IMG/VR virus record: IMGVR_UViG_3300022753_000060
Direction: 5' to 3' (one strand)
Length of the DNA: 64,000 nt
DNA from: a virus
The notes beneath the pieces are model-generated. The model was not told the DNA's origin and made no database searches. It saw nothing but the letters and a program-made list of their open reading frames with translations. A program made the position numbers and the translations under genes. Positions 1-64,000 of the stretch are shown here, piece by piece (within the stretch, counting starts at the first letter, position 1; each line of letters opens with the position of its first letter).

Positions 1-1
1 A

Positions 2-208
2 TTTAGATCTAATATATTAGCCTTAGATGAGGTATTTGATAATTTAGATTCAATAGGATGCGATAAAATAATTGAATTAATAACTACTAAGTTAACTGAT
101 GTTGAAAGTATATTTATAATAACCCATCATTCTGATGATTTATTAATACCTTGTGATTTAGAATTAAAAATTGTTAAAAATGTAAATGGTATAAGTGAGA
201 TAATGTAA
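2..208 (+). CDS. SMC/SbcC(Rad50)-family ATPase, C-terminal fragment (5' end outside window)
   Basis: Frame-2 translation ...LALDEVFDNLD (Walker B/D-loop) ... SIFIITHHSDDLL (H-loop) ... ISEIM, stop TAA 206-208. Confidence 0.5.
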   Translation, partial: FRSNILALDEVFDNLDSIGCDKIIELITTKLTDVESIFIITHHSDDLLIPCDLELKIVKNVNGISEIM

Positions 209-315
209 TGAAAAAAGAGCCAAAAATGAAATACACCGATATGTGCATTTATATTGATAAATGAATATATACGGACAATTATGATGCAGATATCATATTT
301 GATTATTTATATAAA

Positions 316-1059
316 TTGTTTTATGCGCTATCCTATAAGAAAAAATTTTTTAATTCCATTGAGGATTATAAAAATTACAGTATCTATGGGGCTACGCAGA
401 CATTCTTAAGATTGACAAATCCAAAACAATTCTTACCGGATGATGATCCAAAAAAATTACCTAAAATTAAATCTGTTTTAAATTTTATAAAGAAAATATT
501 ATACCCAGCTAGAGTTAATTATCAACAAGAAGCGTTTAATAAGATAATAGATTCAGAAGTTCAAGGAAATGATGCAGTAGATGCTTTTAAAGAATACTCT
601 TCGAGATCTATAAGTGATCAACATAACCCATTAATCCAAATAGAAGTTGAGAATTGTTTGTCTTCTATTCCGCGAACATTAAAAAAATTTCTAGAAGATA
701 GCCCATACTCATCTGATAATGTAACATTGAATAATATATATACTAGTTGTTTGATAACTTTACTAAGAAGCATAACAATGAGTAATTATAATAAAACTAG
801 ATTATATTCTAAAGGTACGGATAATTATAGACTAAATATTGATGAGTTATTAGTAGATATTTATAAGCAAGAAGCAGCTAATTCACCTATAACTTGGCAT
901 TTACCTCGAGAGCTTACAGAATATATTAATGTAGTGTGCAATCAATTAAAGCATTTAATAGCGAAAGATATAAAACATATATGCATGATGAATGAGATAG
1001 ATACCGCTGTTTTTGAAGATTTATTAATAAACCCAGGAGATAATAAAGATGTTGAATAA
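316..1059 (+). CDS. hypothetical protein
   Basis: 247-aa ORF, TAA stop, overlaps next gene start (operon-like). Confidence 0.5.
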   Translation: MFYALSYKKKFFNSIEDYKNYSIYGATQTFLRLTNPKQFLPDDDPKKLPKIKSVLNFIKKILYPARVNYQQEAFNKIIDSEVQGNDAVDAFKEYSSRSISDQHNPLIQIEVENCLSSIPRTLKKFLEDSPYSSDNVTLNNIYTSCLITLLRSITMSNYNKTRLYSKGTDNYRLNIDELLVDIYKQEAANSPITWHLPRELTEYINVVCNQLKHLIAKDIKHICMMNEIDTAVFEDLLINPGDNKDVE

Positions 1060-1435
1060 AGATGCTATAAAAACATTGCAAGATATAGATATATATTCAT
1101 TATCAATGTTCACATTATATAAATTGACTGAGATACCAGAATATACAGCAATTGGAGAGTTACCTTATATTTTAGATAAAGATAACATGTTAAAATTATG
1201 CCAATATTTTGGCGGTCGAAGTATTAAAATTCCTACAGTAGAAGAATTATATTCTACCATGAATTTATTGTTATTATATCAGTATGTGAATATTGAGGGA
1301 AAATCTTATGATGAAGCCATACAAATTATTGGTTATTCGTCAAGAGAACTTAGAAAAGTAAAACAAGCTTACCAAAAACTATGTGATGTTTTAGCAAATT
1401 ACAATTTTAAGCATAGAGGTAAGTATGAAGATTAA
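1049..1435 (+). CDS. hypothetical protein
   Basis: 128-aa ORF; ATG overlaps upstream stop. Confidence 0.45.
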   Translation: MLNKDAIKTLQDIDIYSLSMFTLYKLTEIPEYTAIGELPYILDKDNMLKLCQYFGGRSIKIPTVEELYSTMNLLLLYQYVNIEGKSYDEAIQIIGYSSRELRKVKQAYQKLCDVLANYNFKHRGKYED

Positions 1436-1640
1436 TTATATATTGCAAGAACTAAAATCTTATGTTGAGCCGGATAAGAAAAAAATTTTTAGTGCCGCAG
1501 TAGAAGATAGGTTGAACAAAGGTGTAGTTCAATATTATAATAATTTAAGTAAAGCTTATGATAAGCTGTATTTATATTCAGATAATTATGAATTAAAATT
1601 AATAAAAAAACTAAATAAAGGAATGAAAAAAGATGAATAA
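1425..1640 (+). CDS. hypothetical small protein
   Basis: 71-aa ORF in tight operon spacing. Confidence 0.35.
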   Translation: MKINYILQELKSYVEPDKKKIFSAAVEDRLNKGVVQYYNNLSKAYDKLYLYSDNYELKLIKKLNKGMKKDE

Positions 1641-1641
1641 T

Positions 1642-1950
1642 ATGATAGAAGATTTATCTAAATTGACCACTATCCCAACAGATGCTCTTTCTAAATTAGT
1701 GCAAAAATCGGAATGAATTATTTGCGATACAATTTGCGGGTCAACAGGTAATATATTTGAGATTGATATTGGGCTTGGTAAATTACTTATTTCAAATGAA
1801 TTAGAATATGTTAGGTATAAATTTATACCTAGTGAATCATTAGATGCGAGTATTAGAAAGACATTAGATACAAAAATTAATCCTCTTCAAGATAAGCTTG
1901 AAAAAAGATTAATAAATAAAATAATACATACATACAAGGATATTTTATAA
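1642..1950 (+). CDS. hypothetical protein with in-frame TGA (read as sense)
   Basis: ATG 1642 directly after upstream stop; single frame of 103 codons to TAA 1948-1950, with one in-frame TGA at 1714-1716 (..QKSE[TGA]IICDTICG..). Not in standard-code ORF track. Confidence 0.45.
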
Positions 1951-1956
1951 AATAAA

Positions 1957-2457
1957 ATGGAAGATAAATTAACATCAACTGATTTAATAAATATAAGTAA
2001 TTTACAAAGTTCTGATGAATTGAATAAAAAATTAATAGAAGAAACTGATCCAGAAAAATTAAAACGAATTGCTGATCTATTCAATATGGTACAGGCTAAA
2101 AAAGATATATTAAGATTAGAGAAATACAGCGACCTTATTGATGCTATCACAGCTCAAATGGAAGCTAGAATACGACTTAAGCCATCTGAATTTAGTAATA
2201 AAGATTTGATTGATTACCTAAATGCGATAAGCTTAAATCTAGATAAAGCTAAAAAATCTTTTGATGTAGTTGAAAATTCACCTACAATTCAAATAAACCA
2301 AGTAAATATAGACAATGAAAATGCATCTATATCAAGAGAATCTAGAGAAAAAGTAACTGAGGCTATTGCAGCTATAATGAAAAAATTAAATATGCAAGAA
2401 CAATCAGAAGATGAGATTATAGTAGAGCAAGATGCTTTATTAAAAGAGGAAGAATAA
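1957..2457 (+). CDS. hypothetical acidic protein
   Basis: 166-aa ORF. Confidence 0.5.
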   Translation: MEDKLTSTDLINISNLQSSDELNKKLIEETDPEKLKRIADLFNMVQAKKDILRLEKYSDLIDAITAQMEARIRLKPSEFSNKDLIDYLNAISLNLDKAKKSFDVVENSPTIQINQVNIDNENASISRESREKVTEAIAAIMKKLNMQEQSEDEIIVEQDALLKEEE

Positions 2458-2741
2458 TGTTAGAATTTATTTTAAAGAAAGATAAAAAACATAATTCACT
2501 TTGCCAGATTAAAAAAGATGATATTGTTATTTATCTAACAGAAAAAGAATTAGAAATTCTCATAGAAGATATTTATGAAAAAAGACGAGATGCTTTTGAC
2601 AATATTCCTGTATTAACTATAATGAAACAAGAAATAGATGATTTGAAAAGTACAGTTAATAATTTATATGAAGAAATGGCTGAAATGCAGTCAGATATGG
2701 ATGATTTAGAAGATGAATTGAATGAATACAGGGAGGATTAA
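2457..2741 (+). CDS. hypothetical acidic protein
   Basis: 94-aa ORF, stop/start overlap. Confidence 0.45.
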   Translation: MLEFILKKDKKHNSLCQIKKDDIVIYLTEKELEILIEDIYEKRRDAFDNIPVLTIMKQEIDDLKSTVNNLYEEMAEMQSDMDDLEDELNEYRED

Positions 2742-3106
2742 TGAAACAGACTATTAGAATAGGTACATTTGAAACTAACTCAAGTTCAACTCATTCTTTA
2801 ATACTAGTTAATGTTGATGAATTTGAAAAATTTAAAAATAAAGAATTATATTTTTATATATGGGGTGATAAATTTTTAAAGAAAGAAGAAATTGCAGAAC
2901 TTGAGGATTTTAAAAGTGAATACCCAGATTATAAAGAGTTAGATGACTCTGAAAAAGAAACCGCTATCAATGATTTTATTTGTGATTTTTCAGAATGTGA
3001 TTATCCAGTTTTAGGAACATATCATAGCATGGATATATGTACTCGAGGAGTATATGATAAAGATGGCAATAAACAAATAGCATTTAGTTATTATATATCA
3101 GGTTAA
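2741..3106 (+). CDS. MKQxIR-TFETNSSSxHS family protein (paralog 1 of 6)
   Basis: N-terminus MKQTIRIGTFETNSSSTHSLIL shared with 5 other ORFs in window; divergent C-terminus. Confidence 0.6.
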   Translation: MKQTIRIGTFETNSSSTHSLILVNVDEFEKFKNKELYFYIWGDKFLKKEEIAELEDFKSEYPDYKELDDSEKETAINDFICDFSECDYPVLGTYHSMDICTRGVYDKDGNKQIAFSYYISG

Positions 3107-3120
3107 AGGAGAATAAAAAA

Positions 3121-3525
3121 ATGAAACAAACAATTAGACAAAATACTTTTGAAACGAATAGTAGTTCTGTACATAATATGGTAGTTATTCCTGAAAGTAA
3201 AATGGAAGCGTGGGAGAATAACGAACTATATTATGCTAGATATGTATGGGGAAAAGAAGTAAAAGAATTTGTTAAGAAAAATAATGGTAGATTATTGTAT
3301 ACCAAACAAGAACTTATAGATTCTGGAATGTTTGATGATATGCCAAAAAGGGAAGATTTTGAAGATGAATATGAGTTCGAAGATGCAATAGAAGAATATT
3401 TTGATGATAGTGATTTTGTAACTGCTGATAAATGGTCAAGAGAATTGGAAGAAGATGAGCATATTTATATAACAGAATCTGGTGAAAAATTACATATAAT
3501 TTGTCAATATGGTTATGAAGGATAG
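3121..3525 (+). CDS. MKQxIR-TFETNSSSxHS family protein (paralog 2)
   Basis: N-terminus MKQTIRQNTFETNSSSVHNMVV; RBS aaggaga upstream. Confidence 0.6.
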   Translation: MKQTIRQNTFETNSSSVHNMVVIPESKMEAWENNELYYARYVWGKEVKEFVKKNNGRLLYTKQELIDSGMFDDMPKREDFEDEYEFEDAIEEYFDDSDFVTADKWSRELEEDEHIYITESGEKLHIICQYGYEG

Positions 3526-4315
3526 TATTTTAGTTCAATTAAACACTTCTTTTAATGATTATTGTTTTTATGAAAAAGAACATTATTACACTTATAAAGA
3601 TAAAAGAGTAAAGTGCAGTGTAACACAGTTTGTAAGTCAAAAACATATAGAATTCGATAAAGAAAATATGAGTGCTTACGTTGCAAAGAGAGATAAAGTT
3701 TCTCAAGAAGAAGTTCTTAAAAAATGGGATATTGCTGCTAAGTTATCTTGTGATGTAGGTACTTTATTTCATTTAAGAAGTGAGCAGCTTGCTAATAATA
3801 AAGTATTTGATATTGATTATAGTTCTTATGCAAATTTAGAACATATTTCAGATATAAAAGGAAGACTTGAAAAACTAATACCTTTACAAGATAAATTCTT
3901 CTTAGATATTCATAATAAACTGATACCTATAAAAACAGAGTTTACTGTAGGATATGAAGATATAATAGCTGGTAATATAGATTTATTAGCTTGGAATGTT
4001 AAAGATCAAGAATTTCAGATATGGGATTATAAAACTAATAAAGATATAAAAACGAGTAATAAATATCAGAAATTATTAGATGAGTTTGATTTTCTAGATG
4101 ACTGTGAGTTAAATAAATATTCAATACAACTTGGTATTTATAAAGAACTTTTACAAAGAAAATTAGGTATAAAGATTGGTAAATGTTATTTAGCTTGGTT
4201 TAATGAGAATAACGATGATTACAAGATATTTAAATGTCTAGACTTAGAACAATCTATTAAACAATGCTTAGATAACTTAATAAGGAAAGAGATAGATGGA
4301 AATAACTCCAATTAA
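3509..4315 (+). CDS. PD-(D/E)xK nuclease (RecB/Cas4-like)
   Basis: Motifs GNIDLLAW...EFQIWDYKTNK (hhhD ... E ... hDYKT) typical of RecB-family nuclease core. Confidence 0.5.
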   Translation: MVMKDSILVQLNTSFNDYCFYEKEHYYTYKDKRVKCSVTQFVSQKHIEFDKENMSAYVAKRDKVSQEEVLKKWDIAAKLSCDVGTLFHLRSEQLANNKVFDIDYSSYANLEHISDIKGRLEKLIPLQDKFFLDIHNKLIPIKTEFTVGYEDIIAGNIDLLAWNVKDQEFQIWDYKTNKDIKTSNKYQKLLDEFDFLDDCELNKYSIQLGIYKELLQRKLGIKIGKCYLAWFNENNDDYKIFKCLDLEQSIKQCLDNLIRKEIDGNNSN

Positions 4316-5105
4316 AACAAAGTTAGACAATGTAGGGAATAATATTAAAATATACACTCTAAGTGATATGCATATAGGTGATGCAAATGCTGATCTACCT
4401 ACATTAAGAATGATTATTGATTTTATTAAAAATACCCCAGAATGTTATTGTATTTTATTAGGTGATATACTAAATACTGCTTTAAAAATGTCTAAGTCAG
4501 ATATTTATAGTGAGGCCTTGAGCCTATCTGAAGCGCAAAAATTAGCATTAGAATTATTATTACCTATTAAAGATAAAATACTAGCAATGACACCAGGTAA
4601 TCATGAGAATAGAGTTTGGAAAGAAGTTGGGGTAGATTTATCTTTATGGTTAGCTGAAAAGTTAGGTATTCAAGATAGATATAGAAATAATGGTATAGCA
4701 CTAACAATTCAATTCGGTAAAGATGTAAATGGTAATCCTTTTAGATTAAATATATTTGGTCAACATGGTGCTTATGGTGGCGGTAGAAAATTAGGTGCTG
4801 CTATGAATGCACTTGAAGATTTAGATGGCATTGTTGGCAATGCAGATATCTATATAAGAGCGCATACACATCAACCAATTCAAGGTTCAAGAAATATATT
4901 CTTATTTGATGATAAAGGTAACATAAGTAGAAATACAAAGTATTATTTCAATAGCCCATCAGTAATGAATTATGGTGGATATGCTTACGATAAAGGCTAT
5001 AAACCAACAGATGATACTCCTTGCTATTTGAATATTAGAGCTGTCTCTCAAAGAAAAGGAACTAAAACTTTAAAGAATTTTAAAATAGATAAAGTGAGTT
5101 TGTAG
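4296..5105 (+). CDS. calcineurin-like metallophosphoesterase
   Basis: LSDMHIGD, LLGDIL, PGNHEN, GQHG, AHTHQ metallophosphatase motifs in order. Confidence 0.6.
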   Translation: MEITPIKTKLDNVGNNIKIYTLSDMHIGDANADLPTLRMIIDFIKNTPECYCILLGDILNTALKMSKSDIYSEALSLSEAQKLALELLLPIKDKILAMTPGNHENRVWKEVGVDLSLWLAEKLGIQDRYRNNGIALTIQFGKDVNGNPFRLNIFGQHGAYGGGRKLGAAMNALEDLDGIVGNADIYIRAHTHQPIQGSRNIFLFDDKGNISRNTKYYFNSPSVMNYGGYAYDKGYKPTDDTPCYLNIRAVSQRKGTKTLKNFKIDKVSL

Positions 5106-5106
5106 T

Positions 5107-5295
5107 ATGGATATCTTAAATTTTATATTAATAGAGATATTAATGATAACCCTTCATGCTTTATATATAGCAGATAATGTAAGAAATAAAATACCTTATA
5201 TTCATCTAATTATTTTAATGATAATATGGGGCTGTCTATTAATAGCTGATATAGTGAGATTACTAACTTCCTTAAATTTTATTTATTTATGCTAA
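5107..5295 (+). CDS. small hydrophobic protein
   Basis: 62-aa ORF, two hydrophobic segments. Confidence 0.3.
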   Translation: MDILNFILIEILMITLHALYIADNVRNKIPYIHLIILMIIWGCLLIADIVRLLTSLNFIYLC

Positions 5296-5403
5296 ATTTA
5301 TATGAGAAGGAAAACTCAATAAAACCAAAGCTCATATTAATTTTGTATAAGTCAAAACGTAAGTCCTATAAAGGTAAGTCGTTAAAGTAAAGGAGAATTA
5401 AAA

Positions 5404-5850
5404 ATGAAATATTGGTCAGAATTGTTACAAAAACCGTTTGATACGGAAAAAGAATGCTTACAAGCAGAGAAAGAATTTAAAAGAAAAAAAGCACAAGAAG
5501 ATGCCACAAAATCAGCAATTAGTGCTGATAAAAAATTTATGGCAGGAAAAATAGAAGAAGCAGATAAAAAATTAAAAGAAGCAAACGAAAATTATAAATT
5601 AGCAAAAAATAAAGCAGCTGAAATATTAGAAAAATCTAATAAAGAAGTTGAGACAATATTAGAAGAAGCAAGAGAAGTAGTAAGACAAGCAGAAAAAGAT
5701 AGATTAGAAGCAGTTAGATCTTTTAATGAAAAATATGGTGCTTATACCACAACATTAACTGGTGAAAAAGCAACAGAAGAATTTAATAAAGCTATTTCAA
5801 AGCTTACAGATGATTTTAATCCATTTAAATGGTTTAATTTATTGTTTTAG
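5404..5850 (+). CDS. hypothetical coiled-coil protein
   Basis: 148-aa ORF, RBS aaggagaa upstream, K/E-rich. A hairpin follows at 5870-5910 (ACCAGAGTGCTTCTAAACATCTCTGGTT). Confidence 0.5.
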   Translation: MKYWSELLQKPFDTEKECLQAEKEFKRKKAQEDATKSAISADKKFMAGKIEEADKKLKEANENYKLAKNKAAEILEKSNKEVETILEEAREVVRQAEKDRLEAVRSFNEKYGAYTTTLTGEKATEEFNKAISKLTDDFNPFKWFNLLF

Positions 5851-5973
5851 TATTTAATATGTTAATATGAGTTTCGTAAACCAGAGTGCTTCTAAACATC
5901 TCTGGTTTTTATTGTTTAATAATACATTCAAATAACATTTTAATATAAATAAAAATTTTTTAAAAAATATGTG

Positions 5974-6011
5974 AAATTTAGTTTACTTTTTAATTTTAAT
6001 AGTATATAATA
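5974..6011 (+). promoter_or_regulatory. class-A promoter/terminator motif AAATTTAGTTTACTTTT-N(16-18)-TATAAT (copy 1 of 8)
   Basis: Other copies at about 29753, 32671, 34974, 40126, 46293, 48591 and 54984. Several are preceded by inverted partner AAAGTAAACT, forming a hairpin, and followed by a T-run. Confidence 0.45.
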
Positions 6012-6046
6012 ATTATGTAATTAAAATTAAAAAGGAGAAATTAAAT

Positions 6047-6472
6047 ATGGCAAAATGGTATGGAAGTGTAAACAATAGGTTAGAAGAAAATAAAATGTTC
6101 TGTGATAAAATAGAAGTAGGAACATTGTTAACTGAGTATTTCTACAGTGATTGTCATCCGTACGAAGTAGTTGAAGTTATAAGTCAAACACATGTAAAAG
6201 TAAGAGCTTTAGATTATAAACCAGCAGGCCCTGCAATGAGCAATGATTGGGAACTTGTACGCAACTTTAACAACTCAGTGGTAGAATTAAAAAAGCGTTA
6301 TGGTTTTTGGAATTGGGTTAAACGTTGGAAAAAAGAAGACTTAAAAACTTGCTATGTATTTCCAAAAAATAAAATTTATGATAAGCTTATTAAAGACGGT
6401 ATTGCTGTAGAATATATAAGAACAAATATAAGCTTTGGAGTTGGAGAATATTATTATGACTACACAAAATAA
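6047..6472 (+). CDS. hypothetical protein
   Basis: 141-aa ORF downstream of TTTAC..TATAAT promoter motif and RBS aaaggaga. Confidence 0.5.
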   Translation: MAKWYGSVNNRLEENKMFCDKIEVGTLLTEYFYSDCHPYEVVEVISQTHVKVRALDYKPAGPAMSNDWELVRNFNNSVVELKKRYGFWNWVKRWKKEDLKTCYVFPKNKIYDKLIKDGIAVEYIRTNISFGVGEYYYDYTK

Positions 6473-6734
6473 AGCCATATATTTAAGAACAGAATATGTA
6501 AAAGATAAGTTTAGGCCCTATAAGATTAAATATTATTCTTATAGAGGCCAGACTTACTGGCTTGAATTTGATTTAACTGGATTCTATCTAGGGATGCACC
6601 ATTCAGTGAGAGGTGCTCATATATATCATCAATCTCAGATAGATGATCAGCTAGACAGAATACAAGTTTCAGTAGAAGATGCAGAAGTTGGATTTAATTT
6701 GTTTTATGACTATTGTGAAGGAAAACTAGATTAA
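6435..6734 (+). CDS. hypothetical protein
   Basis: 99-aa ORF overlapping upstream gene end. Confidence 0.4.
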   Translation: MELENIIMTTQNKAIYLRTEYVKDKFRPYKIKYYSYRGQTYWLEFDLTGFYLGMHHSVRGAHIYHQSQIDDQLDRIQVSVEDAEVGFNLFYDYCEGKLD

Positions 6735-6790
6735 TTACTGTATATATTTATGAGCTAATAACAACGATACTATATTAGCAAGGAGATAAA

Positions 6791-6985
6791 TTGAAAGAAA
6801 ATTTTAAATGTCCGAAATGTAGAAAAATGATAAAAGTCGGTAAAAAATTGCATGCTAGCTACACATGCCCAAACTGCCATAATCAAATGCTAATTTCTAA
6901 AGAAGAAAGGCAACAAGGAAAACTTAATTTTAAACCGAATTTTTTCTTGCATGATAGAAATACTAAACAAGTATATTCTCATTAA
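6791..6985 (+). CDS. zinc-ribbon protein
   Basis: CPKC...CPNC pair; RBS aaggaga; TTG start assumed. Confidence 0.4.
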   Translation: MKENFKCPKCRKMIKVGKKLHASYTCPNCHNQMLISKEERQQGKLNFKPNFFLHDRNTKQVYSH

Positions 6986-7073
6986 AATTTGATATGGGAA
7001 AACAAGGGAGAATAGGTAATATATATATCAAAATTCAATAACAGATTTTTATAAAGAAGCTACTAATACTGGT

Positions 7074-7337
7074 ATGGAAAGATTCTTATTATTTTTACAA
7101 GATTCTATATATGATTTAGAAGTTAATGGTAAGCAATTCGATCCTGATTATTTAGTCTTATCAGCTGCATTTTTTGTTGAATATATAAAGATATGTAAGA
7201 AAGAAGACACAGCTAAATCTATGCCAAAGCGATATGTAAATAACGCAATAAAGAAAGTTCGTCGTAGACAATGTACTTTGCTAGAATGTTATAAATCATT
7301 TTTTCCTAAATATTTTTTAAATTTTACAATAAAATAG
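7074..7337 (+). CDS. hypothetical protein
   Basis: 87-aa ORF. Confidence 0.4.
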   Translation: MERFLLFLQDSIYDLEVNGKQFDPDYLVLSAAFFVEYIKICKKEDTAKSMPKRYVNNAIKKVRRRQCTLLECYKSFFPKYFLNFTIK

Positions 7338-7389
7338 TTTACTTTTAGAGATAATTTATTATATAATAATGTATATAAAGGAGAATCAT

Positions 7390-7614
7390 ATGAAAACTAT
7401 TTTAGAAGAATCTGAGTTGAGATCAGAATTATTGATAGAATTAAAAGGCTATAGGAAATTAGATAAAAACGTACCGCTTTATGAGAAAGGATATCATCAA
7501 TTGTTTGGAACATCATTACGCACAATGACTAGTTCGCAGATAAACGATATGCTTATATTTATAACTAATATGAGGTTGTGTTACGAAAATAGAAATTTAA
7601 ACTGTATATTATAA
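7390..7614 (+). CDS. hypothetical protein
   Basis: ORF track starts 7369, but RBS aaggagaa precedes ATG at 7390. Confidence 0.4.
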   Translation: MKTILEESELRSELLIELKGYRKLDKNVPLYEKGYHQLFGTSLRTMTSSQINDMLIFITNMRLCYENRNLNCIL

Positions 7615-7619
7615 TGTAA

Positions 7620-7940
7620 GGTCTTTTTCAGCCAAATAAAGGTAGACCTAAATGGATAGCGATGCTTTGGAACTTATAGTTTAAGGTAATTTAGGTGAGT
7701 TAAGTTATATCTAAAAATCAAGATGCAGACTATCGCTCCCAAGACAGAGAGAATTAAAGAATAAAGTATTTGGAATCATTTATATCTTAAGCTGTCAGAT
7801 ATAAATGATTGAGATCTATACGGACAGTATTCGCGAATGGCACCCAGGAAAGACTGGGGTATACGGATATAAGATCTTAAGGTAAGAGCCCTGAGTAAGG
7901 GAAGTGTCGGTTCGATTCCAACTATATCCCAAATTAATTA
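7620..7940 (+). ncRNA. candidate structured non-coding RNA with tRNA-like 3' module (7865-7930)
   Basis: No ORF. 3' part folds as acceptor GGATATA/TATATCC with T-arm GTCGG-TTCGATT-CCAAC, but only ~66 nt with a degenerate anticodon arm. Upstream 250 nt is rich in short helices (e.g. CCCAGGAAAGACTGGGG). Confidence 0.3.
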
Positions 7941-7994
7941 TAAGTAGCTACATAAAAGAGAATTAATTGACACTCTGGAAAGACAGAGATGCAT

Positions 7995-8113
7995 GGCAAG
8001 GTAGCTCAGCAGGAGAGCGCGTAATAATTGAATCTTGTAGAAAAGATTTGTAACTGCAACTCTAAAAAGGTCTTTTAAACCCGTGGTCGTTGGTGCAAAT
8101 CCAACCCTTGCCT
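7995..8113 (+). tRNA. tRNA-like gene with ~45-nt insertion (identity unresolved)
   Basis: Acceptor GGCAAGG/CCTTGCC, D-arm GCTC-AGCAGGA-GAGC, T-arm GTTGG-TGCAAAT-CCAAC, but ~70 nt between D- and T-arms instead of ~22. No CCA encoded. Confidence 0.4.
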
Positions 8114-8315
8114 CAATTAGTTTATTATATTCCATACTGTAATAAACTTTTTATGTTTTTATATATTTAAGGATTTTAATTAGTTTTTATTCATTAATTC
8201 TTTATTATCTCCTTATATGGTTCAATAAGATATAAAAACATATACTTTTGCCTATCTAAAAGTTTTGGCTAGTCTTTCAGATAGTTGCTTAGCTCTTTAA
8301 AACTAGCTGCGTTAT

Positions 8316-8452
8316 GCAGATATGGCGGAATAGGTAGACGCAAAGGACTTCTTCAATATAGGAACGAAAGTTACGAGTTCAATTCTCGTGTTGAAGACCA
8401 AAAATCCCTCGGTAGCAATATCGTATCGGTTCGACTCCGATTATCTGCACCA
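8316..8452 (+). tRNA. tRNA-like gene (Leu-type D-arm) with ~45-nt insertion; internal CAA-loop hairpin
   Basis: Acceptor GCAGATA/TATCTGC + A + CCA; D-arm TGGCGGAATAGGTAGACGC (class II/Leu-like); T-arm ATCGG-TTCGACT-CCGAT; internal hairpin ACGAG-TTCAATT-CTCGT. Total 137 nt. Confidence 0.4.
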
Positions 8453-8806
8453 TTACAATTAGATAAATCTTTAAAGTAGAAGATAATAGAAATATCAAAT
8501 CGTGTTCCAATCGCTACGTATTTCTGCCTACTTTAGAAGAGATTTAGCGGTCTCAAATTTCCTAAGTGTTTAGTAAGCATTGGTTGCAAGAAAGAGATTT
8601 AATTTAATTGTATTATATAAATAGATAAAGTCCAGATTAGACCCAATGAGTAATTTGAGGATGAGAGGTTTGGTTGTTGGCCGCAACTCCTAGGCGAAGA
8701 GATTGTCAGTAATAGAAGGAATTCTATTATCACTCACAAATTACAAGAGTTTGAGTATCATCAATTAGAGATAGGTTAGTGGCGCTCTATTATCTATTTG
8801 TTATAT

Positions 8807-8881
8807 TCCTCGGTAGCTCAGCGGTGGAGCACTCGGCTGTTAACCGATAGGCCGTCCGTTCGAATCGGACCCGGGGAGCCA
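8807..8881 (+). tRNA. tRNA-Asn(GTT)
   Basis: Cloverleaf: acceptor TCCTCGG/CCGGGGA, anticodon loop CTGTTAA, T-loop GTTCGAATC, CCA encoded. Confidence 0.8.
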
Positions 8882-9085
8882 TTAATAAGAAATAAATCCG
8901 ATAATACCAAGTTCTATTAGAAAGGTATTTACTCTAATTAATATGTGAGTTAATTAGATAGAGTAGTTCACAGTGGTTAATAGTTTCTTATTAAGCCAGG
9001 ATAGTTAAACAAGCAAATAATGGGTCTGTCGTGGGAATAACTAAAAACCCAAATGTGTCCTTTTGCGTTAAGGTTAAACGCACAA

Positions 9086-9160
9086 TGCGAATTAACTCAA
9101 TGGTAGAGTGGCTGCTTCATACGCAGTAAGTTATAGGTTCGAGTCCTGTATTCGCAACCA
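9086..9160 (+). tRNA. tRNA-Met(CAT)
   Basis: Acceptor TGCGAAT/ATTCGCA, D ACTC-AATGGTA-GAGT, anticodon stem GCTGC/GCAGT, loop TTCATAC, CCA encoded. Confidence 0.75.
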
Positions 9161-9419
9161 TAACCCTCTAACGACGGTTAGATAAAAATGCAGATGGGTT
9201 CGACATGACTTTGTGAGTTTCAAAGTAAAATCTCCGTTCCTTATGTAGAAAGCGGTAGGGTACATACGTTTTTAGAATTTTGACGAGACAAAAAGGTGCA
9301 CAAAAGTGGGAAGTTTGTATATTTGATGTTACACTATAAAACTGATAATAATAATTGATAAATCGAGTTTATATAATTTGAATAAACCAACCTATCATAT
9401 TATATAAAATATACTTTAT

Positions 9420-9495
9420 CCGAATGTAGGTCAGTTGGTAGACTGCGTGGTTTGGGACCATGAGGTCGGGGGTTCGAGTCCCTCCATTCGGACCA
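9420..9495 (+). tRNA. tRNA-Pro(TGG)
   Basis: Acceptor CCGAATG/CATTCGG, anticodon loop TTTGGGA, T-loop GTTCGAGTC, CCA encoded. Confidence 0.8.
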
Positions 9496-9497
9496 AT

Positions 9498-9573
9498 GCT
9501 TCCATGGCGCAATTGGCAGCGCAACTGACTTGTAATCAGTAGGTTGTCCGTTCGACTCGGACTGGAAGCTCCA
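9498..9573 (+). tRNA. tRNA-Thr(TGT)
   Basis: Acceptor GCTTCCA/TGGAAGC, D GCGC-AATTGGCA-GCGC, anticodon stem ACTGA/TCAGT, loop CTTGTAA, CCA encoded. Confidence 0.8.
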
Positions 9574-9882
9574 TAGGTGCTAATACCTTAGAGAATATAT
9601 TTAAGTGTACATAAAATATATTGATATTAAATTAGAAATTTGTGTATGGGTGCTACGAAGCCAAGGGACACATTACTTCAAGATGTTGCTCCTAAAATCG
9701 TGATTATATAATCAGTAAAAATCTCGAAGGGAAATGGTGCGGAAACAGCAGCTGTAGTTAAATGGAGTTAGATGAACTGCCCAAACACAATTAGACCTGC
9801 CTTGGATGATGGTCTATAAAATAAAAATGTAACGTCCAAGACCGTGGACCCTTAGCTCAGTTGGTTAGAGCTACCGGCTCAT

Positions 9883-10333
9883 CAAGAAGATTAAGAGGTA
9901 TTATATGGAAGAGAGTGCTGTTAAAGGAAATTGCGCTGAGCTTGCTTCAATGCATTATTTACAAAGTTTAGGTTGCGGAATATCAATTCCTTTTGGTTCA
10001 CTTAGATATGATTTTATTATTGATTATAAAAATAAATTATATCGTATCCAATGTAAAAGCGGAAAGTTAAAAAATAATGATGAATACTTGTATGTTCAAT
10101 TAACTTCCGGTAATAACAAAAGAGTAAAATTTTATGATGATTCAGAAATTGATTTCTTCTGTACAGCGATCGCTGGAAAATGTTATCTTTTGCCTAAAGA
10201 GGAAATTAAAACAAGAACATTTACGTTGAGATTAGTTGAACCAAAAAATAAACAAGAGCTCGGAATACATATGGCGCAAGATTACTTAGCTGATAAGATT
10301 CTTTCTTCCTTAAAATAAGCTCAATCGATGATG
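9883..10333 (+). mobile_element. putative group I intron in tRNA anticodon loop carrying homing-endonuclease ORF
   Basis: Insertion between anticodon positions 36/37; 5' splice after U, last intron nt G; contains 137-codon ORF 9905-10318. Confidence 0.5.
9905..10318 (+). CDS. intron-encoded small endonuclease, PD-(D/E)xK-like (I-Ssp6803I-like architecture)
   Basis: 137 aa with candidate active-site pattern E12 ... D36 (YDFIID) ... Q49-C-K51 (RIQCK). Lies within the tRNA(CAT) intron. Confidence 0.4.
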   Translation: MEESAVKGNCAELASMHYLQSLGCGISIPFGSLRYDFIIDYKNKLYRIQCKSGKLKNNDEYLYVQLTSGNNKRVKFYDDSEIDFFCTAIAGKCYLLPKEEIKTRTFTLRLVEPKNKQELGIHMAQDYLADKILSSLK

Positions 10334-10376
10334 AACCGGTTGGTCCGGGGTTCGAGTCCCTGAGGGTCCACCACAT

Positions 10377-10461
10377 GGGATGTTTGTCTAGCGGCAATGA
10401 CCTGAGACTGTAAATCTCATCTCTTCGGAGTTCGGTGGTTCGAGTCCATCACATCCCACCA
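10377..10461 (+). tRNA. tRNA-Tyr(GTA)
   Basis: Acceptor GGGATGT/ACATCCC, anticodon stem TGAGA/TCTCA, loop CTGTAAA, long variable arm, CCA encoded. Confidence 0.75.
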
Positions 10462-10723
10462 TTATATCTAGGTTAAATATTAGACCAGCCCGATATGGAT
10501 ACGGGAAAGTATAGGTGTAAATCCTATGGTATAAATAAGTACTTATCAACTTATAGTCAAAAGATAGGTGGTTTCATTAAGTACCAGAGATATGTCTCGA
10601 ATAAAGAGCTTAATCGATTGCGAATGTATCATATGTTAAGTTGCAGGTAAAGCTTGTAATCCAAAATAGCAAGTCGTATCAGTCTTATATTGTTAGTGAG
10701 GTGACTCCACATAGACATTTATA

Positions 10724-10799
10724 TAGCGGGGTGGAGAAGATGGAATCTCGTCGGACTCATTATCCGAAGGTCACTGGTTCGAGCCCAGTCCCCGCAACC
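10724..10799 (+). tRNA. tRNA(CAT), third CAU species (possible initiator-type, 1:72 mismatch)
   Basis: Acceptor AGCGGGG/CCCCGCA (A1xA72 mismatch), D GAGA-AGATGGAA-TCTC, anticodon stem TCGGA/TCCGA, loop CTCATTA, CCA encoded. Confidence 0.65.
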
Positions 10800-10802
10800 A
10801 TT

Positions 10803-10878
10803 TGTTCTCATAGTATAAGGGATTAGTACAAGGGTCTTCTAAACCTTAAATCTTGGTTCGAATCCAGGTGGGAACACC
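10803..10878 (+). tRNA. tRNA-Arg(TCT)
   Basis: Acceptor GTTCTCA/TGGGAAC, anticodon stem AGGGT/ACCTT, loop CTTCTAA, CCA encoded. Confidence 0.75.
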
Positions 10879-10881
10879 ATA

Positions 10882-10955
10882 TAGGCTTTTAGTTTAAAGG
10901 TAGAACAACAGACTTTGACTCTGTAGGTGGTAGTTCGATTCTATCAGAGCCTGCC
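10882..10955 (+). tRNA. tRNA-Gln(TTG)
   Basis: Acceptor AGGCTTT/AGAGCCT, anticodon stem ACAGA/TCTGT, loop CTTTGAC, CCA encoded. Confidence 0.75.
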
Positions 10956-11073
10956 ATTTCTTATATCTATTCCTTATTACGCGAGAGTTAGTCATTAAGG
11001 TGAGAATCAAGTACGATATAAGAATGTAACCATCGGCGGCGTAGTGGTAACTCAATAGGTGGTTACAAATTTT

Positions 11074-11147
11074 AGGCCCTTAGTTTAAAGGTAAAACTAT
11101 GGTCTCCAAAACCATTGTTGGAAGTTCGAGTCTTTCAGGGCCTGCCA
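11074..11147 (+). tRNA. tRNA-Trp(CCA)
   Basis: Acceptor AGGCCCT/AGGGCCT, anticodon stem ATGGT/ACCAT, loop CTCCAAA, CCA encoded. Confidence 0.75.
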
Positions 11148-11150
11148 AAT

Positions 11151-11224
11151 GCGACATTGGTGTAGTGGTAACATTCCTGCCTTCCAAGCAGTTGTCGTCG
11201 GTTCAAATCCGACATGTCGCTCCA
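11151..11224 (+). tRNA. tRNA-Gly(TCC)
   Basis: Acceptor GCGACAT/ATGTCGC, anticodon loop CTTCCAA, T-loop GTTCAAATC, CCA encoded. Confidence 0.7.
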
Positions 11225-11228
11225 ATAT

Positions 11229-11304
11229 AGGAGAGTGGCCAAATGGTTAAGGTTTCTGTCTGATACACAGAAGATTATAGGTTCAAGTCCTATCTCTCCT
11301 ACCA
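11229..11304 (+). tRNA. tRNA-Ile(GAT)
   Basis: Acceptor AGGAGAG/CTCTCCT, anticodon stem TCTGT/ACAGA, loop CTGATAC, CCA encoded. Confidence 0.75.
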
Positions 11305-11307
11305 TAT

Positions 11308-11383
11308 GCCTGGATAGCCTAGTTGGTCAAGGCAGTGGACTGAAAATCCACCCATCTTAGTTCGATTCTAAGTCCAGGCACCA
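11308..11383 (+). tRNA. tRNA-Phe(GAA)
   Basis: Acceptor GCCTGGA/TCCAGGC, D-arm AGCCTAGTTGGTCAAGGC, anticodon stem GTGGA/TCCAC, loop CTGAAAA, CCA encoded. Confidence 0.8.
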
Positions 11384-11386
11384 TGT

Positions 11387-11477
11387 GGTAAGTTGGGTGA
11401 ATGGTTAAACCAGCAGTTTGCTAAACTGCCGTAGGAAGCAATTTCTACTATTAGTTCGAATCTAATACTTACCGCCA
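11387..11477 (+). tRNA. tRNA-Ser(GCT)
   Basis: Acceptor GGTAAGT/ACTTACC, anticodon stem GCAGT/ACTGC, loop TTGCTAA, long variable arm, CCA encoded. Confidence 0.75.
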
Positions 11478-11483
11478 AAATAT

Positions 11484-11559
11484 GGCTCTATCGTCTAATT
11501 GGCTAGGACAGCACGCTTTCAATGTGCAAACAGGAGTTCGAATCTCCTTAGAGCTACCA
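11484..11559 (+). tRNA. tRNA-Glu(TTC)
   Basis: Acceptor GGCTCTA/TAGAGCT, anticodon stem GCACG/TGTGC, loop CTTTCAA, CCA encoded. Confidence 0.7.
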
Positions 11560-11562
11560 CGT

Positions 11563-11651
11563 GGAGAGTTACCAAAGCGGTCGTACTGGGATGGTCTTGA
11601 AAACCATTTGTCTGTAAGGGCACGGGGGTTCGAATCCCTCACTCCCCGCCA
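11563..11651 (+). tRNA. tRNA-Ser(TGA)
   Basis: Acceptor GGAGAGT/ACTCCCC, anticodon stem ATGGT/ACCAT, loop CTTGAAA, long variable arm, T-arm GGGGG-TTCGAAT-CCCTC, CCA encoded. Confidence 0.7.
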
Positions 11652-11859
11652 AGCCTGTTAGGAATGTGCACTTAAAACTAATGTTATGAATCCTAACTTT
11701 AAAAGCAGATGTTTTGGCTGTCTGATTTCAGAGTACAGATAAAACTCTTGTCCTTTCCTTGGGAGATAAAGGAGCTTCTTAATACTTGTCTTGACAGCTA
11801 AAAGATAATATCAATGTTCCTAACGCATTTATTTGAAGGTATATAAAGTTAGGGTATAT

Positions 11860-11936
11860 GGTCCGTTAGTTCAGTTGGTTAGAACGTCTGCCTGTCACGC
11901 AGAAGGTCAGCGGTTGAAGTCCGCTACGGATCGCCA
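11860..11936 (+). tRNA. tRNA-Asp(GTC)
   Basis: Acceptor GGTCCGT/ACGGATC, D GTTC-AGTTGGTTA-GAAC, anticodon stem TCTGC/GCAGA, loop CTGTCAC, CCA encoded. Confidence 0.8.
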
Positions 11937-12117
11937 TTTTTTACTGTATAATATAATATGAAGAAAAAATTTACTATGGTATTTCCTGATAAAACCATTA
12001 AATCAACTTTTATCAAAATAAGAGATGAAAATTTTATAAATATCATTTCTTCTAACCCAAGTAAAGTTTATAAAAATAAAAAGAAATATAGTAGAAAACA
12101 AAAACATAGGAGAGATT

Positions 12118-12486
12118 ATGAATAGTCATTATTTAATTGAAGTTATGAATATGTTACATATTAAACCTAATAGCAAAATAAAGTATCATAAGAAAGGAGA
12201 TGATACTTACACCTATCAATATATTTATGAAAATAAAGAAGAAGCTCACATAGAATGTATTTCTCATACAACAGGTTATCCTTGTGATTATATAGTAATA
12301 GGGTTACTATTAAGTGAAGATATTGATGTGATAGTAGAAGATAAATTAAATTATAAGAAAGCATATCAAGAATTAGTTGAGTGTATTGAATCAAGGTTTC
12401 TTAATTGCAGTGATAACGATAATAGGGTGTACAGTAGTCTATTAGAATATATTCAAGTTATAGAAGTGAGGAATCAAGGTGAGTAA
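12118..12486 (+). CDS. hypothetical protein
   Basis: 122-aa ORF with RBS ataggagag upstream; first gene after the tRNA array. Confidence 0.45.
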   Translation: MNSHYLIEVMNMLHIKPNSKIKYHKKGDDTYTYQYIYENKEEAHIECISHTTGYPCDYIVIGLLLSEDIDVIVEDKLNYKKAYQELVECIESRFLNCSDNDNRVYSSLLEYIQVIEVRNQGE

Positions 12487-13219
12487 AACATATTTTGTAG
12501 TTAGTGATGTCCATGGTTTTTATTCCATACTTAAGAAAGAATTAAAGAAGAAAAAATTTGATTTAAAAAATCCAGACCATATACTAGTAGTGGCGGGTGA
12601 TTTATTTGATAGAGGTAATGAGGCTGTAGAATTATTTAAATTTGTTCAATGGTTAAACAATAAGAAAAGATTTGTATATGTAAGAGGTAATCATGAAGAT
12701 TTGTTAGAAGAATGTGTTAAGGAGTTAAATTTTACAGGTGGTGCTGCTTCTTCATATCACTATTCAAATGGAACTATATCTACATGTATGCAGTTACAAG
12801 ACGAAAGATATTTAAAGAAAGTACTTAAATTCATAAAAAAGAATTGTGTAAATTATTTTGAAGTTGATAAATATATTATAGTACACGGTTGGATACCTTC
12901 ATTTACAACAGCAACTGAACCTTATGAGACAAGCAATGCTATTTTGAATTATAATCCAGATTGGAGAAATAGTAATGATTATCACTGGGAATGTGCTCGA
13001 TGGGTCAATGGTATGAAAGCATGGAATGATAGGGTAAGAGAAAAAGATAAAACTATAGTATGTGGTCATTGGCATTCAGGGTATGGGCATTTTAATCTAC
13101 ACAAGAAATATGGCAGTGAATATGAGTGCTTTGAACCATTTGAAGATGCTGGAATTATAGCATTAGATGCAATGACCGCTTATTCAAAAAGAATAAATGT
13201 GTTAAAAATAAAAGAATAG
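12479..13219 (+). CDS. PPP-family Ser/Thr phosphoprotein phosphatase / diadenosine tetraphosphatase-like metallophosphoesterase
   Basis: VSDVHG (GDxHG), GDLFDRG (GDxxDRG), RGNHE (GNHE), HGW, GHWH motifs. Confidence 0.65.
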   Translation: MSKTYFVVSDVHGFYSILKKELKKKKFDLKNPDHILVVAGDLFDRGNEAVELFKFVQWLNNKKRFVYVRGNHEDLLEECVKELNFTGGAASSYHYSNGTISTCMQLQDERYLKKVLKFIKKNCVNYFEVDKYIIVHGWIPSFTTATEPYETSNAILNYNPDWRNSNDYHWECARWVNGMKAWNDRVREKDKTIVCGHWHSGYGHFNLHKKYGSEYECFEPFEDAGIIALDAMTAYSKRINVLKIKE

Positions 13220-13389
13220 AATAAATAATATTAAAAATAAATATATTTAGATGTTAAATTTCAGGTGAATTACTGTATATTATTATAGGAGAGCATAAGA
13301 TGTGCCTGAAATTTTATGGTATAATCTCATGTGAATAAAAACAAATAAAAGATTTTAACAGCAAATAAATTAAAAAGGAGAATCTTGTT

Positions 13390-14895
13390 ATGACATTTTT
13401 ACAAGGATTAAAAAATGAATTAAATACCTCAACCACAGAAAATGGTGCAAAAGGGTATGCTGCTACTGGTAAAGCATTATTAGACTTTAACTTTAAAATA
13501 TCTTCATTTAGGGATTCAAGTGAAGAAGAAATTGAGATAGAATTTAAAAAAGCATGGTTTGAAAACAAAGAACTCGCTCTTAAATACCTATTCTATGCTA
13601 GAGATGCAAGAGAAGGTTTAGGAGAAAGAAGACTATTTAGAACATGTGTAACTGAAATTATAGATGAATTAGATGAAAGAGTATTTGATTGGATTGTTGA
13701 ATTTGGTAGATACGATGATTTATTTGTTTTCTTTGGTACTAAACTAGAAAAACAAATGCTTGAATACGTAAAAACCCAATTGAGAAAAGATGCTAAAAAT
13801 CTTGTTAATAAAGAGCCTATATCATTATTAGCTAAATGGATGCCATCAATAAATACATCTTCAAGCGAAACAAAACGAAAAGCAAGGAGAATTAAATCTT
13901 ATTTAGGAATGTCAGAAAAAGATTATAGAAAAATGCTTTCTGATTTAAGAAACCATTTAGATGTGTTAGAAAGAAAATGTTCTTCAAATAAATGGGAAGA
14001 GATAAAATATGAAAATGTACCATCTCAAGCTAACATAAAATATATGGGGGCATTTTTAAGACATGATGAAGATAGAAGAAGAGATTATTTATCTAAACTT
14101 GAAAAAGGTGAGACAAAAATAAATGCTTCAACTCTATTCCCTCATGATATAGTTTGCAAGTATAGAAATTGTAGAAATAAAGATATCACATTAGAAGAAT
14201 TATGGAAATCTTTACCTGATTATGTTCAAGGAGATAGTTCAACTATAGTAGTTAGAGATGGTTCAGGTTCGATGACTTGTAATGTAGGAAAGACTAGCAC
14301 ATCTGCATTAGATGTTGCAACTGCATTATCTATTTATTTTGCAGAAAGATGTAAAGGTGAGTTTAAAGATAAATTTATCACTTTTTCGAATCAACCAAGA
14401 TTAGTTTCTTTTGAAAAATATGATAATTTAAAAGATAAATTAAATGTAGCTTATGCAGAAGCAGAGGTTGCTAATACTAATATTGAAGCTGTATTTGATT
14501 TAATATTAAAAACAGCAGTTAAAAATAATATGTCTCAAGAAGAGATACCAAATATTTTAATTATATCAGATATGGAATTTGATGAATGTGCTACAACAAA
14601 CGCAACAAGAACTAATAGATGGGATCATACTGCTCCAGATGCTAAATTATTTGATGCTATAAGACAAAGATATGAGAATGCAGGTTATAAATTACCTAAA
14701 ATGTCTTTCTGGAATGTTAATTCAAGAACAAAGACAATCCCAGTAATTCAAAATGATTTAGGGGTAGCTTTAGTATCAGGATTTAGTCCAGCAGTCGTAA
14801 ATATGGTTTTATCAAATGAAATAGATCCATATATAGCATTGCTAAAAGAAATAACTAAAGATAGATATGCAGAAATTACATTAAAAACTGTATAA
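13390..14895 (+). CDS. vWA-domain protein (DUF2828/TROVE-like)
   Basis: 501 aa; N-terminal TENGAKGY...ALLDFNFK; MIDAS-like DxSxS motif VRDGSGSMT; C-terminal ILIISDMEFDE. Confidence 0.4.
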   Translation: MTFLQGLKNELNTSTTENGAKGYAATGKALLDFNFKISSFRDSSEEEIEIEFKKAWFENKELALKYLFYARDAREGLGERRLFRTCVTEIIDELDERVFDWIVEFGRYDDLFVFFGTKLEKQMLEYVKTQLRKDAKNLVNKEPISLLAKWMPSINTSSSETKRKARRIKSYLGMSEKDYRKMLSDLRNHLDVLERKCSSNKWEEIKYENVPSQANIKYMGAFLRHDEDRRRDYLSKLEKGETKINASTLFPHDIVCKYRNCRNKDITLEELWKSLPDYVQGDSSTIVVRDGSGSMTCNVGKTSTSALDVATALSIYFAERCKGEFKDKFITFSNQPRLVSFEKYDNLKDKLNVAYAEAEVANTNIEAVFDLILKTAVKNNMSQEEIPNILIISDMEFDECATTNATRTNRWDHTAPDAKLFDAIRQRYENAGYKLPKMSFWNVNSRTKTIPVIQNDLGVALVSGFSPAVVNMVLSNEIDPYIALLKEITKDRYAEITLKTV

Positions 14896-15215
14896 TATAA
14901 TAAGACACATACAGCAATTCTACATAAGGAACTTGAAATTCGTTTTATACTGTGTCTTGTAAAAAATAAGACCTTTACAGCAATTTTAAAAAACTATTCG
15001 TTGGGAGAATATCTTTTTCAGGTCTTGTAAATAATTTCGACAAGGAAAAGTCGCTTTAAAACCATGTTGTCCTATACCAACGGAGTGATAGGGTGTAGCG
15101 TTCCACTAGCAAACGTTTGGTTCTTGATAAGTGAGCCAATGATAAATTAGAGTAATCTTAACAAAAAGAATCTTGACACTTGCGGAAAGACAGCCAAGAA
15201 ACAACTTATCCATGT

Positions 15216-15309
15216 AGGGGTGTACGATAATTGGAAGTCAAGCGGTCTTCAAAACCGTAACAATAGGTCTCCAAAACCTATAGCGCGGGTTCGATTCCTG
15301 CAACCCCTG
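15216..15309 (+). tRNA. candidate opal-suppressor tRNA(UCA), Trp-derived/Sec-like, with an extra CCA-loop hairpin; no CCA encoded
   Basis: Acceptor AGGGGTG/AACCCCT (6/7 bp), D-arm GATAATTGGAAGTC, anticodon arm GCGGT-CTTCAAA-ACCGT (anticodon TCA), extra hairpin TAGGT-CTCCAAA-ACCTA, T-arm GCGGG-TTCGATT-CCTGC. Sits in 550-nt ORF-free island. Confidence 0.5.
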
Positions 15310-15448
15310 GCTCAATGAGTAAGTACCTTCACGCTGGTTGAGCTGTTTTAACCAAACTTACTCATTTTAAGTAACTTAGCTTTGGTAATGGTGCACCTAC
15401 TAAGTTACCAGAGCTATTTAACTTAATATTATTAAAGGAGAAGAAAAG

Positions 15449-15904
15449 ATGAAATTTACTATTAAAAACAAGAAATTTTTAAATAGAAGTGATTTAGTTA
15501 TTGATTATATCCAGTATCAAGACAATGATAAAATATCAACAAAGCTTATTGAAGGTATGCTCAATATATCTAAGATTGAAGAAAATAAAACAGAATTTGA
15601 ATATGTTGATTATAGAAAAGATGGTTATGTTTTAATTGAAAATCAACTAGGTGCTTTTATTGTTAGAGAAGATAATCTTAATGAGATTGAAGAAGATAAA
15701 GATATTCTAGATTTTCGTAATATTAAAAAAGTTATAAAAAGCAAAGATAAAACTATAATGCTAACTTATGATGACAGAAAGTTTGTTACTACTCGTTCTA
15801 AAGATGATGAAGACGATATTGAAAAAGCAGTTATGATTTTACTTCTTAAAAAAGAAGGGTATACTGTGAATGAAATTTATACTATAATTAATTCAGCAAA
15901 ATAG
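15449..15904 (+). CDS. hypothetical protein
   Basis: 151-aa ORF, RBS aaaggagaag upstream. Confidence 0.5.
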   Translation: MKFTIKNKKFLNRSDLVIDYIQYQDNDKISTKLIEGMLNISKIEENKTEFEYVDYRKDGYVLIENQLGAFIVREDNLNEIEEDKDILDFRNIKKVIKSKDKTIMLTYDDRKFVTTRSKDDEDDIEKAVMILLLKKEGYTVNEIYTIINSAK

Positions 15905-15915
15905 AGGTAAATCTA

Positions 15916-16095
15916 ATGAACAAGAATATTAAGATTATAAGTTGTAAAGATTGTATGTATTTTCAAGTACAAAATATAAATAAAAATTCTCAATTATATT
16001 CTTGCAAATTAAACAAAAGAAATTTTGATTTAAGTAAATTAGATGTAAATACTAATAAATCATGTTACAAGGATAAAAGTTCTAAAAAGAACTAA
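15916..16095 (+). CDS. small Cys-rich (zinc-ribbon-like) protein
   Basis: 59 aa, MNKNIKIISCKDC...SCKLNK...SCYKD; below ORF-track threshold. Confidence 0.3.
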   Translation: MNKNIKIISCKDCMYFQVQNINKNSQLYSCKLNKRNFDLSKLDVNTNKSCYKDKSSKKN

Positions 16096-16324
16096 TTGTT
16101 TAACGACACGTAAACTGCAACATTAATACATAAACAGTTTTCTAAATACTACATTTCAATCTTTTAAAAAGATGTTAAGTTGGATTTATCCACGATAAGT
16201 CGAAAGAGCTTATAAGAAATGTCTGTGATATACAGGTTATATCTTTGAATTAGAACGAGATTTCTAATTGCTTATAGCCCTAGTAAGTCTAGGTAATGCT
16301 CGTTGCCCTTAACGGAAAAGGAAT

Positions 16325-16798
16325 GTGTCGTGTTATTATTTTAAATTAAGGAGAAATATTTTGCAAAGGATACTGAATGATGAGGTCATTGAAGAGGTAT
16401 TGTCTTTAAGATTACCTTTGACAGATGATTTTCAAAAATGTTCTTATATACTTCCAGATGGAAAATTCTTAGAGATGCAAGACCATTATGAAGCACATAA
16501 ATTTTTAGTGACTGAAGATTATGTTGCATGTCCATCTGATGCAGAGGTCTTATTAAGTGATTTAGGCTACATAAGATATAGTTTTGTAGGGTATGTCACA
16601 TTGGCTAACAAAAAACCTACTAAAGAGCAGTACAAATCTCTTGAAATGGCTTTAATTAGAATAAAAGATTATAGAGATGAGATAAGTATACAAATACAAA
16701 ATCAGCCTAAATTTTTTATAAATATGTCTTTAGATGATATCCCGTATATTATAAAAAGAATAAAACATTACTATACTACTGGTACTTTAATGATGTAG
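16325..16798 (+). CDS. hypothetical protein (true start may be TTG at about 16361 after RBS aaggagaa)
   Basis: 157-aa ORF. Confidence 0.45.
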   Translation: MSCYYFKLRRNILQRILNDEVIEEVLSLRLPLTDDFQKCSYILPDGKFLEMQDHYEAHKFLVTEDYVACPSDAEVLLSDLGYIRYSFVGYVTLANKKPTKEQYKSLEMALIRIKDYRDEISIQIQNQPKFFINMSLDDIPYIIKRIKHYYTTGTLMM

Positions 16799-16804
16799 GT
16801 GACT

Positions 16805-17062
16805 ATGGAAATAAAATTTTTTGAAGATGGAAAAGAGTTATCTATAAGAGAAGTAATTAATACTAAAATAGATAAAAATAATAATATAGTAAATGTTATT
16901 CAATGCTGTGTTGAAGGATTTAGTCCATCCGAGATACATGAGTGTATATTAGCTTTAAAACAATTATTTATGGAGCATGGGGTAAATATTATACCTCTTG
17001 CAATACCTGATTTAGAGCATAGATATATTTTTAATCAATTACAAATAAAAGGAGATGAATAA
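16805..17062 (+). CDS. hypothetical protein
   Basis: ORF 16799-17062; ATG at 16805 follows RBS-like aggtga. Confidence 0.4.
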   Translation: MEIKFFEDGKELSIREVINTKIDKNNNIVNVIQCCVEGFSPSEIHECILALKQLFMEHGVNIIPLAIPDLEHRYIFNQLQIKGDE

Positions 17063-17588
17063 TATGGTAGTTGTTACAGTGATCTTAAGTTTGTTGGTAG
17101 TAGCACTAATCTTATTAGCAATTTTTAAGAAAGAATGGCTATTATCAATATTTGGTAATTCAGTAGTTGGAAAGGTTGAAAAGAAAAAGAAAATTGAAGG
17201 TGAGATAGAAGTTTTAAAGAAACAACAAAAAGTTGAAATTGAAAATATTATTAAGACTTATGACCAAAAGAAAGCAAATTTAATTGATACTACAAATGCT
17301 CAAATCAATAGTCTACAAGCACAAATTGCTGCTTTAAAAGCAAATAAAGAGACACAAACAAATGTTCTTAATGAAGAAAAGAAAGTTGATATTGATAGAA
17401 AAACTAATGAATATAATCAAAAAATTGTAAGTAAAACAAACCAAGCTAAAAAATTAGGTTATCTTATTGAAGCAGAGCAAAAGAACTTAGCGGATGTTAT
17501 TTCACCGAATCAACCTAATCAACCTACTGAACAACCTAAACCTAAACCAAAACTTCTATTAGAATCATCAAGAAAAGACAGGATTTAA
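17055..17588 (+). CDS. membrane-anchored coiled-coil protein
   Basis: N-terminal hydrophobic helix VVVTVILSLLVVALILLAIF, then K/E/Q-rich coiled coil. Confidence 0.45.
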   Translation: MNNMVVVTVILSLLVVALILLAIFKKEWLLSIFGNSVVGKVEKKKKIEGEIEVLKKQQKVEIENIIKTYDQKKANLIDTTNAQINSLQAQIAALKANKETQTNVLNEEKKVDIDRKTNEYNQKIVSKTNQAKKLGYLIEAEQKNLADVISPNQPNQPTEQPKPKPKLLLESSRKDRI

Positions 17589-17692
17589 GACGGCTGAAGT
17601 TAAGAAAACAAAAAAAAATAATTATAAATAAAAAGTCTATAACATATAATTATAGACTTTTTTTTACTGTATATTATAATGAGGAGATTAAA

Positions 17693-18259
17693 ATGTTAAA
17701 GTTTATATATGGAACGATGGGTAGTTCGAAAACAGCTTCAGCTCTTATGAGATATTTTGAATTAAAAACTTCAGGGTATAATGTTGTACTAATGAAACCA
17801 GCTATTGATGAACGCGATGGATCTGATATAATAAAGAGTAGAATAGGATTAGAAGAAAAAGCTATTGTATTTGATGTTAAAGATAATTTAGCTGGTTTAT
17901 TTAAAGCAAAGAGATTACATACTGTAATTATAGATGAAGCTCAATTTTGCACAGAAGAACAGATAAACAACTTAAAATTATTATCTATTAAAAATAACGT
18001 TAAAATATATTGTTATGGGCTCAAAACTGATTTTACATCGCATCTTTTTGAGGGCAGTAAGAGATTATTAGAAATAGCGGATTCTATAGAAGAACTAGAA
18101 ATGAGTTGTAAAAGATGTGGAGAACCAGCACAAGTAAACGCAAGAGTGGATAAGAAAGGTAATATTATAAGAGATGGAGAACAAATTGAATTAGGCTCTA
18201 ATGATAAATATCAAGCATTATGTTATAGATGTTGGATTGAAGAAAATAAGGAGAAATAA
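17693..18259 (+). CDS. tdk: thymidine kinase
   Basis: P-loop GTMGSSKT, DEAQF, C-terminal zinc ribbon CKRC...CYRC; 188 aa. Confidence 0.85.
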   Translation: MLKFIYGTMGSSKTASALMRYFELKTSGYNVVLMKPAIDERDGSDIIKSRIGLEEKAIVFDVKDNLAGLFKAKRLHTVIIDEAQFCTEEQINNLKLLSIKNNVKIYCYGLKTDFTSHLFEGSKRLLEIADSIEELEMSCKRCGEPAQVNARVDKKGNIIRDGEQIELGSNDKYQALCYRCWIEENKEK

Positions 18260-18261
18260 AA

Positions 18262-18612
18262 ATGAGTGTAAAACATATAAAAGAATATTATGAACAAGTT
18301 TGCGATCAATATAATGAGATGATTCAAAATTTAAAAGACTTTGAAGAATACGCAAAAACAAATATTGTCAGCCCGGAGCAGATTGATAATATGAAAAAAT
18401 TAGTTGAACCAATTAAAACAAACTATATGACATTAAGTTATATAATATTTTTACTTAATACTCCTAATAAAAAAGAGAAGAAAGATAAATATATTAAACA
18501 ACATCAGAAACATTTAAAGAAGATAGGTGAAATTAAGTCAAAAGATGACATCTTAAATGAAGGAAAAGAAATATTAGAAAAAATGAATGAAGGAAGTAAT
18601 AATAATGGTTAG
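18262..18612 (+). CDS. hypothetical protein
   Basis: 116-aa ORF. Confidence 0.4.
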   Translation: MSVKHIKEYYEQVCDQYNEMIQNLKDFEEYAKTNIVSPEQIDNMKKLVEPIKTNYMTLSYIIFLLNTPNKKEKKDKYIKQHQKHLKKIGEIKSKDDILNEGKEILEKMNEGSNNNG

Positions 18613-18973
18613 AAAACAAAAAGAACTCAATAGCTTGAAAATAAAAGGTACGCAATTTGACAGAAGAAGTAAACTATCAAAAGAAGACAGGGAGCAAATT
18701 ATATATTTATGTAGTAACAAAAAAGAACTTGAAATCACTAATGAAGATATAGCAAAAGCTTTTAATATATCTAAATGTCATGTCTACAGATGCAGTTCAG
18801 AGGCAAGATATAAAGAGTACTTAGAGAGAAGTAAGCTAGATTCTAAAACATATCGAGCTTCATTATCTGATGAAGAATTGAAAGAAAAGAGAAGAAAGGG
18901 AGCAGAAAGCTGTTCAAACTACAAAAATGCTTTATTGGATATAATCGATAAATATTCTATCAAATCCTGCTAA
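18605..18973 (+). CDS. putative HTH DNA-binding protein
   Basis: ORF track starts 18587, but RBS gaaggaag precedes ATG at 18605; HTH-like ITNEDIAKAFNISKCHVYR. Confidence 0.35.
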   Translation: MVRKQKELNSLKIKGTQFDRRSKLSKEDREQIIYLCSNKKELEITNEDIAKAFNISKCHVYRCSSEARYKEYLERSKLDSKTYRASLSDEELKEKRRKGAESCSNYKNALLDIIDKYSIKSC

Positions 18974-18994
18974 ATTACAAAAGAGAGGTAGAAA

Positions 18995-19285
18995 ATGGAT
19001 ATAAAGGAATATTTACAATCTTTGGGAATAAATAATAAGTTGCAGCAAGGAGAAGATAATTCATATGTAGCGCTAATAATGAACTCTAATGAGTTCGGTA
19101 AAATATTCTCAAAATTAGAAAATGCAGATGATCTAGAGCCATTAGAAGATAATCAAGTAGTGACAGAACAAGGTAGCTCATTAGTATATGAATCTATATC
19201 AGAACCATATATGTTAAACCTAATAGCTGATTTTGATGCAGATGTCTATAGTTTAATAATAAATTATATTGGGGACAAGCATTAA
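18995..19285 (+). CDS. hypothetical acidic protein
   Basis: 96-aa ORF, RBS agagaggtag. Confidence 0.4.
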   Translation: MDIKEYLQSLGINNKLQQGEDNSYVALIMNSNEFGKIFSKLENADDLEPLEDNQVVTEQGSSLVYESISEPYMLNLIADFDADVYSLIINYIGDKH

Positions 19286-20025
19286 TGTATATCTATAAAA
19301 TAACCAACAACTCAAATGGGAAAGTATACATTGGGAAGACAACTAAAAGTGTTGAGACCAGATATAACCAACACTTAAAAGCATCTGAAATATATGCTCA
19401 AGAACATAGAAATCTATCATTACTTTATGAGGCAATTAATAAATATGGTAAGTGTAATTTCGGTGTCGAGACAATTGACACTGCCTCTACTATAGAAGAG
19501 TTAAATAAGAAAGAGATTTATTGAATAAAGTTTTATAGAGACTCATTTGGCAAAGAGTTTTGTTACAATATGGCATCGGGTGGAGATGGTGGGGATACAA
19601 ACTCTGGCAAGACCCAATCAAAGGAATGGATAGCTAAACGCTTGGCTAGTAGAGAAACTTATGATGTATCAGATGAAACTCGTGAGAAACAAAGACTAGC
19701 ACATTTAAATCAAGTACCTTGGAATAAAGGCAAGAAAATGTCAGCAGAGTATTGTGAGAAATGTAGAGAACGGAGTAAAGGTAACACTAATCATTTAGGG
19801 CATAAAGCAACTGAATTACAGAGAAAGCGTATGAGTGACTCACATAAAGGTCAGATACCTTGGAATAAAGGTTTGAAGGGGTGTATTACCCAGTCAGAAG
19901 AAACAAAGAAAAAACGAGCAGATAAATTAAGAGGGACTATTGGTATTAATGATGGCACCAAAAATACTCGAGTACCTAAAGAATACTTAGACAAGTATTT
20001 AAATGCAGGATGGTCGATTGGTTGA
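19285..20025 (+). CDS. GIY-YIG homing endonuclease with NUMOD3-like repeats; contains in-frame TGA at 19522-19524 decoded as Trp
   Basis: ORFs 19285-19524 and 19570-20025 are in the same frame, split only by TGA. N-term YIYKITN..GKVYIGKT (GIY-YIG); around the TGA ..KKEIY[TGA]IKFYRDSFGKEFCYNMASGGDGG matches I-TevI ..ENFWIKEL..GYNI, so TGA falls on the conserved Trp. C-terminal half repeats QIPWNKGKK / QIPWNKGLK. Confidence 0.7.
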
Positions 20026-20552
20026 TTAAAGAAAAAATAGTATTTAATTCTAATCAAATAAAAGTTAAAGAGAGATTAGAAGAATCTTTAAGTAGCAGCA
20101 AACTAAATTTAAGTGAATACAATATAAAAGATATTTTGATAAATAACCCAGATTTATATAGAATATTATATGATGCTAGAATAGATAAGTATATGATAGG
20201 TAATTCATATGATATAATACATAGAGATTTAATAATAGATGCTTATAAGAAAGGTTATTATGAAAGTCAAAAAGATTTCATAGAAACTTTTGGCGCTATT
20301 GATAACTATATTGAAATAGGTTTAGATGGTTATTATAATAAAGAGTTAGTAAATGAAACCATTGAACCTTTTATGTATCCGTTAGTATTTATTCCAAAAG
20401 GTAAAGAAGAAGAGATAGACATAGAAGCTGCTGATGGTTATATAGAATTATTTGAATATGATTTTGGATATATCTTATCAAGAGAGAATGATTTTAGAGG
20501 AACAAGTTTGTATGATATATTAGTAGAACTAGTGTCAACTAAATACTTATAA
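20010..20552 (+). CDS. hypothetical protein
   Basis: 180-aa ORF. Confidence 0.45.
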   Translation: MVDWLIKEKIVFNSNQIKVKERLEESLSSSKLNLSEYNIKDILINNPDLYRILYDARIDKYMIGNSYDIIHRDLIIDAYKKGYYESQKDFIETFGAIDNYIEIGLDGYYNKELVNETIEPFMYPLVFIPKGKEEEIDIEAADGYIELFEYDFGYILSRENDFRGTSLYDILVELVSTKYL

Positions 20553-20583
20553 ACTGTATAATATATTAAGGAGATAAGAAAAG

Positions 20584-21303
20584 ATGATTAGTAATGATAA
20601 AAATTATATTAAAGAAATCGTAACAGATTTAGAAAAGCTTTCTAACAGATGTGATGAGGTAGATGTTAGAAAGAACAATGAAGCAGTTAGAGAAACAGTT
20701 GTTGAATTAAAACAAACTTTAAGAGAAAGTAAAAATGGTGTAGGATTAGCTGCTCCACAAATTGGTAAAAAAGAAAGAATATTTGTAATCAATTTTAATG
20801 GGGATATTAGAGCATTTATCAACCCAATTATAACTCAAACAAAAGGTATGAGTATTAATAGAGAGGGATGTTTAAGTTTACCAGGTAAAGAATATTTAGT
20901 GCCAAGATACAATCAAATTGAAGTTATGTACCAAACTGCATTAGGTAAACCAGAGTCAAGAAGAATGGTTGGTATGGCTGCTTATGTATTCCAACATGAA
21001 TTAGATCATTTAGAAGGCATCACACTTGCTGATATTGGTCTTGAAGTTGGAGAAGATTTTGATAATGCTACTGATGAAGAAAGACAGCAAATTGTTGAGA
21101 TGTATTTAGAATCTTTAGATTTGAAAAGAAAAGAATTACAAAAAGAAATTGAAGAGGACCCAGAGTTAAAACAAACTGCAGATGCAATTGATTTTATGAC
21201 TAAAGTACAAAAAGGTGAAGTTCAAGTAGAAGTAAATCAAGTAGATAATGAAACTCATGGACAAATTGCTGATAAAGTAGCTGAAGGGTTAAAAGAAGAA
21301 TAA
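20584..21303 (+). CDS. def: peptide deformylase with acidic C-terminal extension
   Basis: Motifs GVGLAAPQIG (motif 1), EGCLSLPG (motif 2), QHELDHLEG (HExxH); 239 aa. Confidence 0.85.
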   Translation: MISNDKNYIKEIVTDLEKLSNRCDEVDVRKNNEAVRETVVELKQTLRESKNGVGLAAPQIGKKERIFVINFNGDIRAFINPIITQTKGMSINREGCLSLPGKEYLVPRYNQIEVMYQTALGKPESRRMVGMAAYVFQHELDHLEGITLADIGLEVGEDFDNATDEERQQIVEMYLESLDLKRKELQKEIEEDPELKQTADAIDFMTKVQKGEVQVEVNQVDNETHGQIADKVAEGLKEE

Positions 21304-21836
21304 TGCAGTATTTTATTAGTGATACACATTTCTTCCATGAAAATGTAATTAGAATTTGTAATAGACCTTTTATAGATTTAGAAAGAATGCATGCGGTTCT
21401 AATACATAATTGGAATAAAAAAGTAAAACCTGAAGATGAGATTTATATATTAGGTGATTTATCTTACAAATGTCCAAATGGTGGTTATCAGCAGTTATTT
21501 ACTTTAATTAAAAACTTAAATGGTAAGAAACATTTAATAATAGGCAATCATGATAGTAAATGGTTAAAAAGCTATAATAATCAATGTAAAGAAAAACTGT
21601 TTGAATCTATACAAATGTATAAAGATATCTATGATGACAAAAATAGAAGAATTATAATGTTCCACTATCCTATAGAAGATTGGGATGGAATGTATAGAGG
21701 TAGTTATCATTTATATGGACATGTGCATAATGCAGATAATGGGTATAAAGTTATTCCAAATAGATTTAATGTTGGCGCAGATGTAATAGATTTTGAACCT
21801 AAAACACTTGATGAATTGATAGAAATAAACAAATAA
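21303..21836 (+). CDS. metallophosphoesterase (YfcE-like)
   Basis: ISDTHF, LGDLSY, IGNHD, FHYP, GHVH motifs. Confidence 0.6.
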   Translation: MQYFISDTHFFHENVIRICNRPFIDLERMHAVLIHNWNKKVKPEDEIYILGDLSYKCPNGGYQQLFTLIKNLNGKKHLIIGNHDSKWLKSYNNQCKEKLFESIQMYKDIYDDKNRRIIMFHYPIEDWDGMYRGSYHLYGHVHNADNGYKVIPNRFNVGADVIDFEPKTLDELIEINK

Positions 21837-21910
21837 AATTGAAGTTTTAAATACTTCAATTTTTTATTTAACTGCTAAATTTATTAGATGATAAATCAAG
21901 GAGACTTTAA

Positions 21911-23158
21911 ATGAATAATAGAATAAGATTAGCAAGAGGGACTTCAGATAAAAGAAAAGCAAGTGACTTAGAAATAGTCCCAGGTCAATTATTTTTCGAG
22001 ACTGACACGAATTTATTATATTCAACTACCAACAATAAAAACACCCCTCTTAAAAATGCTACAAGTATTTATAATAAAAATTTTATAGTATCTCTAGATA
22101 AACCTATACATCAAGATAATTTTGATATGTGGGCTAGTTTTAATTCTATAATAGATTCTTTTATAGGGGATTGGATTGGAGAAACAGTTGTATCTTCTAC
22201 TAGAACAGATTTTATTAAATTTAAATATAACAACGCAGGTCAAGTATATTTCAATATAAGTTGGAATGGATATTATGGTCATACTATTTTAGTAGATGAT
22301 TCAAATCCTCCAATTTATTTTAAAACAGAAACTAATAAGTTGATATTTCATTTTAAATTTACTCACCCACAGACTACCCTTACATATTATGGTAGATTAA
22401 CTTTAAGTTCTGTTTCAGATAATGAGTCAATAAATGCCTTATACGAATATGATAACCCAATAAATGGTTGGGAATCTATACTTAATTTAAATTTACTTAA
22501 ACAAGAAGAAGATATAGAAGGCGATTTTGCGAATTTAGATTATTCTAAACCAGTTGCATTAATGTATAAATACAATGAGGACTATGTAAATTATGTGCCA
22601 GAATTGGCAACTAATGTTGTAAATGCAATAAGGAATAATGATGGAGAAAACAAAAGCTTAACTCTAAATAAAAATATATTGAATATAAATAATGCACCTT
22701 TAACTAACTATGATTATGACACAACAAACATACCTTATACAACATTATTATACACATTAGATTCTAGAGATGGTAATTATACCCCAGCAACTTTTTCTGA
22801 TAATTTATACATAAAATTAGGTCAGTATGAGAGTCTTAATATTGAATTGATGATTAGAAGTACTTATACTTCTAATGGTGAATCTTTTACTTCCACGCAT
22901 AAATTATCTTTTGATAATATAAATACTAGCACCTTTAGTTCAAGTTCTGTTTTAATACATAGTTACAATGAGGGAAATCAACTTATATCCTATATATTTA
23001 CATGTAGATTATATGATTATGATTCAGCAACTGGCACTTATAGAATTGATTTTGGTCATGATGCTGGAACATTGATTTGGAAAAATACAAGTGCTTCATC
23101 AGACTACACAAATACAATTTCGATAGATTCAAGCTCAGTTAAAAGAGTATTTAAATAA
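21911..23158 (+). CDS. hypothetical protein (N/Y/T/S-rich; possibly structural)
   Basis: 415-aa ORF, RBS caaggagac. Confidence 0.45.
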   Translation: MNNRIRLARGTSDKRKASDLEIVPGQLFFETDTNLLYSTTNNKNTPLKNATSIYNKNFIVSLDKPIHQDNFDMWASFNSIIDSFIGDWIGETVVSSTRTDFIKFKYNNAGQVYFNISWNGYYGHTILVDDSNPPIYFKTETNKLIFHFKFTHPQTTLTYYGRLTLSSVSDNESINALYEYDNPINGWESILNLNLLKQEEDIEGDFANLDYSKPVALMYKYNEDYVNYVPELATNVVNAIRNNDGENKSLTLNKNILNINNAPLTNYDYDTTNIPYTTLLYTLDSRDGNYTPATFSDNLYIKLGQYESLNIELMIRSTYTSNGESFTSTHKLSFDNINTSTFSSSSVLIHSYNEGNQLISYIFTCRLYDYDSATGTYRIDFGHDAGTLIWKNTSASSDYTNTISIDSSSVKRVFK

Positions 23159-23745
23159 TGAACAAGATACAATTAAATGGAATAATAAAAAATATAGAAT
23201 ATTCTCATTATATACAAGATATAGAATTTTATAAAGCTAATCTAATAACTAGAAGAGAAAATGGAAAAGAAGATATTATAAATTTAAAATTTAAAAAGTT
23301 TTCAAACCCATATAAAGAAAATCAAGAAATATCTATTCTAGGTAATATTAGAACTTTTAATAGACAAGAAGAAGATAGAAATAAAGTAGAATTATTTGTA
23401 TTTACTTATTTTGATGAAGCAGAAGAAAGTCCTAATAATCTCGCATACATAGATGGTAGAATATGTAAAAAGAATAATTTAAGAAAAACATCATCTGGAA
23501 AAGATGTTTTAGATTTTATATTAGCAAACAATATAGAAAATAATGGGCAAGTATTAAATGTATATTTACCTTGTGTTGCATGAGGGAAGTGTGCTAAGGC
23601 ATTAAATAAATTAAATGTTGGGGACAAGATTTTAATTCAAGGTCAATTACAATCGAGAGAGTATAAAAAGAGATTAACAGAAACTGATTATGAGATACGA
23701 GTTTGTCATGAACTGAGTGTAAATACTTTTGAAACTTTACAGTAA
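23158..23745 (+). CDS. ssb: single-stranded DNA-binding protein (OB fold) with in-frame TGA at 23581-23583 decoded as Trp
   Basis: ORF 23158-23583 ends at TGA; the same frame continues 54 codons to TAA 23743-23745. Junction ..YLPCVA[TGA]GKCAKALNKLNVGDKILIQGQLQSREYKK..TDYEIRVCHEL matches SSB core (B. subtilis ..CVTWRRQAEN..KGS...GRLQTR..), so TGA falls on the conserved Trp. Confidence 0.7.
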
Positions 23746-23851
23746 AAAGTTTACATAGGAGTTTACTATATTCTTTTTATTCTAAAAGGATTAATAAAAT
23801 AAATATACTACTAAGTTTACATTAATAGTAAACTATTAAGGATAATTTAAG

Positions 23852-24226
23852 ATGGAATTTAAATATTATTATGTACAAACATATTCAGATACACTAAATA
23901 TAGAAAATTTGGGTAATTGTTTTATAGAGGCGTTCAGTGATAAAGGTGTTAAAGTATATTTATGGATAAGAACAGAATTAGGCTTTTCTAAAATACTTGA
24001 AGCTGGCCCTTATATAGATGATGGGAATATACCTTGCAAAGTTTGTGATATATCATTCTTTCAAACAGAGTTCTCCGAATCAAAGATAATAAAGAGAATT
24101 CAGAGTTTTTTGAATATGCCAAGGTATGCTATAACTCAAGCATTTGATAAACAAGAAGAATATTCGGAAGAAGAGAAATTTCAAAAACTGTATAATATTA
24201 TAAATTATATGGAGAAAGAAAACTAA
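23852..24226 (+). CDS. hypothetical protein
   Basis: 124-aa ORF. Confidence 0.45.
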   Translation: MEFKYYYVQTYSDTLNIENLGNCFIEAFSDKGVKVYLWIRTELGFSKILEAGPYIDDGNIPCKVCDISFFQTEFSESKIIKRIQSFLNMPRYAITQAFDKQEEYSEEEKFQKLYNIINYMEKEN

Positions 24227-24429
24227 TGCAAGAAGAAATAATAAGAGATTTTTATGGTAAAATTATAGGTTATATTCAAACTGATGATAAAGGAAATAAA
24301 GTCATAAGAGATTTTTATCGTAGGATACTTGGTAGATATGATAAAGCATCTAATGTTACAAGGGATTTTTATGGTAGGATAATTGCTAGAGGGGATCAAG
24401 CTTCTGGCCTATTGTATAGAGGAAAATAA
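24226..24429 (+). CDS. small protein with three tandem RDFYG(K/R)II repeats
   Basis: IRDFYGKIIGYIQTDDKGNKV / IRDFYRRILGRYDKASNVT / RDFYGRIIARGDQASG. Confidence 0.4.
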   Translation: MQEEIIRDFYGKIIGYIQTDDKGNKVIRDFYRRILGRYDKASNVTRDFYGRIIARGDQASGLLYRGK

Positions 24430-24920
24430 TGAGATTTTTAAGAGAAAATTCAAACATAGCTTTATATCAAGAAATTTTAAATTTATTTGATAATCAAATA
24501 AGCTTTGGTTATTTTGGTGGGGCTGCTTATATACTGAAGGATGGTGAATATTTAAATATAGAGGAAGGATCTCACATGTGAGTAGATGATTTTCTTTATG
24601 ATAATAATTTAATAGAGACTTCACCATTCGAACTAGACAAACTTATTCTTATAGACGATTTTAATTGCATAAGAGTAAATGATGGAGTATTAACAGATTC
24701 AGATCCTTACATAGAATTACCTACGAAATTACCTACTTATTCTCAACTAGATACGTTAGAAAATTGGCTGACTAAATATCCTATTATATGAATAGGTATT
24801 AGAGGAGATAGAAAAGCTGGTAAGTATTTTAATACAAAAGATATTTTACCAGAAGATATTATAAAAAAGATAAAAAGATATTATAGTTCTGGTATATTAT
24901 ACGAGAATTATAAGATATAA
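24429..24920 (+). CDS. hypothetical protein with two in-frame TGA codons (24579-24581, 24789-24791)
   Basis: ATG overlaps upstream TAA; 163 sense codons to TAA 24918-24920 with no TAA/TAG; ..EGSHM[TGA]VDDFLYD.. and ..KYPII[TGA]IGIRGD... Absent from standard-code ORF track. Confidence 0.5.
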
Positions 24921-25014
24921 ATTCAAAGAAAAGGAGATATAGTAGTTCTTATGAACATTTAAAACGTTTATAAGAACTATTTTATTCACTGTATAAATCA
25001 TAAGGAGGATATCA

Positions 25015-28000
25015 ATGCAAATTATAAAACGAGATGGATCAAAGCAAAAATTTGATGAGTATAAAATATGGAAAGCAATATTAGGTTGTTTTGAAGATTG
25101 TTGTCCTAAAGGTGAGTATGTTAATGATGGTGTGATAACAGAATTAACAAATAAAGTAACACAACAATTAGATAAAAGAAAAAATTATACTGTAGAACAA
25201 ATTCAAGATATTGTAGAACTAACTTTGATGGAAGCTAATAAATATGAACAAGCAAAAGCATACATAGAATATAGACAATTACATAAACTAGCTAGAAATA
25301 GTTATACTGAACTAATGAATAAAGTTAAAGCTAAACTAGAAGCAAAGAATGTAGAAAATTCAAATGCAAACCTAGATGAAAATACTTTCAGTGGAAGAGA
25401 GAAAGAAGCATTTGGAACTATATTAAAAGAATATGCACTTAATAATTTAGTATCAGAAACTACTAGAAATAATCATATTAATAATGAAATTTATATACAT
25501 GATTTAGATGCTTATGCAAGTGGTATGCATAATTGTTTATCAATTCCTTTAGATGATTTATTAGCAAAAGGATTTAAAGTTAAACAGACAGATATAAGAC
25601 CTGCTGGAACAGTAAATACAGCGATGCAATTGTCAGCTGTTATAATGCAATTACAAAGTTTATGTCAATTTGGTGGTGTATCATATACTCACTTTGATTG
25701 GTCAATGGTCCCTTATGTAAGAAAGAGTTTTTATAAACATTATAAAGAAGGATTATATTGGTTCGGTAATGAAAAGTATTTAGAAGGAATTACAAAAGAA
25801 ACTTCTATAATTGACGAAAAATATAAACTAAATCAAGATGCTTATGAATATGCTATGAGACAAACTGAAAAAGAAACACATCAAGCAGTTGAAGCATTAT
25901 ATCACAATTTAAATTCATTACAATCAAGAAGTGGACAACAACTACCATTTAGCTCTATAAATTATGGAACTTGCACTTTACCAGAAGGTAGAATGATAAC
26001 AGAAGAATTGTTAAATGTATCTATTGAAGGTTTAGGAAAATATCATAGAACAAGTATATTCCCTTGTGGTATATTCCAGTGCATGAAAGGTGTTAACAGA
26101 AAACCGGGCGATCCAAATTATGACTTATTTAAGTTAGCATTAAAATCAACTTCAAAGAGATTGTATCCAAATTATGCCTCAGTTGATTGGAGTGGTAATG
26201 CAGGTTACGATGTAAATGATCCAAAAACATATTTTAGTACAATGGGTGCTTTGAGTGGTCATGAACATCTAACAGTTAAAATAGGAAATGAAGAACCTAT
26301 TGACTTATCTATCAGAGACTTATTTGATTATTGTAAAACAGATGATTTACAAAATTATAAGAAAACACAGATTTGGTATAACAGAGAAAAATTAAATGAA
26401 GAGCCTTTAGGTAGACATTATCAAGAAAAATCTGGATTACCTAATCTACCAGGTGTTTATTCAATAACTTATTTACCAGAAGATGTCACATATATTGGAA
26501 GTTCAAGTTCTATTTCTAGAAGATGCGCTGAGCATAAATGTGCTATAGGCAAAACAGGTGGGATTGATGCAGGAATAAATTTTGGGGATATTGATACAGC
26601 TAATTATGAATTTAAAGTATTAGAAATAACTGAAGATTATAAAGAAGCTGAAAACCTTTATATTCAAAAGAATGCAAATATAAATCCTAGAGGAACAGAT
26701 AAGAAATATTATAAGTTAATTACTCAAAAATCTAGGCATAGAGTATATGATAGACCTGTATTTAAAGTTGATTTGAGTAAAAAACAAGAATTGATTGATT
26801 TATCTGAATTTGATATTAAAGTATTAGATAGAGATAATAAATGGGTAAAGATCAAACATATCTTTAAAAATGATAAATTAAATACTCCGTATATGATGCA
26901 TATCTATTACAAAGAATACGATAAAGAATATTGTTTGTCTTGTACTGAAGATCACCCTCTATGGACAGGAGATAAATTTACAAGAGCAGATCAATTAAAA
27001 ATAGGTGATAAACTTTATAGAGCTGATAATTTAGAGTTAGAAATAACTGATATATGTTGGCATTGGGAAGCAGTTGATAGCTACGATATAGGTACTGAAA
27101 CTGGTTCATTTATAGGTTCAGATATTATAATGCATAACTGTAGAACTGCAAATGGTTGGGATATTAATGGTTTAAAACAACAAAAAGATGGTAGAGGAAA
27201 TATTGCACCTACTACTATTATATTACCAACAATAGCAATGAAATCTAAAGAATGTACAAGAGCTTCAGAAGAATCAGATATAGATGTATTTATGAGATTA
27301 CTTGAATGTAAAATAAATGAAGCAAAAGACTCTTTGATAGAAAGATTTGAGCATATCTGTAGCCAATCACCTAAATCAGCCCCATTTATGTATGAAAATA
27401 ACACAATGGCTGGTTATATTCCAGAAGAAGGAATTAGGAGTGCTTTAAAACATGGAACATTAGTTATAGGTCAATTAGGTCTTGCTGAATGTTTACAAAT
27501 ATTAATTGGAAAAGACCATACTACAAAAGAAGGTATGGAACTTGCTAAAAAGATAGAACAATTATTTAAAGATAAATGTGCTTATTTTAAAGAACAATAT
27601 AAATTAAATTTTGGTGTTTATTATACTCCTGCAGAATCTTTATGTAAAACTGCTATGACTAAATTTAAAGAAAAATATGGTATTATTCCAAATATATCTG
27701 ATAGAAAATATTTTACTAATTCAATGCATGTTCCAGTATACCATAACATAAATGCTTTTGATAAAATAGATATTGAAAGTCAATTAACAGGTTATTCTTC
27801 AGCTGGGTGTATTACTTATGTAGAATTAGATTCATCTTCAATTCATAATATAGAAGCTATTGAAAAATTAGTTAATTATGCTATGGATAAAGATATACCT
27901 TACTTTGCTATAAACGTACCAAATGATGTTTGTATGGACTGCGGACATCAAGAAGAAATGAATGATAAATGTCCAGAATGTGGTTCAGATAATATTGAAA

Positions 28001-28110
28001 GATTAAGAAGAGTTACAGGATATGTTTCTACAGATTATCATAATTTTAATGAAGGTAAGATAGCGGAAGTAGAAGATAGAGTCAAACACACAGGAGTTCC
28101 TATTGAATAA
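25015..28110 (+). CDS. nrdD: anaerobic ribonucleoside-triphosphate reductase (class III) with an in-frame intein-like insertion carrying a GIY-YIG domain
   Basis: N-terminal ATP-cone (IIKRDGSKQKFDEYKI); C-terminal Zn ribbon CMDCGH...CPECGS and glycyl-radical motif RRVTGYVS; RBS aaggagga. Confidence 0.85.
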   Translation: MQIIKRDGSKQKFDEYKIWKAILGCFEDCCPKGEYVNDGVITELTNKVTQQLDKRKNYTVEQIQDIVELTLMEANKYEQAKAYIEYRQLHKLARNSYTELMNKVKAKLEAKNVENSNANLDENTFSGREKEAFGTILKEYALNNLVSETTRNNHINNEIYIHDLDAYASGMHNCLSIPLDDLLAKGFKVKQTDIRPAGTVNTAMQLSAVIMQLQSLCQFGGVSYTHFDWSMVPYVRKSFYKHYKEGLYWFGNEKYLEGITKETSIIDEKYKLNQDAYEYAMRQTEKETHQAVEALYHNLNSLQSRSGQQLPFSSINYGTCTLPEGRMITEELLNVSIEGLGKYHRTSIFPCGIFQCMKGVNRKPGDPNYDLFKLALKSTSKRLYPNYASVDWSGNAGYDVNDPKTYFSTMGALSGHEHLTVKIGNEEPIDLSIRDLFDYCKTDDLQNYKKTQIWYNREKLNEEPLGRHYQEKSGLPNLPGVYSITYLPEDVTYIGSSSSISRRCAEHKCAIGKTGGIDAGINFGDIDTANYEFKVLEITEDYKEAENLYIQKNANINPRGTDKKYYKLITQKSRHRVYDRPVFKVDLSKKQELIDLSEFDIKVLDRDNKWVKIKHIFKNDKLNTPYMMHIYYKEYDKEYCLSCTEDHPLWTGDKFTRADQLKIGDKLYRADNLELEITDICWHWEAVDSYDIGTETGSFIGSDIIMHNCRTANGWDINGLKQQKDGRGNIAPTTIILPTIAMKSKECTRASEESDIDVFMRLLECKINEAKDSLIERFEHICSQSPKSAPFMYENNTMAGYIPEEGIRSALKHGTLVIGQLGLAECLQILIGKDHTTKEGMELAKKIEQLFKDKCAYFKEQYKLNFGVYYTPAESLCKTAMTKFKEKYGIIPNISDRKYFTNSMHVPVYHNINAFDKIDIESQLTGYSSAGCITYVELDSSSIHNIEAIEKLVNYAMDKDIPYFAINVPNDVCMDCGHQEEMNDKCPECGSDNIERLRRVTGYVSTDYHNFNEGKIAEVEDRVKHTGVPIE
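26248..27138 (+). other. intein-like (Hint) element within nrdD, class-2-like (Ala1, +1 Cys), carrying GIY-YIG endonuclease domain
   Basis: Starts ALSGHEHLTVKIGNEEPIDLSIRDLF (block A-like, Ala replacing Cys1). Contains GVYSITYLPEDVTYIGSS...RRCAEH (GIY-YIG). Ends ..GSDIIMHN followed by extein Cys (MG|...|CRTANGW). Confidence 0.55.
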
Positions 28111-28147
28111 AATATTAAATTGATTTATTAAATCAATCTTAGCAGGA

Positions 28148-28732
28148 ATGTTTATAGGGATAGGCTGTTTAGCCTATCTATCATCTCCTGATAAAATAGT
28201 GGGTGCTTTCTTATTTACTGTAGGATTATTTGTTATACTTACTTTTAAATTAAATTTATTCACAGGTAAGATTTGTTATGTTATAGAAAAGAAAAATTAT
28301 TTAGAAGTAGTTATAACTTTACTTGGTAATTTTATAGGAACATTATTACTAGCTTTAATGTGTAGAGCTACACGGTTAATTAATCTAATAGAGTATGCAA
28401 ATGCAATATGTGAAATCAAATTAAGTGATTCCTATATAAGTTTATTTATACTCGGAATTTTATGTAACATATTAATTTATATAGCGGTAGAAGGATACAA
28501 TAAGTTCAAAGATATAAGAGGTATTTTATCTCTTTTCTTTGGAGTTATTATCTTTGTAGTTATAGGATTAGAACACTGTATTGCAGACATGTTTTACTTT
28601 AATTTTACTTTTATATATTCTTGAGAGGTATTATTAAGATTATTAATTATAGTTTTAGGAAACGGTATAGGTGGAATAAGTATAAGATATTTATTTAGGA
28701 GACGTAATGAAATTTTTAAAGGAAGAGATTAA
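28148..28732 (+). CDS. multi-pass membrane protein; in-frame TGA at 28622-28624 followed by 35 more sense codons (extra TM helix)
   Basis: ORF 28148-28624 ends TGA; same frame continues ..FIYS[TGA]EVLLRLLIIVLGNGIGGISIRYLFRRRNEIFKGRD to TAA 28730-28732. Confidence 0.45.
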
Positions 28733-29279
28733 TAATTTATACCACGCATATCATGGATCTAATGCAGAATTCGACAGATTTGAGCAGCAATTCATTGGAG
28801 CTCATGCATTAGGGCATGGATTTGGCTTTTACTTTACAGACGAAATTAATCAAGCTAAAAGTTATGGTGATTATGTTATAGAAGCAGATTTATTAATTAG
28901 AAAACCATTTTCAGATGACAGTATAACTATAGCTAAAAATCAAGTTAAAAATTATATTAGAAAATATGTAGATCCTATTGGAAAAGATTATTTATCTAAC
29001 TATGGTTGGTATGAAGATGAAGGTTATGAAAATGTTTTAAATAATTGTGTAGAATCTTTATTTGCATATAACAATAGTGATAATGATATTATTAGTGAAA
29101 TATTGTTTAATGTACAAAATAAATATACTGATGAAGCTTATGATGCTATATTTGAAATATTTGGAAAAGATGGAATTATATATCAAGGCTTTTCTGGCTG
29201 GCAAGGCGAACCTTTAACAAATTATTTAGTTTATAGCAATTCACAAATATTAAATAAGAAAAAAATTAAGGTGAGATAA
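28707..29279 (+). CDS. hypothetical protein
   Basis: 190-aa ORF, RBS tttaggagacg. Confidence 0.45.
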   Translation: MKFLKEEINNLYHAYHGSNAEFDRFEQQFIGAHALGHGFGFYFTDEINQAKSYGDYVIEADLLIRKPFSDDSITIAKNQVKNYIRKYVDPIGKDYLSNYGWYEDEGYENVLNNCVESLFAYNNSDNDIISEILFNVQNKYTDEAYDAIFEIFGKDGIIYQGFSGWQGEPLTNYLVYSNSQILNKKKIKVR

Positions 29280-29280
29280 T

Positions 29281-29733
29281 ATGAGATATCAACAAATTTT
29301 AGATTGCTCTATTGCAGATGGTGAAGGTGTCAGAGTTGTTTTATTTGTTACAGGCTGTTCACACTACTGCAAAGGCTGTCACAATCCAGAATGTTGGGAC
29401 GAGACACGAGGTAAACTATTTACAGAAGAAACCAAACAAAAATTATTTGAATTATTAGATAGAGATTACATAGATGGGATTACATTTAGTGGTGGGGATC
29501 CATTTTATCCAGGAAACAGAGATGAAATTGTAGCTCTAACAAAAGAGATAAAAGAAAAATTTCCTAGTAAAACTATTTGGTTATATACTGGTTATTTGTA
29601 TGAAGACATGAAAAACTTTGGTGTATTAAATTACATAGACGTTTTAGTGGATGGGAAATTTGAACAAGATAAAAGAGATATTACATTACCATTTAGAGGT
29701 TCCAGCAATCAAAGAATAATAAGATTAAATTAA
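29281..29733 (+). CDS. nrdG: anaerobic ribonucleotide reductase activating protein (radical SAM)
   Basis: GCSHYCKGCHNPECW Cys cluster, FSGGDPFYPGN; 150 aa. Confidence 0.8.
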   Translation: MRYQQILDCSIADGEGVRVVLFVTGCSHYCKGCHNPECWDETRGKLFTEETKQKLFELLDRDYIDGITFSGGDPFYPGNRDEIVALTKEIKEKFPSKTIWLYTGYLYEDMKNFGVLNYIDVLVDGKFEQDKRDITLPFRGSSNQRIIRLN

Positions 29734-29809
29734 TGTATTAAAAGATAGAGAAATCAGTTTACTTCTCTATCTTTTTATTATATAATATATGATATAAAGA
29801 GGTGTTAAT

Positions 29810-30142
29810 ATGTTTATAGAAAAAGTAGAATTTAAACAAGATATAGCTTATGTATATGTAGCAGGATGTAGTAATAATTGCAAGCAATGCAGAAAGTCAC
29901 CGCCAAAAGATAATAAGAATTTTAAGTATTTAGATATTAAAAATACATTAATATCACAAATAAATAATAATGATATCTGTCAAGTTATAATAACAGGTAA
30001 TGACCCTTTATATTGCGGTAATAAAAAAGATTTACAAGATTTTGTGAGATCAATTTCTGTATTTAAGATCTCTATTATAAGCAAATATAATACTAACTGG
30101 TTTAACAATGAGAAACATATTGAGATTGTTTCAAATGAATAA
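29810..30142 (+). CDS. NrdG-like degenerate paralog
   Basis: VAGCSNNCKQC and ITGNDPLYCGN parallel the NrdG motifs. Confidence 0.35.
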   Translation: MFIEKVEFKQDIAYVYVAGCSNNCKQCRKSPPKDNKNFKYLDIKNTLISQINNNDICQVIITGNDPLYCGNKKDLQDFVRSISVFKISIISKYNTNWFNNEKHIEIVSNE

Positions 30143-30216
30143 TTTTATATAAATATATTCAAAATCGGTTTGCTTTTTGTTAATGATAGTATATAATTAT
30201 AATATAGGAGGTTAAC

Positions 30217-30594
30217 GTGATAAAATATAATATGAATCCAAAAGGCATAAAAGCTGGTGACTGTGTTATTCGTGCGATAGCTTATTCTCTAGATCAAACC
30301 TGGGAAGAAACCTATGATGATCTCTGCAAACTTGGAATGAAGATGAAAAGAATGCCGAATGAAAAACAAGTGTATGAAAAATACTTAGAACAAAAAGGTT
30401 GGGTAAAGCATAAGCAACCTAGAACATCATTTAATACAAAATATACTGTATTTGAATTTATAGAGTATCAGATGGAGAGAAAAGCTATTATTTCAGTCGC
30501 TAATCATTTGACATGCGTCGATAATTTTGAATTAGTAGATACATGGGATTGTTCTAGAAAATCAATTGGTAATTATTGGACAAAGGAGGACTAA
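30217..30594 (+). CDS. hypothetical protein (GTG start)
   Basis: RBS ataggaggt 7 nt upstream of GTG; 125 aa. Confidence 0.45.
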   Translation: MIKYNMNPKGIKAGDCVIRAIAYSLDQTWEETYDDLCKLGMKMKRMPNEKQVYEKYLEQKGWVKHKQPRTSFNTKYTVFEFIEYQMERKAIISVANHLTCVDNFELVDTWDCSRKSIGNYWTKED

Positions 30595-31008
30595 ATGAAA
30601 AAACCTAGAGTGCTAGATGCTTATTTAAAAGAATATCAAAGAAAATTAAAAGAAGCTAGAGCTAATAAAAAAAGAAATAAAGATAAGCTATTTACTTTAA
30701 CCGAAACTTCAATACAAACTATATTGCAAAATAATATAAAAATTAAATATCCAGAGATTTCATTTAAAGTAGATAAATCTATATCCACTAATAGTTATTA
30801 CATAATGTTCTTTTATGGTGATAGATATGTAACAACAAGAATTAGTGATCATGAATCAAGAGTAGGGGCATTAGGAATCGTAGTTACACCTGATACAACT
30901 AAGAAAGAAGTTATTCAAGTTTTAGAGCAGCGCGTCATTGATTTAAAGTATAAATATAAAGCACATTTATTTAATAAATTTAAAGAAATAGAAAAGGAAA
31001 GAATATGA
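30595..31008 (+). CDS. hypothetical basic protein (ends at TGA 31006-31008; 4 further sense codons if read through)
   Basis: 137-aa ORF; ATGA overlap with next small ORF. Confidence 0.45.
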   Translation: MKKPRVLDAYLKEYQRKLKEARANKKRNKDKLFTLTETSIQTILQNNIKIKYPEISFKVDKSISTNSYYIMFFYGDRYVTTRISDHESRVGALGIVVTPDTTKKEVIQVLEQRVIDLKYKYKAHLFNKFKEIEKERI

Positions 31009-31169
31009 AAAAACAATACATAATATCTTTTATAGATATTAATACAGGTTTACTAAGTTTTAATAAAAAATATGAATCCAACAGTAAGAAAGAAGCTTGT
31101 ATTAAATTTAAACAAGATTATCCATATTGCCAAATTATTACTGTATCTAAAATAGAGGTGAGTAAATGA
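31005..31169 (+). CDS. hypothetical small protein
   Basis: 54 aa; ends TGA then AAT TAA. Confidence 0.3.
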   Translation: MKKQYIISFIDINTGLLSFNKKYESNSKKEACIKFKQDYPYCQIITVSKIEVSK

Positions 31170-31387
31170 AATTAAAAGATTTAGAAAGACTTCTTAGAGG
31201 TAGCGTGAAATTTAAATTGCAAGCTAGAGTAGAAGATAGAATAGAAACATTAGATGAGGTATTAATTTATGAAATTAAATATTTGCCTTCTGGATTATTA
31301 AAAAGAGAAGTATTACAGATAGATTTAGATACTAATGTGATTTTCTTGGATAAAATAAATGAAGAGGAGGCAGTAAGAGATATGTAG
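31166..31387 (+). CDS. hypothetical small protein
   Basis: 73-aa ORF. Confidence 0.4.
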   Translation: MKLKDLERLLRGSVKFKLQARVEDRIETLDEVLIYEIKYLPSGLLKREVLQIDLDTNVIFLDKINEEEAVRDM

Positions 31388-31481
31388 AAATTGATTCTTT
31401 GCAATCTGTAGATGATTATAAAGAAAGTTTTTTAAATATTAAATATGAAGATTCTAATTTAATTTAAGGAGATAAGAGAAA

Positions 31482-32528
31482 ATGAAAATTATATTCATTA
31501 TTTTACCATTAATTTTATTAGCAGTAGGAATAACTTGGGCTTGTTTTTCTGCTAAGAATTTGAAAGGACAAAAAGAAGTTGATACTCAAGTTGCTGAATA
31601 TATTAGAGGAAAAAAGACAGTTACATATATTAAGAAACCAAAACTAATTCAATTGATTGCATCAAGCATACTTGCACTTGTAAGTTTCTTTGTGCTCATC
31701 ATAGTACCAGGTAGCTATCATCAGATTGAAGCAGGACAAGTAGCTGTAGTAAAGATTTGGGGTGAAGCTAAAGAAGTTAGAACTCCAGGAATGCATTTTG
31801 ATTTTTGGTTAAGTCATAAGTACGAAATTTATGATACAAAAGTTCAACAGTCGACTATTCAAACACAGGCATATTCTAGTGATGGACAAACGATGGATAT
31901 TGAGTTAGTAATTCAATTTCAAATTCAACAAGAAAATGCAATGAAAATAGCAACTAATTATGGTGGTCTTGAAATGCTACAATCAAGAATTGAAACAGTT
32001 GCTAATGAGAAAATGAAAAGTGTGTTATCTCAAAAATCCGCAATGAAAATAATTGAAACAAGAGCAACTGTATCACCAGATGTAGAAGAATCGATTAGAG
32101 CCGCAATTACAAACGACTATTATGTTAATATCACAAGTGTTGTATTAACAGATATTAGTTTTAGTGATGCTTTTGAAAAAACCGTAGAAGATAAGATGAT
32201 TGCAGAACAAGAAAAAATCAAAGCAGAGTATGAAAAAGAAAAAGCAATTATTCAAGCAGAACAACAACTAGAGGTTGCTAAAAAAGAAGCTGAAGCATTA
32301 TTAGAAAAAGCAAAGAAAGAAGCTGAATCAGAGTTAGTACTTGCACAAGCAGAGGCAGAAGCTCTTGAAATAATGAATGCAACTTGGAATACTTTAACAG
32401 CAGAAGTTAAAGAAGCAATTTTAACTCAAATGGCGATAGACAAATGGGATGGTAAGTTACCTGAAACATTAGTAGGGGATGAATTCCTTAAAGAATTGTT
32501 AGGTTATATTGGAGGTTCAAATGCTTAG
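31482..32528 (+). CDS. SPFH/band-7 (prohibitin/stomatin-like) membrane protein
   Basis: N-terminal TM helix, then HQIEAGQVAVVKIWGEAKEVRTPGMHF (SPFH core), Ala/Glu-rich coiled-coil tail. Confidence 0.65.
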   Translation: MKIIFIILPLILLAVGITWACFSAKNLKGQKEVDTQVAEYIRGKKTVTYIKKPKLIQLIASSILALVSFFVLIIVPGSYHQIEAGQVAVVKIWGEAKEVRTPGMHFDFWLSHKYEIYDTKVQQSTIQTQAYSSDGQTMDIELVIQFQIQQENAMKIATNYGGLEMLQSRIETVANEKMKSVLSQKSAMKIIETRATVSPDVEESIRAAITNDYYVNITSVVLTDISFSDAFEKTVEDKMIAEQEKIKAEYEKEKAIIQAEQQLEVAKKEAEALLEKAKKEAESELVLAQAEAEALEIMNATWNTLTAEVKEAILTQMAIDKWDGKLPETLVGDEFLKELLGYIGGSNA

Positions 32529-32649
32529 TGCATTATTCATAGTATCAGTATGGGTAACTTCTTGCCCACTTTGGTTTAGTATATTAGCTACTTGTTTGTG
32601 TGGACTTGACATATTAGCTGATGTTATAAAAGATCATAAAGATAATTAA
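32521..32649 (+). CDS. small hydrophobic protein downstream of SPFH gene (NfeD-like partner?)
   Basis: 42 aa MLSALFIVSVWVTSCPLWFSILATCLCGLDILADVIKDHKDN; ATG overlaps end of SPFH gene. Confidence 0.3.
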   Translation: MLSALFIVSVWVTSCPLWFSILATCLCGLDILADVIKDHKDN

Positions 32650-32710
32650 TAATTTATACAAAAAGAATGAAATTTAGTTTACTTTTCATTCTTTTTATTA
32701 TATAATAATA

Positions 32711-33139
32711 TTGTATAATAAATTTAGGAGGTATTTTATGACATTATTAGATTCTATAAATGGAGTAAATGTGATTGATGCTCATTATGCTTGGGGCAAT
32801 CCTTATTACTGTAAATTAAATTTAGAGAATGGTGAAACTGTTACAATAACTACCGAAGAAGAGTTTAAAATTTTAAAACAAAAAGAAGAGGCTTTAATAG
32901 CAGAAAGAAAAGAAAAAGAAAGACTTGAGTGGATAGAGCGAGAAAGAAATAGACCAATAGAATTTGGTCAGTATGTAATGTATGTTAGCTATAAGGATGG
33001 CTCTGGTAATGTTTTTGCTAGACATATTGAAAAAGATGAAATTGTTACTGAAAATTCAATAATGGCAGAACTTGAACTTGAATATGGTAAAAAAGTTAGC
33101 AATATTGATTTAGTTCCATTTTCAGAGATGGGGGATTAG
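32711..33139 (+). CDS. hypothetical protein
   Basis: 142 aa; promoter motif AGTTTACTTTT..TATAAT and RBS aggaggt upstream. Confidence 0.5.
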   Translation: MYNKFRRYFMTLLDSINGVNVIDAHYAWGNPYYCKLNLENGETVTITTEEEFKILKQKEEALIAERKEKERLEWIERERNRPIEFGQYVMYVSYKDGSGNVFARHIEKDEIVTENSIMAELELEYGKKVSNIDLVPFSEMGD

Positions 33140-33141
33140 TA

Positions 33142-34230
33142 ATGTCTAATATAGATGAAGTAAGAACTCTAGCCAAATTAGTTGCTGATAAAATTAGAAA
33201 GGATAAATGTATGTTGAATATAAAAGAAATAATAAGTAAACCTGAGTATAGATGGCTAGAAGAATATAAAGATAGATTATGCTTCTTAGTTATATCAGGT
33301 TCTCATGGATATGGTACTAATGTAGAAGGTAGTGATATTGATATAAGAGGAGTTATGCTACCCACTAAAGATGAATTGATTGGGTTAAAAACTTTTAAAC
33401 AAAGAGAAGATTCGAGCACAGACACAACTATTTATGAGTTTAATCAATTTATCAAACTTGCTATGGCAAATAACCCAAATGTGATTGAAATGTTAGGTTT
33501 CAAACATTATCTTATATTTAATGAAATTGGGCATGACTTACTTGATAGTTTACCTTTATTATTAAGTAAAAAATGTTATCAAACATTTAATGGTTACGCA
33601 GTAGCGCAATTAAGAAAAATTGAAAATGCTTTAGCAAGTACTGAATATACTGAAGAAGAAAAAGTAAAACATATAAAGCAAACAATGGATGTTGCTATGA
33701 TGAAACTATCTGAATCAAACAAATTATTTGCAGACGGCTGTATAAATGTTACTGCAGATTTAGATAAACTTTATATTGACTGTAATATAAAACAAGCACC
33801 AATAGACCTAGTAAGAAGTTCTTTAAATGATATATTAACTATAGAAAAAAGTTATAATAAAATAAATCAAAGAAATACTAAACCAACTATGGAAAAATTG
33901 AATAAACATTGCATGCACTTATTTAGACTAATCATAACTTGTTGTGAGATACTAGAGAAAGGTGTATTAAATTCTTATAGAGAAGATGATAGGGATTTTC
34001 TATTGGATATCAGAAATGGTAAGTTTATAAAAGATGGTCATTTAACAGCAGAATTTACAAATACTTTAAATGGATTAAATAAAAGATTACAATTAGCAGA
34101 GAGACATTCTACATTGCAAAAAACACCTAATTATGATGAATTGAATAAATTTGTCACCGATGTAAACAGTAAAGTTATAACTGATACTGTATTAAAATAC
34201 AAAGAACCATTGGAGGAGATCATACTATAA
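33142..34230 (+). CDS. predicted nucleotidyltransferase (Pol-beta superfamily)
   Basis: ISGSHGYGTNVEGSDIDIRGV = GS-x(n)-DxD NTase motif; 362 aa. Confidence 0.5.
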   Translation: MSNIDEVRTLAKLVADKIRKDKCMLNIKEIISKPEYRWLEEYKDRLCFLVISGSHGYGTNVEGSDIDIRGVMLPTKDELIGLKTFKQREDSSTDTTIYEFNQFIKLAMANNPNVIEMLGFKHYLIFNEIGHDLLDSLPLLLSKKCYQTFNGYAVAQLRKIENALASTEYTEEEKVKHIKQTMDVAMMKLSESNKLFADGCINVTADLDKLYIDCNIKQAPIDLVRSSLNDILTIEKSYNKINQRNTKPTMEKLNKHCMHLFRLIITCCEILEKGVLNSYREDDRDFLLDIRNGKFIKDGHLTAEFTNTLNGLNKRLQLAERHSTLQKTPNYDELNKFVTDVNSKVITDTVLKYKEPLEEIIL

Positions 34231-34775
34231 TGAAAGTAGAAATTTTAAAACATCCAACCAAAGAAGATTGGAGATATGTTCGAAAATGTACGCTCAACAC
34301 GGTAGGTAAAACATCTACAAAAGATGCAACGGATGCTTGGAAAGTAAAATTACTTATGGCAGAACATTCACCTATAAGAGAATTATGGTTTGGTATTAAA
34401 ATGGAGATACCTTATTATGTATCAGTTCATCTTGTAAGACATCATATTGGGGTTAATCATTATGTGCAAACACAAAGAGATGATAGAACAAATGATGCAA
34501 CACCAAGAGCAGAAAAACCACAAGGTGCGATTGTATCTCATATTATGTCCATCAATGCACAAGAACTATTATTCTTGGCTCATAAAAGATTATGTAACCA
34601 AGCCTCACCTGAAACAAGAGATGTAGTAAAAGAAATCTGCAGACAAGTAATTGAGGTCAATCCAGAGTTCAAAGATTTACTTGTTCCACTTTGTGCATAT
34701 AGAGGAGGCGTGTGCACAGAATTTAATCCATGTGGTTATAATAAAAAATTTCAAAATAGAGGTACCGAAAAATAA
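34230..34775 (+). CDS. ThyX-like (flavin-dependent thymidylate synthase-like) protein
   Basis: VRHHIGVNHYVQTQRDDR resembles ThyX RHRxxxxxxxS-QR signature; short (181 aa). Tentative. Confidence 0.3.
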   Translation: MKVEILKHPTKEDWRYVRKCTLNTVGKTSTKDATDAWKVKLLMAEHSPIRELWFGIKMEIPYYVSVHLVRHHIGVNHYVQTQRDDRTNDATPRAEKPQGAIVSHIMSINAQELLFLAHKRLCNQASPETRDVVKEICRQVIEVNPEFKDLLVPLCAYRGGVCTEFNPCGYNKKFQNRGTEK

Positions 34776-34966
34776 TGGAGCAGAAGTTTTATGGGCAAGA
34801 GTGCTATTTCTGTGGAGGAGATTGTAAACATCAGATATTTGCAACTCCAGATGGTAGAATTTGTTGTAAAGAATGTGCAAATAAATTACAAAAAGGTGAG
34901 ATGAGTTTAGATCCTAATGTAATAATATTATCTAAAGATGAATATGAAATAAAAGATTTTGAGTAA
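34775..34966 (+). CDS. zinc-ribbon protein
   Basis: CYFCGGDC...CCKEC. Confidence 0.4.
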   Translation: MEQKFYGQECYFCGGDCKHQIFATPDGRICCKECANKLQKGEMSLDPNVIILSKDEYEIKDFE

Positions 34967-35037
34967 ACTAATGAAAAATAGTTTACTTTTCTTTTTCAAT
35001 AATATATAATATTTATAATTAAAGGAGGAAAATAAAT

Positions 35038-35232
35038 ATGTTTCATGATAATTATAAAGTATACCAAACAGGTTTTGGTGAATATGGGGTAGAGGTAGAG
35101 TTTTGGAATTTCATTAGTGAGAAAGTAGAAACTCTTAACTTTGATAAATTAAATGAAGAACATTTAAATAAATTGATTGATTTATTAACCAAACTTGATT
35201 TTGATGATAGAACACCAGATAAAGGAGAATAA
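35038..35232 (+). CDS. hypothetical small protein
   Basis: 64 aa; promoter motif and RBS aaaggagga upstream. Confidence 0.4.
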   Translation: MFHDNYKVYQTGFGEYGVEVEFWNFISEKVETLNFDKLNEEHLNKLIDLLTKLDFDDRTPDKGE

Positions 35233-35235
35233 TAT

Positions 35236-35796
35236 ATGAATTATGAATATAAAGATGAAAATATATATTTAAAATTGATAGAGGGTAATATCTATCGAGT
35301 AAAAGATAATAAAGATGTTAAATTAACAGAAGGCTATCATATACCTTATTTTACTTTTATAACAGAATTTGATGATAAATTATATTTTAAATATGATGAA
35401 AAATCATTTTATTATGATAAAAAATATAATATAATTTATTTTGAATCTAAAAATAAGTTTATCTATAAAATAAATGGTAAAGATGTATCAAAAGAACAAT
35501 TTGAAATTGAATTTCAAAAGCGGGTAGAAACTTATATACCTTACAGTGAATATTGGCCAAAGAAAGAAGATTTAAGAAAAAACTTGCAAGAGCGTAGGGA
35601 GATGTGGTTTCCAACCTATGATAAAAGATATAAAGATAAGTTAGTTATTATCGATAAAGATTACTTTATGGCATGCGAAGAAGAGATACTTGAAATTGCA
35701 AATCTTGTAGAAGAAAATGAATATGATCCAGAAGATAATGATTCACTTAGAATTGCTATTGCATTATGGAATGCAGGATATAGAAAAGGAGAGTAG
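35236..35796 (+). CDS. hypothetical protein
   Basis: 186-aa ORF. Confidence 0.45.
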   Translation: MNYEYKDENIYLKLIEGNIYRVKDNKDVKLTEGYHIPYFTFITEFDDKLYFKYDEKSFYYDKKYNIIYFESKNKFIYKINGKDVSKEQFEIEFQKRVETYIPYSEYWPKKEDLRKNLQERREMWFPTYDKRYKDKLVIIDKDYFMACEEEILEIANLVEENEYDPEDNDSLRIAIALWNAGYRKGE

Positions 35797-35797
35797 T

Positions 35798-36148
35798 ATG
35801 AAAAAGAAAGGAAGATGCTGTTTTTGCAATGTTGAATATGATAATTATGGAAATGACATAAGACCATTAATTACTACTTCTGGAGATAGATGTTGTGATA
35901 AATGCAATGTATTAATTGTAATTCCAAATAGAATTAAATTCTGGTTTACAGACATGTATATGTATGTTATTAAAAATAGAGATACAGGTGAATTTATAAA
36001 TGAGTATGGTTTAGGTACAAATTACACTAATATTGCAGATCCTACTGTATTAAAATTTAAAACAGAAGAAGATGCTCAACATCATATCGATATTGACCAA
36101 TTATTTAATTGTGAAATTGTTAGATTAATTGTAAGAGAGGACGATTAA
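35798..36148 (+). CDS. Cys-rich zinc-binding protein
   Basis: ORF track 35717, but ATG 35798 follows RBS aaaggagag; CCFCN...CCDKC. Confidence 0.4.
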   Translation: MKKKGRCCFCNVEYDNYGNDIRPLITTSGDRCCDKCNVLIVIPNRIKFWFTDMYMYVIKNRDTGEFINEYGLGTNYTNIADPTVLKFKTEEDAQHHIDIDQLFNCEIVRLIVREDD

Positions 36149-36149
36149 T

Positions 36150-37421
36150 ATGGAGATAAAATTACCAAAATATGTTGAATTACTAATAAACATGTTAAAT
36201 GAAAATGGTTATGCAGCATATGCAGTTGGTGGCGCTATTAGAGATTCTATATTAGGTATTGAACCAAAAGATTGGGATATAGCAACAAGTGCTTTACCTG
36301 CTGAAACAAAGAAACTATTTGAAGATAATAGTTTTCACAAGAGTGATATGGATATTTATTTTAAAGTTATTCCAACAGGAGAAAAATATGGCACTATGAC
36401 TATTGAAGTTATAGAAAAATATAAATTAAATAAATATGAACATCTTGCAGGTATTTATGAAATAACCACATTTAGATATGATAGCGATTACACTGATGGT
36501 AGAAGACCAAATAATGTAACTTTTGGTGAATCTATTATAGATGATTTAGATAGAAGAGATTTTACTATGAATGCTATTGCTTATAACCCATTAGTAGGTA
36601 TAGTAGACCCACATAATGGTGTTGAAGATATTAAAAATAAAATAGTTAAAGCAGTAGGAGACCCACAGGTTAGAATAAAAGAAGATGCTTTGAGAATTTT
36701 AAGGGGCATTAGATTTGCTTGTAAGTATAATTTTGAGTTAGAGAATGCAACAAGCAATGTTATAGCGGGTACTGGTAGTCTCTTAAAGAATGTATCAAAA
36801 GAAAGAATTACTGAAGAAGTTAAGAAGATATTAGAATATTCAAAAGGTAATTCTGAAACTTTAAATTCAACAATAGAAACACTAGCAGAGATATTTGAGA
36901 TACCTCAAAACAAAGTAAGTAAATGGGGTAGTAACCAGGTCATCATAGATATAGATAATGACAACCCACCTATGTTAAAGTTGTATTCAATATTGAATAA
37001 GTATAAGTCAATGATAGATGCAGAAATTTGGATGAGGTTATATAAATATAGTAACCAACAAATCAAAGAGGTTATTAGCTATTATAAGATGTCAAAGTTT
37101 ATGGAAGATGTTCAGCAACAAGATATTGTCCTAACAATCAAGCAACTATTCAATAAATTTGAACATGCATACGTATGCAAGTATTTGGGTATTTACACAA
37201 AAATAGAAGGAATAGATTTGTCAGAAATTACAAGTCAACCATATAGATTACAAGACTTGGCAATAGATGGGCACTTTCTTCAATCTACATTTGATATAAG
37301 TGGTGAGAAGATAGGTAAGGTTCTTAATTTCTTATTAGGCAAAGTTATGGAGAATTCCCAACTAAACACAATAGAAACTTTATCTGAAATTACAAGGAGA
37401 TACTTAAATGGAGAAAATTAA
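36150..37421 (+). CDS. cca: CCA-adding enzyme / tRNA nucleotidyltransferase (class II)
   Basis: AVGGAIRDSILG...DWDIAT (GGxxRD..DxD head), RRDFTMNAIAY; 423 aa. Confidence 0.7.
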   Translation: MEIKLPKYVELLINMLNENGYAAYAVGGAIRDSILGIEPKDWDIATSALPAETKKLFEDNSFHKSDMDIYFKVIPTGEKYGTMTIEVIEKYKLNKYEHLAGIYEITTFRYDSDYTDGRRPNNVTFGESIIDDLDRRDFTMNAIAYNPLVGIVDPHNGVEDIKNKIVKAVGDPQVRIKEDALRILRGIRFACKYNFELENATSNVIAGTGSLLKNVSKERITEEVKKILEYSKGNSETLNSTIETLAEIFEIPQNKVSKWGSNQVIIDIDNDNPPMLKLYSILNKYKSMIDAEIWMRLYKYSNQQIKEVISYYKMSKFMEDVQQQDIVLTIKQLFNKFEHAYVCKYLGIYTKIEGIDLSEITSQPYRLQDLAIDGHFLQSTFDISGEKIGKVLNFLLGKVMENSQLNTIETLSEITRRYLNGEN

Positions 37422-37818
37422 GATATATGCTGATGGTGCTTGTAGAGGAAATCAATTTGCAGAAAACATAGGTGGTTATGGGATAGTGCTTCAGTACCAA
37501 GATCAATATAAAGAACTAAAAAATGCTTTTCGAAATACAACTAATAATAAAATGGAAATTTTATCTGTGATAGAAGGGTTAAAAGCATTAAAAGTATATG
37601 ATATTCCTATTGAAGTATATTCAGATAGCCAATATGTAGTTAGTACAATTAATTTAAATTGGAATAAAAAAGCTAATTTAGATTTATGGGAAGAACTGTA
37701 TACATATATAAATAAATTTAAAGATATTAGATTCATAAAAGTAAAAGGACACTCAGATAATGAATTTAATAACAGGGCAGATAAATTAGCAAATGAAGCT
37801 ATGGATGCTTTAAAATAA
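37408..37818 (+). CDS. rnhA: ribonuclease H (type 1)
   Basis: IYADGACRGN, NNKMEILSVIEGL, VYSDSQYVV, KVKGHSDNEFNNRADKLA (D-E-D-D residues in order). Confidence 0.8.
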   Translation: MEKIKIYADGACRGNQFAENIGGYGIVLQYQDQYKELKNAFRNTTNNKMEILSVIEGLKALKVYDIPIEVYSDSQYVVSTINLNWNKKANLDLWEELYTYINKFKDIRFIKVKGHSDNEFNNRADKLANEAMDALK

Positions 37819-37831
37819 AAGGAGAGAACAA

Positions 37832-38389
37832 ATGATCTATAATAGCATTTATTTGAATAAAAAACATGAAAAAGTTTGTAAGGAATTCTATAAAAGGTTT
37901 GCTTACGGTGAACAATATTTAAGTTTGAATCATATTGGTGAAATAGAAGAGATGCCTAGAGATTATTATTGGCAAGAAAGAGAGGTATATAATATAATAT
38001 TACCTTATATAAATTTACTTAAAAATAAAGGGGTAAAGGATAAAGATTTATATGGCAGATATGGATTTGTATCTCTAGTATATAACCTACAAGTAGCTTA
38101 TAATAAAGTTAAAAATAATGCTTTAACAATTATAAATAGATATGCTTTCCCAACTGCTCTAATAGAAGATGGTTCAGTTGATATCGATAGCTTAGAAGAA
38201 GAGGGATTAGCTCCAGGGAAAATCTTAGTTTATAGACAAGGTGCTCAAAAACCAGATACTAGTCAGGATTTCTTAAAAACAGATATTTTATTTTCATTAT
38301 CTACTTATGAAGAGCACCTGGAAACTGAAATGCGTAAAATGTATGATTTATTCTTAGAAGGATGGTATAAAAACAATGAGAAAATATAA
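37832..38389 (+). CDS. hypothetical protein
   Basis: 185-aa ORF. Confidence 0.45.
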   Translation: MIYNSIYLNKKHEKVCKEFYKRFAYGEQYLSLNHIGEIEEMPRDYYWQEREVYNIILPYINLLKNKGVKDKDLYGRYGFVSLVYNLQVAYNKVKNNALTIINRYAFPTALIEDGSVDIDSLEEEGLAPGKILVYRQGAQKPDTSQDFLKTDILFSLSTYEEHLETEMRKMYDLFLEGWYKNNEKI

Positions 38390-39014
38390 TAAAATTGAAG
38401 CAATTTATGCAAGAGATGAAGAAACTAAAAAGACTATAGATAAATATAGAAACCCAACTATAGAATTTTTAAAAGATTTAACTTGGCAATTTACTGAAAA
38501 AGTGGATGGTACTAATGTTAGAGTTCATTGGGATGGTCATAAAGTAACGTTTGGTGGAAGAACAGATAATGCATCAATGCCTGCATTTTTAGTAAATAGA
38601 CTAAATGAATTATTCGGTGGTAATGCTAATGAAGAACTATTTGAACAAAAATTTGGTGAAATGGAAGTAACCTTATATGGTGAAGGATATGGACCTAAAA
38701 TTCAATCAGGTGGAGCTTATAGAAATGATGTAGATTTTATTTTATTTGATGTTCAAATAGGAGATAATTATCAACCAAGAGAATCTGTAGAAGATATAGC
38801 GAATTACTTTAAATTAGATATTGTACCTATTTTATTTGAAGGTCCATTAAGTAGAGGGATCAACTATGTTAAAACAGAAAGAAGAAGTGCTATAGCAAAG
38901 AATGGGCACTTGATTGAAGGACTTGTTGCAAGACCTAAATTTGAATTGAAAGATAGATGCGGGAATAGAATTATTGTTAAAATAAAATATGAAGATTTAA
39001 AGGATATATTATAA
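38376..39014 (+). CDS. ATP-dependent RNA ligase-like adenylyltransferase (Rnl2-like nucleotidyltransferase domain)
   Basis: Motif I EKVDGTNVRV (KxDG), III DFILFDV, IV HLIEGLVARP, V KIKYEDLK; 212 aa. Confidence 0.5.
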   Translation: MRKYNKIEAIYARDEETKKTIDKYRNPTIEFLKDLTWQFTEKVDGTNVRVHWDGHKVTFGGRTDNASMPAFLVNRLNELFGGNANEELFEQKFGEMEVTLYGEGYGPKIQSGGAYRNDVDFILFDVQIGDNYQPRESVEDIANYFKLDIVPILFEGPLSRGINYVKTERRSAIAKNGHLIEGLVARPKFELKDRCGNRIIVKIKYEDLKDIL

Positions 39015-39015
39015 T

Positions 39016-39225
39016 ATGAAACAGTTTATTAGAAATAAGACTTTTGAAACAAACTCAAGTTCTACTCATAGTTTAACTTTGGATAACCATAATAAAATAA
39101 CAGATCTACTATATGAAGCTATAAACAAAATTGAAAGTATAGATAGTATGGATGAAGTATATGCAATTCTTGGATTAATGAAACGAGCAGAACGTTTATT
39201 ACTAGATAATTTAGGAGATTATTAA
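39016..39225 (+). CDS. MKQxIR-TFETNSSSxHS family protein (short paralog 3)
   Basis: MKQFIRNKTFETNSSSTHSLTL; 69 aa. Confidence 0.5.
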   Translation: MKQFIRNKTFETNSSSTHSLTLDNHNKITDLLYEAINKIESIDSMDEVYAILGLMKRAERLLLDNLGDY

Positions 39226-39227
39226 AT

Positions 39228-40100
39228 ATGAAACAACTTATTAGAAATTCAACCTTTGAAACAAATAGCAGTTCAATGCATAGTTTAGTTATATCTAAGA
39301 AAGTTAAACCTTACTCAGTTAGTGATAAATCATTGCACTATTATGGCAATGATTTTGAACTATTTGGATGTTGTGATACTCATTCTTTTGGAAGAACACC
39401 TTTTGAAGTTTTATCTAGTCCAAAAGATAAACTAAGATATTATGTAGCACATTATGTAGGTTTCAAAAAAGAAAAAGAAAGGTTAAAAGAAGTTGAAGAT
39501 CTTGTTTATGAGCTTACAGGATGTTCTAGGGAGAAAATAAAATTATATTGTGAAGAAGAATACCCTTGGAAAAAGAAACCAGAAAAATCTTATGGATATG
39601 CTGGTATAAATGACACAGGCGAAGATGTATTTGATTATATTGAAAAGAATAATATATCTTTGAGAGAATTTATCCTTGACCCTAGGTACACTGTTATTGT
39701 AGATGGTGATGAATACCAAGAGTTTAAAAAATTATTTAAAAAAGGTATTATTGATTTAGATAATATAGATTATATATCTAGTGGTAAGCATTTTTGGATT
39801 GATGATATTAAAACATTTAGTCTATATTACATTAATAGATTTGTAAATGATGATGTTTATAATGAATTTATGGAAGAGATAGATAATTATAATAATGAAT
39901 TTATAAAATGTATTGAAATAGAAGATGAAGAGGATGTTGATATAAATCAATCAGCTATGATAACATTTGCATCAGTATTAGAATGTTTTAAGCATTTAAC
40001 TTATGGCAGAAATATACCAATCAAACTTATTCTTAAAACTCATTCACTAGATGATTTTAAACCAATATTAAAATATATAAGTTTAGAAGTTGATAATTAA
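39228..40100 (+). CDS. MKQxIR-TFETNSSSxHS family protein (paralog 4)
   Basis: MKQLIRNSTFETNSSSMHSLVI; 290 aa; intrinsic terminator (AGTTGATAATTAATTATCAACT + T-run) at 40088-40120. Confidence 0.6.
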   Translation: MKQLIRNSTFETNSSSMHSLVISKKVKPYSVSDKSLHYYGNDFELFGCCDTHSFGRTPFEVLSSPKDKLRYYVAHYVGFKKEKERLKEVEDLVYELTGCSREKIKLYCEEEYPWKKKPEKSYGYAGINDTGEDVFDYIEKNNISLREFILDPRYTVIVDGDEYQEFKKLFKKGIIDLDNIDYISSGKHFWIDDIKTFSLYYINRFVNDDVYNEFMEEIDNYNNEFIKCIEIEDEEDVDINQSAMITFASVLECFKHLTYGRNIPIKLILKTHSLDDFKPILKYISLEVDN

Positions 40101-40340
40101 TTATCAACTTTTTTATTTTTCTGTTAAAATTAGTTTACTTTTTAATCATAATCTTATATAATATTTATAATTAAAAGGAGTAGCTATGGTAGTAGTAAAA
40201 GAATCTTATAATATAAATAATGAATTAGAACTTAATATATGTTCTACTTTTCTGTATATTTTATATAAAGATAAGATAAACAAAGGTTTAGCAAATATCA
40301 CATTTGAAAATAATATTTTATATTACAGGGAGATTGTATA

Positions 40341-41510
40341 ATGAATAAAAAGTTAATATGTGTTACACCTAACAATAATAATAAGTTTTACAATATGACA
40401 GATCTCGGTGACGGTACTTTCGAAGTTGAATATGGAAGAGTTGGAGCTACAAGTGTAAAAACTTCTTACTCTATGTCTCAATGGGATAAAAAATACAATG
40501 AAAAAATAAAGAAAGGGTATGTTGATATAAGTGAATCTTTATCTCAAGACATTAAAAAAGCTTCTTTAAAGATAGATGATAAAGATGTTAAAGATTTAAT
40601 TTCATTTCTTATGAGTTGTGCAAAACAGTCTATCAAATCAAATTATGAAGTATCACTGGACTCAATTTCAGATATTCAAATAAATAAAGTCCAAGAAATA
40701 TTAGACGAGTTGAATGACTTGGATTTAACAAAATTACCTTATAATATTATAAATAACTATCTTCAAAAGGTGTATACAACTATACCAAGAAAAATGTATG
40801 ATACAAGAGCTTTTTTCTTAAAACCTAATTACACTAAACAAGAATTTATAGAATTATTACAAGAAGAACAAAATAAACTCAACACACTTAAATCACAAGT
40901 TAATTTGAATACCCAATCTAATAAAATTGAAGATATAACATTAGAAACACTTGGGTTTGATTGTAGATTAGCAACGCAAGAAGAAAGAGAATTTATAGCT
41001 GCCAATACTGATTTTAGAGTTAATAATCAAAAAATATTTAGAGTTACAAATCATGAAACTGAGAAAGTATTTAATCCAGATAATCTTAAAACAAGACTTT
41101 TATATCATGGAAGTAGAAATGAGAATTATCTAAGCATTATGCAAACAGGGTTAAAAATTAGACCTAAGGGTGTTGTCTTAACAGGTTCGATGTTTGGTAA
41201 TGGTATATATGCAGCTAATAAAGCAAGAAAAAGCATTGGTTATACATCATTAAGAGGTAGTTATTGGGCATCTGGCTCAAGTAATAAAGCTTATCTAACT
41301 ATATTTGAATTTGCTACAGGTCAAGAATGGCGAATTTTAGATAATGAAAGTTATAAATCTTGGATGGGCAGGATTACTGAAGATCAAGTTAAATCACAAA
41401 AATGTAATTCAGTATTTGCTAGAGGTGGTGCTGATTTAAGAAACGATGAATATATTGTATATAATAGTAATCAATGTACTATTAGATATATAATTGAAAT
41501 AAATAATTAA
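40341..41510 (+). CDS. PARP-like ADP-ribosyltransferase with WGR domain
   Basis: N-term DGTFEVEYGRVGATSVKTSY (WGR-like); catalytic LLYHGSRNENYLSIMQTGL...GSMFGNGIYAANKARKSIGY...DEYIVYNSNQCTIRYIIE (PARP H-Y-E signature). Confidence 0.6.
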   Translation: MNKKLICVTPNNNNKFYNMTDLGDGTFEVEYGRVGATSVKTSYSMSQWDKKYNEKIKKGYVDISESLSQDIKKASLKIDDKDVKDLISFLMSCAKQSIKSNYEVSLDSISDIQINKVQEILDELNDLDLTKLPYNIINNYLQKVYTTIPRKMYDTRAFFLKPNYTKQEFIELLQEEQNKLNTLKSQVNLNTQSNKIEDITLETLGFDCRLATQEEREFIAANTDFRVNNQKIFRVTNHETEKVFNPDNLKTRLLYHGSRNENYLSIMQTGLKIRPKGVVLTGSMFGNGIYAANKARKSIGYTSLRGSYWASGSSNKAYLTIFEFATGQEWRILDNESYKSWMGRITEDQVKSQKCNSVFARGGADLRNDEYIVYNSNQCTIRYIIEINN

Positions 41511-41524
41511 GGAGATATGATATT

Positions 41525-41989
41525 ATGTTAATAGTTTTATTTTTAATTTCTGTAGGTATACTTATATCAGGTTTGTTAGTATATAAACTAACAGATTATG
41601 GAGATGAAAATCCATATAGTTATATAGGTATTATTTTAGGCATTCTTTTATCGCTTGGTGCTTTTGTAACACTTATAGTAGGTGGGATAACTATATCAGA
41701 AAGTAGTATTATTGATGATAAAATACAAATGTACACTGAGGAGAATACAAATATCGAAACAACTATCACAGCTACAGTAGAGAAATATCTTGAGCACGAA
41801 TTAAACATATTTGATAGTTTACAAGGTGAAGACATACAAACGCTATTGGTAGTATACCCAGAAATTAATAGCAATGAGCTTGTTAAAGCACAAATAGAAG
41901 TGTTTATAGATAACAATAACAAAATAAAAGAATTAAAAGAACAAAAACTAAATATTCAAGTTTGGAAATTTTGGGTTTATTTTGGATAG
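41525..41989 (+). CDS. membrane protein
   Basis: Two N-terminal TM helices; 154 aa. Confidence 0.45.
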   Translation: MLIVLFLISVGILISGLLVYKLTDYGDENPYSYIGIILGILLSLGAFVTLIVGGITISESSIIDDKIQMYTEENTNIETTITATVEKYLEHELNIFDSLQGEDIQTLLVVYPEINSNELVKAQIEVFIDNNNKIKELKEQKLNIQVWKFWVYFG

Positions 41990-42000
41990 GAGGAGAGAAA

Positions 42001-42639
42001 ATGAGATCTATTTTAATTAGTATTAAACCTGAATGGGTTGAGAAAATATTTACCGGTAAGAAAATTCTTGAAATCAGAAAATCAATCCCAAAATGCAATC
42101 TGCCTTGTAAAGTTTATATTTATTGTACTCAATCTACTAAGTATGCTTTTTATCATATTAAAGATGAAAGATTCATGTTATATAAAGGTACTGGAAAGCA
42201 AGTAAATGGTAATTTGAGTTGCGGTACAAAATTAAATGGTAAAGTAGTTGCAGAATTTACATTGCATGATATTGAAACTATTGATAGAGATTATAATGAT
42301 TGGCTACCAAAAAGAATGTATGATATAATGCCAAGTCAATTAGAGGCATCTTGTTTAACTGAAGAGCAACTAGATAATTATGGTAAAGGTAAAACTTTAT
42401 ACGCATGGTGTATAGATGATTTGAAAATTTATAAACAACCAAAAGCGTTAAATGAATTTAAAAAAGACTTAGATTGTGATGATTATCCTTGCAATAAAAA
42501 TAGTGATTGTAAATATAACTATTATGACACAAGTGAAGGTTGTTGGGCTTGTGGGATCGACTTTGATGGTGCAAATTGTATTTATAAACAAATAAATAAA
42601 GCCCCACAAAGCTGGTGTTATGTAGAGGAGATTAAGTAA
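42001..42639 (+). CDS. ASCH/PUA-like domain protein with Cys-rich C-terminus
   Basis: RBS ataggaggagag before ATG 42001; ILISIKPEWVEKIFTGKKILEIRKS. Confidence 0.4.
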   Translation: MRSILISIKPEWVEKIFTGKKILEIRKSIPKCNLPCKVYIYCTQSTKYAFYHIKDERFMLYKGTGKQVNGNLSCGTKLNGKVVAEFTLHDIETIDRDYNDWLPKRMYDIMPSQLEASCLTEEQLDNYGKGKTLYAWCIDDLKIYKQPKALNEFKKDLDCDDYPCNKNSDCKYNYYDTSEGCWACGIDFDGANCIYKQINKAPQSWCYVEEIK

Positions 42640-42640
42640 C

Positions 42641-43375
42641 ATGTATGATTATGAAGATTATTATAGAGAACCATCAGAGATAGAAGATTTATTTAATGAG
42701 TATTCAGCAAAATTACAAACAATGTTAAAGAATGAGATTGTAAATAATGCTAAGAAATATGATGTAAATAAAGATGAAGTTAAAACTATGATGATGGTTG
42801 CGAATGGACTTAAAGAAGAGTATGAAAAGAAACTTGAAGATTTTGATAATGAAATAAGTAAAGCAGCCCAAGAACAACATAATAAATGGTTAGAGAAATT
42901 ACTCCACACTGATATTAAAGTTGGTGATACTGTTTATAAGATATATTCAAATGGGTATACTTATCTAACTTGTCCTTATTGTGAAAATGGAAAAGTTGCA
43001 GTCACTTTAGGTAATAGAATAGAATCTGTTGATTGTCCTATTTGTAAAAATTATAGACCATCTCTACCTAAATATGAGTATAAAAAAGTTAGAGTAAGAC
43101 AATTAAGTATGACTCTCACTTGTTCAGATAAGAATGAAAAAGCTACTCCTTATGTTGATAATTGGGTAGATACATCTAATTATCCTTTTAATAAATTCCA
43201 ATGTAATTGGTGCATTAGAGATGAGAATTGGGACACTTTAACATCTGATAGAACTGCAAAAACAGAAGAACAGGCAAAACTACTTATTACTCATATTAAA
43301 GAAGAAGCAATAAGTAAATTAGAAGAAAAATATGGTAAAGATAAAGTTCAAGATATGTTAAAGGAGATTGAATAA
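42641..43375 (+). CDS. zinc-finger protein
   Basis: CPYCENGK...CPICKN and CNWC motifs; 244 aa. Confidence 0.45.
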   Translation: MYDYEDYYREPSEIEDLFNEYSAKLQTMLKNEIVNNAKKYDVNKDEVKTMMMVANGLKEEYEKKLEDFDNEISKAAQEQHNKWLEKLLHTDIKVGDTVYKIYSNGYTYLTCPYCENGKVAVTLGNRIESVDCPICKNYRPSLPKYEYKKVRVRQLSMTLTCSDKNEKATPYVDNWVDTSNYPFNKFQCNWCIRDENWDTLTSDRTAKTEEQAKLLITHIKEEAISKLEEKYGKDKVQDMLKEIE

Positions 43376-44693
43376 AATGGTTTTAAAAGTATTTGAAGAA
43401 TTTGTAAATGAAATTAACTCTAGTAATTCTAGATTATATAAAGAAGCTGTGTTAGATAAATATAAAGAAAATGAATATGTAAAACAAATAGTTCATTTTA
43501 TATTCAACCCCTATATTGTCACAGGTATCTCAAAAAAGAAAATAGATAGAATTAAATCTTCATTTATAAGTAAAGAAGATATACCAGAAACTTATGATAT
43601 ATTTGACTTACTTAATTATGTTAAGTTGAATAACACTGGTTCAGATTCAACTTTAATTGAAGTCTTAAAATGTGCTATGTCTAATAAAGATTATTCTGAA
43701 CTTATATTTAAAATAGTTTCTAAAGATATTAAATTGGGTATTCAATCAACAACTATAAATAAAATTTGGGGTGATAATTTTATACCTTGCTTCGACGTGA
43801 TGTTAGCACAAAAATATTTTGACAATCCAGATAAACTTGTTCCAGAAGGGATTCAATTTATTTTGACTCCAAAGTTAGATGGTGTCAGATGTGTTTTAAT
43901 TAACGATGGTTTTTCAGGTGCAAAATTCTTTTCCAGACAAGGTCAGTTAATAGAGCAATTGATAGAACTTGAAGAAGAAGCAAAACAGTTACCTATGGGT
44001 TATGTATATGATGGTGAACTACTGTTAGATAACAAAGATAATTTAGAGAGTAAAGATTTATATAGGGCAACTGTAAAAGTTACTAGTGCAGATAAAGAAA
44101 AAACTAATCTTATATTCAATGTTTTTGACATGATTCCAATTACAGATTTTCAAAATGGTTATTGTAATGCGCCTGCATCTTTAAGAAAAGAGCAATTATT
44201 AAAACAATTTACTTTTATGAAATTACCTCATATAGTTGACGTTCCTATCTTATATTATGGTGATGATAAACAGGTTATTACTGAACAATTAGATATTATA
44301 ACAGCTGCTGGAGGTGAGGGTGTCATGATTAATATTGCAGATGCCCCTTATGAATGTAAAAGAAGCAAAGGCTTACTTAAAGTTAAGAAAATGCAAACCT
44401 GCGATGTTAAAGTTGTTGGTATGGAAGAAGGTACAGGAAAAAATAAAGGTAAACTTGGAGCATTAAAGATTGAATTTATTGGTCCTGATGGGTTTACTTA
44501 TCAAAATGATGTAGGTTCGGGTTTGACTGATGAGGATAGAGAGTATTATTGGGATAACCCAGATAAAATTTTAAATAAAATAATTGAAATACAATATTTT
44601 GAAATATCAGCCAATCAACAAGGTACTTTTGGATTAAGGTTTCCTGTATTCAAGTGGATAAGAGAAGATAAGACTGATATATCAATGTATTAA
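43368..44693 (+). CDS. ATP-dependent DNA ligase
   Basis: Motif I TPKLDGVRCV, III YVYDGELL, IV EGVMIN, V LLKVKK; 441 aa. Confidence 0.75.
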   Translation: MNKMVLKVFEEFVNEINSSNSRLYKEAVLDKYKENEYVKQIVHFIFNPYIVTGISKKKIDRIKSSFISKEDIPETYDIFDLLNYVKLNNTGSDSTLIEVLKCAMSNKDYSELIFKIVSKDIKLGIQSTTINKIWGDNFIPCFDVMLAQKYFDNPDKLVPEGIQFILTPKLDGVRCVLINDGFSGAKFFSRQGQLIEQLIELEEEAKQLPMGYVYDGELLLDNKDNLESKDLYRATVKVTSADKEKTNLIFNVFDMIPITDFQNGYCNAPASLRKEQLLKQFTFMKLPHIVDVPILYYGDDKQVITEQLDIITAAGGEGVMINIADAPYECKRSKGLLKVKKMQTCDVKVVGMEEGTGKNKGKLGALKIEFIGPDGFTYQNDVGSGLTDEDREYYWDNPDKILNKIIEIQYFEISANQQGTFGLRFPVFKWIREDKTDISMY

Positions 44694-44704
44694 AGGGGGT
44701 TATT

Positions 44705-45043
44705 ATGGAATATATTTCAAAGAAAGACTGGGAGTGGATAAGTGACCGTTTTTTAACAGGTTGGGACTTTATTTTTAGTAATGGTGTTATATCTATTAAA
44801 TGTGATAAGTTTACGAAAACTTACCCAAGAGATGGGAAATATGTAACATTAGATATTCATTACTTGCATTTACATGATTTATACATAGATGCAAGTTCTA
44901 AAGAGAATATTGAATATATTTGTAATGAACTCCATAAGTCTAATTCAAAGAAAACATATTTAAAACTTATAAAGAAAAATTTAGTTTCAAAGTATAGTTT
45001 CTTTTGTTTATATGAATTAAATCAATTGGGTTTATTGGATTAA
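44705..45043 (+). CDS. hypothetical protein
   Basis: 112-aa ORF. Confidence 0.4.
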   Translation: MEYISKKDWEWISDRFLTGWDFIFSNGVISIKCDKFTKTYPRDGKYVTLDIHYLHLHDLYIDASSKENIEYICNELHKSNSKKTYLKLIKKNLVSKYSFFCLYELNQLGLLD

Positions 45044-45072
45044 ACTGTATAATTATATAGGAGAATTTATAT

Positions 45073-45621
45073 ATGCATAAATTTACAAGAAATTATGTTT
45101 TTGGTAGAGTAGAGTATGTAATAGACCATTTAGATACCTCTAAAAGTTCTATGCATATGGATATTGACTATGAATATACTCGAATGTTGATAGAGGAAGA
45201 AAAGAATCATAGGTGCACCCAAATATGGAGTGTTATATTTCTTATAATCTCTGTAGCTTTATCAGTTTTAAATGGCGTTTGTTTAAGTGCAGAGTCATAC
45301 ACCACTTTACTTGCTAATGTTATAGCAGCAATTATAGAAACAATATTTGTTTTATTAAGTTTTGTATTGATAGTTTATGCTGGCTGTAATTTGGATGAGG
45401 ATTCCAATATACGGAAATTAGAAGATTTGTATACTATGACTGATGCAGGACTTGCTCAATTTTTGAAAGCAAAAGAAGAATATGAGTTAAAAGAAAAAGC
45501 AAAGAATGATTTAAAAGCAGATAAATTAATAACAGTATACGATACACTAGATTCTGAATTAAGTAGACAGAGAAAACTTAAAATAATATCAAGTATTATA
45601 AAAGAAATGGAGAATGAATAA
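45073..45621 (+). CDS. membrane protein
   Basis: Two TM helices; 182 aa. Confidence 0.45.
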   Translation: MHKFTRNYVFGRVEYVIDHLDTSKSSMHMDIDYEYTRMLIEEEKNHRCTQIWSVIFLIISVALSVLNGVCLSAESYTTLLANVIAAIIETIFVLLSFVLIVYAGCNLDEDSNIRKLEDLYTMTDAGLAQFLKAKEEYELKEKAKNDLKADKLITVYDTLDSELSRQRKLKIISSIIKEMENE

Positions 45622-46215
45622 ATGAAACAAACTATAAGATTAGAAACATTTGAGACTAATAGTTCAAGTTATCATAGCTTAGCCATTATTAAACAAAGTA
45701 AAGAAACTAAAAATGCAAGAGAAATAATTCCAGGACAAGATTTAGAGATAACAAGTAAAGTTTCTAGAAGGACAATGGGGTGGACAAGCTCATATCAATT
45801 TACCGCAAGAAGTACTTTTGATAAAGCACAAACCTTGTTAAGATTTATTGCATCAGAAGTAGATGATCAATGTGATGAAATAGTAAAAGAATCAGAGTAT
45901 ACTAACTATGACGAGCCTAAATATTTAGAAGATTATTATGATAGTAAAGGTTGTCATCACATAAAAACAAATCCAAAAAGATGTGATTATGAACTTAGAA
46001 GAAAACTTATGGATGAAAGATTTTATGAAGTACCTTTAATCAAAGCATTTGTGAATGCAATAAAGAAATATATCGGTGAAGATAAACAAGTAATTATTCC
46101 AGAAAAAAGAGATTTAGAGCATCTGTATGATGAAGGTAAAGGATTAGATGATTTATTAATGATTCCAAGCTACGAACTTAAAAATGTAGAATTACTCACA
46201 AAGAAATTTTATTAA
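45622..46215 (+). CDS. MKQxIR-TFETNSSSxHS family protein (paralog 5)
   Basis: MKQTIRLETFETNSSSYHSLAI; 197 aa. Confidence 0.6.
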   Translation: MKQTIRLETFETNSSSYHSLAIIKQSKETKNAREIIPGQDLEITSKVSRRTMGWTSSYQFTARSTFDKAQTLLRFIASEVDDQCDEIVKESEYTNYDEPKYLEDYYDSKGCHHIKTNPKRCDYELRRKLMDERFYEVPLIKAFVNAIKKYIGEDKQVIIPEKRDLEHLYDEGKGLDDLLMIPSYELKNVELLTKKFY

Positions 46216-46399
46216 ATAATATTTGACCCAGATTATATACTGCAAGAAGATTGTGAAAGTAATGAATAATAAAATTTAAAGTAAACTAGTTAAAATTAGT
46301 TTACTTTTTCTTTTTATTGATATATAATATTAATGTATATATAAATAAAGGAGAAAAAACTATGTTAGATGCAGCATACATAAAAATAAACATTATACA

Positions 46400-46669
46400 T
46401 TGCATAAAGATTCTTATGCTAATAATGGTTCATTAGCGGTATTTTTATCAGATAACAAGGAAATGATAGCAGTATTAACAGTAAATATAGATGCTAGTGA
46501 TTGTATAGGTGATGAAGCATGTGCTTATATAGATACTAACAATATCCCATGGGTTGAGGATTTTTTACAAGAGAATAAAATAGCTTATCCGACAGGTGAG
46601 TATGGATTTAGTGGGTTCTGTGCTTACCCTTTATATAGATTTGATTTAAGTAAACTCGAGGAGGTTTAA
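46400..46669 (+). CDS. hypothetical protein (start uncertain)
   Basis: 89-aa ORF; a strong RBS+ATG at 46362 is in a different frame with an early stop. Confidence 0.3.
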   Translation: MHKDSYANNGSLAVFLSDNKEMIAVLTVNIDASDCIGDEACAYIDTNNIPWVEDFLQENKIAYPTGEYGFSGFCAYPLYRFDLSKLEEV

Positions 46670-46673
46670 TAAT

Positions 46674-46991
46674 ATGGATAGAACATATGTAGTATGTCAA
46701 GAATGGGATTATTACGATAAACATGAAAAATGTGTGATAACATATACATCTGCTGATATTGAAGATTATGATGGTTACAATATGATAGGACATAAAGGTT
46801 TTGAAGGATGTAGTATTGACATATATCCAACATTAGAAGAAGCTATAATTAAGTCTCATTTTAATCCACAGGCTATTGATTTTCAACTAGATGAAAAAGA
46901 TTTAATAGAAGCAAAAGATATAATTTCAAGATATGATTGGAGTTATGAAAAAGGATTAATTAAAAAAGGAGATGAAGATGCAATTAACTAA
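46674..46991 (+). CDS. hypothetical acidic protein
   Basis: 105-aa ORF, RBS gaggaggt. Confidence 0.45.
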   Translation: MDRTYVVCQEWDYYDKHEKCVITYTSADIEDYDGYNMIGHKGFEGCSIDIYPTLEEAIIKSHFNPQAIDFQLDEKDLIEAKDIISRYDWSYEKGLIKKGDEDAIN

Positions 46992-47331
46992 AGAATCAAT
47001 ATTAATAGATACCCAACCAGGTTTTGCTTTTATGCTTCATTATAACTGGGAAAAAGGAGTTATCTGGTTATCTAAGAATAGTTCCAAGAGTAAAAAAGTT
47101 AGATTAACTACAAAAGATGTTTATATAAGTGAAGGTGAAAAGGATAAATTTTATAGATCTAGAACTGGATACGGTCCTGATGTCGAACTAGGTTTGCTTA
47201 AACCTTGTTCTTATATAACCAAAAAAGATAATGAAAATATATTTAATTATTGGGTAAAATTTATGTATGATAGATATATGAATCTTAAACACAAGCAAGA
47301 AGTTATAGATAAAGGAGTTTATAATGGATAA
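46972..47331 (+). CDS. hypothetical protein
   Basis: 119-aa ORF. Confidence 0.45.
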   Translation: MKMQLTKESILIDTQPGFAFMLHYNWEKGVIWLSKNSSKSKKVRLTTKDVYISEGEKDKFYRSRTGYGPDVELGLLKPCSYITKKDNENIFNYWVKFMYDRYMNLKHKQEVIDKGVYNG

Positions 47332-47414
47332 ATATTTAGATAAAGTAGAGAAGAATGGTTCTTTCAAGAAAAATTATTTTCTTGAAAAAGTAGAATTATA
47401 TGAGGAGGAAGAAA

Positions 47415-48569
47415 ATGCTTAAAACTATTCAATTTATGAAGAGTCATGAAAATTGGAGAGAGTTGCTACAAGCTGCTCCTTATAATTTATTCATAAACGA
47501 AGATGAAAATTATGTATTATTAAAATATAATCAAATAAACTCAGATTTTAATGAAGATATATGCAGAGAATGTAGAGGTCTTATTATAGACAAAAATATT
47601 TTAGAGCCAGCAGCTTTATCTTTCTATAAATTTTTTAATGTCCAAGAAAGTTTTGCTGATAAGATAGACTGGGATAGTGCAAAAGTATTAGAAAAAGTAG
47701 ATGGATCTAAGATGCTTGTGTGGTATGATGATTACTTACATAAATGGAGGGTGTCTACTTCAAGTGAATTAGATGCAAGTAATGCTCCTGTTGGAGACTT
47801 TGGAATATCTTTTAGAGATTTATTTGACAGAGCTCTCTCAAATTATACTTTTCCAAACAATTCTTCTATGTTTGAATGCTTGAATAGATTATACTGCTAT
47901 ACATTTGAATTAGTAACTCCAGAATCTAGAGTAGTTGTTCCATATAGAAAAGATGCTTTATACTTGATTGGCGTAAGATGCAAATTCGCATTTGAAGAGT
48001 TAGATCCAAATTCTCTTGAGTTGAGTAAATTTATTAAAACTCCAAAACAATTTCCTTTTCAAAATTTAAAAGAATGCTTGAATAGAGTAGAATATATGGG
48101 CTATGATGAAGAAGGATTTGTTGTAGTAGATAAATATTGGAAAAGAATTAAGATTAAATCACCTGCATACGTAGCTGCACATTATTTAAAAAATAATGGA
48201 GTTAATTCAAGAGCAAAAATTCTTTCAATTATAGAAAAGAATGAGCAATCAGAATTTTTAGGACTATTCCCAGAATATACTGATTTATTTAATGAAATAG
48301 AAACTAAATATAAAGAAATGCAAAATAAAATATATGATGCTATTGATGATATGTTATTTAAAAGTAATACTTTCCTCTATGAAAATGAAAAAGAAAAACG
48401 AAAAGAACTAGCTAATTATATTTTAACTGAACATAAAGACTTATCAGGGTTTCTATTTAAATATTTAGATATAGACCCAATAGAATATTTTATAAAGCAA
48501 GAATGGAAAGAATTATCTAAAGATAAGAAAATGAATTTATTAGGTTATAAATTAGAAAAAGAAGATTAA
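47415..48569 (+). CDS. RNA ligase (Rnl1-like)
   Basis: RBS gaggaggaag before ATG 47415; motif I LEKVDGSKMLVWY (KxDG), IV EGFVVVD, V KIKSP; ~384 aa like T4 RnlA. Confidence 0.55.
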   Translation: MLKTIQFMKSHENWRELLQAAPYNLFINEDENYVLLKYNQINSDFNEDICRECRGLIIDKNILEPAALSFYKFFNVQESFADKIDWDSAKVLEKVDGSKMLVWYDDYLHKWRVSTSSELDASNAPVGDFGISFRDLFDRALSNYTFPNNSSMFECLNRLYCYTFELVTPESRVVVPYRKDALYLIGVRCKFAFEELDPNSLELSKFIKTPKQFPFQNLKECLNRVEYMGYDEEGFVVVDKYWKRIKIKSPAYVAAHYLKNNGVNSRAKILSIIEKNEQSEFLGLFPEYTDLFNEIETKYKEMQNKIYDAIDDMLFKSNTFLYENEKEKRKELANYILTEHKDLSGFLFKYLDIDPIEYFIKQEWKELSKDKKMNLLGYKLEKED

Positions 48570-48654
48570 AAATTTTAAAGTAAACTATGAAAATTAGTTT
48601 ACTTTTTTATTATAATATTATATAATATAAATATAATTAAGTAGGAGATATAAT

Positions 48655-49083
48655 ATGTTTGAATATGCACCAGATATTAAAGTCGGAGATGTATTTACTA
48701 GAATTGATAAAAATGGTAAAGTTTGGAAAGCTGAAGTTATTAACAGAACAGAGTATTTTGTTGATGTTAAGAAAACTCAACAATACCAAATTAAAGTATG
48801 TGATGTTGAACCAATAAGACAAAGGAGATTTTATAATAGTACTTGGCATTCTAAGGATGTTGGCGGTGTGTTTCATTATGAAGATGCTGAACCTACTTCT
48901 GAAAGGGCTCAAATAAATATTGAATATGAAGAGTATGAGACAGGTGAAATAGAAGAAAGTATATGGGGTACATATAAGAAAACCGCAAAAAGACCTACTG
49001 GTAAATATTTTATAGCTATTAAAGAAGATTATAGCAAATATTCACAATATGATAAATTATATTTTATAGATAAAAGGAGTTAA
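48655..49083 (+). CDS. hypothetical protein
   Basis: 142-aa ORF; promoter motif upstream. Confidence 0.45.
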   Translation: MFEYAPDIKVGDVFTRIDKNGKVWKAEVINRTEYFVDVKKTQQYQIKVCDVEPIRQRRFYNSTWHSKDVGGVFHYEDAEPTSERAQINIEYEEYETGEIEESIWGTYKKTAKRPTGKYFIAIKEDYSKYSQYDKLYFIDKRS

Positions 49084-49084
49084 T

Positions 49085-49462
49085 ATGTTAAATAAAATTT
49101 GGAAAGTAAAAGGAAATGAGATCAACACAGTAGCAGAAGTTAAAGATGCTATATATGGTATCATTCTAGAGAATAAATTTGGATCTAGTGTTTATGATAA
49201 AGAATTAATTACCGGTTATAAATTCTCTTATTCAGATGAAGAGATATTTAATAAATTAAATGATTTAAAATTGAATTATAAAATATTTGCTTTAAAGGAA
49301 ATAAAACGACCTGCAATATTCACAGAAGAGATAGATAATATCATAAATGATATCGTAATTGAGAATAAAGATGAATTAGAAGAGTATTCGATTACTGAAA
49401 CAAATATGGATAATCTACTTAAAAAGTTAAAAGAAAAATTGGACATTAAATTAAAGGAGTAG
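49085..49462 (+). CDS. hypothetical protein
   Basis: 125-aa ORF. Confidence 0.45.
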   Translation: MLNKIWKVKGNEINTVAEVKDAIYGIILENKFGSSVYDKELITGYKFSYSDEEIFNKLNDLKLNYKIFALKEIKRPAIFTEEIDNIINDIVIENKDELEEYSITETNMDNLLKKLKEKLDIKLKE

Positions 49463-49467
49463 TAAAT

Positions 49468-51399
49468 ATGATAAATGAATTAAATGAAATATTTGAAGCA
49501 TATTTAAAGGCTACTGGAAAAGATCCTACAGATAATTCTATTAGGTTTGGTGTTGAAAGTGATGCTCTTTGCCATAAAGCAAAAAATTATTTAGATATAG
49601 ATAATACTGGACTATTAAGTGTATTAACTATGAGAGAAGCTTACAAATCTTTTATTAAAGAACATTACTATACTATTGAAGAATTACTTGATGGTAATTG
49701 GTATGAAGAAAAGAAAAAATTTGTTCATGTTGAATATTTATTGAATTCAGGTAAAGCCGGAGAAGTGTACCATAAATTCATAGATTTAATCATTAAACAT
49801 GCTTCAGTGTTAGGTAAAAATTATACAGAAGAAGATATTGAATCTATTAAAAAGATAGAAAATATCATAACTAAAGCTATTGAAAAGTTTAATAATAAAT
49901 ATTCTTTTAAGCATGAGAAATTTAGTGAAGGTGAAATTAAAATAAATAAAAATGTAACAATACTCCCTAGATTATATAGATTTCAACATTTAAAATTATT
50001 TGTAGATAAAATGAAAAATGCAAGTGAAGATAATTTTATATGTATGGCTTTGATAGATAGAACAAACGAAAAGATTGAAGATGAATACTATGATAATAAC
50101 TTAGATTCTTTCTTTGCTTTTGGTTTTAAGAATAATGGTGTCGTATGGGTAGTATCAGATAGGGTAACTTATGATAGTCCTGAAGGTGCTTTTAAGTCTA
50201 GAAACCCTGGCAGAGCTATGAGAGATAAGATAGACTATGATTGGTTACCTTATTATAAATTAGATAAGATAAAGCAATCAAATGAGCATGTGAATCAAGT
50301 ATTATTACCTTTTAATGATAACGCAAAAGAAAGTGGCTATAATATAGTTGATCTATTTGATGATGAAGGTGTTATATATTCTACTTTAATAATGACTTTA
50401 ATTTACAACAAATATTTCTGCAATTCAATAGAAGAAAACTTTAATAGGAAATACTTCTCGTCTGAAGTAAAATTATTACCACTCAATGATTCTAAAGCTT
50501 TAGTATCTTCTAATGAGCTACAGTTGCCTATTCTTCCGAATAATATCAAAGCAGATACTTATATCTATGAAGGTAAATCATATTCAAATTCATTATTTGA
50601 TTATTTAATTGATCAATACCCATTAAAAACAGAATTACCTATATTAAAAAGTTTTATTGGAGATAAGGAAACAGCTGAAAAATATATCTGGTGGAATATC
50701 AGAAAACAACAAAAGGATCATATAGAAGCTTGTTTAAAAGAGCAAGATAACTATGAAGGGCGTAAAAAATTAGAAGACTGGCACCAAAATAATATTTCTA
50801 AAAATATTAAATCCATAGTTAAAATAATGATAGAAACACCTGATAGAGATGGGTTTAAAGATAACTATAAGAATAGTTATTCTAACAATAATCAAGATAA
50901 TAGAAAAATGTTTTGGGAAGCATTTAGAGATAATGACGATTTAAATACTTATAGTTTAAAAACTTTTGAAAATGAGCATAAACAATCTTTTGCTAGATAT
51001 GATGGTTATACTGAAACTGACTATGGTAATATTTACTATAGTTTATATGGTACGAGAAATTATATTTGGTTTGCTAATGACAATGATAGAAAGTACTGTG
51101 AAATAGAATTAATATTAAGAAGCCATAGCGATTTAGAAAAATTTTTTAATATAACAAATGAAGAAATACCTCAGGTACTGAGAAAACATTTTTATTCTAG
51201 ATCTAGTGCATGTACATTATATTCATGGAAACCTTATACTGGAAATAGTATTTTAGAATTTACTGATCCAATGAATGAGATAAAAGATCCATTTGAAGAT
51301 TTTGGGTGTCATATAAGTATAGTATTATCTAAATCAAAATTAAAAGAGTTAAAAAGAAAAATTCAGATAAAAGCTCATGAAATTAATTTACTTTTATAA
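49468..51399 (+). CDS. hypothetical large protein
   Basis: 643-aa ORF, no recognisable motif by eye. Confidence 0.5.
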   Translation: MINELNEIFEAYLKATGKDPTDNSIRFGVESDALCHKAKNYLDIDNTGLLSVLTMREAYKSFIKEHYYTIEELLDGNWYEEKKKFVHVEYLLNSGKAGEVYHKFIDLIIKHASVLGKNYTEEDIESIKKIENIITKAIEKFNNKYSFKHEKFSEGEIKINKNVTILPRLYRFQHLKLFVDKMKNASEDNFICMALIDRTNEKIEDEYYDNNLDSFFAFGFKNNGVVWVVSDRVTYDSPEGAFKSRNPGRAMRDKIDYDWLPYYKLDKIKQSNEHVNQVLLPFNDNAKESGYNIVDLFDDEGVIYSTLIMTLIYNKYFCNSIEENFNRKYFSSEVKLLPLNDSKALVSSNELQLPILPNNIKADTYIYEGKSYSNSLFDYLIDQYPLKTELPILKSFIGDKETAEKYIWWNIRKQQKDHIEACLKEQDNYEGRKKLEDWHQNNISKNIKSIVKIMIETPDRDGFKDNYKNSYSNNNQDNRKMFWEAFRDNDDLNTYSLKTFENEHKQSFARYDGYTETDYGNIYYSLYGTRNYIWFANDNDRKYCEIELILRSHSDLEKFFNITNEEIPQVLRKHFYSRSSACTLYSWKPYTGNSILEFTDPMNEIKDPFEDFGCHISIVLSKSKLKELKRKIQIKAHEINLLL

Positions 51400-51443
51400 G
51401 TAATTATTGTATAATATAAATAATTAATAAGGAGATTATAAAA

Positions 51444-51914
51444 ATGGATAAAGAATTCGAAAAACAGTTAGAGGATTTTTATCAAGGTTATAGGGATAGA
51501 GCCAACTGGCCTTTGTGCGATGGGATACGGGTTGACGACCTTGCAAGAGACACCGCCAAATTTTTTAAAAAATTTAAAAGCGTGCAATTTACTAATACTA
51601 AAGATGAGCAAATTAAAAGAAGAATTGCTATCTATGAAAAACAATTTATTGAGCAAACCAATGAGAATTACGAACTCAAACAACAACTTGCAGAGAAAGA
51701 AAAAGAGTTTAATTGGCTACATCAAAAGTTTGCAAAATTTGTAGAAAGCAACCAAGATAAAATCTCATTCGCAGTAGAGCGAATTAAAAATTTAAAATCG
51801 TTGATATTAAATAGCTGGCGAAAGAATTATTGTAACTTATTTTTAGACGATATTGAAGAAATAATCGACAACCAAGTAGAACAACTCAAAAAGGAGATGA
51901 TGAAAAGTGAGTAA
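51444..51914 (+). CDS. hypothetical protein
   Basis: 156-aa ORF, RBS aaggagatt. Confidence 0.45.
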   Translation: MDKEFEKQLEDFYQGYRDRANWPLCDGIRVDDLARDTAKFFKKFKSVQFTNTKDEQIKRRIAIYEKQFIEQTNENYELKQQLAEKEKEFNWLHQKFAKFVESNQDKISFAVERIKNLKSLILNSWRKNYCNLFLDDIEEIIDNQVEQLKKEMMKSE

Positions 51915-52395
51915 ATGTGTTAAATGCGGAAATGAAATTTTAACAGGAGATATCCATTGGGAAATGGGCTTATGTAACAACTGTTATAATGAATTATATA
52001 AAGACCATAAAACTCATATTAGTTTGGATAATATGTGGTTGAAACTTGCTCAAGATTTTAGAGATGAGAACGAAAAATTGCAAGACAAGGTAACCGACCT
52101 AGAAGCAAAACTAGTATTGAAATCTTCATTTAGTAAGTTTACATTATCTGACGAGTTATATAAATTATATATAAATTTGGAAAGAGAATATACAAAATCA
52201 AGCCAAGAAATTGCTGAGAGAGGTAAAGAAATTGAAAAATTAAGAGTTATGTTAGATACCTCTTTAACAAAACTCCATAAAGCAAGGAGGAAAATAAATA
52301 GAGTATTATTGAAAATAGCTAAATTTGAAGCCGAATTAGATAATTATACTATACAAAATGAAACTTTCTTAAAGAGAGGCAATCAGCATGAATAA
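51907..52395 (+). CDS. coiled-coil protein with N-terminal zinc ribbon
   Basis: CVKCGN...CNNC then heptad-rich sequence. Confidence 0.4.
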   Translation: MSKCVKCGNEILTGDIHWEMGLCNNCYNELYKDHKTHISLDNMWLKLAQDFRDENEKLQDKVTDLEAKLVLKSSFSKFTLSDELYKLYINLEREYTKSSQEIAERGKEIEKLRVMLDTSLTKLHKARRKINRVLLKIAKFEAELDNYTIQNETFLKRGNQHE

Positions 52396-53368
52396 AGATA
52401 TAAAAATAATAGGATTAGACATAGCAGAAGATAGGTTACCTAAACTGGTTGTGATGTGTGGTTTGCAAGGTTCCGGTAAATCAACTATTGCAGAAGAATT
52501 GAGTTTGAAATATAACATGATTGTATTATCTAGTGATAAATTAAGAAAAGAATTTCCAGATGAGAACAATGAATTTATTTTTAGACGCTTATATAATCAA
52601 GCAAATATAGCTTTGAAACAAGGATTAAATGTTATCCTAGATGCAACTAATATTACAATTAAATCTAGAAAACAAATATTTTTAAATATAAAAGAACCTT
52701 GTAAAAAGATTTGTTACATAGTAAACACGCCTTATGAAGTATGTATAGAAAGAGTTAAAAAAAGAAATGAAGATATAAATTCTCATCAAGTTCCATTAGA
52801 AGTGGTTAGAAGATATTTAGAATCTTTTGAAGTACCTTTTTATGAAGAAGGATGGGACAACATATTACTGTATAATATTATAGGGCATAATGAGTCTGTA
52901 GAAAATTTTAATAATATGATGAAATCTGCATTTGGATTTGACCAACATAATAAACATCATACTCAATTATTACATGAACATTTAGAATCGGTTGCTAATC
53001 AATTATATGATATAGATAATGTTTTATATGAAGCAGGATTATTACATGATATAGGCAAACTTGATACGCAGACATATAAAGAAAATGACCCTAATGCACA
53101 TTACTATAATCATGCCAATGTTGGTGCTTATAAAGTATTATGTAATTATATGTCTTGGTATATGATAGAACAATTAGGAGAAGATTATCCTAAATATGAT
53201 ACTACATTAGATATAGTATTTTACATAAATTATCATATGCATATGTATAATATTAAAACTGAAAAATCTGAAAGGAAGTGGAGACAAGTATTTGGGGATA
53301 TAAAATTTAATAATTTAAAATTGTTAAATGAAGCTGACCAATTTAATCATAGTAAGGAGATAAAATAA
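52388..53368 (+). CDS. polynucleotide kinase-like P-loop kinase fused to HD phosphohydrolase domain (RNA end-healing enzyme candidate)
   Basis: Walker A MCGLQGSGKST (cf. T4 Pnk GxPGSGKST), D-x-T later; C-terminal HD motif LLHDIGK and H..H pairs. Confidence 0.55.
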   Translation: MNKDIKIIGLDIAEDRLPKLVVMCGLQGSGKSTIAEELSLKYNMIVLSSDKLRKEFPDENNEFIFRRLYNQANIALKQGLNVILDATNITIKSRKQIFLNIKEPCKKICYIVNTPYEVCIERVKKRNEDINSHQVPLEVVRRYLESFEVPFYEEGWDNILLYNIIGHNESVENFNNMMKSAFGFDQHNKHHTQLLHEHLESVANQLYDIDNVLYEAGLLHDIGKLDTQTYKENDPNAHYYNHANVGAYKVLCNYMSWYMIEQLGEDYPKYDTTLDIVFYINYHMHMYNIKTEKSERKWRQVFGDIKFNNLKLLNEADQFNHSKEIK

Positions 53369-54036
53369 TGACAGATTTGGAAATGAAGAAATTAGCAGAA
53401 TGTACAAGAGAAGAATTAATTGATATAATTATCAGTATGGATAAACAATTAGAATCAAATAATTCTTTAAAAGAAAGTATTGCAAGAGGAATTAAAGAAG
53501 GTTTAACACCACCTAATACTTTAGATATAAAAGATGGGCAAATTTATGTGAAAAGCAATAATGATTGGTCTTTCCAAGATTGTAGTTATGCAGTCACTTC
53601 TCAATTAGATGAATTTAAAAGACTTGCAAAAGAAGCTCAAGAAATAAATAAAGAAATAGATTTTGTTATTAAAGATAAATTTTTAAATTATAAATTTATT
53701 AGCGGTAAAGATGATAGATTTAAAATAGGTAAGTTAGAAGTCTTAGACCCATTTAATGTAACTGACACAGAAATTAATGCACGAAAAGAAACATTAAAAA
53801 ATTTAAAGTTATTAATGTCTGCTTACAAATTAGGTTTTGATGATTTTGCAAAAAATAACTATTTTATTGCTTATACTCATTTCAAAGAAATAATAAAAGA
53901 ATCTAAATTAAAAGAGAAACATAAAGAAGATATTTTGAATAAAGCTTGGAAAGATTATGCTAATTATTGGGATCTTTATAATACGCCTATATATGTAAAT
54001 ATTGATACCACAAAAGAGGGTTCTGTGAATGAATAA
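53368..54036 (+). CDS. hypothetical protein
   Basis: 222-aa ORF. Confidence 0.45.
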   Translation: MTDLEMKKLAECTREELIDIIISMDKQLESNNSLKESIARGIKEGLTPPNTLDIKDGQIYVKSNNDWSFQDCSYAVTSQLDEFKRLAKEAQEINKEIDFVIKDKFLNYKFISGKDDRFKIGKLEVLDPFNVTDTEINARKETLKNLKLLMSAYKLGFDDFAKNNYFIAYTHFKEIIKESKLKEKHKEDILNKAWKDYANYWDLYNTPIYVNIDTTKEGSVNE

Positions 54037-54241
54037 AGACCAAGAATTGCTAATGAAGATAATGTTTGATAAACAACTTTCAAAAAGAGATGATAAAACT
54101 ATTTTAGAAAGCATTAAAACTGAGATAAAATCAGAAGAATTAAAATTAGAAGATACTTCGTACAATTCTGCTTTTTCAGCTGGTTGGATACTCGGTTCTA
54201 TCCATACATATCATAAAGTAGAAGAAATATTGGATAAATGA
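54029..54241 (+). CDS. hypothetical small protein (ends at TGA; 3 more sense codons if read through)
   Basis: 70-aa ORF. Confidence 0.35.
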   Translation: MNKDQELLMKIMFDKQLSKRDDKTILESIKTEIKSEELKLEDTSYNSAFSAGWILGSIHTYHKVEEILDK

Positions 54242-54408
54242 TTGAAAGGTTTATAAAAAGATATAAAATTTTTAAAAAGGAATTAATTATGATAGAAGGG
54301 TTACTAATTCTTATAGCGACATTATTATTTTTTTTAGTTGCGATTATTTTAGTAAAATATTAACTAAGGAATTAATATTATTAAAAATAACAAGGAGAAA
54401 TTAATAAA

Positions 54409-54963
54409 ATGAATCAAAAAATTAGAAATAATACATTCGAAACAAATAGTTCATCTATTCATAGCTTAGCAATTTGCAAAACGGATAAAACAGATACCCA
54501 GTTTGAATTATTAGCTTCAGAATATGAAGTAAATATTCCATTGGAAAATTTTGATTATGATATGATACTAGATGAGCCTTATGATATATTATCATATTTA
54601 TATAGTTACTCGGTAGTATCTAAATATTGGAAGCTATATGATCTAATTATCAAAACTTTTCCAAATTGCATTTTTGAAAAACCTAGATATGATTTGCCTT
54701 GGAATAGTAAAAAAGGTTATTGTAATGATAGATCTATAATAAGTTTTTGTGATGTTATAAATTGTCATATGGCACCATTATTAGAAAAAAATGCGCAAGA
54801 ATATATTTTAGATCATCTTGCAAAAGTTGTTTTTTCAAGTAAAATATGTATAATGAGAGATCTAAATTTTGGTAATTATATAGATGAAAGAGATGATATA
54901 ATTGACAAAGAAAAATATAAAAAAGAAAATTTTGAAATAATATTTGATGAAGAAGAATTTTAA
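54409..54963 (+). CDS. MKQxIR-TFETNSSSxHS family protein (paralog 6)
   Basis: MNQKIRNNTFETNSSSIHSLAI; 184 aa. Confidence 0.6.
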   Translation: MNQKIRNNTFETNSSSIHSLAICKTDKTDTQFELLASEYEVNIPLENFDYDMILDEPYDILSYLYSYSVVSKYWKLYDLIIKTFPNCIFEKPRYDLPWNSKKGYCNDRSIISFCDVINCHMAPLLEKNAQEYILDHLAKVVFSSKICIMRDLNFGNYIDERDDIIDKEKYKKENFEIIFDEEEF

Positions 54964-55044
54964 ATAATTCTTCTTTTTTAATGAAATTTAGTTTACTTTT
55001 TATTTTGTATAATATATAATATGGATGATTAAATAGGAGGTATT

Positions 55045-55254
55045 ATGGTAGTTACATGCAAAGTAATTAGTCTATTCAAGACAAGCAAAGAAGATAGAAT
55101 GTTTATACCAGAGAAAGATTTTAGTTTTGAAGACTTGATTAGATGGGTTTATAGGAATTGCCCAGGAGAAAGAAAGATAATAATTGAAGATAATTGTGTT
55201 CAAGCGCATTATGAAGAGCGTGTGGAACTGTATTATATAAGAGAAGGAGAATAA
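55045..55254 (+). CDS. hypothetical small protein
   Basis: 69 aa; promoter motif and RBS taggaggt upstream. Confidence 0.4.
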   Translation: MVVTCKVISLFKTSKEDRMFIPEKDFSFEDLIRWVYRNCPGERKIIIEDNCVQAHYEERVELYYIREGE

Positions 55255-55255
55255 T

Positions 55256-56284
55256 ATGTTTAAAGATGTAATAGAAGAATTAGGATTAACTGAAGAACAA
55301 CTTAAAGACAAAGAAATTTGTAATTTTGCTATGCAATATGCATATAGAAAACAACAAGGAGATTGGATTCAATTTAAAAATGGAAATGGTATCTGCGAGA
55401 TAAATAGAAAAGATGGAACACAAATAACTACTGTTTTATCAGATGAAGAATTTAAAGCAGATTTTCCACTTAATTGTGATATGTCTATATCTGAAAGATG
55501 TAACATGGGTTGTAAATTCTGTTATTTGGAGTGTACACCAAATGGTAAAGAAGCTAACATTAAAAAATTTATTGAAGATAAAAATAGTTTCTTATACTCT
55601 TTGCACCCTGGCACTGAATTGGCAATTAATGGTAATGAACCTTTACATGAAGATTTAGATTTATTATTAGAATTTTGTAAAGAAAGAGACATACTTGCAA
55701 ATTTAACTGTTAATGAAATTACTTTGATGAGAAATAAAGAAATTATCGAGAAATGGTTAGATGATAGTTATATTCATGGTATTGGTGTTAGTCCATCTAC
55801 TTACACACAAAATATGATTGATTGGTGTAAAGAACATTCAACATCTGTTATTCATACTATTGCAGGTATAACCACAGCAGAGCAATATAACCAATTGAAA
55901 GACCAGGGTTTAAAGATACTTATTTTAGGGTATAAAGAATTTGGTAGAGGTGTAGATTACAATTTATTTTTAGGAGACAAAGTTTCTAAAAATATCAAAT
56001 GGTTAAAAGAAAATATATTAGATTTAACTGAACATTTTGAAGTAACATCTTTTGATAACTTAGCTATCGAACAACTTGAGATGAAAGGGAAATTAAGTGA
56101 GAAAACATGGTCATCTTTTTATAGAGGAGATGAAGGTTCACATACAATGTATATAGATTTAGTTAATGAAACTTTTGCTAAAAATAGCATTCAATCAAGA
56201 AGTAATCATTATAAATTAAAAAATAATATAAATGAGATGCTTGAAATCGTTCAATGCCCTGAATTAAATCAAATTTGGAGATAA
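55256..56284 (+). CDS. radical SAM enzyme
   Basis: CNMGCKFCY (CxxxCxxC) at ~aa 83; 342 aa. Confidence 0.5.
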   Translation: MFKDVIEELGLTEEQLKDKEICNFAMQYAYRKQQGDWIQFKNGNGICEINRKDGTQITTVLSDEEFKADFPLNCDMSISERCNMGCKFCYLECTPNGKEANIKKFIEDKNSFLYSLHPGTELAINGNEPLHEDLDLLLEFCKERDILANLTVNEITLMRNKEIIEKWLDDSYIHGIGVSPSTYTQNMIDWCKEHSTSVIHTIAGITTAEQYNQLKDQGLKILILGYKEFGRGVDYNLFLGDKVSKNIKWLKENILDLTEHFEVTSFDNLAIEQLEMKGKLSEKTWSSFYRGDEGSHTMYIDLVNETFAKNSIQSRSNHYKLKNNINEMLEIVQCPELNQIWR

Positions 56285-56285
56285 T

Positions 56286-56747
56286 ATGACTATATATGAA
56301 ATTCGCGATGATAAGAAGTATTACAAAAATAATAAACATGTTAGCAAAAAATCTGTTTTAGAAGCATTAAAACCATATCAATTAGCCAAATTAAATGAAA
56401 ATAAAATTTGTAAAGTTAGAGATAAACAAGAGCAGCTTGTCTCACAACAGAAAACATATCAAGATTCAATCAAACAGCCTAATATTAATAAATTTACTGT
56501 AAATGAATTAAAACCTAGAGAATTAAAGATTATTGAAAAAGTAAAATCTAAATATAAAGTAGAGAGGATATTTTACATAAGAAAGGGATATCAAGATGAG
56601 TTATGGAGAAAGAATCCAAAAGGATATTGGAACTTTGTTTGCATACTATCTAATACTCTAGAACTAACAGTTAATAAGGCGATTCTAGAAGATATAAAAA
56701 TGCAGAAAAAAGAAGCGTCTAAAATTAATAAAGAAAGTGCATTCTAG
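56286..56747 (+). CDS. hypothetical basic protein
   Basis: 153-aa ORF. Confidence 0.45.
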   Translation: MTIYEIRDDKKYYKNNKHVSKKSVLEALKPYQLAKLNENKICKVRDKQEQLVSQQKTYQDSIKQPNINKFTVNELKPRELKIIEKVKSKYKVERIFYIRKGYQDELWRKNPKGYWNFVCILSNTLELTVNKAILEDIKMQKKEASKINKESAF

Positions 56748-56759
56748 GAGATTTATTGT

Positions 56760-57083
56760 ATGATTACATATTTTAACAAAACTTTTAAGCAGTTCACTGT
56801 TGGTGATAAGATTGATGTAAGTATTATCGCTTATGAGATATCTGAGGAAGATATGATTAAATTAAGTCAAGAACAATCTATAAGTTATGAGCCATTGAAA
56901 ATAGGATTAATTGCTAAAGAATGTGATAATCTGATTGACTTAGCAGTAGATAATATTGAGGATGGAAGAATAATTGAGGGTGGTTTGACATCAGAGGGTA
57001 AATTTATGTTAAATCAGTATATAGTACACAAAGGCTTAAATGAATTTTTAAAGATGAAACAGCTAGGAGGGTCTAATGAATAA
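56760..57083 (+). CDS. hypothetical protein
   Basis: 107-aa ORF. Confidence 0.4.
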   Translation: MITYFNKTFKQFTVGDKIDVSIIAYEISEEDMIKLSQEQSISYEPLKIGLIAKECDNLIDLAVDNIEDGRIIEGGLTSEGKFMLNQYIVHKGLNEFLKMKQLGGSNE

Positions 57084-57186
57084 AGAAGAATTATTAGCAA
57101 TGAGTGATATATCAATATTTTACTAGTATCTTGCATTAGGAAATGTAATTACATTTAATAATGGTCTTGCAGATTTTGAATTAACT

Positions 57187-57423
57187 ATGACAGAAAGTCC
57201 ATATTTTAGAGTATTGGCAAGAAACATGAACTATCCAGAATTTGAACCTTATGTATATGATGATATGTTATATGTAGGGAATGTACTTGGTATTATTGAT
57301 TATTTAAAGCGACAACCTAGTACTATAAATCCACACCTAAAAGAAGATAATAGATGGAATGAAATTAAAACTATTGTTGGAATGACAGTAGGTCTAAATG
57401 AATTTAATTATAAAAAGAGGTAG
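57187..57423 (+). CDS. hypothetical protein (start uncertain)
   Basis: 78-aa ORF without obvious RBS. Confidence 0.3.
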   Translation: MTESPYFRVLARNMNYPEFEPYVYDDMLYVGNVLGIIDYLKRQPSTINPHLKEDNRWNEIKTIVGMTVGLNEFNYKKR

Positions 57424-57425
57424 AT

Positions 57426-57596
57426 ATGTGTTGGTTCTGTAAACATAAATATAAGATTATAAAAGTAGTGCAAGTTTATGATGATGATTTTAATCATTGG
57501 TTAAAAACAAATAATACAAAAAATGATTTACCAATATATCATAAGTATGTTCTTCAATGTGTAAACTGCGGTAAACTTAAAACTAAAAAAGTATAA
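57426..57596 (+). CDS. small zinc-ribbon protein
   Basis: 56 aa MCWFCKHK...CVNCGK. Confidence 0.3.
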   Translation: MCWFCKHKYKIIKVVQVYDDDFNHWLKTNNTKNDLPIYHKYVLQCVNCGKLKTKKV

Positions 57597-57899
57597 AAAA
57601 GTAAACTCCAGTGTAAACCTTACTTAAATAATTAAAGTTTGCTACAAAGCTTCTATATAAGCGCTTATATAAATATATTATAGAGACTTAAAGTCTCTAT
57701 AAATAATATTAATATATATAATATATGCTTGATATAGATTGATTATGATAGCTATAGCGCAGCAAAAATTATGAAAAATAATGTTTATGTAAACTCTAAA
57801 CGAGTTTACAGCGCTAAAATTAAAAAATTTAATCCAAACAGAATTTAATTTCAAAAGTTTTAGCTAAATTTATCGTAAAGAGGAGATACTAGAAGATAG

Positions 57900-59369
57900 A
57901 TGAATGCAATAGCTAGAATATATGGTAATAGTAAACATCCAGATATAAGTGGAGAAGTTAAATTTACCCAGTTGGACGATAAAGTAAAAATTACAGCTGA
58001 TATAAAAGGATTACCAAAATCAACTTTCTTAGGATTTCATATACATGCTAAAGGTAATTGCTCAGGAGATGAGCAAGATGAATTTAAAGATGTAGGTAAG
58101 CATTACAATCCAGATAGAAAAAGACATCCAAATCATAAAGGTGATTTATCTTCTATAAATACATCAACCGGAAAAGTTCATATAGAACAAGAAACAGATA
58201 GATTTACAGTCGATGAAATCATTGGAAAAGCAATTATATTGCATTCACAGAGAGATGATTTTACAAGTCAACCAGCAGGTGATGCTGGAGATAAGATAGC
58301 ATGTGGAGTGATAAGAGAAATGAAATTATTAGAAAATGAATCAAAAAATCCTTTAAAAGATGCAGAAGAATTTGCTAAAAAGCATCAAAAAGGATTAGGA
58401 GCATTTGTTAAGTTGAACGCTGGTAATGTAGAAAAAGGGATAGCAACATTTAATAAAAATATGGGATCTAGTGAAACAAGTACATCTAGCACAGCTATGA
58501 GTGAAAGCATAGAATATAAAGGAATTGAATTAACTTCAAATAATAAAGAAGAATCAAAAGAAGATATAATAGATAATTTATCAGGCATTGTTGATGATAT
58601 AGTAAGGGCTGGTTATTTTAACTATTCTGATATAATTAGAGTAGAAGAAGTTATAGATGAAAAAACCTTTGATAACTCGCATTTAATTATAACAACGAAA
58701 GATGAAGGACCTAAATTATTTACATATGTTGGTGGTAGGCTGTACAACTACGAACCAAGAGAATATATTAATAGGGGAGTTGAATCAAAGATGAATATCA
58801 GAGAAGAATTAAATAAGATTGATATGGATACTTGCGAAACCGATTTAGTTAATATGTATGAAGCTTGTAAGTTAACAAATGAGGATAAAAAACAAATAGT
58901 CGCATTGTTGCAAGAAAATAAAGTAGAAGATCTAAATAAATTTTTAGAATCTAAATTATTTGAAGATGAACTTGATCCTGAAACATTAGATGAAAATGAT
59001 TATTCTGAAGAAGATTTAAAAATGTTTGCTAATATGATTAGAGTAAATAGTCCGCGTTTTAGAGGTGATCCATATCCTCCATTCGCAGAAACAAAGATAA
59101 ATGAATCTAATATCCCAGATAATATGAGATTTAAAATGTGGGATAGTGAAGTTACAAGTGATGATGTTATCGAATTTACTTGGATAACTCAAGGAGAGTT
59201 TACAACTGAAGATTCAGAAATGTTTATAAAAGAAATAAAAAGAGCTATTAATGCTTTAATAGACAGTTCTAGATTCGATCAACCATTTACTCTTGCCCTA
59301 GAAGTAAGATCAAGATCAGGATATGAAAATGGGCATTTAGTGATAGATTTAGATTTTAACCGAGAATAA
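57900..59369 (+). CDS. Cu/Zn superoxide dismutase-like domain protein with ~330-aa C-terminal extension
   Basis: GFHIHAKGNC, GKHYNP, HKGDL, ILHSQRDDF, GDAGDKIACGVI = Cu,Zn-SOD motifs in canonical order (aa 40-170). Confidence 0.55.
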   Translation: MNAIARIYGNSKHPDISGEVKFTQLDDKVKITADIKGLPKSTFLGFHIHAKGNCSGDEQDEFKDVGKHYNPDRKRHPNHKGDLSSINTSTGKVHIEQETDRFTVDEIIGKAIILHSQRDDFTSQPAGDAGDKIACGVIREMKLLENESKNPLKDAEEFAKKHQKGLGAFVKLNAGNVEKGIATFNKNMGSSETSTSSTAMSESIEYKGIELTSNNKEESKEDIIDNLSGIVDDIVRAGYFNYSDIIRVEEVIDEKTFDNSHLIITTKDEGPKLFTYVGGRLYNYEPREYINRGVESKMNIREELNKIDMDTCETDLVNMYEACKLTNEDKKQIVALLQENKVEDLNKFLESKLFEDELDPETLDENDYSEEDLKMFANMIRVNSPRFRGDPYPPFAETKINESNIPDNMRFKMWDSEVTSDDVIEFTWITQGEFTTEDSEMFIKEIKRAINALIDSSRFDQPFTLALEVRSRSGYENGHLVIDLDFNRE

Positions 59370-59378
59370 GGAGGTTGA

Positions 59379-60191
59379 ATGAAATTTTTATCAAATTCAA
59401 CAAAAATAAAATGCATCGTGGCCAGTGTTTTAACTGGCCTTGCATTCATTACTTTAATAATGCTAACAAGTTTATTAACAGTTACATTTGAAAGTAAATT
59501 GACTATGACTTTTATATACACAATAAGTTTAATGTTAATTTTACTTATTTGGCAAGGTATATTACAAATAAATGTATTTACTGATTATAAAGCTAAACGA
59601 AATTATCTATGTGCAGATGGTATATTAACCTTATGTATGGGTGCTTTAATAATTATAAGCGGTATATTATTAAGTGTATTGCAATTAGATAAAATAATGC
59701 ATGGTATATTTATAGGTACTTCAGACATAAGAATATTCTTAACTTGTTTTCTTTCAGTTATAGGTATATGGAAAATATTTGTTACAATTAGAAGTATAAA
59801 AGAAAAACATTTCAATTGGTGGTGTGAATTATTATTTAGTATATTATGGATTGGATTAGCAATTACTTGTTTATTAACAATGTTTATAAGTTCACAAGCA
59901 CTGCTTTGGATTATGATTTCAATTGCTTGGGCTTTAATAGTTCTTACAATATTCTATATGCTTTATAGTTATGTAATTAAAAAACCAGACTACTTAGAAA
60001 CAGAAGAAGCTATAAAAGAATTAGAAGAACAAATGGAAGAAGAACAAGCAAAGAAAGATAAAAATCAAAAAATAACTTCTTCATTTAGACTTCAAGATAA
60101 GTTAAGAAAGTTAAAAGAATTGAAAGATAACAATTTAATAACAGAAGAAGAATATAATCAAAAGAAAAATCAATTATTAGATACTTTGTAA
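59379..60191 (+). CDS. multi-pass membrane protein with C-terminal SHOCT-like motif
   Basis: About 6 hydrophobic helices; C-term KLKELKDNNLITEEEYNQKKNQLL. Confidence 0.45.
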   Translation: MKFLSNSTKIKCIVASVLTGLAFITLIMLTSLLTVTFESKLTMTFIYTISLMLILLIWQGILQINVFTDYKAKRNYLCADGILTLCMGALIIISGILLSVLQLDKIMHGIFIGTSDIRIFLTCFLSVIGIWKIFVTIRSIKEKHFNWWCELLFSILWIGLAITCLLTMFISSQALLWIMISIAWALIVLTIFYMLYSYVIKKPDYLETEEAIKELEEQMEEEQAKKDKNQKITSSFRLQDKLRKLKELKDNNLITEEEYNQKKNQLLDTL

Positions 60192-60205
60192 GGAGAGAAG
60201 AATAA

Positions 60206-60598
60206 ATGGCACTATCAAATATAATCAGCAAAATAACTTTAGGGGAATGGTTACAAACAGATTCAGATAATTTTAATTACTGCTATCTAATAGCAATTAA
60301 GGGTACTAAACAAGAAGGTGATACTATAGATCCTAAAGATGTTAGAAGAATAACTTTTGAATTAGGTATCGATTGCGGTATAAGTCAAAAACCTTTAACT
60401 ATTCAAAGATTTACAATTAACTTTAATGATGAAATATCGCCTAATAATGAATTAAACGATATAGCTAGAGGTGTTAGATTAACTAATATACCAAATGAAT
60501 TTTATATTAAAGTTGTTTCAGTAGATGATGGTAAGAAAGAAATAGCTGAAGGTACTGTTGCTATAGAAATTAATATGAATTCAATGCAATTAGTTTAA
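60206..60598 (+). CDS. hypothetical protein
   Basis: 130-aa ORF. Confidence 0.45.
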   Translation: MALSNIISKITLGEWLQTDSDNFNYCYLIAIKGTKQEGDTIDPKDVRRITFELGIDCGISQKPLTIQRFTINFNDEISPNNELNDIARGVRLTNIPNEFYIKVVSVDDGKKEIAEGTVAIEINMNSMQLV

Positions 60599-60673
60599 AA
60601 AATTAAAATAGGAGCAGGTTATTTAATCTAATAACCTGCTAAATTTAATGTATAAAATAAGGAGAATATAATA

Positions 60674-61285
60674 ATGATGGGTATCATATTTCCAATAATA
60701 GTTAATTTAGTATTAGTTAGTGTATTTGTATCATCTATACTAATTGGTAAGAAACTTGGATGGAAAGCAAGTTTAGTGAATTTATTCATAACAGTTGGTT
60801 CGCTTATAGGTGGTTATTATCTTTCCAAAATAGATTTCTTTACAAATATACATGCTACTTATTTATCAATATTAAGTGACTTAATGTTTAAAGTAACTTT
60901 TGCAAGTTTGTTTGCAACTATTGTATATGTTATTGAAGTTATAATTAGTGTTATAATATATAGAAAGAAAAATTTAATTAAAGCAGAAGTTTTAAATACT
61001 GCTAAGATAAAAAGAGCAAAAGCAATAGATAAAAAAGTAGAAAAACTAATTAAAAAACAAGAAAGACAAGCTGAAAAAGTAAATAGAGTTTATAGAAAAT
61101 TAACTACTAAATCAAGAGTATTTGGTGCTTTAATCTGTGTTTTAACAGGTTTATTACTTACTTGTACTTCTTACGTAGGTATAAAAGCAATATGTATCTA
61201 TGCCCAAGATAAAACTCAAGTTGAATGGTTAGATGAGGGTTATATCTATACTTTACCAGGTCAATTGGATAAAGTAATTAAATAA
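60674..61285 (+). CDS. membrane protein
   Basis: Multiple TM helices; RBS aaggagaat. Confidence 0.45.
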   Translation: MMGIIFPIIVNLVLVSVFVSSILIGKKLGWKASLVNLFITVGSLIGGYYLSKIDFFTNIHATYLSILSDLMFKVTFASLFATIVYVIEVIISVIIYRKKNLIKAEVLNTAKIKRAKAIDKKVEKLIKKQERQAEKVNRVYRKLTTKSRVFGALICVLTGLLLTCTSYVGIKAICIYAQDKTQVEWLDEGYIYTLPGQLDKVIK

Positions 61286-61297
61286 GGAGAATATAAA

Positions 61298-63022
61298 ATG
61301 ATATTGAATGAAAATATAGGACTTGCTCCAGTAGAGAAAGAAGATCATGGTGAAGTTGATCAAACTTATGCAGCTGCTATCAGAGATATAGAAAAAGCAG
61401 AAAAAAAGAAAGCAGAGTTCACTAAAATACAAGCAGAACCTAAACATGATGAAAAACCAAAAAATCCTAAAATGGTTAGTGGTGCAAAGAAAATGCATTT
61501 AGATGAAAGTTTGTTTGAAGATATTTTAGATGAAAAGAAAGAGAAAACTAAAGAAGATATATTAGATGATTTATATGATGAATTACGTAAAGCTAAATAT
61601 CTAGTTAACGCAGATCCAATTGGCTATAGGATAGGAAAGAGACAACCTGAAGGTCAGATACAACTTAGTAGAAAAGATAAATCATACGAATTTATAAAAG
61701 ATGAAAAAGATCTTGATGATGCTAAAGCAATCGTAGATAAGTATGGCTTTAAGTATTATGTTAAATCAACATTAGGTATACCTTCTCTTTATATAGACAC
61801 TGAAAGCTTAGAAGAAGAAATATATAGCACTTCTGGCGCAGCCGGCAAAGAAATGTCTTTTGATATAAAAGATGATGGAACTATCGTAATATATGATGGT
61901 GATAAAATAGTTAAGCAAAGCAAAACAAATCCAACATATGCTAAACAAGTTTTAAAAGATTTGGGGTTTAAAGAAAAAGAAATTATTAAAGAAGATATTA
62001 ATAATTTAGAAAAAGAATTTACTATTCATTATAATAGAGAGGGATTTGAATATGGTGGATATGGTGCAGTAAGAGTTAAAGCTTCTAATGAAAAAGAAGC
62101 TAAAGAGAAATTCTTAGATGAGAAACCCGATAAAGATATTGAAATAACTTCTGTAAGACCAACTGAAAATGAAGATATTAGAAAAGGTATCAGATTGTTA
62201 GAAGATACTGAGATAGTTAAAGAATCTTTTGAAGACTTCTATGCTCAATTTGATATTAGACCTGAAAGAAAAATAAAAGAAGTTTACGCAGAAATATCCC
62301 CAGAAGAATTTCAATTAGATAAAATACACCCAACAAAAACTATCGCTGATATATGGTCAGAAATGCAATCAGGAGAAGATTTTTATAGAATAGCTTCAGA
62401 AGATGGAGAAGGCTTCGATAGCGCAGTAAGAGAAGGCATATTTGAAATTATATCTAAAGCTTTTAAAATCCCATATGATACAGTTTATTTAACTTGGAGA
62501 AATGGTGGCAAGTTAGAAGAATCTTTTGAAGATGAACAAAAAGCGGCAGAAGAAAGAGCGAGAGAAGAGACTATTAAAAAAATGGTTAAAGAAAGAGAAG
62601 AAGGTTCTCTCGGTGACAGAATTGAAGCTGCAGAATTAGAACAAGAATTAAAAGAAGATTATACTGATGGAACTACTATCGAGGATGGGGGTGAAATAAC
62701 ACCAGATTCAATTCAACCAGGTCCAGAAGCAGGATTAGCAGCTGAATTAACTAAACTAATTAAAGAAGAATGAGACGCAATTCAAGATTATAATGATGCT
62801 ATAGTAGCAGCAGAATTAGAAGGTTATCATGATATTGCAAAAGTATTTAAAGATATAGTTAATGAAGAAATGAACCATGTAGGCATGCTTGAAACTTCTT
62901 TAAGCACAATATCTCCTAATACCCAGACTATAGAAGACGGAGAAGCAGAAGCTTCTGATATATTAAATGAAATACCTCACGAAGTTATGGATGAAGACCC
63001 TGAAGAAGGTATGCATTATTAA
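61298..63022 (+). CDS. acidic protein with in-frame TGA at 62771-62773 followed by a rubrerythrin/ferritin-like C-terminal segment
   Basis: ORF 61298-62773 ends TGA; same frame continues 83 codons ..LIKEE[TGA]DAIQDYNDAIVAAELEGYHDIAKVFKDIVNEEMNHVGMLETSL.. to TAA 63020-63022. EGY.DIAKLF..I..EE..H resembles the rubrerythrin/ferritin-like di-iron helix pair. Confidence 0.5.
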
Positions 63023-63044
63023 TATTTAAAAGGAAGATAAGAAT

Positions 63045-63470
63045 ATGGAAATATTTGGATGGATTATGTTAGCTTTATTAGCAGCATTTGGAATATTTAT
63101 TTTAGTTTTATTTGTTATTCCATTTATTGTAAGCGAAAGTAAAGCACTTGGTTATAAAATTAAAAAAGCAGTTCAAGATAAAAGAGAAGATATTGATAAA
63201 AGATCTGAAGCAAGAAAACATAGAGATGAAATTAAACGTCAAAGAGACTTTGAACTTGCTGATAAAAAACTAGATGCAAAACTTTTGAAAGTTGACAAAC
63301 AAATAGAATTGCATAATAAAAAATTAAAACTTGCTAATGAACTAAAAGATGCAACTAAATCAAGAAAAGAGATTTTAAGAAAAGAAAATACACTTAAACA
63401 TGTAGAAGAACCAATATACGCAGTTCCAGAAGAAGATGAAGCTTCAGAAGTTAAAGATATAGAAGAATAA
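63045..63470 (+). CDS. membrane-anchored coiled-coil protein
   Basis: N-terminal TM helix, K/E-rich tail; followed by terminator hairpin AAGAAGCTAT..ATAGCTTCTT + Ts (63487-63518). Confidence 0.45.
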   Translation: MEIFGWIMLALLAAFGIFILVLFVIPFIVSESKALGYKIKKAVQDKREDIDKRSEARKHRDEIKRQRDFELADKKLDAKLLKVDKQIELHNKKLKLANELKDATKSRKEILRKENTLKHVEEPIYAVPEEDEASEVKDIEE

Positions 63471-63534
63471 TTAGTAAAGAAGCTATTGATTTAAATATAG
63501 CTTCTTTTATTTTAAGGAGATAGTATGTCATATA

Positions 63535-64000
63535 ATTTATTACTTGATACAAAATTTGAAAACGATCAATGAAAATTTATAAACTGCAGATATGAAAATG
63601 GCAAACTTACTTCTAGTTCAAAAATATTTGGTATTGAACAAGAATTGATTTTACCAGATCTAACAAAATTATATTTCAGATGTAATTATATGACTGCTTC
63701 GAAAGATATCACAGAAGTTAAGATAGGCATACTTAATAAAAATACTTTGGATATAGATAAACGTTTCCCAAAATATTTAAAATGGAATAATATATCAGTC
63801 ATAGATTACAGCAAGCAAGAGAAAATAAAAGTACATCTAATATTTGAGTCTACAGAAGATATCAACGAAGTATATATAAAAGAACCAATATTAGTAGATT
63901 TAAATTATTTACATAAATCTACATGGTTAAAAATAATACTAGATAGAACTATAAATTATCTACCTGGCTATTCATATAAAAATGAGTATAAAGAATTACA
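63535..64000 (+). CDS. hypothetical protein with in-frame TGA at 63580-63582 (3' end outside window)
   Basis: RBS taaggagatag before ATG 63535; ..FENDQ[TGA]KFINCRYENG.. then open to window end. Confidence 0.4.

Follow-up and report, generated by a model that had tools for sequence, protein, structure and literature searches.

The question raised by the locus described here is how, if at all, a tRNA gene interrupted in its anticodon loop by an insert consisting almost entirely of protein-coding sequence can give rise to a tRNA. The locus lies in a 64,000-nucleotide stretch of viral DNA (IMG/VR record IMGVR_UViG_3300022753_000060; hereafter the window, meaning the whole stretch that was analysed). 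Introns of bacterial tRNA genes are thought to be self-splicing ribozymes of group I or, rarely, group II and, to our knowledge, structure-guided, protein-dependent tRNA splicing has so far been attributed only to archaea and eukaryotes. A 2014 review placed all phage introns known at that time in protein-coding genes (PMC3984707). The analysis below suggests that phage tRNAs may be spliced by a route not yet described in bacteria, since hairpin-shaped inserts of the same kind are present in the tRNA genes of dozens of phages.

The interrupted gene consists of the following parts:

9846..9882, + strand: 5' exon of tRNA(CAU), with the acceptor 5' strand, D arm, anticodon stem 5' strand and loop bases C32 U33 C34 A35 U36
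9883..10333, + strand: 451-nt intervening sequence (hairpin intron) between tRNA positions 36 and 37, placed by reading of the sequence and by ARAGORN in intron mode
10334..10373, + strand: 3' exon of tRNA(CAU), with A37 A38, anticodon stem 3' strand, variable loop, T arm, acceptor 3' strand and ACCA

The exon sequences are GGACCCTTAGCTCAGTTGGTTAGAGCTACCGGCTCAT and AACCGGTTGGTCCGGGGTTCGAGTCCCTGAGGGTCCACCA; if joined, they would read ACCGGCTCAT directly followed by AACCGGTTGG across the junction. An initial annotation had claimed that they combine into a 77-nt tRNA(CAU) with CCA, and for the joined exons ARAGORN indeed called tRNA-Met(cat), 77 nt long, complete in its cloverleaf and ending with CCA. 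The split gene was called neither by standard ARAGORN nor by Rfam and was detected, with an intron of 451 nt, in ARAGORN intron mode only; in practical terms, tRNA genes split by such inserts are currently overlooked in annotation. The placement of the intron chosen by ARAGORN itself gives the anticodon AUG ("His"), which was dropped in favour of CAU on the basis of body similarity and of the family-wide 36/37 rule. Compared with uninterrupted tRNA(cat) genes over 71-77 nt, the exon body shows 82-89% identity, both for the window locus and for three of the four relatives scored, and judged by this similarity the tRNA is of the elongator-Met or Ile2 type, not an initiator. The same split tRNA(CAU), again interrupted at 36/37 as had been proposed for the window, occurs in seven distinct homologous loci of the CAU clade, with compensatory exon changes between loci in the acceptor, anticodon and T stems, and a chance origin of the split gene is therefore excluded. 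The ARAGORN result and the compensatory changes indicate that the exons of the window gene form a canonical cloverleaf kept by selection, although intact exons could also mean recent or repeated invasion of working genes rather than selection on the intron-bearing gene.

Most of the insert is occupied by a single gene:

9905..10318, + strand: 137-aa PD-(D/E)xK homing endonuclease of the I-Ssp6803I family (PF11645), assigned from Pfam, the family profile and the catalytic residues

The non-coding part of the 451 nt is thus 22 + 15 = 37 nt. The ORF matches Pfam PF11645 (PDDEXK_5) with E=1.6e-19 and 70.8 bits against a cut-off of 26.1, and a family profile search of the PDB gave 2OST (E=5.6e-12) as its sole match, so that the comparison with I-Ssp6803I proposed earlier returned nuclease homology. 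Among 20 homologues D36, Q49 and K51 are invariant and E12 is nearly so, in agreement with the catalytic residues originally read from the ORF; both sequence and PD-(D/E)xK residues place the protein in the I-Ssp6803I family. Endonucleases of the CAU clade are only 58-71% identical to one another, yet occupy the same site of tRNA(CAU) genes. Relatives of the enzyme are also found free-standing between tRNA genes, for example in Pectobacterium phage My1 and in Kuttervirus. The initial annotation had further matched the element to the cyanobacterial tRNA-fMet intron encoding I-Ssp6803I. That likeness holds for the endonuclease family and the region of the host gene, but not for the dimensions or the site: the Synechocystis PCC 6803 intron measures 655 nt and its ORF 150 aa, so that some 200 nt remain for a group I ribozyme (PMC1995217); its position is reported as 33/34 (PMC13011429). 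The corresponding values for the window insert are 451 nt, 137 aa and 36/37.

A search with the Rfam group I model RF00028, recommended as a check of the supposed group-I-like intron, gave no match at E<=10 in 9500-10800, which includes the window intron, nor in the intron of Enterococcus phage EFP01; there was none at the gathering threshold in the window and nine related loci, and none at E<=0.01 in 20 further loci. [quoted passage not shown] The amount of RNA available also falls short of a group I core, with 37 non-coding nt compared with at least 184 nt, the minimum length of group I introns in a set of 333 from bacterial tRNA genes (PMC13011429). The ORF does nearly fill the insert, from which it had been argued that any ribozyme core must overlap the coding sequence; however, the fraction of identical codons among four diverged sequences is flat along the ORF (0.36-0.71, mean 0.50), with no sign of an embedded RNA constraint at synonymous sites. 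The window insert follows U36 and ends in G, as group I introns do, but this correct observation does not extend to the family: across 41 loci the last intron base is A in 27, G in 7, C in 6 and U in 1, and the base at -1 is U in 29, C in 7, G in 3 and A in 2. In the minimum-free-energy fold of the window precursor U36 pairs with A10331 at the intron 3' end, and neither in this fold nor by eye was a U.G pair with a 5'-proximal guide sequence seen; the terminal G of the window insert is accounted for by its pairing with C34 of the anticodon, and not by group I chemistry. Taken together, the negative Rfam searches, the 37 non-coding nt, the flat codon conservation and the variable terminal base leave the group-I-like assignment without support. 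Two motifs noticed by eye in some CAU-clade arms, a hammerhead-like CUGAUGA and a hairpin-ribozyme-like AGAA, were discarded as not conserved within the clade. The unannotated gaps within the tRNA array might have held a ribozyme acting in trans, an idea rejected after Rfam gave no match at the relaxed threshold in 7600-9000 and 9500-10800 (the gap 9161-9419 lies outside these ranges). The flanks of the window locus are not conserved in related loci.

The two non-coding arms of the insert form a paired structure with the anticodon, the elements of which are as follows:

9883..9904, + strand: 5' non-coding intron arm, CAAGAA, GAUU-AA-GAG and a spacer, then ATG
10319..10333, + strand: 3' non-coding intron arm, G-CUC-AAUC-GA-UGAUG, its last five bases pairing with C34 A35 U36 C+1 A+2
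9879..9884, + strand: helix 1, 5' strand (U33 C34 A35 U36, then C+1 A+2), pairing with 10329-10334, with the 5' splice site within the helix
10329..10334, + strand: helix 1, 3' strand (U G A U G, then A37), with the 3' splice site at the helix base
9889..9897, + strand: intron-closing helix, 5' strand (GAUU, AA bulge, GAG), pairing with 10320-10326
10320..10326, + strand: intron-closing helix, 3' strand (CUC AAUC), from the minimum-free-energy fold and covariation

Arms and anticodon together make up a long irregular hairpin stacked on the anticodon stem, which is reproduced in the minimum-free-energy fold of the full 528-nt precursor. The closing helix shuts off the ORF and buries its Shine-Dalgarno-like site (AAGAGG at 9892-9897, inside the 5' arm), and the predicted splice sites lie three base pairs apart across helix 1, bracketing the anticodon triplet with a 3-nt 3' stagger. 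Covariation in the aligned sequences supports both helices. Within the CAU clade 97.5% of cells are paired and six pairs have changed on both sides; none of 500 shuffles reached this score, and slid registers dropped to 13-48%. For the closing helix the paired fraction is 100%, with four of the seven pairs changed on both sides (seven sequences), and for helix 1 across the family it is 88%, compared with 31-45% for shifted registers and 59% for shuffled partners. The anticodon triplet and the last three intron nucleotides, assessed with one locus per anticodon (n=14), are paired in 95% versus 51% when shuffled (0/2000). This correspondence between anticodon and intron end is hard to account for unless the structure of the exon-intron junction matters. 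The terminal sequences CAAGWAG and GAUGAUG are conserved in the CAU clade.

About 40 phage loci, representing 14 anticodon types, were found to carry homologous inserts of 450-490 nt between positions 36 and 37, the last three intron bases being matched in each to the anticodon of that locus. The bodies of the exons agree with those of uninterrupted tRNAs having the predicted isotype, and no decayed exons were seen in any insert-bearing locus examined. The split tRNA gene of phage EFP01, which is unannotated, fixes the junction: the joined exons equal the tRNA-Asn of phage iF6 only if the cut is made after GTT, that is, between GUU and AA in the RNA, and the intron, of 463 nt, then ends in C. 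Among 30 distinct cultured Schiekvirus phages (31 records) the insert is present in EFP01 only (iF6 and EFDG1 are examples of phages without it), and the tRNA-Asp gene interrupted in one locus (L010) is found uninterrupted and identical (73/73) in another (L009). Such precise presence or absence in near-identical phages is the pattern that homing predicts, and by this comparison of sequences the insert is a mobile element. No ORF-less derivatives of the CAU hairpin were found by a metagenome search or among the ARAGORN short-intron calls in the loci; the sole metagenome match proved to be a chance match inside an ffh-like gene, and the short-intron calls did not obey the hairpin rule. A viral-contig search with the pattern GGCTCATCAAGNAG...GAA was unspecific and added no family members, a scan of the genome collection yielded only two loci and a viral scan with a single protein none.

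Three genes of the window encode enzymes that could reseal a cut tRNA:

47400..48569, + strand: T4 Rnl1-like RNA ligase, candidate sealing enzyme (phrog_562, "RNA ligase and tail fiber protein attachment catalyst", E=8.4e-46)
38376..39014, + strand: second RNA ligase (PF09414), candidate sealing enzyme (Pfam E=2.4e-18; phrog_548)
52388..53368, + strand: polynucleotide-kinase-like P-loop kinase with an HD domain, candidate end-healing enzyme (AAA_33 E=5e-24, HD; phrog_505, polynucleotide kinase)

In addition, phage EFP01 encodes RtcB as gp162 (E=3e-59). We infer an association of the ligase and kinase genes with tRNA splicing from their presence; this presence is circumstantial, since RNA ligase, polynucleotide kinase and RtcB genes are common in large phages, where they counter host anticodon nucleases. 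A search of the window ORFs for a cutting enzyme turned up neither EndA-like nor HEPN proteins nor any other candidate RNase family, and PF01974 (EndA/Sen) had no match in 71 ORFs of at least 100 aa (70 searched with Pfam; 61298-62773 with PHROGs only) from 64 kb of a genome that is probably much larger. The predicted splice sites fall within a helix or at its edge, not in bulges, and we know of no tRNA-splicing or double-stranded RNA nuclease that cuts in or at the edge of a helix with a 3-nt offset. RNase III was considered, the arm of about 17-22 bp resembling a substrate, and rejected because it leaves 2-nt overhangs whereas the cuts needed are 3 nt apart. RNase P combined with tRNA 3'-end processing would suit short tRNA-like inserts ending in ACCA, but the 3' tail of the hairpin insert is the complement of the anticodon.

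The reading that we favour, at a probability of roughly 0.5, is that the insert belongs to a widespread, previously undescribed class of tRNA introns in large phages, a hairpin element that carries a homing endonuclease and no ribozyme, with a precursor cut by protein and a tRNA resealed by RNA-repair enzymes of the phage. At the DNA level the endonuclease would cut uninterrupted tRNA genes and thereby spread the element. The precursor RNA would not splice itself; a putative protein nuclease would cut it at two sites defined by structure, and the tRNA halves would be healed and sealed by phage-encoded enzymes, for which the window offers the Rnl1-like ligase, the second RNA ligase and the PNK-like kinase, and EFP01 offers RtcB. 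We infer the RNA processing of the window precursor in its entirety from these features.

The main rival, which we regard as somewhat unlikely, is that the cassette is an unspliced selfish insertion that knocks out a dispensable tRNA gene and allows no mature tRNA, the hairpin serving the element itself through translation control, mRNA stability or processing from the polycistronic tRNA transcript, or as inverted-repeat ends. Phage tRNA genes are often dispensable, the absence of the insert from 29 of the 30 distinct cultured Schiekvirus phages is as expected for a recent invader, and the sequestration of the Shine-Dalgarno-like site by the closing helix fits a role in endonuclease expression; the lack of a splicing nuclease among the window ORFs and the free-standing relatives in My1 and Kuttervirus point the same way. 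A dead gene would, however, leave unexplained why the last three intron bases co-vary with the exon anticodon across 14 isotypes, why exons whose endonucleases have diverged to 58-71% identity still fold as cloverleaves through compensatory changes with decay in no locus, and why insertion always falls exactly at 36/37, so that a clean, joinable tRNA is retained. A second alternative, in which the RNA splices itself, either with a group I core overlapping the ORF as in the initial annotation or with a small ribozyme formed from the hairpin arms and the tRNA, we consider very improbable. The U before and the G at the end of the window intron and the conserved CAU-clade termini would be in keeping with it, RtcB or a kinase plus ligase would suit the 2',3'-cyclic phosphate and 5'-OH ends left by small self-cleaving ribozymes, and elsewhere the endonuclease family has been met in group I introns that interrupt bacterial tRNA genes (PMC1995217, PMC13011429). 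Against this stand the failure of RF00028 and every other ribozyme family to match at E<=10, or in 29 related loci, the 37 non-coding nt where at least 184 nt is the shortest on record (PMC13011429), the flat synonymous variation, the missing guide pair, the two small-ribozyme motifs that are not clade-conserved, and a terminal G and preceding U that are not conserved either, the EFP01 intron ending in C at an unambiguous junction.

It is also conceivable, though quite improbable, that the intron-encoded PD-(D/E)xK enzyme is itself the splicing endonuclease, cutting DNA for spread and the RNA hairpin on both sides of the anticodon, with a phage ligase joining the exons; the anticodon stem and the anticodon paired to its complement would then mimic half of the double-stranded DNA target. 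I-Ssp6803I is reported to cleave its DNA target on both flanks of CAT, leaving 3-nt 3' overhangs, and the predicted splice sites likewise bracket the anticodon triplet in a regular helix with a 3-nt 3' stagger. Such an enzyme would account for an intron end tuned to each anticodon, and tRNA-splicing endonucleases have a PD-(D/E)xK-derived fold (PMC3424549). On the other hand, just half of the DNA site would be mimicked, and the catalytic residues point to a metal-dependent DNase, which would leave 3'-OH and 5'-phosphate ends, while RtcB in EFP01 and the PNK-like kinase in the window suit other chemistry. Nor do we know of any PD-(D/E)xK homing endonuclease that cuts double-stranded RNA. If this version were true, the element would carry all that is needed for cutting its own precursor by protein alone, as a self-contained splicing cassette, and would link homing endonucleases in evolution with tRNA-splicing endonucleases of the same fold.

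The hairpin element that we favour shares features with several known systems and is identical to none. Archaeal and eukaryal tRNA introns have a bulge-helix-bulge cut by the EndA/Sen endonuclease, are ligated by RtcB or Trl1 and lie at position 37/38. The window insert resembles them in its site in the anticodon arm, in the pairing of intron with anticodon, in having no ribozyme, in sites set by RNA structure and in the occurrence of RtcB in at least one carrier phage (EFP01), but it lies at 36/37, in phages of bacterial hosts, with no EndA homologue among the window ORFs and, by eye on the fold, without 3-nt bulges and a 4-bp helix at the junctions; no pairing of the junction sequences yielded the motif on inspection, and a bulge-helix-bulge intron was accordingly rejected. 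With the Synechocystis tRNA-fMet intron and the PF11645-bearing tRNA-Arg(UCU) group I introns of Bacteroidota and Campylobacterota it has in common the endonuclease family, the anticodon loop of a tRNA gene (CAU and UCU anticodons included) and presumably homing at the DNA level, whereas it is phage-borne, lacks the group I signature and a conserved terminal G, and lies at 36/37. Free-standing homing endonucleases such as T4 SegB also live in phage tRNA arrays and promote the inheritance of tRNA clusters (PMC8421152, PMC13096335); unlike these, the window gene sits inside a tRNA gene, flanked by an anticodon-tuned structure. The enzyme families of the T4 Pnkp plus Rnl1 and bacterial RtcB repair pathways recur in the carrier phages, and their substrates are tRNAs broken in the anticodon loop, as excision of the insert would leave them, but these pathways are known for nuclease damage and not as the ligation step of splicing. 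SOS splicing of DNA transposons from animal mRNAs (PMC12779559) similarly excises RNA through paired inverted ends with RTCB-type ligation, an analogy of logic only, since it is a eukaryotic mRNA system with unrelated components.

The window locus and its approximately 40 relatives represent a homing-endonuclease element of tRNA genes without a ribozyme, in which the hairpin is tuned to each anticodon. Should mature tRNAs be made from these genes, bacteria or their phages must possess structure-guided, protein-dependent tRNA splicing, and phage RNA ligases and RtcB would gain a role beyond repair.

Phage tRNA introns that cannot be assigned to a class have been met before: a report of 2018 described "enigmatic" short introns in tRNA genes of Lak megaphages without explaining them (Devoto et al., bioRxiv 10.1101/356790). 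These are short and without an ORF, in contrast to the window element with its homing endonuclease, covarying hairpin and fixed 36/37 site. Short tRNA-like inserts ending in ACCA were seen in passing during the present analysis, and the tRNA-Leu gene of the window carries a 50-nt insert that is itself tRNA-like, comparable to one of the Lak introns.

The window has a G+C content of 28% (AT-rich and phage-like), and all but two of its ORFs of at least 100 aa lie on the + strand. A tRNA array was identified using ARAGORN and Rfam from ~7865 to ~11936, within which the split tRNA(CAU) gene was called neither by standard ARAGORN nor by Rfam and was recovered using the intron mode of ARAGORN with an intron of 451 nt. 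On re-reading of the sequence, all coordinates and residues given in the initial annotation were found to be correct, establishing the following anatomy:

9846-9882 and 10334-10373, + strand: the two halves of tRNA(CAU), read from the sequence
9905-10318, + strand: endonuclease ORF of 137 aa, the sole ORF of the insert, from the ORF search

The halves join, as had been claimed, into a 77-nt tRNA with CCA, for which ARAGORN returned a full tRNA-Met(cat) cloverleaf. This tRNA has a G1-C72 pair and an anticodon stem ACCGG/CCGGU, shares 87% identity across 77 nt with an uninterrupted tRNA(cat) of another phage locus and, judged by eye, resembles an elongator Met or lysidine-type Ile2 tRNA and not an initiator. 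AAGAGG lies upstream of the ORF, which covers all but 22 + 15 = 37 non-coding bases of the insert. The assignment of the ORF as a PD-(D/E)xK endonuclease akin to I-Ssp6803I was confirmed by matches to Pfam PF11645 (PDDEXK_5, E=1.6e-19) and PHROG 5018 and by comparison with the PDB, in which the I-Ssp6803I structure (2OST) was the top match of the single sequence (E=0.0028) and the sole match of a profile built from 20 homologues (E=5.6e-12). No variation was seen among the homologues at D36, Q49 or K51, and almost none at E12.

The accompanying proposal of a group-I-like intron did not hold. The suggested Rfam search for group I introns was run and gave no match at E<=10 either in positions 9500-10800, which include the intron, or in the intron of Enterococcus phage EFP01. 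The window and nine related loci likewise lacked any match at the gathering threshold, as did 20 more related loci at E<=0.01. With its ORF of 150 aa, the I-Ssp6803I intron measures 655 nt (PMC1995217), and bacterial tRNA group I introns are 184 nt and longer (PMC13011429), whereas the window insert has just 37 nt free. Constraint at synonymous sites would be expected if a ribozyme core overlapped the ORF; in four sequences that share 58-71% of their amino acids, the proportion of identical residues that also have the same codon was flat along the ORF (0.36-0.71, mean 0.50). The U before the insert and the G at its end, taken initially as group I hallmarks, are by-products of the anticodon, the U being U36 itself and the final G being paired with C34 in the precursor fold; the last base of homologous introns (n=41) is A in 27, G in 7, C in 6 and U in 1, and the preceding exon base is U in 29, C in 7, G in 3 and A in 2. 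The likeness drawn to the cyanobacterial I-Ssp6803I tRNA intron stands for the endonuclease family and for the region of the host gene, and fails for the ribozyme, which is absent, and for the exact site, as cyanobacterial PF11645 group I introns sit at 33/34 according to a recent survey (PMC13011429) and the phage element at 36/37. The element was placed neither in the group I class nor in the bulge-helix-bulge class, the defining features of which it lacks (the bulge-helix-bulge motif is absent at the junctions).

Homologues of the 137-aa protein are confined to phage-like contigs, where they are located in tRNA arrays. Seven distinct loci of 58-99% identity (the CAU clade) all have this tRNA(CAU) split at an identical position, CAT/CAAGWAG...GATGATG/AACCG (slashes at the junctions). 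A scan of IMG/VR using the family alignment yielded 78 loci, in ~50 of which the ORF lies within a split tRNA gene, with introns of 450-490 nt and a few of up to 699 nt. Anticodons were read by assuming the natural 7-nt loop, to which the 5' side contributes five bases, giving UGU, UGG, UUU, GCU, UGC, UCU, UAC, UGA, GUC, GUU, GAU, UUC, UCC and CAU. This reading is independently backed by the exon bodies, which resemble uninterrupted tRNAs of the isotype that the anticodon predicts (Ala, with its G3.U70, Val, Thr, Pro, Ser, Asp and Met), and by two presence/absence pairs. The exons flanking a 484-nt insert in tRNA-Asp of the related phage locus L010 join to give the uninterrupted gene of the near-identical locus L009 (73/73). 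Among cultured Schiekvirus, a 463-nt insert is present in EFP01 alone (1 of 30 distinct phages, 31 records), the same gene being annotated as tRNA-Asn in the remainder; the EFP01 exons equal the tRNA-Asn of phage iF6 solely when the cut is placed after GTT, i.e. at 36/37, and the intron ends in C. These pairs and the constant site demonstrate that the element is mobile and cleanly inserted, always at 36/37. Homing at the DNA level would be driven by the endonuclease, as known for the family.

The L010 contig carries two endonuclease-bearing hairpin introns ~1.3 kb apart, in tRNA-Val(UAC) and tRNA-Asp(GUC) (2439-2984 and 4303-4859). The split tRNA-Asn of EFP01 (locus L013, 2414-2949; NC_047796.1 ~105242-105777) is absent from the published annotation, its endonuclease (gp109) is annotated as a hypothetical protein, and the DNA polymerase gene of this phage is in pieces with HNH endonuclease genes between them.

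The fold was computed on the entire 528-nt precursor. From the anticodon stem outward, the prediction comprises U33:A37, the pairing of C34-A35-U36-C(+1)-A(+2) with U10329-G10333, a small internal loop, a helix of 9889-9892 with 10323-10326, an AA bulge and a helix of 9895-9897 with 10320-10322, the two outer helices burying the AAGAGG site. The two junctions are predicted to lie three base pairs apart across the helix, flanking the anticodon triplet, and no bulge-helix-bulge motif was found in the hairpin. In the seven CAU-clade sequences 97.5% of positions pair, with six pairs altered on both sides (GAUU/AAUC, GGCU/AGCU, GUUC/GAGC, GUCU/AGAC, GUCU/AGAU and GUUC/GAAU); the covariation score was reached by 0 of 500 shuffles, and sliding the partners reduced pairing to 13-48%. 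The other clades follow the same principle with different sequence: N34-N36 and the seven bases at the intron start pair, in register, with its ten final bases. Family-wide, pairing in this helix is 88%; shifting the register lowers it to 31-45%, and shuffling the partners between loci lowers it to 59%. Next come a small asymmetric loop, often with A facing CA, in ...YAAAYU... / ...RCAUUG..., and a second helix adjoining the start and stop codons. As judged from sequence comparison, the intron end is tuned to each host anticodon, because the triplet is paired with the last three intron bases in 95% of cases versus 51% in shuffles (0/2000; one locus per anticodon, n=14).

The split tRNA is probably matured, given that exon-intron pairing is kept in every isotype and that, with CAU-clade proteins diverged to ~60% identity, the cloverleaf of the host tRNA(CAU) is kept by compensatory change. 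The insert would be removed by proteins, through cuts at two structure-defined sites and subsequent sealing, for which the window encodes the following candidate and associated enzymes:

47400-48569: T4 Rnl1-like ligase, candidate for sealing (phrog_562, E=8e-46)
38376-39014: second RNA ligase, candidate for sealing (PF09414)
52388-53368: PNK-like kinase with an HD domain (Pfam, PHROGs)
among 33142-34230 and 36150-37421: RlaP-family 'RNA repair pathway' nucleotidyltransferase and CCA-adding enzyme

EFP01 encodes RtcB (gp162, PF01139, E=3e-59). Enzymes of the Rnl1, PNK and RtcB types take as substrates tRNAs with a broken anticodon loop, and were judged suitable because such a break is the product that excision would leave. 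The support that they lend to excision and ligation is circumstantial, since the same enzymes are common anti-defence genes. Among the window ORFs, neither an EndA-like protein nor any other obvious RNase family was detected, and RNase III was rejected as the cutting enzyme, its stagger being wrong.

The main rival explanation is that splicing does not occur, the cassette having killed a dispensable tRNA gene and the hairpin acting in expression of the element itself. This explanation is favoured by the scarcity of the insert in cultured relatives (EFP01 alone) and by the buried ribosome-binding site, but it leaves the tracking of the anticodon by the intron end unexplained. Self-splicing by a cryptic ribozyme is unlikely in view of the lack of Rfam matches, the 37 free nt, the flat codon identity and the unconserved terminal bases. 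A more daring variant of protein-mediated excision has the endonuclease itself cutting the RNA hairpin, likened to half its DNA site. If I-Ssp6803I leaves 3-nt 3' overhangs around CAT, the 3-nt stagger around the anticodon would be suggestive, but the ligase types present point to the other end chemistry.

No description of phage tRNA introns that lack a ribozyme and carry an endonuclease was found in the literature. The phage introns known to a 2014 review were all in protein-coding genes (PMC3984707), and a Lak megaphage preprint describes tRNA introns that are short and 'enigmatic', one being tRNA-like (10.1101/356790). Being related to the cyanobacterial group I case through its endonuclease and sharing with archaeal/eukaryal enzymatic splicing the logic of an anticodon paired to the intron without a ribozyme, the element is best filed as a variant of tRNA intron not described before.

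Further inserts were observed in the array. The tRNA-Leu(UAA) gene (8316-8452) carries at 34/35 a 50-nt insert (~8351-8400) that is itself a tRNA-like minihelix, with a 7-bp acceptor-like stem CUUCAAU/GUUGAAG, a T-arm-like hairpin ACGAG-UUCAAUU-CUCGU and an ACCA end falling exactly at the 3' junction; tRNA-Leu(UAA) genes of two other phage loci (L039, 831-966; L051, 395-530) carry a 49-nt insert at 32/33 with an ACCA end and an acceptor-like terminal stem. These tRNA-like inserts suggest that RNase P and tRNA 3'-end maturation would release the insert before ligation. In tRNA-Lys(UUU) (7995-8113), missed by ARAGORN and scoring 40.6 bits with Rfam, a 47-nt insert (8022-8068) lies within the anticodon stem (28/29) and shows neither a bulge-helix-bulge motif nor a tRNA-like shape, and the joined exons form a clean 72-nt cloverleaf with CCA unencoded. 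A weak tRNA-like element stands at the array start (7865-7930; Rfam tRNA 25.6 bits, sub-threshold), and a 97-nt tRNA at 15215-15311 (ARAGORN SeC(tca), Rfam tRNA 38 bits, long extra arm) may be a suppressor that reads UGA, as known from recoded large phages. Four array gaps of 260-350 nt (8450-8806, 9161-9419, 9574-9845 and 10462-10724), which hold no tRNA or ORF of at least 60 aa, gave no Rfam match at the gathering threshold, and the three scanned at a relaxed threshold as well (8450-8806, 9574-9845 and 10462-10724) gave none there either. Related arrays hold ROOL RNA (L002, L006 and L041), tmRNA (L043), RAGATH-33 (L076) and a weak, sub-threshold Y-RNA-like (YrlA) match (L033).

A DUF2828/DUF7788 protein adjoins the tRNA array both in the window (13390-14895) and in a distant carrier phage (L006, 521-2050). 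Five paralogous ORFs share the N-terminus MKQTIR-x-TFETNSSS-x-HS (2741-3106, 3121-3525, 39228-40100, 45622-46215 and 54409-54963); four gave no Pfam match when scanned singly, 2741-3106 being scanned in the pooled set, and 39228-40100 gave no PHROGs match. The window also encodes, among 40341-41510 and 57900-59369, a PARP-like protein with a WGR domain and a 489-aa protein with an N-terminal Cu/Zn superoxide dismutase domain. In the pooled ORF set, Pfam GIY-YIG and NUMOD3 each matched one member, possibly the same protein, pointing to a probable second homing endonuclease of another family, carried, by sequence, probably at 19570-20025.

Follow-up and report, generated by a model that had tools for sequence, protein, structure and literature searches.

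A phage single-stranded DNA-binding protein gene with a TGA-encoded tryptophan and a tryptophan-type tRNA(UCA) as its candidate decoder

An SSB gene with one in-frame TGA codon

The window analyzed here is a stretch of 64,000 nucleotides from IMG/VR record IMGVR_UViG_3300022753_000060, which belongs to an AT-rich (~27% GC) gut/rumen phage of ~154 kb. It carries a single-stranded DNA-binding protein (SSB) gene that overlaps the end of a hypervariable gene:

21911..23158, + strand: hypervariable upstream gene, 415 aa; its TAA overlaps the SSB ATG (TAATG)
23158..23745, + strand: tandem two-OB-fold SSB gene, 195 aa with TGA read as Trp
23581..23583, + strand: in-frame TGA, codon 142, at a Trp column of the aligned homologs
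23584..23742, + strand: 53 codons translated only after read-through, encoding the helix and last two strands of the second OB fold

The SSB open reading frame starts with ATG at 23158, ends with TAA at 23743-23745, and contains a single in-frame TGA (23581-23583), the sole codon for Trp in this gene (W142); the initial annotation had placed both the frame and the TGA exactly. When this codon is translated, the product matches PF00436 with 55.9 bits (E 4.9e-15) in one alignment, residues 97-184, that crosses the TGA, whereas the 141-aa product of termination scores 19.4 bits, under the gathering cut-off of 26 bits. A full SSB is obtained only with read-through. The initial annotation would have been refuted by a lack of alignment between the codons after the TGA and SSB models, but the 53 residues that follow the TGA match PF00436 at positions 61-99 when searched alone (24.2 bits, E 3.6e-5). 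The read-through protein also matches PF22657 (34.1 bits), as well as phrog_44 (SSB) and phrog_26861. We found 863 SSB homologs, and the identical SSB sequence is present in more than 30 assemblies; a search of GenBank phages gave no close relative, the sole match being nrdD with 66% identity.

The AlphaFold (AF2) model of the SSB (pLDDT 92) contains two OB folds, and among PDB structures Foldseek matches it best to two-OB SSBs from Deinococcus and Thermus (TM 0.71-0.78, probability 1.0 versus solved SSBs). In this model, W142 lies at the end of a strand, directly before the helix and the last two strands of the second OB fold. The suggestion that the OB fold would be truncated without read-through is thus borne out by the predicted structure. 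The protein ends with ...SVNTFETLQ right after the OB domain, and an acidic C-terminal tip of the D-D-D-I-P-F type is absent.

By comparative sequence evidence, the TGA of the SSB gene is a Trp codon. Every full-length homolog in the alignment (42 of 42) has Trp in the corresponding column, which matches the Trp of Bacillus subtilis SsbA ('FINCVTWRRQAENV', PDB 6bhw), so that TGA indeed stands in place of a conserved Trp, as first proposed. Codon 142 is TGA in the window and in lineages L004, L003, L009, and L011 (five lineages at 67-100% protein identity) and TGG in the sixth lineage (L007/L008). Among 31 more distant standard-code relatives, the site is TGG, Phe, or Tyr, and many of these genes end at a true TGA stop. 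Where strand 3 ends, the aromatic residue that contacts DNA in SSBs is conserved (Trp, with Phe/Tyr in distant relatives); its codon in this gene is TGA.

Over 47 codons 3' of the TGA, the six lineages give dN/dS values of 0.04-0.22, with dS ranging from 0.8 to saturated; these codons are under strong purifying selection and, judging from this substitution pattern, are translated. The open frame past the TGA exceeds chance expectation, since only 23 of the 1513 + strand TGA triplets (1.5%) are followed by at least 53 stop-free codons; only five + strand TGA triplets are flanked by at least 40 open codons in each direction. Independent translation of the C-terminal piece was rejected, as no in-frame ATG, GTG, or TTG occurs 3' of the TGA. 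Structure-stimulated read-through was rejected as well: no stable or conserved hairpin was found 3' of the TGA, the folding z score being close to zero (-0.55 to +0.17) in four lineages.

TGA use in the window and around the SSB gene

Sense TGA codons are sparse and gene specific. Internal TGA occurs in ~8 of the 85 open reading frames of the window (code 4, at least 80 aa), and TGA accounts for ~5% of Trp codons, versus an A-ending share of 80-86% for AAR/GAR/CAR. In addition to the SSB gene, TGA-containing genes include the following:

19285..20040, + strand: GIY-YIG/NUMOD3 homing endonuclease, internal TGA at 19522 and near-terminal TGA at 20023
24429..24920, + strand: open reading frame with no assigned function, two internal TGA (24579 and 24789)
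28148..28732, + strand: formate/nitrite-transporter-like gene, internal TGA at 28622
61298..63022, + strand: 575-aa protein with a rubrerythrin-like C terminus, internal TGA at 62771

The Pfam alignment of the GIY-YIG domain (residues 1-86) runs through codon 80, a TGA whose site is TGG-Trp in five of six homologs. Similarly, the PF01226 alignment of the transporter-like protein (96.7 bits, residues 7-179) spans codon 159, and code-4 gene callers give one 163-aa gene for 24429..24920 in L005. TGA is depleted as a true stop in the window: the same 85 open reading frames end with 68 TAA and 17 TAG codons, and none requires TGA. At most three genes could end at TGA (20023, 31006, and 54239), each with a TAA or TAG four codons on. 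Since coverage of the + strand by open reading frames of at least 100 aa gains little under code 4 (80.3% to 83.1%), a genome-wide code-4 call would not be made on density alone. With TGA abandoned as a stop, a suppressor present, and sense TGA confined to a few genes, TGA-to-Trp reassignment appears to be at an early or restrained stage here.

The recoded genes seen in the window are nonstructural; no structural module was found in the window or its 10-kb flanks on either side (~84 kb of the ~154-kb genome). The initial annotation had concluded from the SSB gene that recoding extends beyond late structural genes, a point already in the literature, as variable recoding of replication genes has been described in gut phages (Borges et al., bioRxiv 10.1101/2021.08.26.457843).

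The label of "early or middle replication gene" that the SSB gene had been given is an assumption. RecA, the clamp loader, and SbcCD are encoded just upstream of the window and contain no TGA, and the SSB gene lies outside this replication module. The gene at the overlapping upstream position differs even between near-identical genomes (343 versus 415 aa). In L009 this position is occupied by an LRR_5 protein with 14 TGA and 3 TGG codons, so that a likely surface/LRR protein adjoins the SSB there, and in L011 by a protein with 10 TGA and 11 TGG codons. In a sister lineage, one gene of this same locus contains six in-frame TAG codons. The TGA-rich relatives of the upstream gene, the TGA-free replication core, and the sister lineage with TAG suggest that the SSB gene may belong to the class translated while the suppressor is active and not to the earliest class. 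A promoter/terminator scan of the 14.8-25.1 kb region says nothing on timing, as it returned 60 sites, fewer than the 70 expected from shuffles. TGA is found in five of six lineages, a proportion that mutation bias by itself would produce (~82% A-ending). The data fit an SSB gene in a TGA-tolerant class better than a TGA specifically selected in the SSB gene.

A tRNA(UCA) with tryptophan identity

A candidate decoder of the TGA is encoded 8 kb upstream of the SSB gene, and an ordinary tRNA-Trp is encoded in the window as well:

15216..15309, + strand: candidate opal suppressor, a class-II-like tRNA(UCA) that carries tRNA-Trp identity; anticodon at 15249-15251
15263..15281, + strand: variable-arm region with a Trp-anticodon-like loop, N-UCCAA-N; in L009 the loop is kept and the stem differs
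11074..11147, + strand: tRNA-Trp(CCA) of the ordinary phage type, in a 16-tRNA array (8807-11936)

ARAGORN reports the anticodon of the first of these as tca and labels it "SeC"; in Rfam, its top match is the general tRNA family RF00005 (38 bits, cut-off 29, with lower-scoring overlaps of the same clan left aside). The tRNA is 94 nt long and has a long variable arm; its acceptor stem measures 7 bp and its D stem 3-4 bp. Its acceptor set (A1-U72, G2-G5:C68-C71, and G73) agrees with the determinants of bacterial tRNA-Trp (PMC9976931). Two of its pairs are imperfect (G7.A66 and C10.A25), so that its suppression could be weak. L009 encodes an ortholog. All 13 phage tRNA(UCA) tested in an E. coli extract inserted Trp (10.1101/2025.10.30.685624). 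We also considered whether the tRNA(UCA) partners the adjacent DUF2828/DUF7788 gene in the manner of a Y RNA, a reading set aside given the normal tRNA topology and acceptor ends and the absence of a YrlA match in Rfam.

The tip of the long variable arm resembles a Trp anticodon arm. Indeed, the anticodon arm of the tRNA-Trp(CCA), GGUCUCCAAAACC, is identical to this tip over 13 nt. The N-UCCAA-N loop was present in 18 of 18 members of a first scan. In all, 52 distinct phage tRNA(UCA) sequences have it, closed by 37 different stems; five tRNA(UCA) that resemble tRNA-Sec lack it.

Decoding of the SSB UGA and comparison with known systems

We propose that the gene encodes a functional two-OB SSB whose W142 is specified by UGA and decoded by the phage tRNA(UCA) in a standard-code host, a reading to which we assign a probability of roughly 0.8. 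We infer that the tRNA(UCA) at 15216-15309 is the decoder of the SSB UGA, and the host probably uses the standard code, since TGG far outnumbers TGA and the phage has its own suppressor. W142 is the conserved aromatic residue with which strand 3 of the second OB domain ends. Once made and charged with Trp, the tRNA would outcompete release factor 2 at the UGA, yielding the full-length SSB; in its absence, translation would end after residue 141. The TGA may thereby delay SSB synthesis until the suppressor is active.

Two alternatives are improbable, to about the same degree. In the first, the host itself would read UGA as Trp (code 4, Mycoplasma-like), and the phage would follow the host code with no gating by a suppressor. 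The low GC content and the near absence of TGA stops would suit such a host, and related contigs have been binned with Mollicutes-like MAGs (Acholeplasmatales, Bacilli), which is weak evidence; Acholeplasmatales, however, use the standard code. Moreover, TGA is far below the A-ending share of comparable codon pairs, the phage has a tRNA(UCA) of its own besides its tRNA-Trp(CCA), and TGA is a true stop in close relatives while TAG is a sense codon in another. Internal TGA would also be expected more widely, as it is found in ~90% of genes in code-4-host phages (Borges et al.).

In the second, the UGA would be a leaky stop, read at a low level by the host tRNA-Trp(CCA) independently of the tRNA(UCA), which would attenuate the SSB or give both a 141-aa and a 195-aa product. 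Low-level reading of UGA as Trp occurs in Bacillus subtilis, and the N-terminal OB domain (residues 1-87) is intact in the 141-aa product according to the AlphaFold model. A dedicated tRNA(UCA) of Trp identity is nevertheless present and kept in L009, and the sequence 3' of the UGA lacks a structure that would stimulate read-through. In addition, the stop is not required in the SSB gene, as one lineage has a plain TGG, and genes with many TGA codons, such as the one with 14 in L009, could not be made in this manner.

A pseudogene or truncated SSB, with the downstream frame as a relic, would agree with the 141-aa product of standard-code callers (P0006), but it is highly improbable and effectively refuted by the low dN/dS at saturated dS. 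Five independent TGA lineages have kept the frame intact, the same sequence recurs in the assemblies mentioned above, and an open stretch of this length follows very few TGA triplets. Least probable of all, and effectively refuted, is selenocysteine insertion by a tRNA-Sec at the U-G-K-C motif: the "SeC" label, the long variable arm, and the local U-x-x-C would favor it, but the site is Trp, Phe, or Tyr in homologs and never Cys, no SECIS-like hairpin is present (z ~0, four lineages), the 7-bp Trp-type acceptor and short D stem differ from the 8-bp acceptor and 6-bp D stem of tRNA-Sec, and genuine tRNA-Sec-like sequences in the same scan look different.

Within the preferred reading, decoding by the phage tRNA(UCA), we tentatively suggest a further step. 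The tRNA could be a natural tRNA-Trp derivative with two anticodon-type arms, the second of which might aid charging by tryptophanyl-tRNA synthetase (TrpRS), and it might decode the sense UGAs of the phage family, including that of the SSB gene. The first arm (loop CUUCAAA, anticodon UCA) would read UGA on the ribosome, while the second, at the variable-arm position, would present an invariant Trp anticodon loop, N-UCCAA-N, and could supply the synthetase with the C34-C35-A36 identity element that the UCA anticodon is missing. If this is true, the phages would have solved the charging of an opal suppressor with a "pseudo-anticodon," a device so far known only from synthetic biology, and SSB synthesis in this phage would hinge on it. 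For natural anticodon-like variable arms in suppressor tRNAs, our search of the literature available without subscription gave only an engineered analogue; the Trp-anticodon-like variable arm may therefore be new. If functional, it would explain charging by an unmodified host TrpRS and be directly useful for genetic-code engineering.

For annotation, the consequence is that standard-code callers cut the SSB to 141 aa, with no Pfam match (P0006, 26 contigs), and coding-density tests (80% versus 83%) miss such sparse recoding. The TGA-tolerant genes, with the SSB gene included across diverged lineages, provide a concrete set for the model of a code switch during infection.

The TGA-encoded Trp of the SSB is real, but stop-codon recoding of this kind has been described before; the more unusual element seems to be the tRNA, not the gene. 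The phage resembles the Jade, Sapphire, and Agate clades (Borges et al., 10.1101/2021.08.26.457843), which are large AT-rich gut/rumen phages in which TGA stands at Trp positions, a tRNA(UCA) is phage encoded, TGA is nearly dropped as a stop, and a homing endonuclease uses TGA; as in those clades, one family includes standard-code, TGA-recoded, and TAG-recoded members. Its genome size and stop pattern resemble the Agate type, ~154-kb phages with a standard-code relative that has a TGA suppressor and 2.7% TGA stops (Borges et al.). In contrast, the recoded fraction of open reading frames in the window is small against the 26-71% of genes recoded in those clades.

The SSB itself shares two tandem OB folds per chain with the Deinococcus/Thermus SSBs (1se8, 3udg, 2fxq, and 2cwa), the TM scores given above extending over the whole model. 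However, identity is 14-18%, the phage protein has ~195 aa versus 260-300 aa and lacks their acidic tail, and it forms a separate family (PF22657 plus PF00436; phrog_26861). Its second OB fold aligns with SsbA of B. subtilis and Staphylococcus aureus (6bhw and 5xgt) with 25-28% identity, the TGA column being the Trp of "CVTW" in the former and Phe in the latter, although these SsbA proteins are single-OB homotetramers with a C-terminal tail, encoded in the standard code.

With the tRNA-Trp(UCA) of code-4 bacteria and the tested phage tRNA(UCA), the tRNA of the window shares the UCA anticodon, Trp identity, and G73, but its 94 nt and long variable arm set it apart from canonical tRNA-Trp (class I, with a 4-5-nt variable loop). 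Its closest parallel in design is a set of engineered tRNAs with a variable-arm pseudo-anticodon, which recruits the anticodon-binding domain of the synthetase while the real anticodon reads a stop (Mukai 2020, PMC7590224). In both, a hairpin in the variable arm imitates an anticodon arm. Whereas the engineered pair is a synthetic allo-tRNA/HisRS system that needs an appended binding domain, the phage design would be natural, Trp specific, and, to judge from the sequences collected here, widespread.

The SSB gene and its read-through product

The single-stranded-DNA-binding protein gene and its recoded codon lie as follows.
23158-23745, + strand: SSB ORF, ATG start, TAA end
23581-23583, + strand: the only in-frame TGA of this ORF (codon 142)

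The initial annotation proposed that the SSB depends on read-through of this TGA, and profile searches bear this out. The 195-aa product, with Trp at codon 142, matches Pfam PF00436 at 55.9 bits (E 4.9e-15) in a single alignment (residues 97-184) that spans the TGA, versus 19.4 bits, below the 26-bit cut-off, for the 141-aa product; PF22657 is also matched by the 195-aa product (34.1 bits). The last 53 residues by themselves match PF00436 profile positions 61-99, and the codons after the TGA therefore do align to SSB models. The open frame beyond it is not due to chance: only 1.5% of the 1513 + strand TGA triplets of the window are followed by at least 53 stop-free codons, and just five of the TGAs in the 64 kb have at least 40 open codons on each side. 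Since no ATG, GTG or TTG occurs in frame 3' of the TGA, separate synthesis of the C-terminal part is excluded. Among six close lineages, the 47 codons past the TGA show dN/dS values of 0.04-0.22, with dS ranging from 0.8 to saturation. The four lineages folded show no stable or conserved hairpin 3' of the TGA (z about 0), which excludes both a SECIS element and a stimulator of read-through.

The AlphaFold2 model of the SSB (42 sequences; mean pLDDT, 92) contains two OB folds in tandem (residues 1-87 and 95-193). In this model, W142 is the final residue of strand 131-142 and is directly followed by helix 143-150; a stop at codon 142 would strip this helix and the final two OB2 strands from the protein. 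In the PDB, its fold comes closest to the Deinococcus and Thermus two-OB SSBs (TM, 0.71-0.78); matches to the second domain come from ordinary bacterial SSBs. The protein matches phrog_44 (SSB) and, over its full length, phrog_26861; it lacks an acidic C-terminal tail.

Codon 142 and the SSB locus across related phages

The protein collection holds 863 SSB homologs, nearly all of 190-210 aa. In alignments of 28 and 42 homologs, the TGA column (...PCVAWGK...) is Trp in every full-length sequence, and three database entries end exactly there. A PDB profile search places the B. subtilis SsbA Trp ('FINCVTWRRQAENV') in the same column. Codon 142, the only Trp codon of the gene, was compared on DNA fetched from several lineages.

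Codon 142 in close SSB lineages (SSB protein identity in brackets)
Window's own lineage, more than 30 assemblies: TGA
L004 (96%): TGA
L003 (75%): TGA
L009 (67%): TGA
L011 (67%): TGA
L007/L008 (75%): TGG

Contigs of the window's own lineage are mostly 50-200 kb, the longest being about 154 kb. Thirty-one more distant IMG/VR relatives (34-56% identity; 29-39% GC) carry TGG-Trp, Phe or Tyr at the site; they are standard-code, since many of them close the SSB gene with a true TGA stop. TGA occupies W142 in five of the six TGA-clade lineages, the share to be expected from AT mutation bias by itself where TGA is tolerated; no evidence of specific selection for TGA at this site was seen among these six. 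What the window adds here is a Trp codon whose recoding is kept by lineages of 67-100% protein identity.

The SSB ATG overlaps (TAATG) the TAA of a 415-aa gene (21911-23158; L001/L002:1754-3001) that is hypervariable, encoding 343 aa in one near-identical genome and 415 aa in another. A promoter and terminator scan of 14.8-25.1 kb gave 60 sites, no excess over the 70 expected from shuffled sequence. Its place is taken in L009 by an 833-aa LRR_5 protein (L009:6546-9047; 14 TGA, 3 TGG), inside a continuous stretch of TGA use (5899-11006) whose last members are the SSB gene and the ORF after it, and in L011 by an unrelated 591-aa protein (L011:8208-9983; 10 TGA, 11 TGG). This upstream gene is the most TGA-rich seen in both lineages; deformylase and RlaP are free of TGA in either, and NrdD has none in L009 and two in L011. 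In the window, NrdD, the anaerobic ribonucleotide reductase (24997-28110; 1037 aa), carries an in-frame GIY-YIG nuclease domain (residues 486-561) that splits the NRDD domain, and it is uninterrupted in L009 (733 aa) and L011 (641 aa).

In the sister lineage L173 (JAGCWW010000043.1, 126.7 kb, binned with an Acholeplasmatales MAG), examined over L173:1-4576, the SSB ortholog contains six TAG codons in frame and ends in TAA, and the ORF upstream has eight TAG codons. Because one TAG in the SSB aligns with a Gln of the homologs, the sequence indicates that L173 uses code 15, with TAG as a sense codon; the phage family therefore includes standard, TGA-recoded and TAG-recoded members. With the TGA context in L009 and L011 and this TAG-bearing ortholog, SSB is thus repeatedly among the genes accepting a reassigned stop.

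The predicted opal suppressor tRNA and its variable arm

A 16-tRNA array, including tRNA-Trp(CCA), lies at 8.8-11.9 kb. The suppressor lies apart from it.
15216-15309: tRNA(UCA), anticodon UCA, 94 nt
15263-15281: second hairpin, at the variable-arm position (6-bp stem, loop CUCCAAA)

The best Rfam match of tRNA(UCA) is the general tRNA model (38 bits), overlapping lower-scoring matches of its clan-mates being set aside. Its anticodon arm reads GCGGU-CUUCAAA-ACCGU, and two of its pairs are imperfect (G7.A66 and C10.A25). The acceptor stem (A1-U72, G2-C71, G3-C70, G4-C69, G5-C68) and G73 are the same set as the published determinants of bacterial tRNA-Trp (PMC9976931), and Trp was inserted by 13/13 phage tRNA(UCA) tested in E. 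coli extract (10.1101/2025.10.30.685624, preprint). On these two grounds, the prediction that tRNA(UCA) decodes the SSB UGA as Trp is well grounded.

The variable-arm loop CUCCAAA is the anticodon loop of tRNA-Trp(CCA), and 13 nt of the arm (GGUCUCCAAAACC) recur unchanged in the tRNA-Trp of the window itself. The L009 ortholog (L009:2588-2683) keeps both loops with a wholly different second stem. Two IMG/VR scans addressed generality. The first, by anticodon arm only, returned 21 class-II-like, non-tRNA-Sec-like tRNA(UCA), one of them truncated at the locus end; UCCAA is present in the variable region of 21/21. The 18 analysed in detail, including those of the window and L009, place it in a variable-arm hairpin loop and have discriminator G73. 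The second, more general pattern required TCCAAA, so that hairpin-loop placement, not presence, is the independent evidence there, and it brought the total to 52 distinct phage tRNA(UCA) (loci L029-L067 and L100-L172 included) with varied anticodon and acceptor stems. All 52 have G73; their closing stems comprise 37 different 4-bp stems, and an exact 7-nt loop is closed by at least 4 bp in 37/52, versus 2.5% with shuffled flanks. The loop, CUCCAAA or GUCCAAA, copies the anticodon loop of tRNA-Trp, and five tRNA-Sec-like tRNA(UCA) from the scanning lack the motif.

The most economical reading is that this loop may be a natural pseudo-anticodon for TrpRS, which would hand the enzyme the C34-C35-A36 identity element lost from the real anticodon. 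Alternatively, the RNA may switch which of the two hairpins acts as the anticodon arm. As for the putative pseudo-anticodon, we found no description of a natural anticodon-like variable arm in the searchable literature, beyond which papers may hold one; the sole related description found, by Mukai 2020 (PMC7590224), concerns an engineered variable-arm pseudo-anticodon.

Other features were seen around the tRNA genes. A DUF2828/DUF7788 gene lies just upstream of tRNA(UCA) in both lineages (window 13390-14895; L009:674-2056, with the tRNA at about 2590-2683). Directly 3' of the tRNA is a conserved element (window 15310-15375; L009:2684-2750), seen in these two lineages only, with two interleaved helices (GCTCAA...TTGAGC and GAGTAAGT...ACTTACTC), compensatory changes in L009 and the shared sequence ACCTTCACG; it looks like a pseudoknot. 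A separate class-II tRNA (8316-8449; Rfam tRNA, 38.5 bits) has a Leu-like D arm and a hairpin insertion of about 50 nt in the anticodon loop, far below the size of a group I intron. ARAGORN detects it in intron mode only, and its anticodon would be UAA if the boundaries were shifted by one base.

Extent of recoding and comparison with known phages

The window is AT-rich (GC about 27%), with positive GC skew throughout. ORFs cover 80% of its + strand and 5% of its - strand. Code 4 (TGA read as Trp) lifts coding coverage only from 80% to 83%, and under it the 85 ORFs of at least 80 aa all end in TAA (68) or TAG (17). About eight genes have an internal TGA.

Genes of the window with internal TGA (position)
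g208: 262
g1633: 1714
GIY-YIG/NUMOD3 endonuclease: 19522 (TGG-Trp in 5/6 homologs)
SSB gene: 23581
ORF of no assigned function: 24579 and 24789
FNT-like transporter: 28622
Rubrerythrin-like protein: 62771
g63525: 63570

Trp is encoded by 182 TGG against about 10 TGA, while A-ending codons make up 80-86% of comparable two-fold pairs; most genes thus strongly avoid TGA, and a few tolerate it. Within the genes surveyed (about 84 kb of the 154-kb genome), those without TGA include RecA, the clamp-loader subunits and SbcCD, which lie immediately upstream of the window, and, at 29-61 kb, genes of RNA repair and nucleotide metabolism. The latter comprise NrdD and members of a large RNA/tRNA-repair and auxiliary set (33142-53368 and 57900-59369) that has no TGA: RlaP nucleotidyltransferase, CCA-adding enzyme, RNA ligase, polynucleotide kinase/HD protein, ATP-dependent DNA ligase and PARP-like protein. 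Another protein of this set, of 489 aa, carries a Cu/Zn superoxide dismutase domain at its N-terminus. Three near-terminal TGAs (20023, 31006 and 54239) each precede a TAA or TAG by exactly four sense codons (wLKKK*, wKNNT*, wLKGL*), and may be former stops backed up by a second stop. The window clearly exemplifies recoding that is very sparse and gene-specific.

The initial annotation also concluded that recoding is not confined to late structural genes. This general conclusion is already known. Borges et al. (10.1101/2021.08.26.457843) described TGA-to-Trp recoded gut phages on standard-code hosts, so that the SSB gene represents a further case of known recoding. Those phages share with the window suppressor tRNAs, a TGA-preferring homing endonuclease, depletion of TGA stops (2.7% in their standard-code relatives) and clades in which standard, TGA and TAG codes occur together; their Agate phages, at about 154 kb, also have the size of the window's genome.

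Follow-up and report, generated by a model that had tools for sequence, protein, structure and literature searches.

A predicted tRNA repair and maturation gene set beside a phage tRNA array

A gut phage of ~154 kb carries a full set of tRNA-mending and tRNA-finishing enzymes adjoining its own tRNA genes. We analyzed a 64,000-nt stretch of this phage (the window), in which a preliminary description had placed, between positions 36150 and 53368, a kit of the T4 Pnk/Rnl type composed of a CCA-adding enzyme, an Rnl2-like ligase core, an Rnl1-like RNA ligase, a kinase fused to an HD phosphoesterase (Pnk-HD), RNase H and a DNA ligase. The open reading frame list contains all six genes at or near these positions, and domain and fold matches agree with an end-healing, sealing and CCA-adding kit. 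The six genes do lie in that range, but the kit reaches well outside it, extending to a RlaP-family protein, an SPFH/Band-7 protein, a lambda-phosphatase-like esterase and a Ro60-fold protein with its tRNA-like RNA. Every feature described below lies on the plus strand of the window.

The product of 36150..37421 is a CCA-adding tRNA nucleotidyltransferase of class II (423 aa), with Pfam matches to PolyA_pol (9e-31), PolyA_pol_RNAbd and tRNA_NucTran2_2, a match to phrog_2244 (tRNA nucleotidyltransferase, 8e-54) and the motifs GGAIRD, DWD, RRDFTMNA and EDALR. Its match to NCBIfam NF009814 (CCA tRNA nucleotidyltransferase, 4e-73) scores 246.7 bits, the family cutoff being 290, and the 423-aa protein has no HD domain. 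Upstream lies a RlaP-family Pol-beta nucleotidyltransferase (33142..34230; PF10127, 5.6e-18, 66 bits with a cutoff of 23; phrog_388, 8.5e-50), a member of a family whose enzymes extend damaged RNA by 1-2 nucleotides (PMC12776372).

Related metagenomic phages of ~140-160 kb share a conserved block made up of RlaP, the CCA enzyme, the Rnl2-like ligase, Rnl1 and Pnk-HD. In a 155-kb relative (L003; 40-68% identical), RlaP, a small ORF, the CCA enzyme, Thg1, the Rnl2-like ligase, Rnl1 and Pnk-HD lie within 10 kb, Thg1 filling the place of RNase H. The L003 block starts with a RlaP ortholog (59% identical) and contains orthologs of the CCA enzyme (40% identical) and, in the same position between these two, of a conserved 143-aa protein (35717..36148; 43% identical) for which a Pfam search returned no match. 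A conserved 643-aa protein (49468..51399), with no match in Pfam, PHROG or PDB, shares 34% identity in its C-terminal part with a 647-aa L003 gene adjoining RlaP; its gene lies between Rnl1 and Pnk-HD in the window and upstream of RlaP in L003. Synteny of the kit with further tRNA-repair genes, RlaP and in L003 also Thg1, is thus conserved in related phages.

A candidate self-cleaving ribozyme abuts a CCA-less tRNA

The array of canonical tRNA genes (8807..11936), delimited with ARAGORN, Rfam and inspection of 3' ends, comprises 16 genes. All 16 of the ARAGORN set encode CCA and thus do not need the CCA enzyme, a finding that counts against the explanation we favor below. The earlier statement that several tRNA-like genes lack CCA was in this respect overstated; it holds for those at 7995-8114 and 15215-15311. 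The latter contains a class II tRNA with anticodon UCA, of the opal-suppressor type (15215..15309; ARAGORN, labeled 'SeC'; Rfam tRNA, 38 bits), at whose 3' end no encoded CCA was found in the 3'-end check of tRNA genes. Its orthologs in L014 and L016 also follow the Ro60-like gene, share the loop CUUCAAA and have ordinary 7/5 acceptor/T geometry; the L015 copy encodes CCA and the L013 copy is degenerate.

Directly abutting the 3' end of tRNA(UCA), a descriptor scan revealed a candidate HDV-like (theta-type) self-cleaving ribozyme (15310..15365) with helices P1 (GCTCA/TGAGC), P2 (ATGAGTAAGT/ACTTACTCAT) and P3 (ACC/GGT) and a J4/2 of CCAA. When both strands of the 64-kb window were scanned, the best matches, and the only HDV-like ribozyme, fell at the 3' end of this CCA-less tRNA, and five shuffles gave 0, 0, 0, 0 and 1 matches. 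P1 and P2 covary, and a G1.U pair occurs, among the orthologs of this ribozyme in L014 and L016 and further copies (paralogs included) from IMG/VR loci. The CCA-encoding L015 ortholog of the tRNA has no ribozyme. In the IMG/VR loci, nine of ten descriptor matches directly adjoin, at its 3' end, a tRNA or tRNA-like sequence that lacks CCA; the tenth falls inside the Ro60-like ORF, and no match has a CCA-encoding tRNA as its neighbor. Points that weigh against our favored explanation are the short P1 of the window ribozyme (5-6 bp), its essentially absent P4 and a cleavage register that is ambiguous by one nucleotide (G1 at 15309 or 15310). Also counting against it, Rfam searches gave no match to this ribozyme.

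HDV-type ribozyme cleavage yields a 2',3'-cyclic phosphate, and the resulting blocked tRNA end would be a substrate that the kit is suited to unblock. With the ribozyme directly after tRNA(UCA), maturation of this tRNA would be a specific task for a phosphoesterase and the CCA enzyme, lending substance to the earlier suggestion that the kit matures the CCA-less suppressor tRNA. Theta ribozymes are known to adjoin CCA-less phage tRNAs, and phages that carry them are enriched ~250-fold in CCA enzymes and ~140-fold in DRB0094-type ligases (PMC10879173). We consider it probable that the region supplies the enzymes of a phage-encoded system for tRNA maintenance whose two functions, tRNA(UCA) maturation and tRNA repair, overlap.

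It is rather unlikely that the kit serves a pure T4-style counter-defense, only reversing cuts made by host anticodon nucleases while host enzymes handle the ribozyme product. The composition of the kit fits the published syntax of phage RNA-repair systems (PMC7824862), RlaP and the Thg1 of the relative are repair-type enzymes, and the canonical tRNAs can do without CCA addition. Such a restricted role fits less well with the existence of a CCA-less tRNA-ribozyme unit in the window, with the CCA-encoding L015 ortholog having no ribozyme, and with the strong enrichment of the gut-phage CCA enzyme and DRB0094-type ligase specifically in theta-ribozyme genomes (PMC10879173).

RNA ligases and interrupted tRNAs

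Both predicted RNA ligases match RNA-ligase rather than DNA-specific families. The gene at 38376..39014 encodes a minimal ATP-dependent RNA ligase of 212 aa, Rnl2/DRB0094 (Rnl5)-like and consisting of the nucleotidyltransferase domain alone (PF09414 RNA_ligase, 2.4e-18; TIGR02306 RNA_lig_DRB0094, 2e-9; TIGR02307 Rnl2, 9e-7; T4 Rnl2 structure 1s68, 3.5e-4), with intact EKVDGTN, YGEGYG, EGLVAR and VKIKY motifs and a 68% identical, 212-aa ortholog in L003. The second, a 389-aa Rnl1-like ligase (47400..48569; phrog_562, 8e-46; TIGR02308, 1e-12), matches the T4 Rnl1 structures 2c5u (1.4e-5) and 5tt6 (~1e-5) and contains EKVDGS (Lys99), FELV, EGFVVV and KIKS motifs; its gene starts at 47400, the position 47415 chosen in the JGI gene calls being an internal ATG. 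Orthologs in L003 and L006 contain PF09511.

Two tRNA genes of the window are interrupted. In tRNA-Leu(UAA) (8316..8452), a 49-nt mini-tRNA-like insert composed of an acceptor-like helix, a T-arm and ACCA lies between U34 and A35; L013 and L014 have inserts with a 100% identical interior, whereas the helix closing the insert and the stems of the surrounding tRNA show covariation, and the L015 homolog is uninterrupted (loop CTTAAAA). Several more interrupted tRNAs of this kind occur in relatives. In tRNA(CAU) (9846..10373), ARAGORN places a 451-nt insert between U36 and A37, whose ORF (9905-10318) encodes a PD-(D/E)XK homing-endonuclease homolog (PF11645, 1.6e-19). Searches of this insert with group I intron models gave no match at E<=10, and the L013 and L014 alleles at the corresponding Thr-Met-Tyr position are uninterrupted.

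These genes suggest a splicing role, which we regard as unlikely, in which the ligases would join the halves of phage tRNAs bearing tRNA-like anticodon-loop inserts after host tRNA-processing nucleases or a putative phage nuclease had cut out the insert; splicing of this kind may coexist with repair. The natural substrate geometry of T4 Rnl1 is a nick in the anticodon loop, and insert excision would create exactly this geometry. Further in favor of splicing, the interrupted tRNAs retain perfect, covarying cloverleaves, the conserved inserts can themselves be folded into mini-tRNAs or cloverleaves, bacteria are not known to have a tRNA splicing ligase, and interrupted tRNAs and the kit occur together in three phages (the window, the contig of L003 and L016, and the P0002-encoding contig of L014). 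The insert boundaries, however, cannot be explained by one simple rule of RNase P and RNase Z cleavage, since an ACCA or ACUA tail is present on Leu-type inserts and absent from those of CAU type, and our literature search found nothing on excision of such inserts.

A kinase-HD protein among DNA and RNA genes

The gene at 52388..53368 encodes a predicted bifunctional end-healing enzyme (AAA_33, 5e-24, and HD, 6.7e-5, in Pfam; HDIG, 7e-8, in NCBIfam), with an N-terminal 5'-OH polynucleotide kinase (~residues 18-160) and a C-terminal HD phosphoesterase (~residues 185-320). The best matches of the kinase are polynucleotide kinases: a PDB sequence search retrieved the C. thermocellum Pnkp kinase structure 4gp7 (1.4e-8), and the best Foldseek matches of the AlphaFold2 model (pLDDT 93.5) are mammalian PNKP, PSTK and Cth Pnk. 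A dNMP-kinase identity was rejected, thymidylate-kinase PHROG matches reaching merely 3e-5 to 5e-4. Among 51 homologs, invariant residues, the catalytic ones included, comprise G25, S29, G30, K31, S32, D50, R53, D85 and R126 in the kinase part and H191, H220, D221, H242, H283 and D317 in the C-terminal part. The closest match of the HD profile is a class II tRNA nucleotidyltransferase (3wfp, 1e-3), which by this criterion groups the HD domain with those of CCA enzymes; in E. coli, that domain removes 2',3'-cyclic phosphates (PMC6961547).

RNase H (37408..37818; PF00075, 1e-25) and the ATP-dependent DNA ligase (43368..44693; PF01068, PF14743; phrog_114, 1e-92; 39% identical to Tsamsa gp178) had been counted as kit members. 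Both genes exist, but they are missing from the compact L003 block and, with the intervening gene for a PARP catalytic domain and weak WGR (40341..41510; PF00644, 3.8e-24; WGR, 3e-4; phrog_23333, 7e-51), are more simply read as replication or DNA-repair genes, RNase H probably functioning in replication rather than in the RNA kit and the ligase probably being a replication or repair neighbor.

Their interspersion among the RNA genes nevertheless counts against our favored explanation and would suit a DNA end-processing role, in which the kinase-HD protein, DNA ligase, RNase H and PARP/WGR protein act on DNA nicks or breaks, much as proposed for mammalian PNKP or the Deinococcus DRB0098 operon. 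Mammalian PNKP is indeed the best fold match of the kinase, and characterized HD-Pnk enzymes reportedly work on both DNA and RNA. What renders this role improbable is that Pnk-HD sits beside Rnl1 in L003, in a 10-kb block with the CCA enzyme, Thg1 and RlaP from which the DNA ligase is absent, that its gene overlaps Rnl1 in Tsamsa, and that its HD domain is of the tRNA-nucleotidyltransferase type. Finally, PSTK/KTI12 scores about equal those of PNK families in some libraries, which also counts against our explanation, but a PSTK/KTI12-type kinase acting on aminoacylated class II tRNA(UCA), for instance Ser-tRNA, is very improbable, since the best NCBIfam match (PSTK TIGR03574, 5e-17), the Pfam KTI12 match (4.6e-14), the PSTK structures among the best fold matches and the 'SeC' label are set against a TIGR03574 score of 62 bits, far under the cutoff of 290, a PDB sequence search yielding Pnkp kinases and no PSTK, the ordinary 7/5 geometry of the L014 and L016 tRNAs, fusion to an RNA-end phosphoesterase domain and an Rnl1 gene neighbor in relatives.

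Additional RNA-associated genes near the array

A Ro60-like RNA-binding protein (13390..14895), with a TROVE helical ring and vWA domain, is identified by DUF2828/DUF7788 (Pfam, 7e-44 and 2e-36) and phrog_850 ('RNA-binding protein', 2e-132). The best 13 PDB fold matches of its AlphaFold2 model (pLDDT 78.5) are all Ro60/TROVE proteins (E 3e-9 to 9e-5; TM 0.39-0.60), including Ro60 of Thermus phage phiLo. Its associated tRNA-like RNA (7995..8114; Rfam tRNA, 40.6 bits), a Y-RNA-like candidate, has an insert of ~49 nt within the anticodon stem and no CCA, and orthologs in L013, L014 and L015 show anticodon-stem covariation. Of 80 related loci, 73 have 1-5 insert-bearing tRNA-like genes a short distance upstream of the Ro60-like gene, and a hairpin with an ACAGCAA-type motif is present in 177 of 194 such genes. 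We rejected the reading of the 7995 RNA as an ordinary tRNA awaiting CCA because it belongs to this Ro60-associated class.

Adjoining the tRNA array is a lambda-phosphatase/ApaH-like metallophosphoesterase (12479..13219; Metallophos, 2.7e-16; phrog_246, 2e-28) that also matches the phosphatase region of bacterial Pnkp (4e-6) and, in L013-L016, precedes the Ro60-like gene either directly or at a distance of 1-2 small ORFs. CthPnkp and lambda phosphatase have 2',3'-cyclic phosphodiesterase activity (PMC2190708). This protein is an alternative candidate for 3'-end healing. An SPFH/Band-7 protein (31482..32528; PF01145, 1e-23) is a possible scaffold of uncertain kit membership; SPFH modules were reportedly listed among RNA-repair system cofactors by Burroughs & Aravind in 2016.

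Proposed tRNA maintenance system and comparison with known systems

In the tRNA maintenance system that we infer from these genes, the tRNA at 15215-15309 would be transcribed joined to the theta ribozyme, which would cleave at its 3' end to leave a 2',3'-cyclic phosphate. A phosphoesterase would open and remove this phosphate, whereupon the CCA-adding enzyme, having no HD domain of its own, would put CCA on the unblocked tRNA(UCA). The phosphoesterase is most likely the HD domain of Pnk-HD, a domain whose type matches that of the HD domain in bacterial CCA enzymes, with the metallophosphoesterase at 12479 as the alternative; a distance of 37 kb between Pnk-HD and tRNA(UCA), as against only 2 kb for the latter enzyme, weighs against this choice. 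In the second job, host or phage tRNAs cut by putative host anticodon nucleases would be mended as in T4: the kinase domain would phosphorylate the 5'-OH, the HD domain would clear the 3' end, RlaP would replace the one or two nucleotides that had been lost, the Rnl1-like and/or minimal Rnl2/DRB0094-type ligase would reseal the anticodon loop, and the CCA enzyme would mend 3' tails. Scaffolding or quality control may be provided by the Ro60-fold protein and its tRNA-like RNA, with the SPFH protein as a less certain candidate.

The HD domain in place of a HAD phosphatase had been considered an unusual arrangement, but HD-Pnk enzymes are already characterized, and only the domain order differs: HD precedes the kinase in those enzymes, whereas the kinase is N-terminal here. 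The kinase-then-HD order recurs in hundreds of metagenomic proteins and in Bacillus phage Tsamsa and its relatives, where the same protein adjoins Rnl1. HD-type phosphatases have been mentioned in phage kits, and the same kit composition has been described in large phages (PMC7824862). RNA/tRNA repair kits of this sort are thus already known; what is added here is a probable tie to a candidate self-cleaving ribozyme.

A CCA-less tRNA(UCA) abuts a candidate HDV-like ribozyme

The RNA-processing genes of this phage are best supported as a dual-purpose tRNA maintenance system, combining tRNA maturation with tRNA repair. The preliminary description had reported several tRNA-like genes without an encoded CCA; this was correct for two RNAs, starting at 7995 and at about 15215, but only for these two, since all 16 canonical tRNAs (8807-11936) end in an encoded CCA, as do the interrupted tRNAs at 8316 and 9846. 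The second of the two is a class-II tRNA with a long variable arm and the anticodon loop CUUCAAA [tRNA(UCA), approximately 15215-15311]. It lies directly downstream of a gene encoding a DUF2828 protein, and its orthologs in two related metagenomic phages (L014 and L016) are likewise placed.

A descriptor search identified a candidate HDV-like ribozyme (15309/15310-15365) abutting the 3' end of tRNA(UCA) and matching the nested double pseudoknot (P1, P2, P3 and P1.1), a G1 at the cleavage site and the J4/2 C. P1 is formed by GCTCA/TGAGC, or by GGCTCA/TGAGCU with a G1.U pair, P2 by AUGAGUAAGU/ACUUACUCAU and P3 by ACC/GGU; the 8-nt L3 could form P1.1, and J4/2 contains CCAA. With a simple descriptor, the top matches of the whole window on either strand fall at this tRNA 3' site, and five shuffled windows returned 0, 0, 0, 0 and 1 matches. 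The L014 and L016 ribozymes are fuller, with a 7-bp P1 including G1.U, a GUAAUG-like P4 and CUAA in J4/2, and their P1 and P2 sequences differ while retaining complementarity. Of 10 descriptor matches among further relatives, 9 directly adjoin a CCA-less tRNA or tRNA-like sequence at its 3' end, and the remaining one, inside a Ro60-like ORF, is probably spurious. In the nine tRNA-abutting matches P1 and P2 covary freely and L3 (UYCAYGU) is conserved. The tRNA(UCA) ortholog of another relative (L015) has an encoded CCA and no ribozyme, and in a fourth (L013) tRNA and ribozyme are both degenerate. Rfam HDV-family models gave no match at gathering score or at E<=1, and the ribozyme assignment thus rests on the descriptor and on covariation. 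The descriptor scan found no ribozyme behind the 7995 RNA. A second, weaker match directly downstream (15371-15437; 7-bp P1 GTAACTT/AAGTTAC, no P1.1) could be a degenerate second copy in tandem or could have arisen by chance.

The upstream product of an HDV-type cleavage ends in a 2',3'-cyclic phosphate, and CCA addition requires a free 3'-OH; a cyclic phosphodiesterase or phosphatase step is therefore required between the two. Theta ribozymes of gut phages also abut CCA-less tRNAs, one fifth of them suppressors, and the phages that carry them are enriched about 250-fold in CCA enzymes and about 140-fold in 'RNA ligase, DRB0094 family' (PMC10879173), a study that mentions neither a cyclic-phosphate end nor a healing enzyme. 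It is possible that the genes described here serve purely in counter-defence, with no role in maturation, but such a reading leaves both the pairing of ribozyme with CCA-less tRNA and the published enrichment without explanation.

No convincing in-frame TGA or TAG read-through genes were found within the window. Related phages encode a tmRNA (L015 4212-4604 and L016 3401-3783; Rfam 66-83 bits) with the tags ANNFAYAA and ANNIAIAA, and L016 also encodes a release-factor homolog (PCRF/RF-1, 17559-18629); no tmRNA was detected in the window. Alongside the UCA tRNA, the tmRNA and release factor of the relatives hint at manipulation of translation termination.

Interrupted tRNAs in the phage and its relatives

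The tRNA-Leu(UAA) gene at 8316-8452 is interrupted between U34 and A35 by a 49-nt insert in which an acceptor-like helix of 6-7 bp is combined with a T-arm and ACCA. L013 and L014 carry an identical insert interior, and compensatory changes occur in the closing helix of the insert and in four outer tRNA stems. Interrupted tRNA-Leu(UAA) genes are present in L013 (5056-5192), L014 (3734-3869) and L016 (6921-7137, with a 130-nt insert), and the L015 homolog is uninterrupted, with the loop CUUAAAA. Across the relatives, tRNA(CAU), tRNA-Tyr and tRNA-Leu carry 65-130-nt inserts, most of which fold into cloverleaf-like structures in minimum free energy predictions. These include 65-88-nt inserts in the anticodon loops of tRNA(CAU)/tRNA-Tyr(GUA) (L013 5328-5481, L014 4174-4329, L015 5005-5145 and L016 8087-8260), one of which ends in CCA, forming a tRNA nested in a tRNA. 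The literature searched contained no description of tRNAs nested in tRNAs or of their splicing, and scans of IMG/VR with exact and degenerate patterns of the conserved 34-nt insert core returned 0 matches. Inspection by eye revealed no convincing 3-4-3 archaeal bulge-helix-bulge at the insert junctions, and no EndA homolog was found. Combined RNase P and RNase Z cleavage was rejected as a single excision rule for the nested inserts because the Leu-type boundaries do not fit it.

A different interruption is found in an otherwise perfect tRNA(CAU) (9846-10373), where a 451-nt insert lies between U36 and A37. It is taken up nearly whole by an ORF (9905-10318) with its own Shine-Dalgarno sequence, encoding a PD-(D/E)XK homing-endonuclease homolog (PF11645, I-Ssp6803I-family, 1.6e-19), and some 37 nt of the insert lie outside this ORF. 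The L013 and L014 alleles of tRNA(CAU) are uninterrupted at the same position. The insert ends as a group I intron would, with a terminal U in the 5' exon and a terminal G in the insert; its identification as such an intron was rejected, there being no Intron_gpI match at E<=10 and no detectable P3-P9 core. The 272-nt spacer upstream (9574-9845), which is missing in L013 and L014, folds no better than shuffles (z = -0.28); it is one of the long non-coding spacers (200-350 nt) of the tRNA array, together with 8453-8806, 8882-9085, 9161-9419, 10462-10724 and 11652-11859. Elsewhere in the window, the ORF for the anaerobic ribonucleotide reductase NrdD (25015-28110) has two NRDD matches separated by a GIY-YIG domain (residues 480-555), which suggests an in-frame endonuclease or intein-like insertion, and the SHMT gene of L016 is similarly split by a GIY-YIG gene.

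To function, the interrupted tRNAs would have to be spliced, and the natural candidates for splicing tRNAs with tRNA-shaped inserts in the anticodon loop would be the RNA ligases of the phage. We nevertheless consider this role unlikely; no one cleavage rule accounts for all insert boundaries. Either tRNA-Leu(UAA) is spliced by some new route or it is non-decoding. Were the ligases to splice these tRNAs, a bacterial virus would have a tRNA splicing route that relies on proteins, and these enzymes would be the first tRNA splicing ligases of bacterial viruses.

A conserved block encodes the CCA enzyme, RNA ligases and RlaP

The six genes named in the preliminary description all lie on the + strand, and domain searches return the identities that had been proposed for them. 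The predicted CCA-adding enzyme (36150-37421) is a class II tRNA nucleotidyltransferase (PolyA_pol 9e-31, phrog_2244 8e-54, NF009814 4e-73) with PolyA_pol head, RNA-binding and tRNA_NucTran2_2 domains in Pfam, and its sequence retains motifs A (GGxxRD and DxD, as GGAIRD and DWD), B (RRD, as RRDF) and D (EDxxR, as EDALR). Its score against the NCBIfam equivalog NF009814, 246.7 bits, falls just under the cutoff of 290, and Pfam detects no HD domain in it.

Two RNA ligases accompany this enzyme. The first is a 212-aa protein (38376-39014, + strand) with an RNA-ligase nucleotidyltransferase domain (PF09414 2.4e-18; T4 Rnl2 3.5e-4), for which the earlier label of Rnl2-like ligase core is accurate, since the chain ends immediately past motif V. 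In NCBIfam it weakly matches DRB0094-type and Rnl2-type models, scoring 36.6 bits against the DRB0094 model (cutoff 151) and covering only positions 145-333 of 341; the N-terminal OB-like module of Rnl5/DRB0094 is absent. The Rnl2 C-terminal domain needed for nick sealing is also absent, and the adjacent ORFs have no ligase-domain matches in Pfam or PHROG. The second, a 389-aa Rnl1-like RNA ligase (47400-48569, + strand; previously placed with a start at 47415), matches phrog_562 (8e-46), T4 Rnl1 structures (1e-5) and TIGR02308 (1e-12). Alignment to T4 Rnl1 shows intact motifs I (K99 in EKVDGS), III (FELV), IV (EGFVVV) and V (KIKS). As to the C-terminal domain through which Rnl1 ligases gain specificity for tRNA, the TIGR02308 alignment reaches residue 354 of 389 at only 48 bits against a cutoff of 242, the alignment to T4 Rnl1 in the PDB ends at residue 291, and PF09511 is matched by orthologs of this ligase and not by the protein in the window. 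An RNase H (37408-37818, domain search) and an ATP-dependent DNA ligase (43368-44693, domain and PHROG searches) were also found as proposed, both on the + strand.

Judged from sequence, the set is conserved as a unit and reaches beyond the range (36150-53368) first assigned to it. Upstream lie genes for an RlaP nucleotidyltransferase (33142-34230; PF10127, 66 bits against a gathering cutoff of 23) and an SPFH/Band-7 protein (31482-32528), and beside the tRNA array are those for a lambda-phosphatase-like metallophosphoesterase (12479-13219) and the DUF2828/DUF7788 protein (13390-14895); the metallophosphoesterase gene is kept upstream of the latter, Ro60-like gene in 4 of 4 relatives. RlaP stands in a block with the ligases both in the window and in L003, a 155-kb contig of a related phage whose proteins carry the NCBI name 'uncultured Clostridium sp.'. 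The L003 block falls within 10 kb and encodes, in order, RlaP, a small ORF, the CCA enzyme, Thg1, a 170-aa ORF and the 212-aa ligase, then more ORFs, Rnl1, a YafQ-like protein and a fusion of a kinase with an HD domain (kinase-HD), with members 40-68% identical to the window proteins. Synteny retained at this level of divergence is the strongest evidence that these genes act together on tRNA.

Nearby genes for DNA ligase, RNase H and a PARP/WGR protein might suggest that the kinase-HD protein serves DNA repair, but the synteny in relatives is contrary to this reading: none of the three lies inside the 10-kb block of L003, and we treat them as neighbours with probable DNA-related roles. The PARP/WGR protein (40341-41510), whose gene lies between those of the Rnl2-like core and the DNA ligase, has a strong match to the PARP catalytic domain (3.8e-24) and a weak one to WGR, and could sense or modify nucleic-acid ends. 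Several ORFs (643, 290, 185, 222 and 143 aa) matched no family or PDB entry. The phage has no close cultured relative, and none of 50,697 phage records gave a nucleotide match.

A kinase-HD fusion combines candidate end-healing domains

The protein encoded at 52388-53368 (+ strand) consists, as the preliminary description had proposed, of a Pnk-like P-loop kinase (AAA_33 5e-24, Pfam) followed by an HD/HDIG phosphoesterase domain (HDIG, NCBIfam). Among proteins of solved structure, a PDB sequence search places the Pnkp kinases of C. thermocellum and Capnocytophaga nearest to the kinase, and the best fold matches of the AlphaFold2 model (pLDDT 93.5) are mammalian PNKP, PSTK and Cth Pnk. The GxxGSGKS P-loop, D50 (in SSD), R53, D85 (in DATN) and R126 of the kinase are invariant in 51 homologs, and these residues, including the Asp expected for catalysis and the Arg expected to contact the substrate, align to those of the Cth Pnkp kinase. 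The HD ligands H191, H220-D221, H242, H283 and D317 are invariant in the same homologs, completing the H...HD...D motif. With all catalytic residues invariant, both domains look active on sequence grounds. The assignment of the kinase to dNMP kinases and of the ligases to DNA-specific families, which the preliminary description had named as contrary outcomes, was not what the searches returned: the best kinase relatives are Pnkp enzymes, thymidylate-kinase matches are marginal, and a dNMP/thymidylate kinase identity was rejected on the weakness of its PHROG matches. A PSTK-like enzyme is unlikely, as the family-library scores that point that way are far under cutoffs and the gene context is contrary.

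The use of an HD domain in place of the usual HAD phosphatase had been regarded as unusual. The replacement itself is confirmed, with no match to a HAD (DxDxT) phosphatase domain in Pfam, NCBIfam or PHROGs and an HD/HDIG domain at the C-terminus, but the arrangement is not unique, since enzymes combining HD and kinase domains are known and 39 deposited phage genomes, chiefly those of Tsamsa-like Bacillus siphophages, Lysinibacillus LC76P1 and Bacillus phage G, encode proteins of the same kinase-first order that are colinear with this one over 93-95% of the length. In Tsamsa, an Rnl1-like gene is overlapped at its 3' end by the kinase-HD gene, and a DNA ligase and a second RNA ligase are encoded nearby. 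More than 500 homologs were found, many of them 45-60% identical over their full length and located on 140-160 kb metagenomic contigs, and an identical protein is present on many contigs of about 154.4 kb. We know of no biochemical study of an enzyme with the kinase-then-HD order.

Among solved structures, an HD-domain profile matched only the HD region of the Aquifex class II tRNA nucleotidyltransferase (E = 1e-3), followed by Cas3 HD domains, and the NCBIfam match of the domain is again to a CCA-enzyme HD region, in this case actinobacterial. The HD domain of the E. coli CCA enzyme strips 2',3'-cyclic phosphate from tRNA ends, according to a passage of PMC6961547 citing Yakunin 2004. The kinase-HD protein provides a natural, compact and abundant example of a candidate end-healing enzyme with the kinase-then-HD order, a high-confidence model and clear catalytic residues.

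A Ro60-like protein is encoded beside tRNA-like RNAs

Over its full length, the AlphaFold2 prediction for the DUF2828 protein (pLDDT 78.5) resembles structures of Ro60/TROVE proteins. These make up all of the 13 best PDB fold matches, with Thermus phage phiLo Ro60, Deinococcus Rsr and Xenopus Ro among them, and the predicted model reproduces their layout of a HEAT-like helical ring with a vWA domain. Neither single-sequence nor profile searches linked DUF2828 to Ro60; the fold search alone found the relationship.

Upstream of this gene, the RNA at 7995-8114 has acceptor, D and T arms like those of a tRNA and a short hairpin resembling an anticodon arm; the 5' strand of its anticodon stem accommodates an insert of some 49 nt. 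The insert holds a conserved hairpin and a CUGCAA/ACAGCAA-type motif. We retrieved 80 loci (L020-L099) from IMG/VR through the DUF2828 protein; 73 of these carry one to five such genes (112-165 nt) on the same strand, just upstream of the DUF2828 gene, and the hairpin and ACAGCAA-type motif are present in 177 of the 194 tRNA-like genes. Bacterial and phage Ro60 genes adjoin genes for tRNA-like Y RNAs, among which YrlA can be cut by RNase P and can receive CCA (PMC4201824). Given this known adjacency and the Ro60 fold of the neighboring protein, we read the 7995 RNA as a candidate Y-RNA-like, Ro60-associated RNA and not as an ordinary tRNA. The DUF2828 proteins and their tRNA-like genes look like a large, cryptic phage module of the Ro60/Y-RNA type. 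A further weak tRNA-like element at 7863-7930 (Rfam 25.6 bits, sub-threshold) has a perfect 7-bp acceptor (GGATATA/TATATCC), a T-arm, an irregular anticodon region and no CCA.

A model for tRNA maturation and repair

In the maturation arm of the proposed system, the transcript of tRNA(UCA) and its ribozyme would self-cleave, the HD domain or the metallophosphoesterase would clear the resulting 2',3'-cyclic phosphate, and CCA would then be added. For the clearing step we infer one obvious candidate in the CCA-enzyme-type HD domain fused to the kinase and another in the metallophosphoesterase at 12479. The specific proposal that either of them turns the cyclic-phosphate end of theta-cleaved tRNA into a substrate for the CCA enzyme is possible, if on balance doubtful; it would explain the enrichment of CCA enzymes and ligases in theta-ribozyme phages, render suppressor-tRNA expression dependent on enzymes of the phage and open the timing of suppressor-tRNA activation to direct testing.

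In the repair arm, by analogy with T4, the kinase-HD protein would heal both ends of nuclease-cut tRNAs, RlaP would put back one or two lost nucleotides, Rnl1 and/or the minimal ligase would seal the break, and the CCA enzyme would mend 3' tails. RlaP is reported to restore one or two missing nucleotides (PMC12776372), and the arm as a whole would agree with the published 'syntax' of such systems (PMC7824862). The Ro60-like protein with its RNA, and the SPFH protein, may act as scaffolds. That the genes serve constitutive tRNA biogenesis in addition to repair, through at least one of the healing step and tRNA splicing, is a tentative view, in our estimate falling a little short of an even prospect.

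Comparison with known RNA repair and processing systems

T4 Pnkp and Rnl1 repair tRNA cut by the anticodon nuclease PrrC. The phage described here resembles T4 in possessing a fusion of 5'-kinase and 3'-phosphoesterase, an Rnl1-family ligase with intact motifs and phage tRNA genes, but its phosphoesterase is of the HD type where that of T4 is HAD (DxDxT), and it adds RlaP, the CCA enzyme, a second minimal ligase and the Ro60-like protein. The HD-Pnk enzymes (Runella slithyformis HD-Pnk, Deinococcus DRB0098 and phage RM378 PNK) similarly join an HD phosphoesterase and a P-loop kinase in one protein, and the Runella gene adjoins a ligase gene; in these enzymes, however, the HD domain is N-terminal and the kinase C-terminal, whereas here the kinase is N-terminal, as in the Tsamsa-like Bacillus phages. 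A shared architecture with RM378 PNK was ruled out, as that protein aligns to kinase-HD through its C-terminal kinase only. The profile phrog_6931 matches the window's kinase at positions 183-339 of 343.

The same composition is described for the RNA-repair genes of large phages (Iyer et al. 2021, PMC7824862): alongside tRNA arrays, these phages encode Rnl1 and Rnl2, a polynucleotide kinase with a phosphatase, Thg1, RlaP, a CCA-adding enzyme, and TROVE together with its tRNA-like partner. The phosphatase is "in a small number" of cases "calcineurin-like and HD-like", and we found no link to ribozyme-processed tRNA in that review. The present phage differs in its size, which at about 154 kb is under the jumbo range, and in its uncultured lineage. 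The Ro60 (Rsr)/YrlA systems share with it a Ro60-fold protein encoded beside one or several tRNA-like non-coding RNAs, but sequence searches do not identify the present protein as TROVE (Pfam DUF2828/DUF7788, no PDB sequence match), and the RNAs differ from YrlA in topology, keeping a tRNA-like 5'/3' acceptor stem and carrying the insert in the anticodon stem.

The theta units (Kienbeck et al. 2024, PMC10879173) resemble the tRNA(UCA) locus in that the ribozyme cut site abuts a CCA-less suppressor-type tRNA and that a CCA enzyme and a DRB0094-type ligase are encoded in the same genome. They differ in that the suppressor in the window is a UGA-reading tRNA with a long variable arm, whereas that study centres on UAG-to-Gln recoding, and in that the ribozyme of the window has a shortened P1 and P4.

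The gene set itself is thus of a well-described kind and alone adds just another example, because phage tRNA-repair kits are already known as counter-defence. What goes beyond the prior descriptions we found is the placing of the kinase before an HD domain of CCA-enzyme type, the need for end healing that we infer between theta cleavage and CCA addition, and the co-occurrence of these genes with nested-insert tRNAs and a cryptic module of Ro60-like protein and tRNA-like RNA. The set also links two bodies of work so far kept apart: release of phage tRNAs by theta ribozymes must leave a blocked 2',3'-cyclic phosphate end, and the phages with such ribozymes are enriched in CCA enzymes and ligases.
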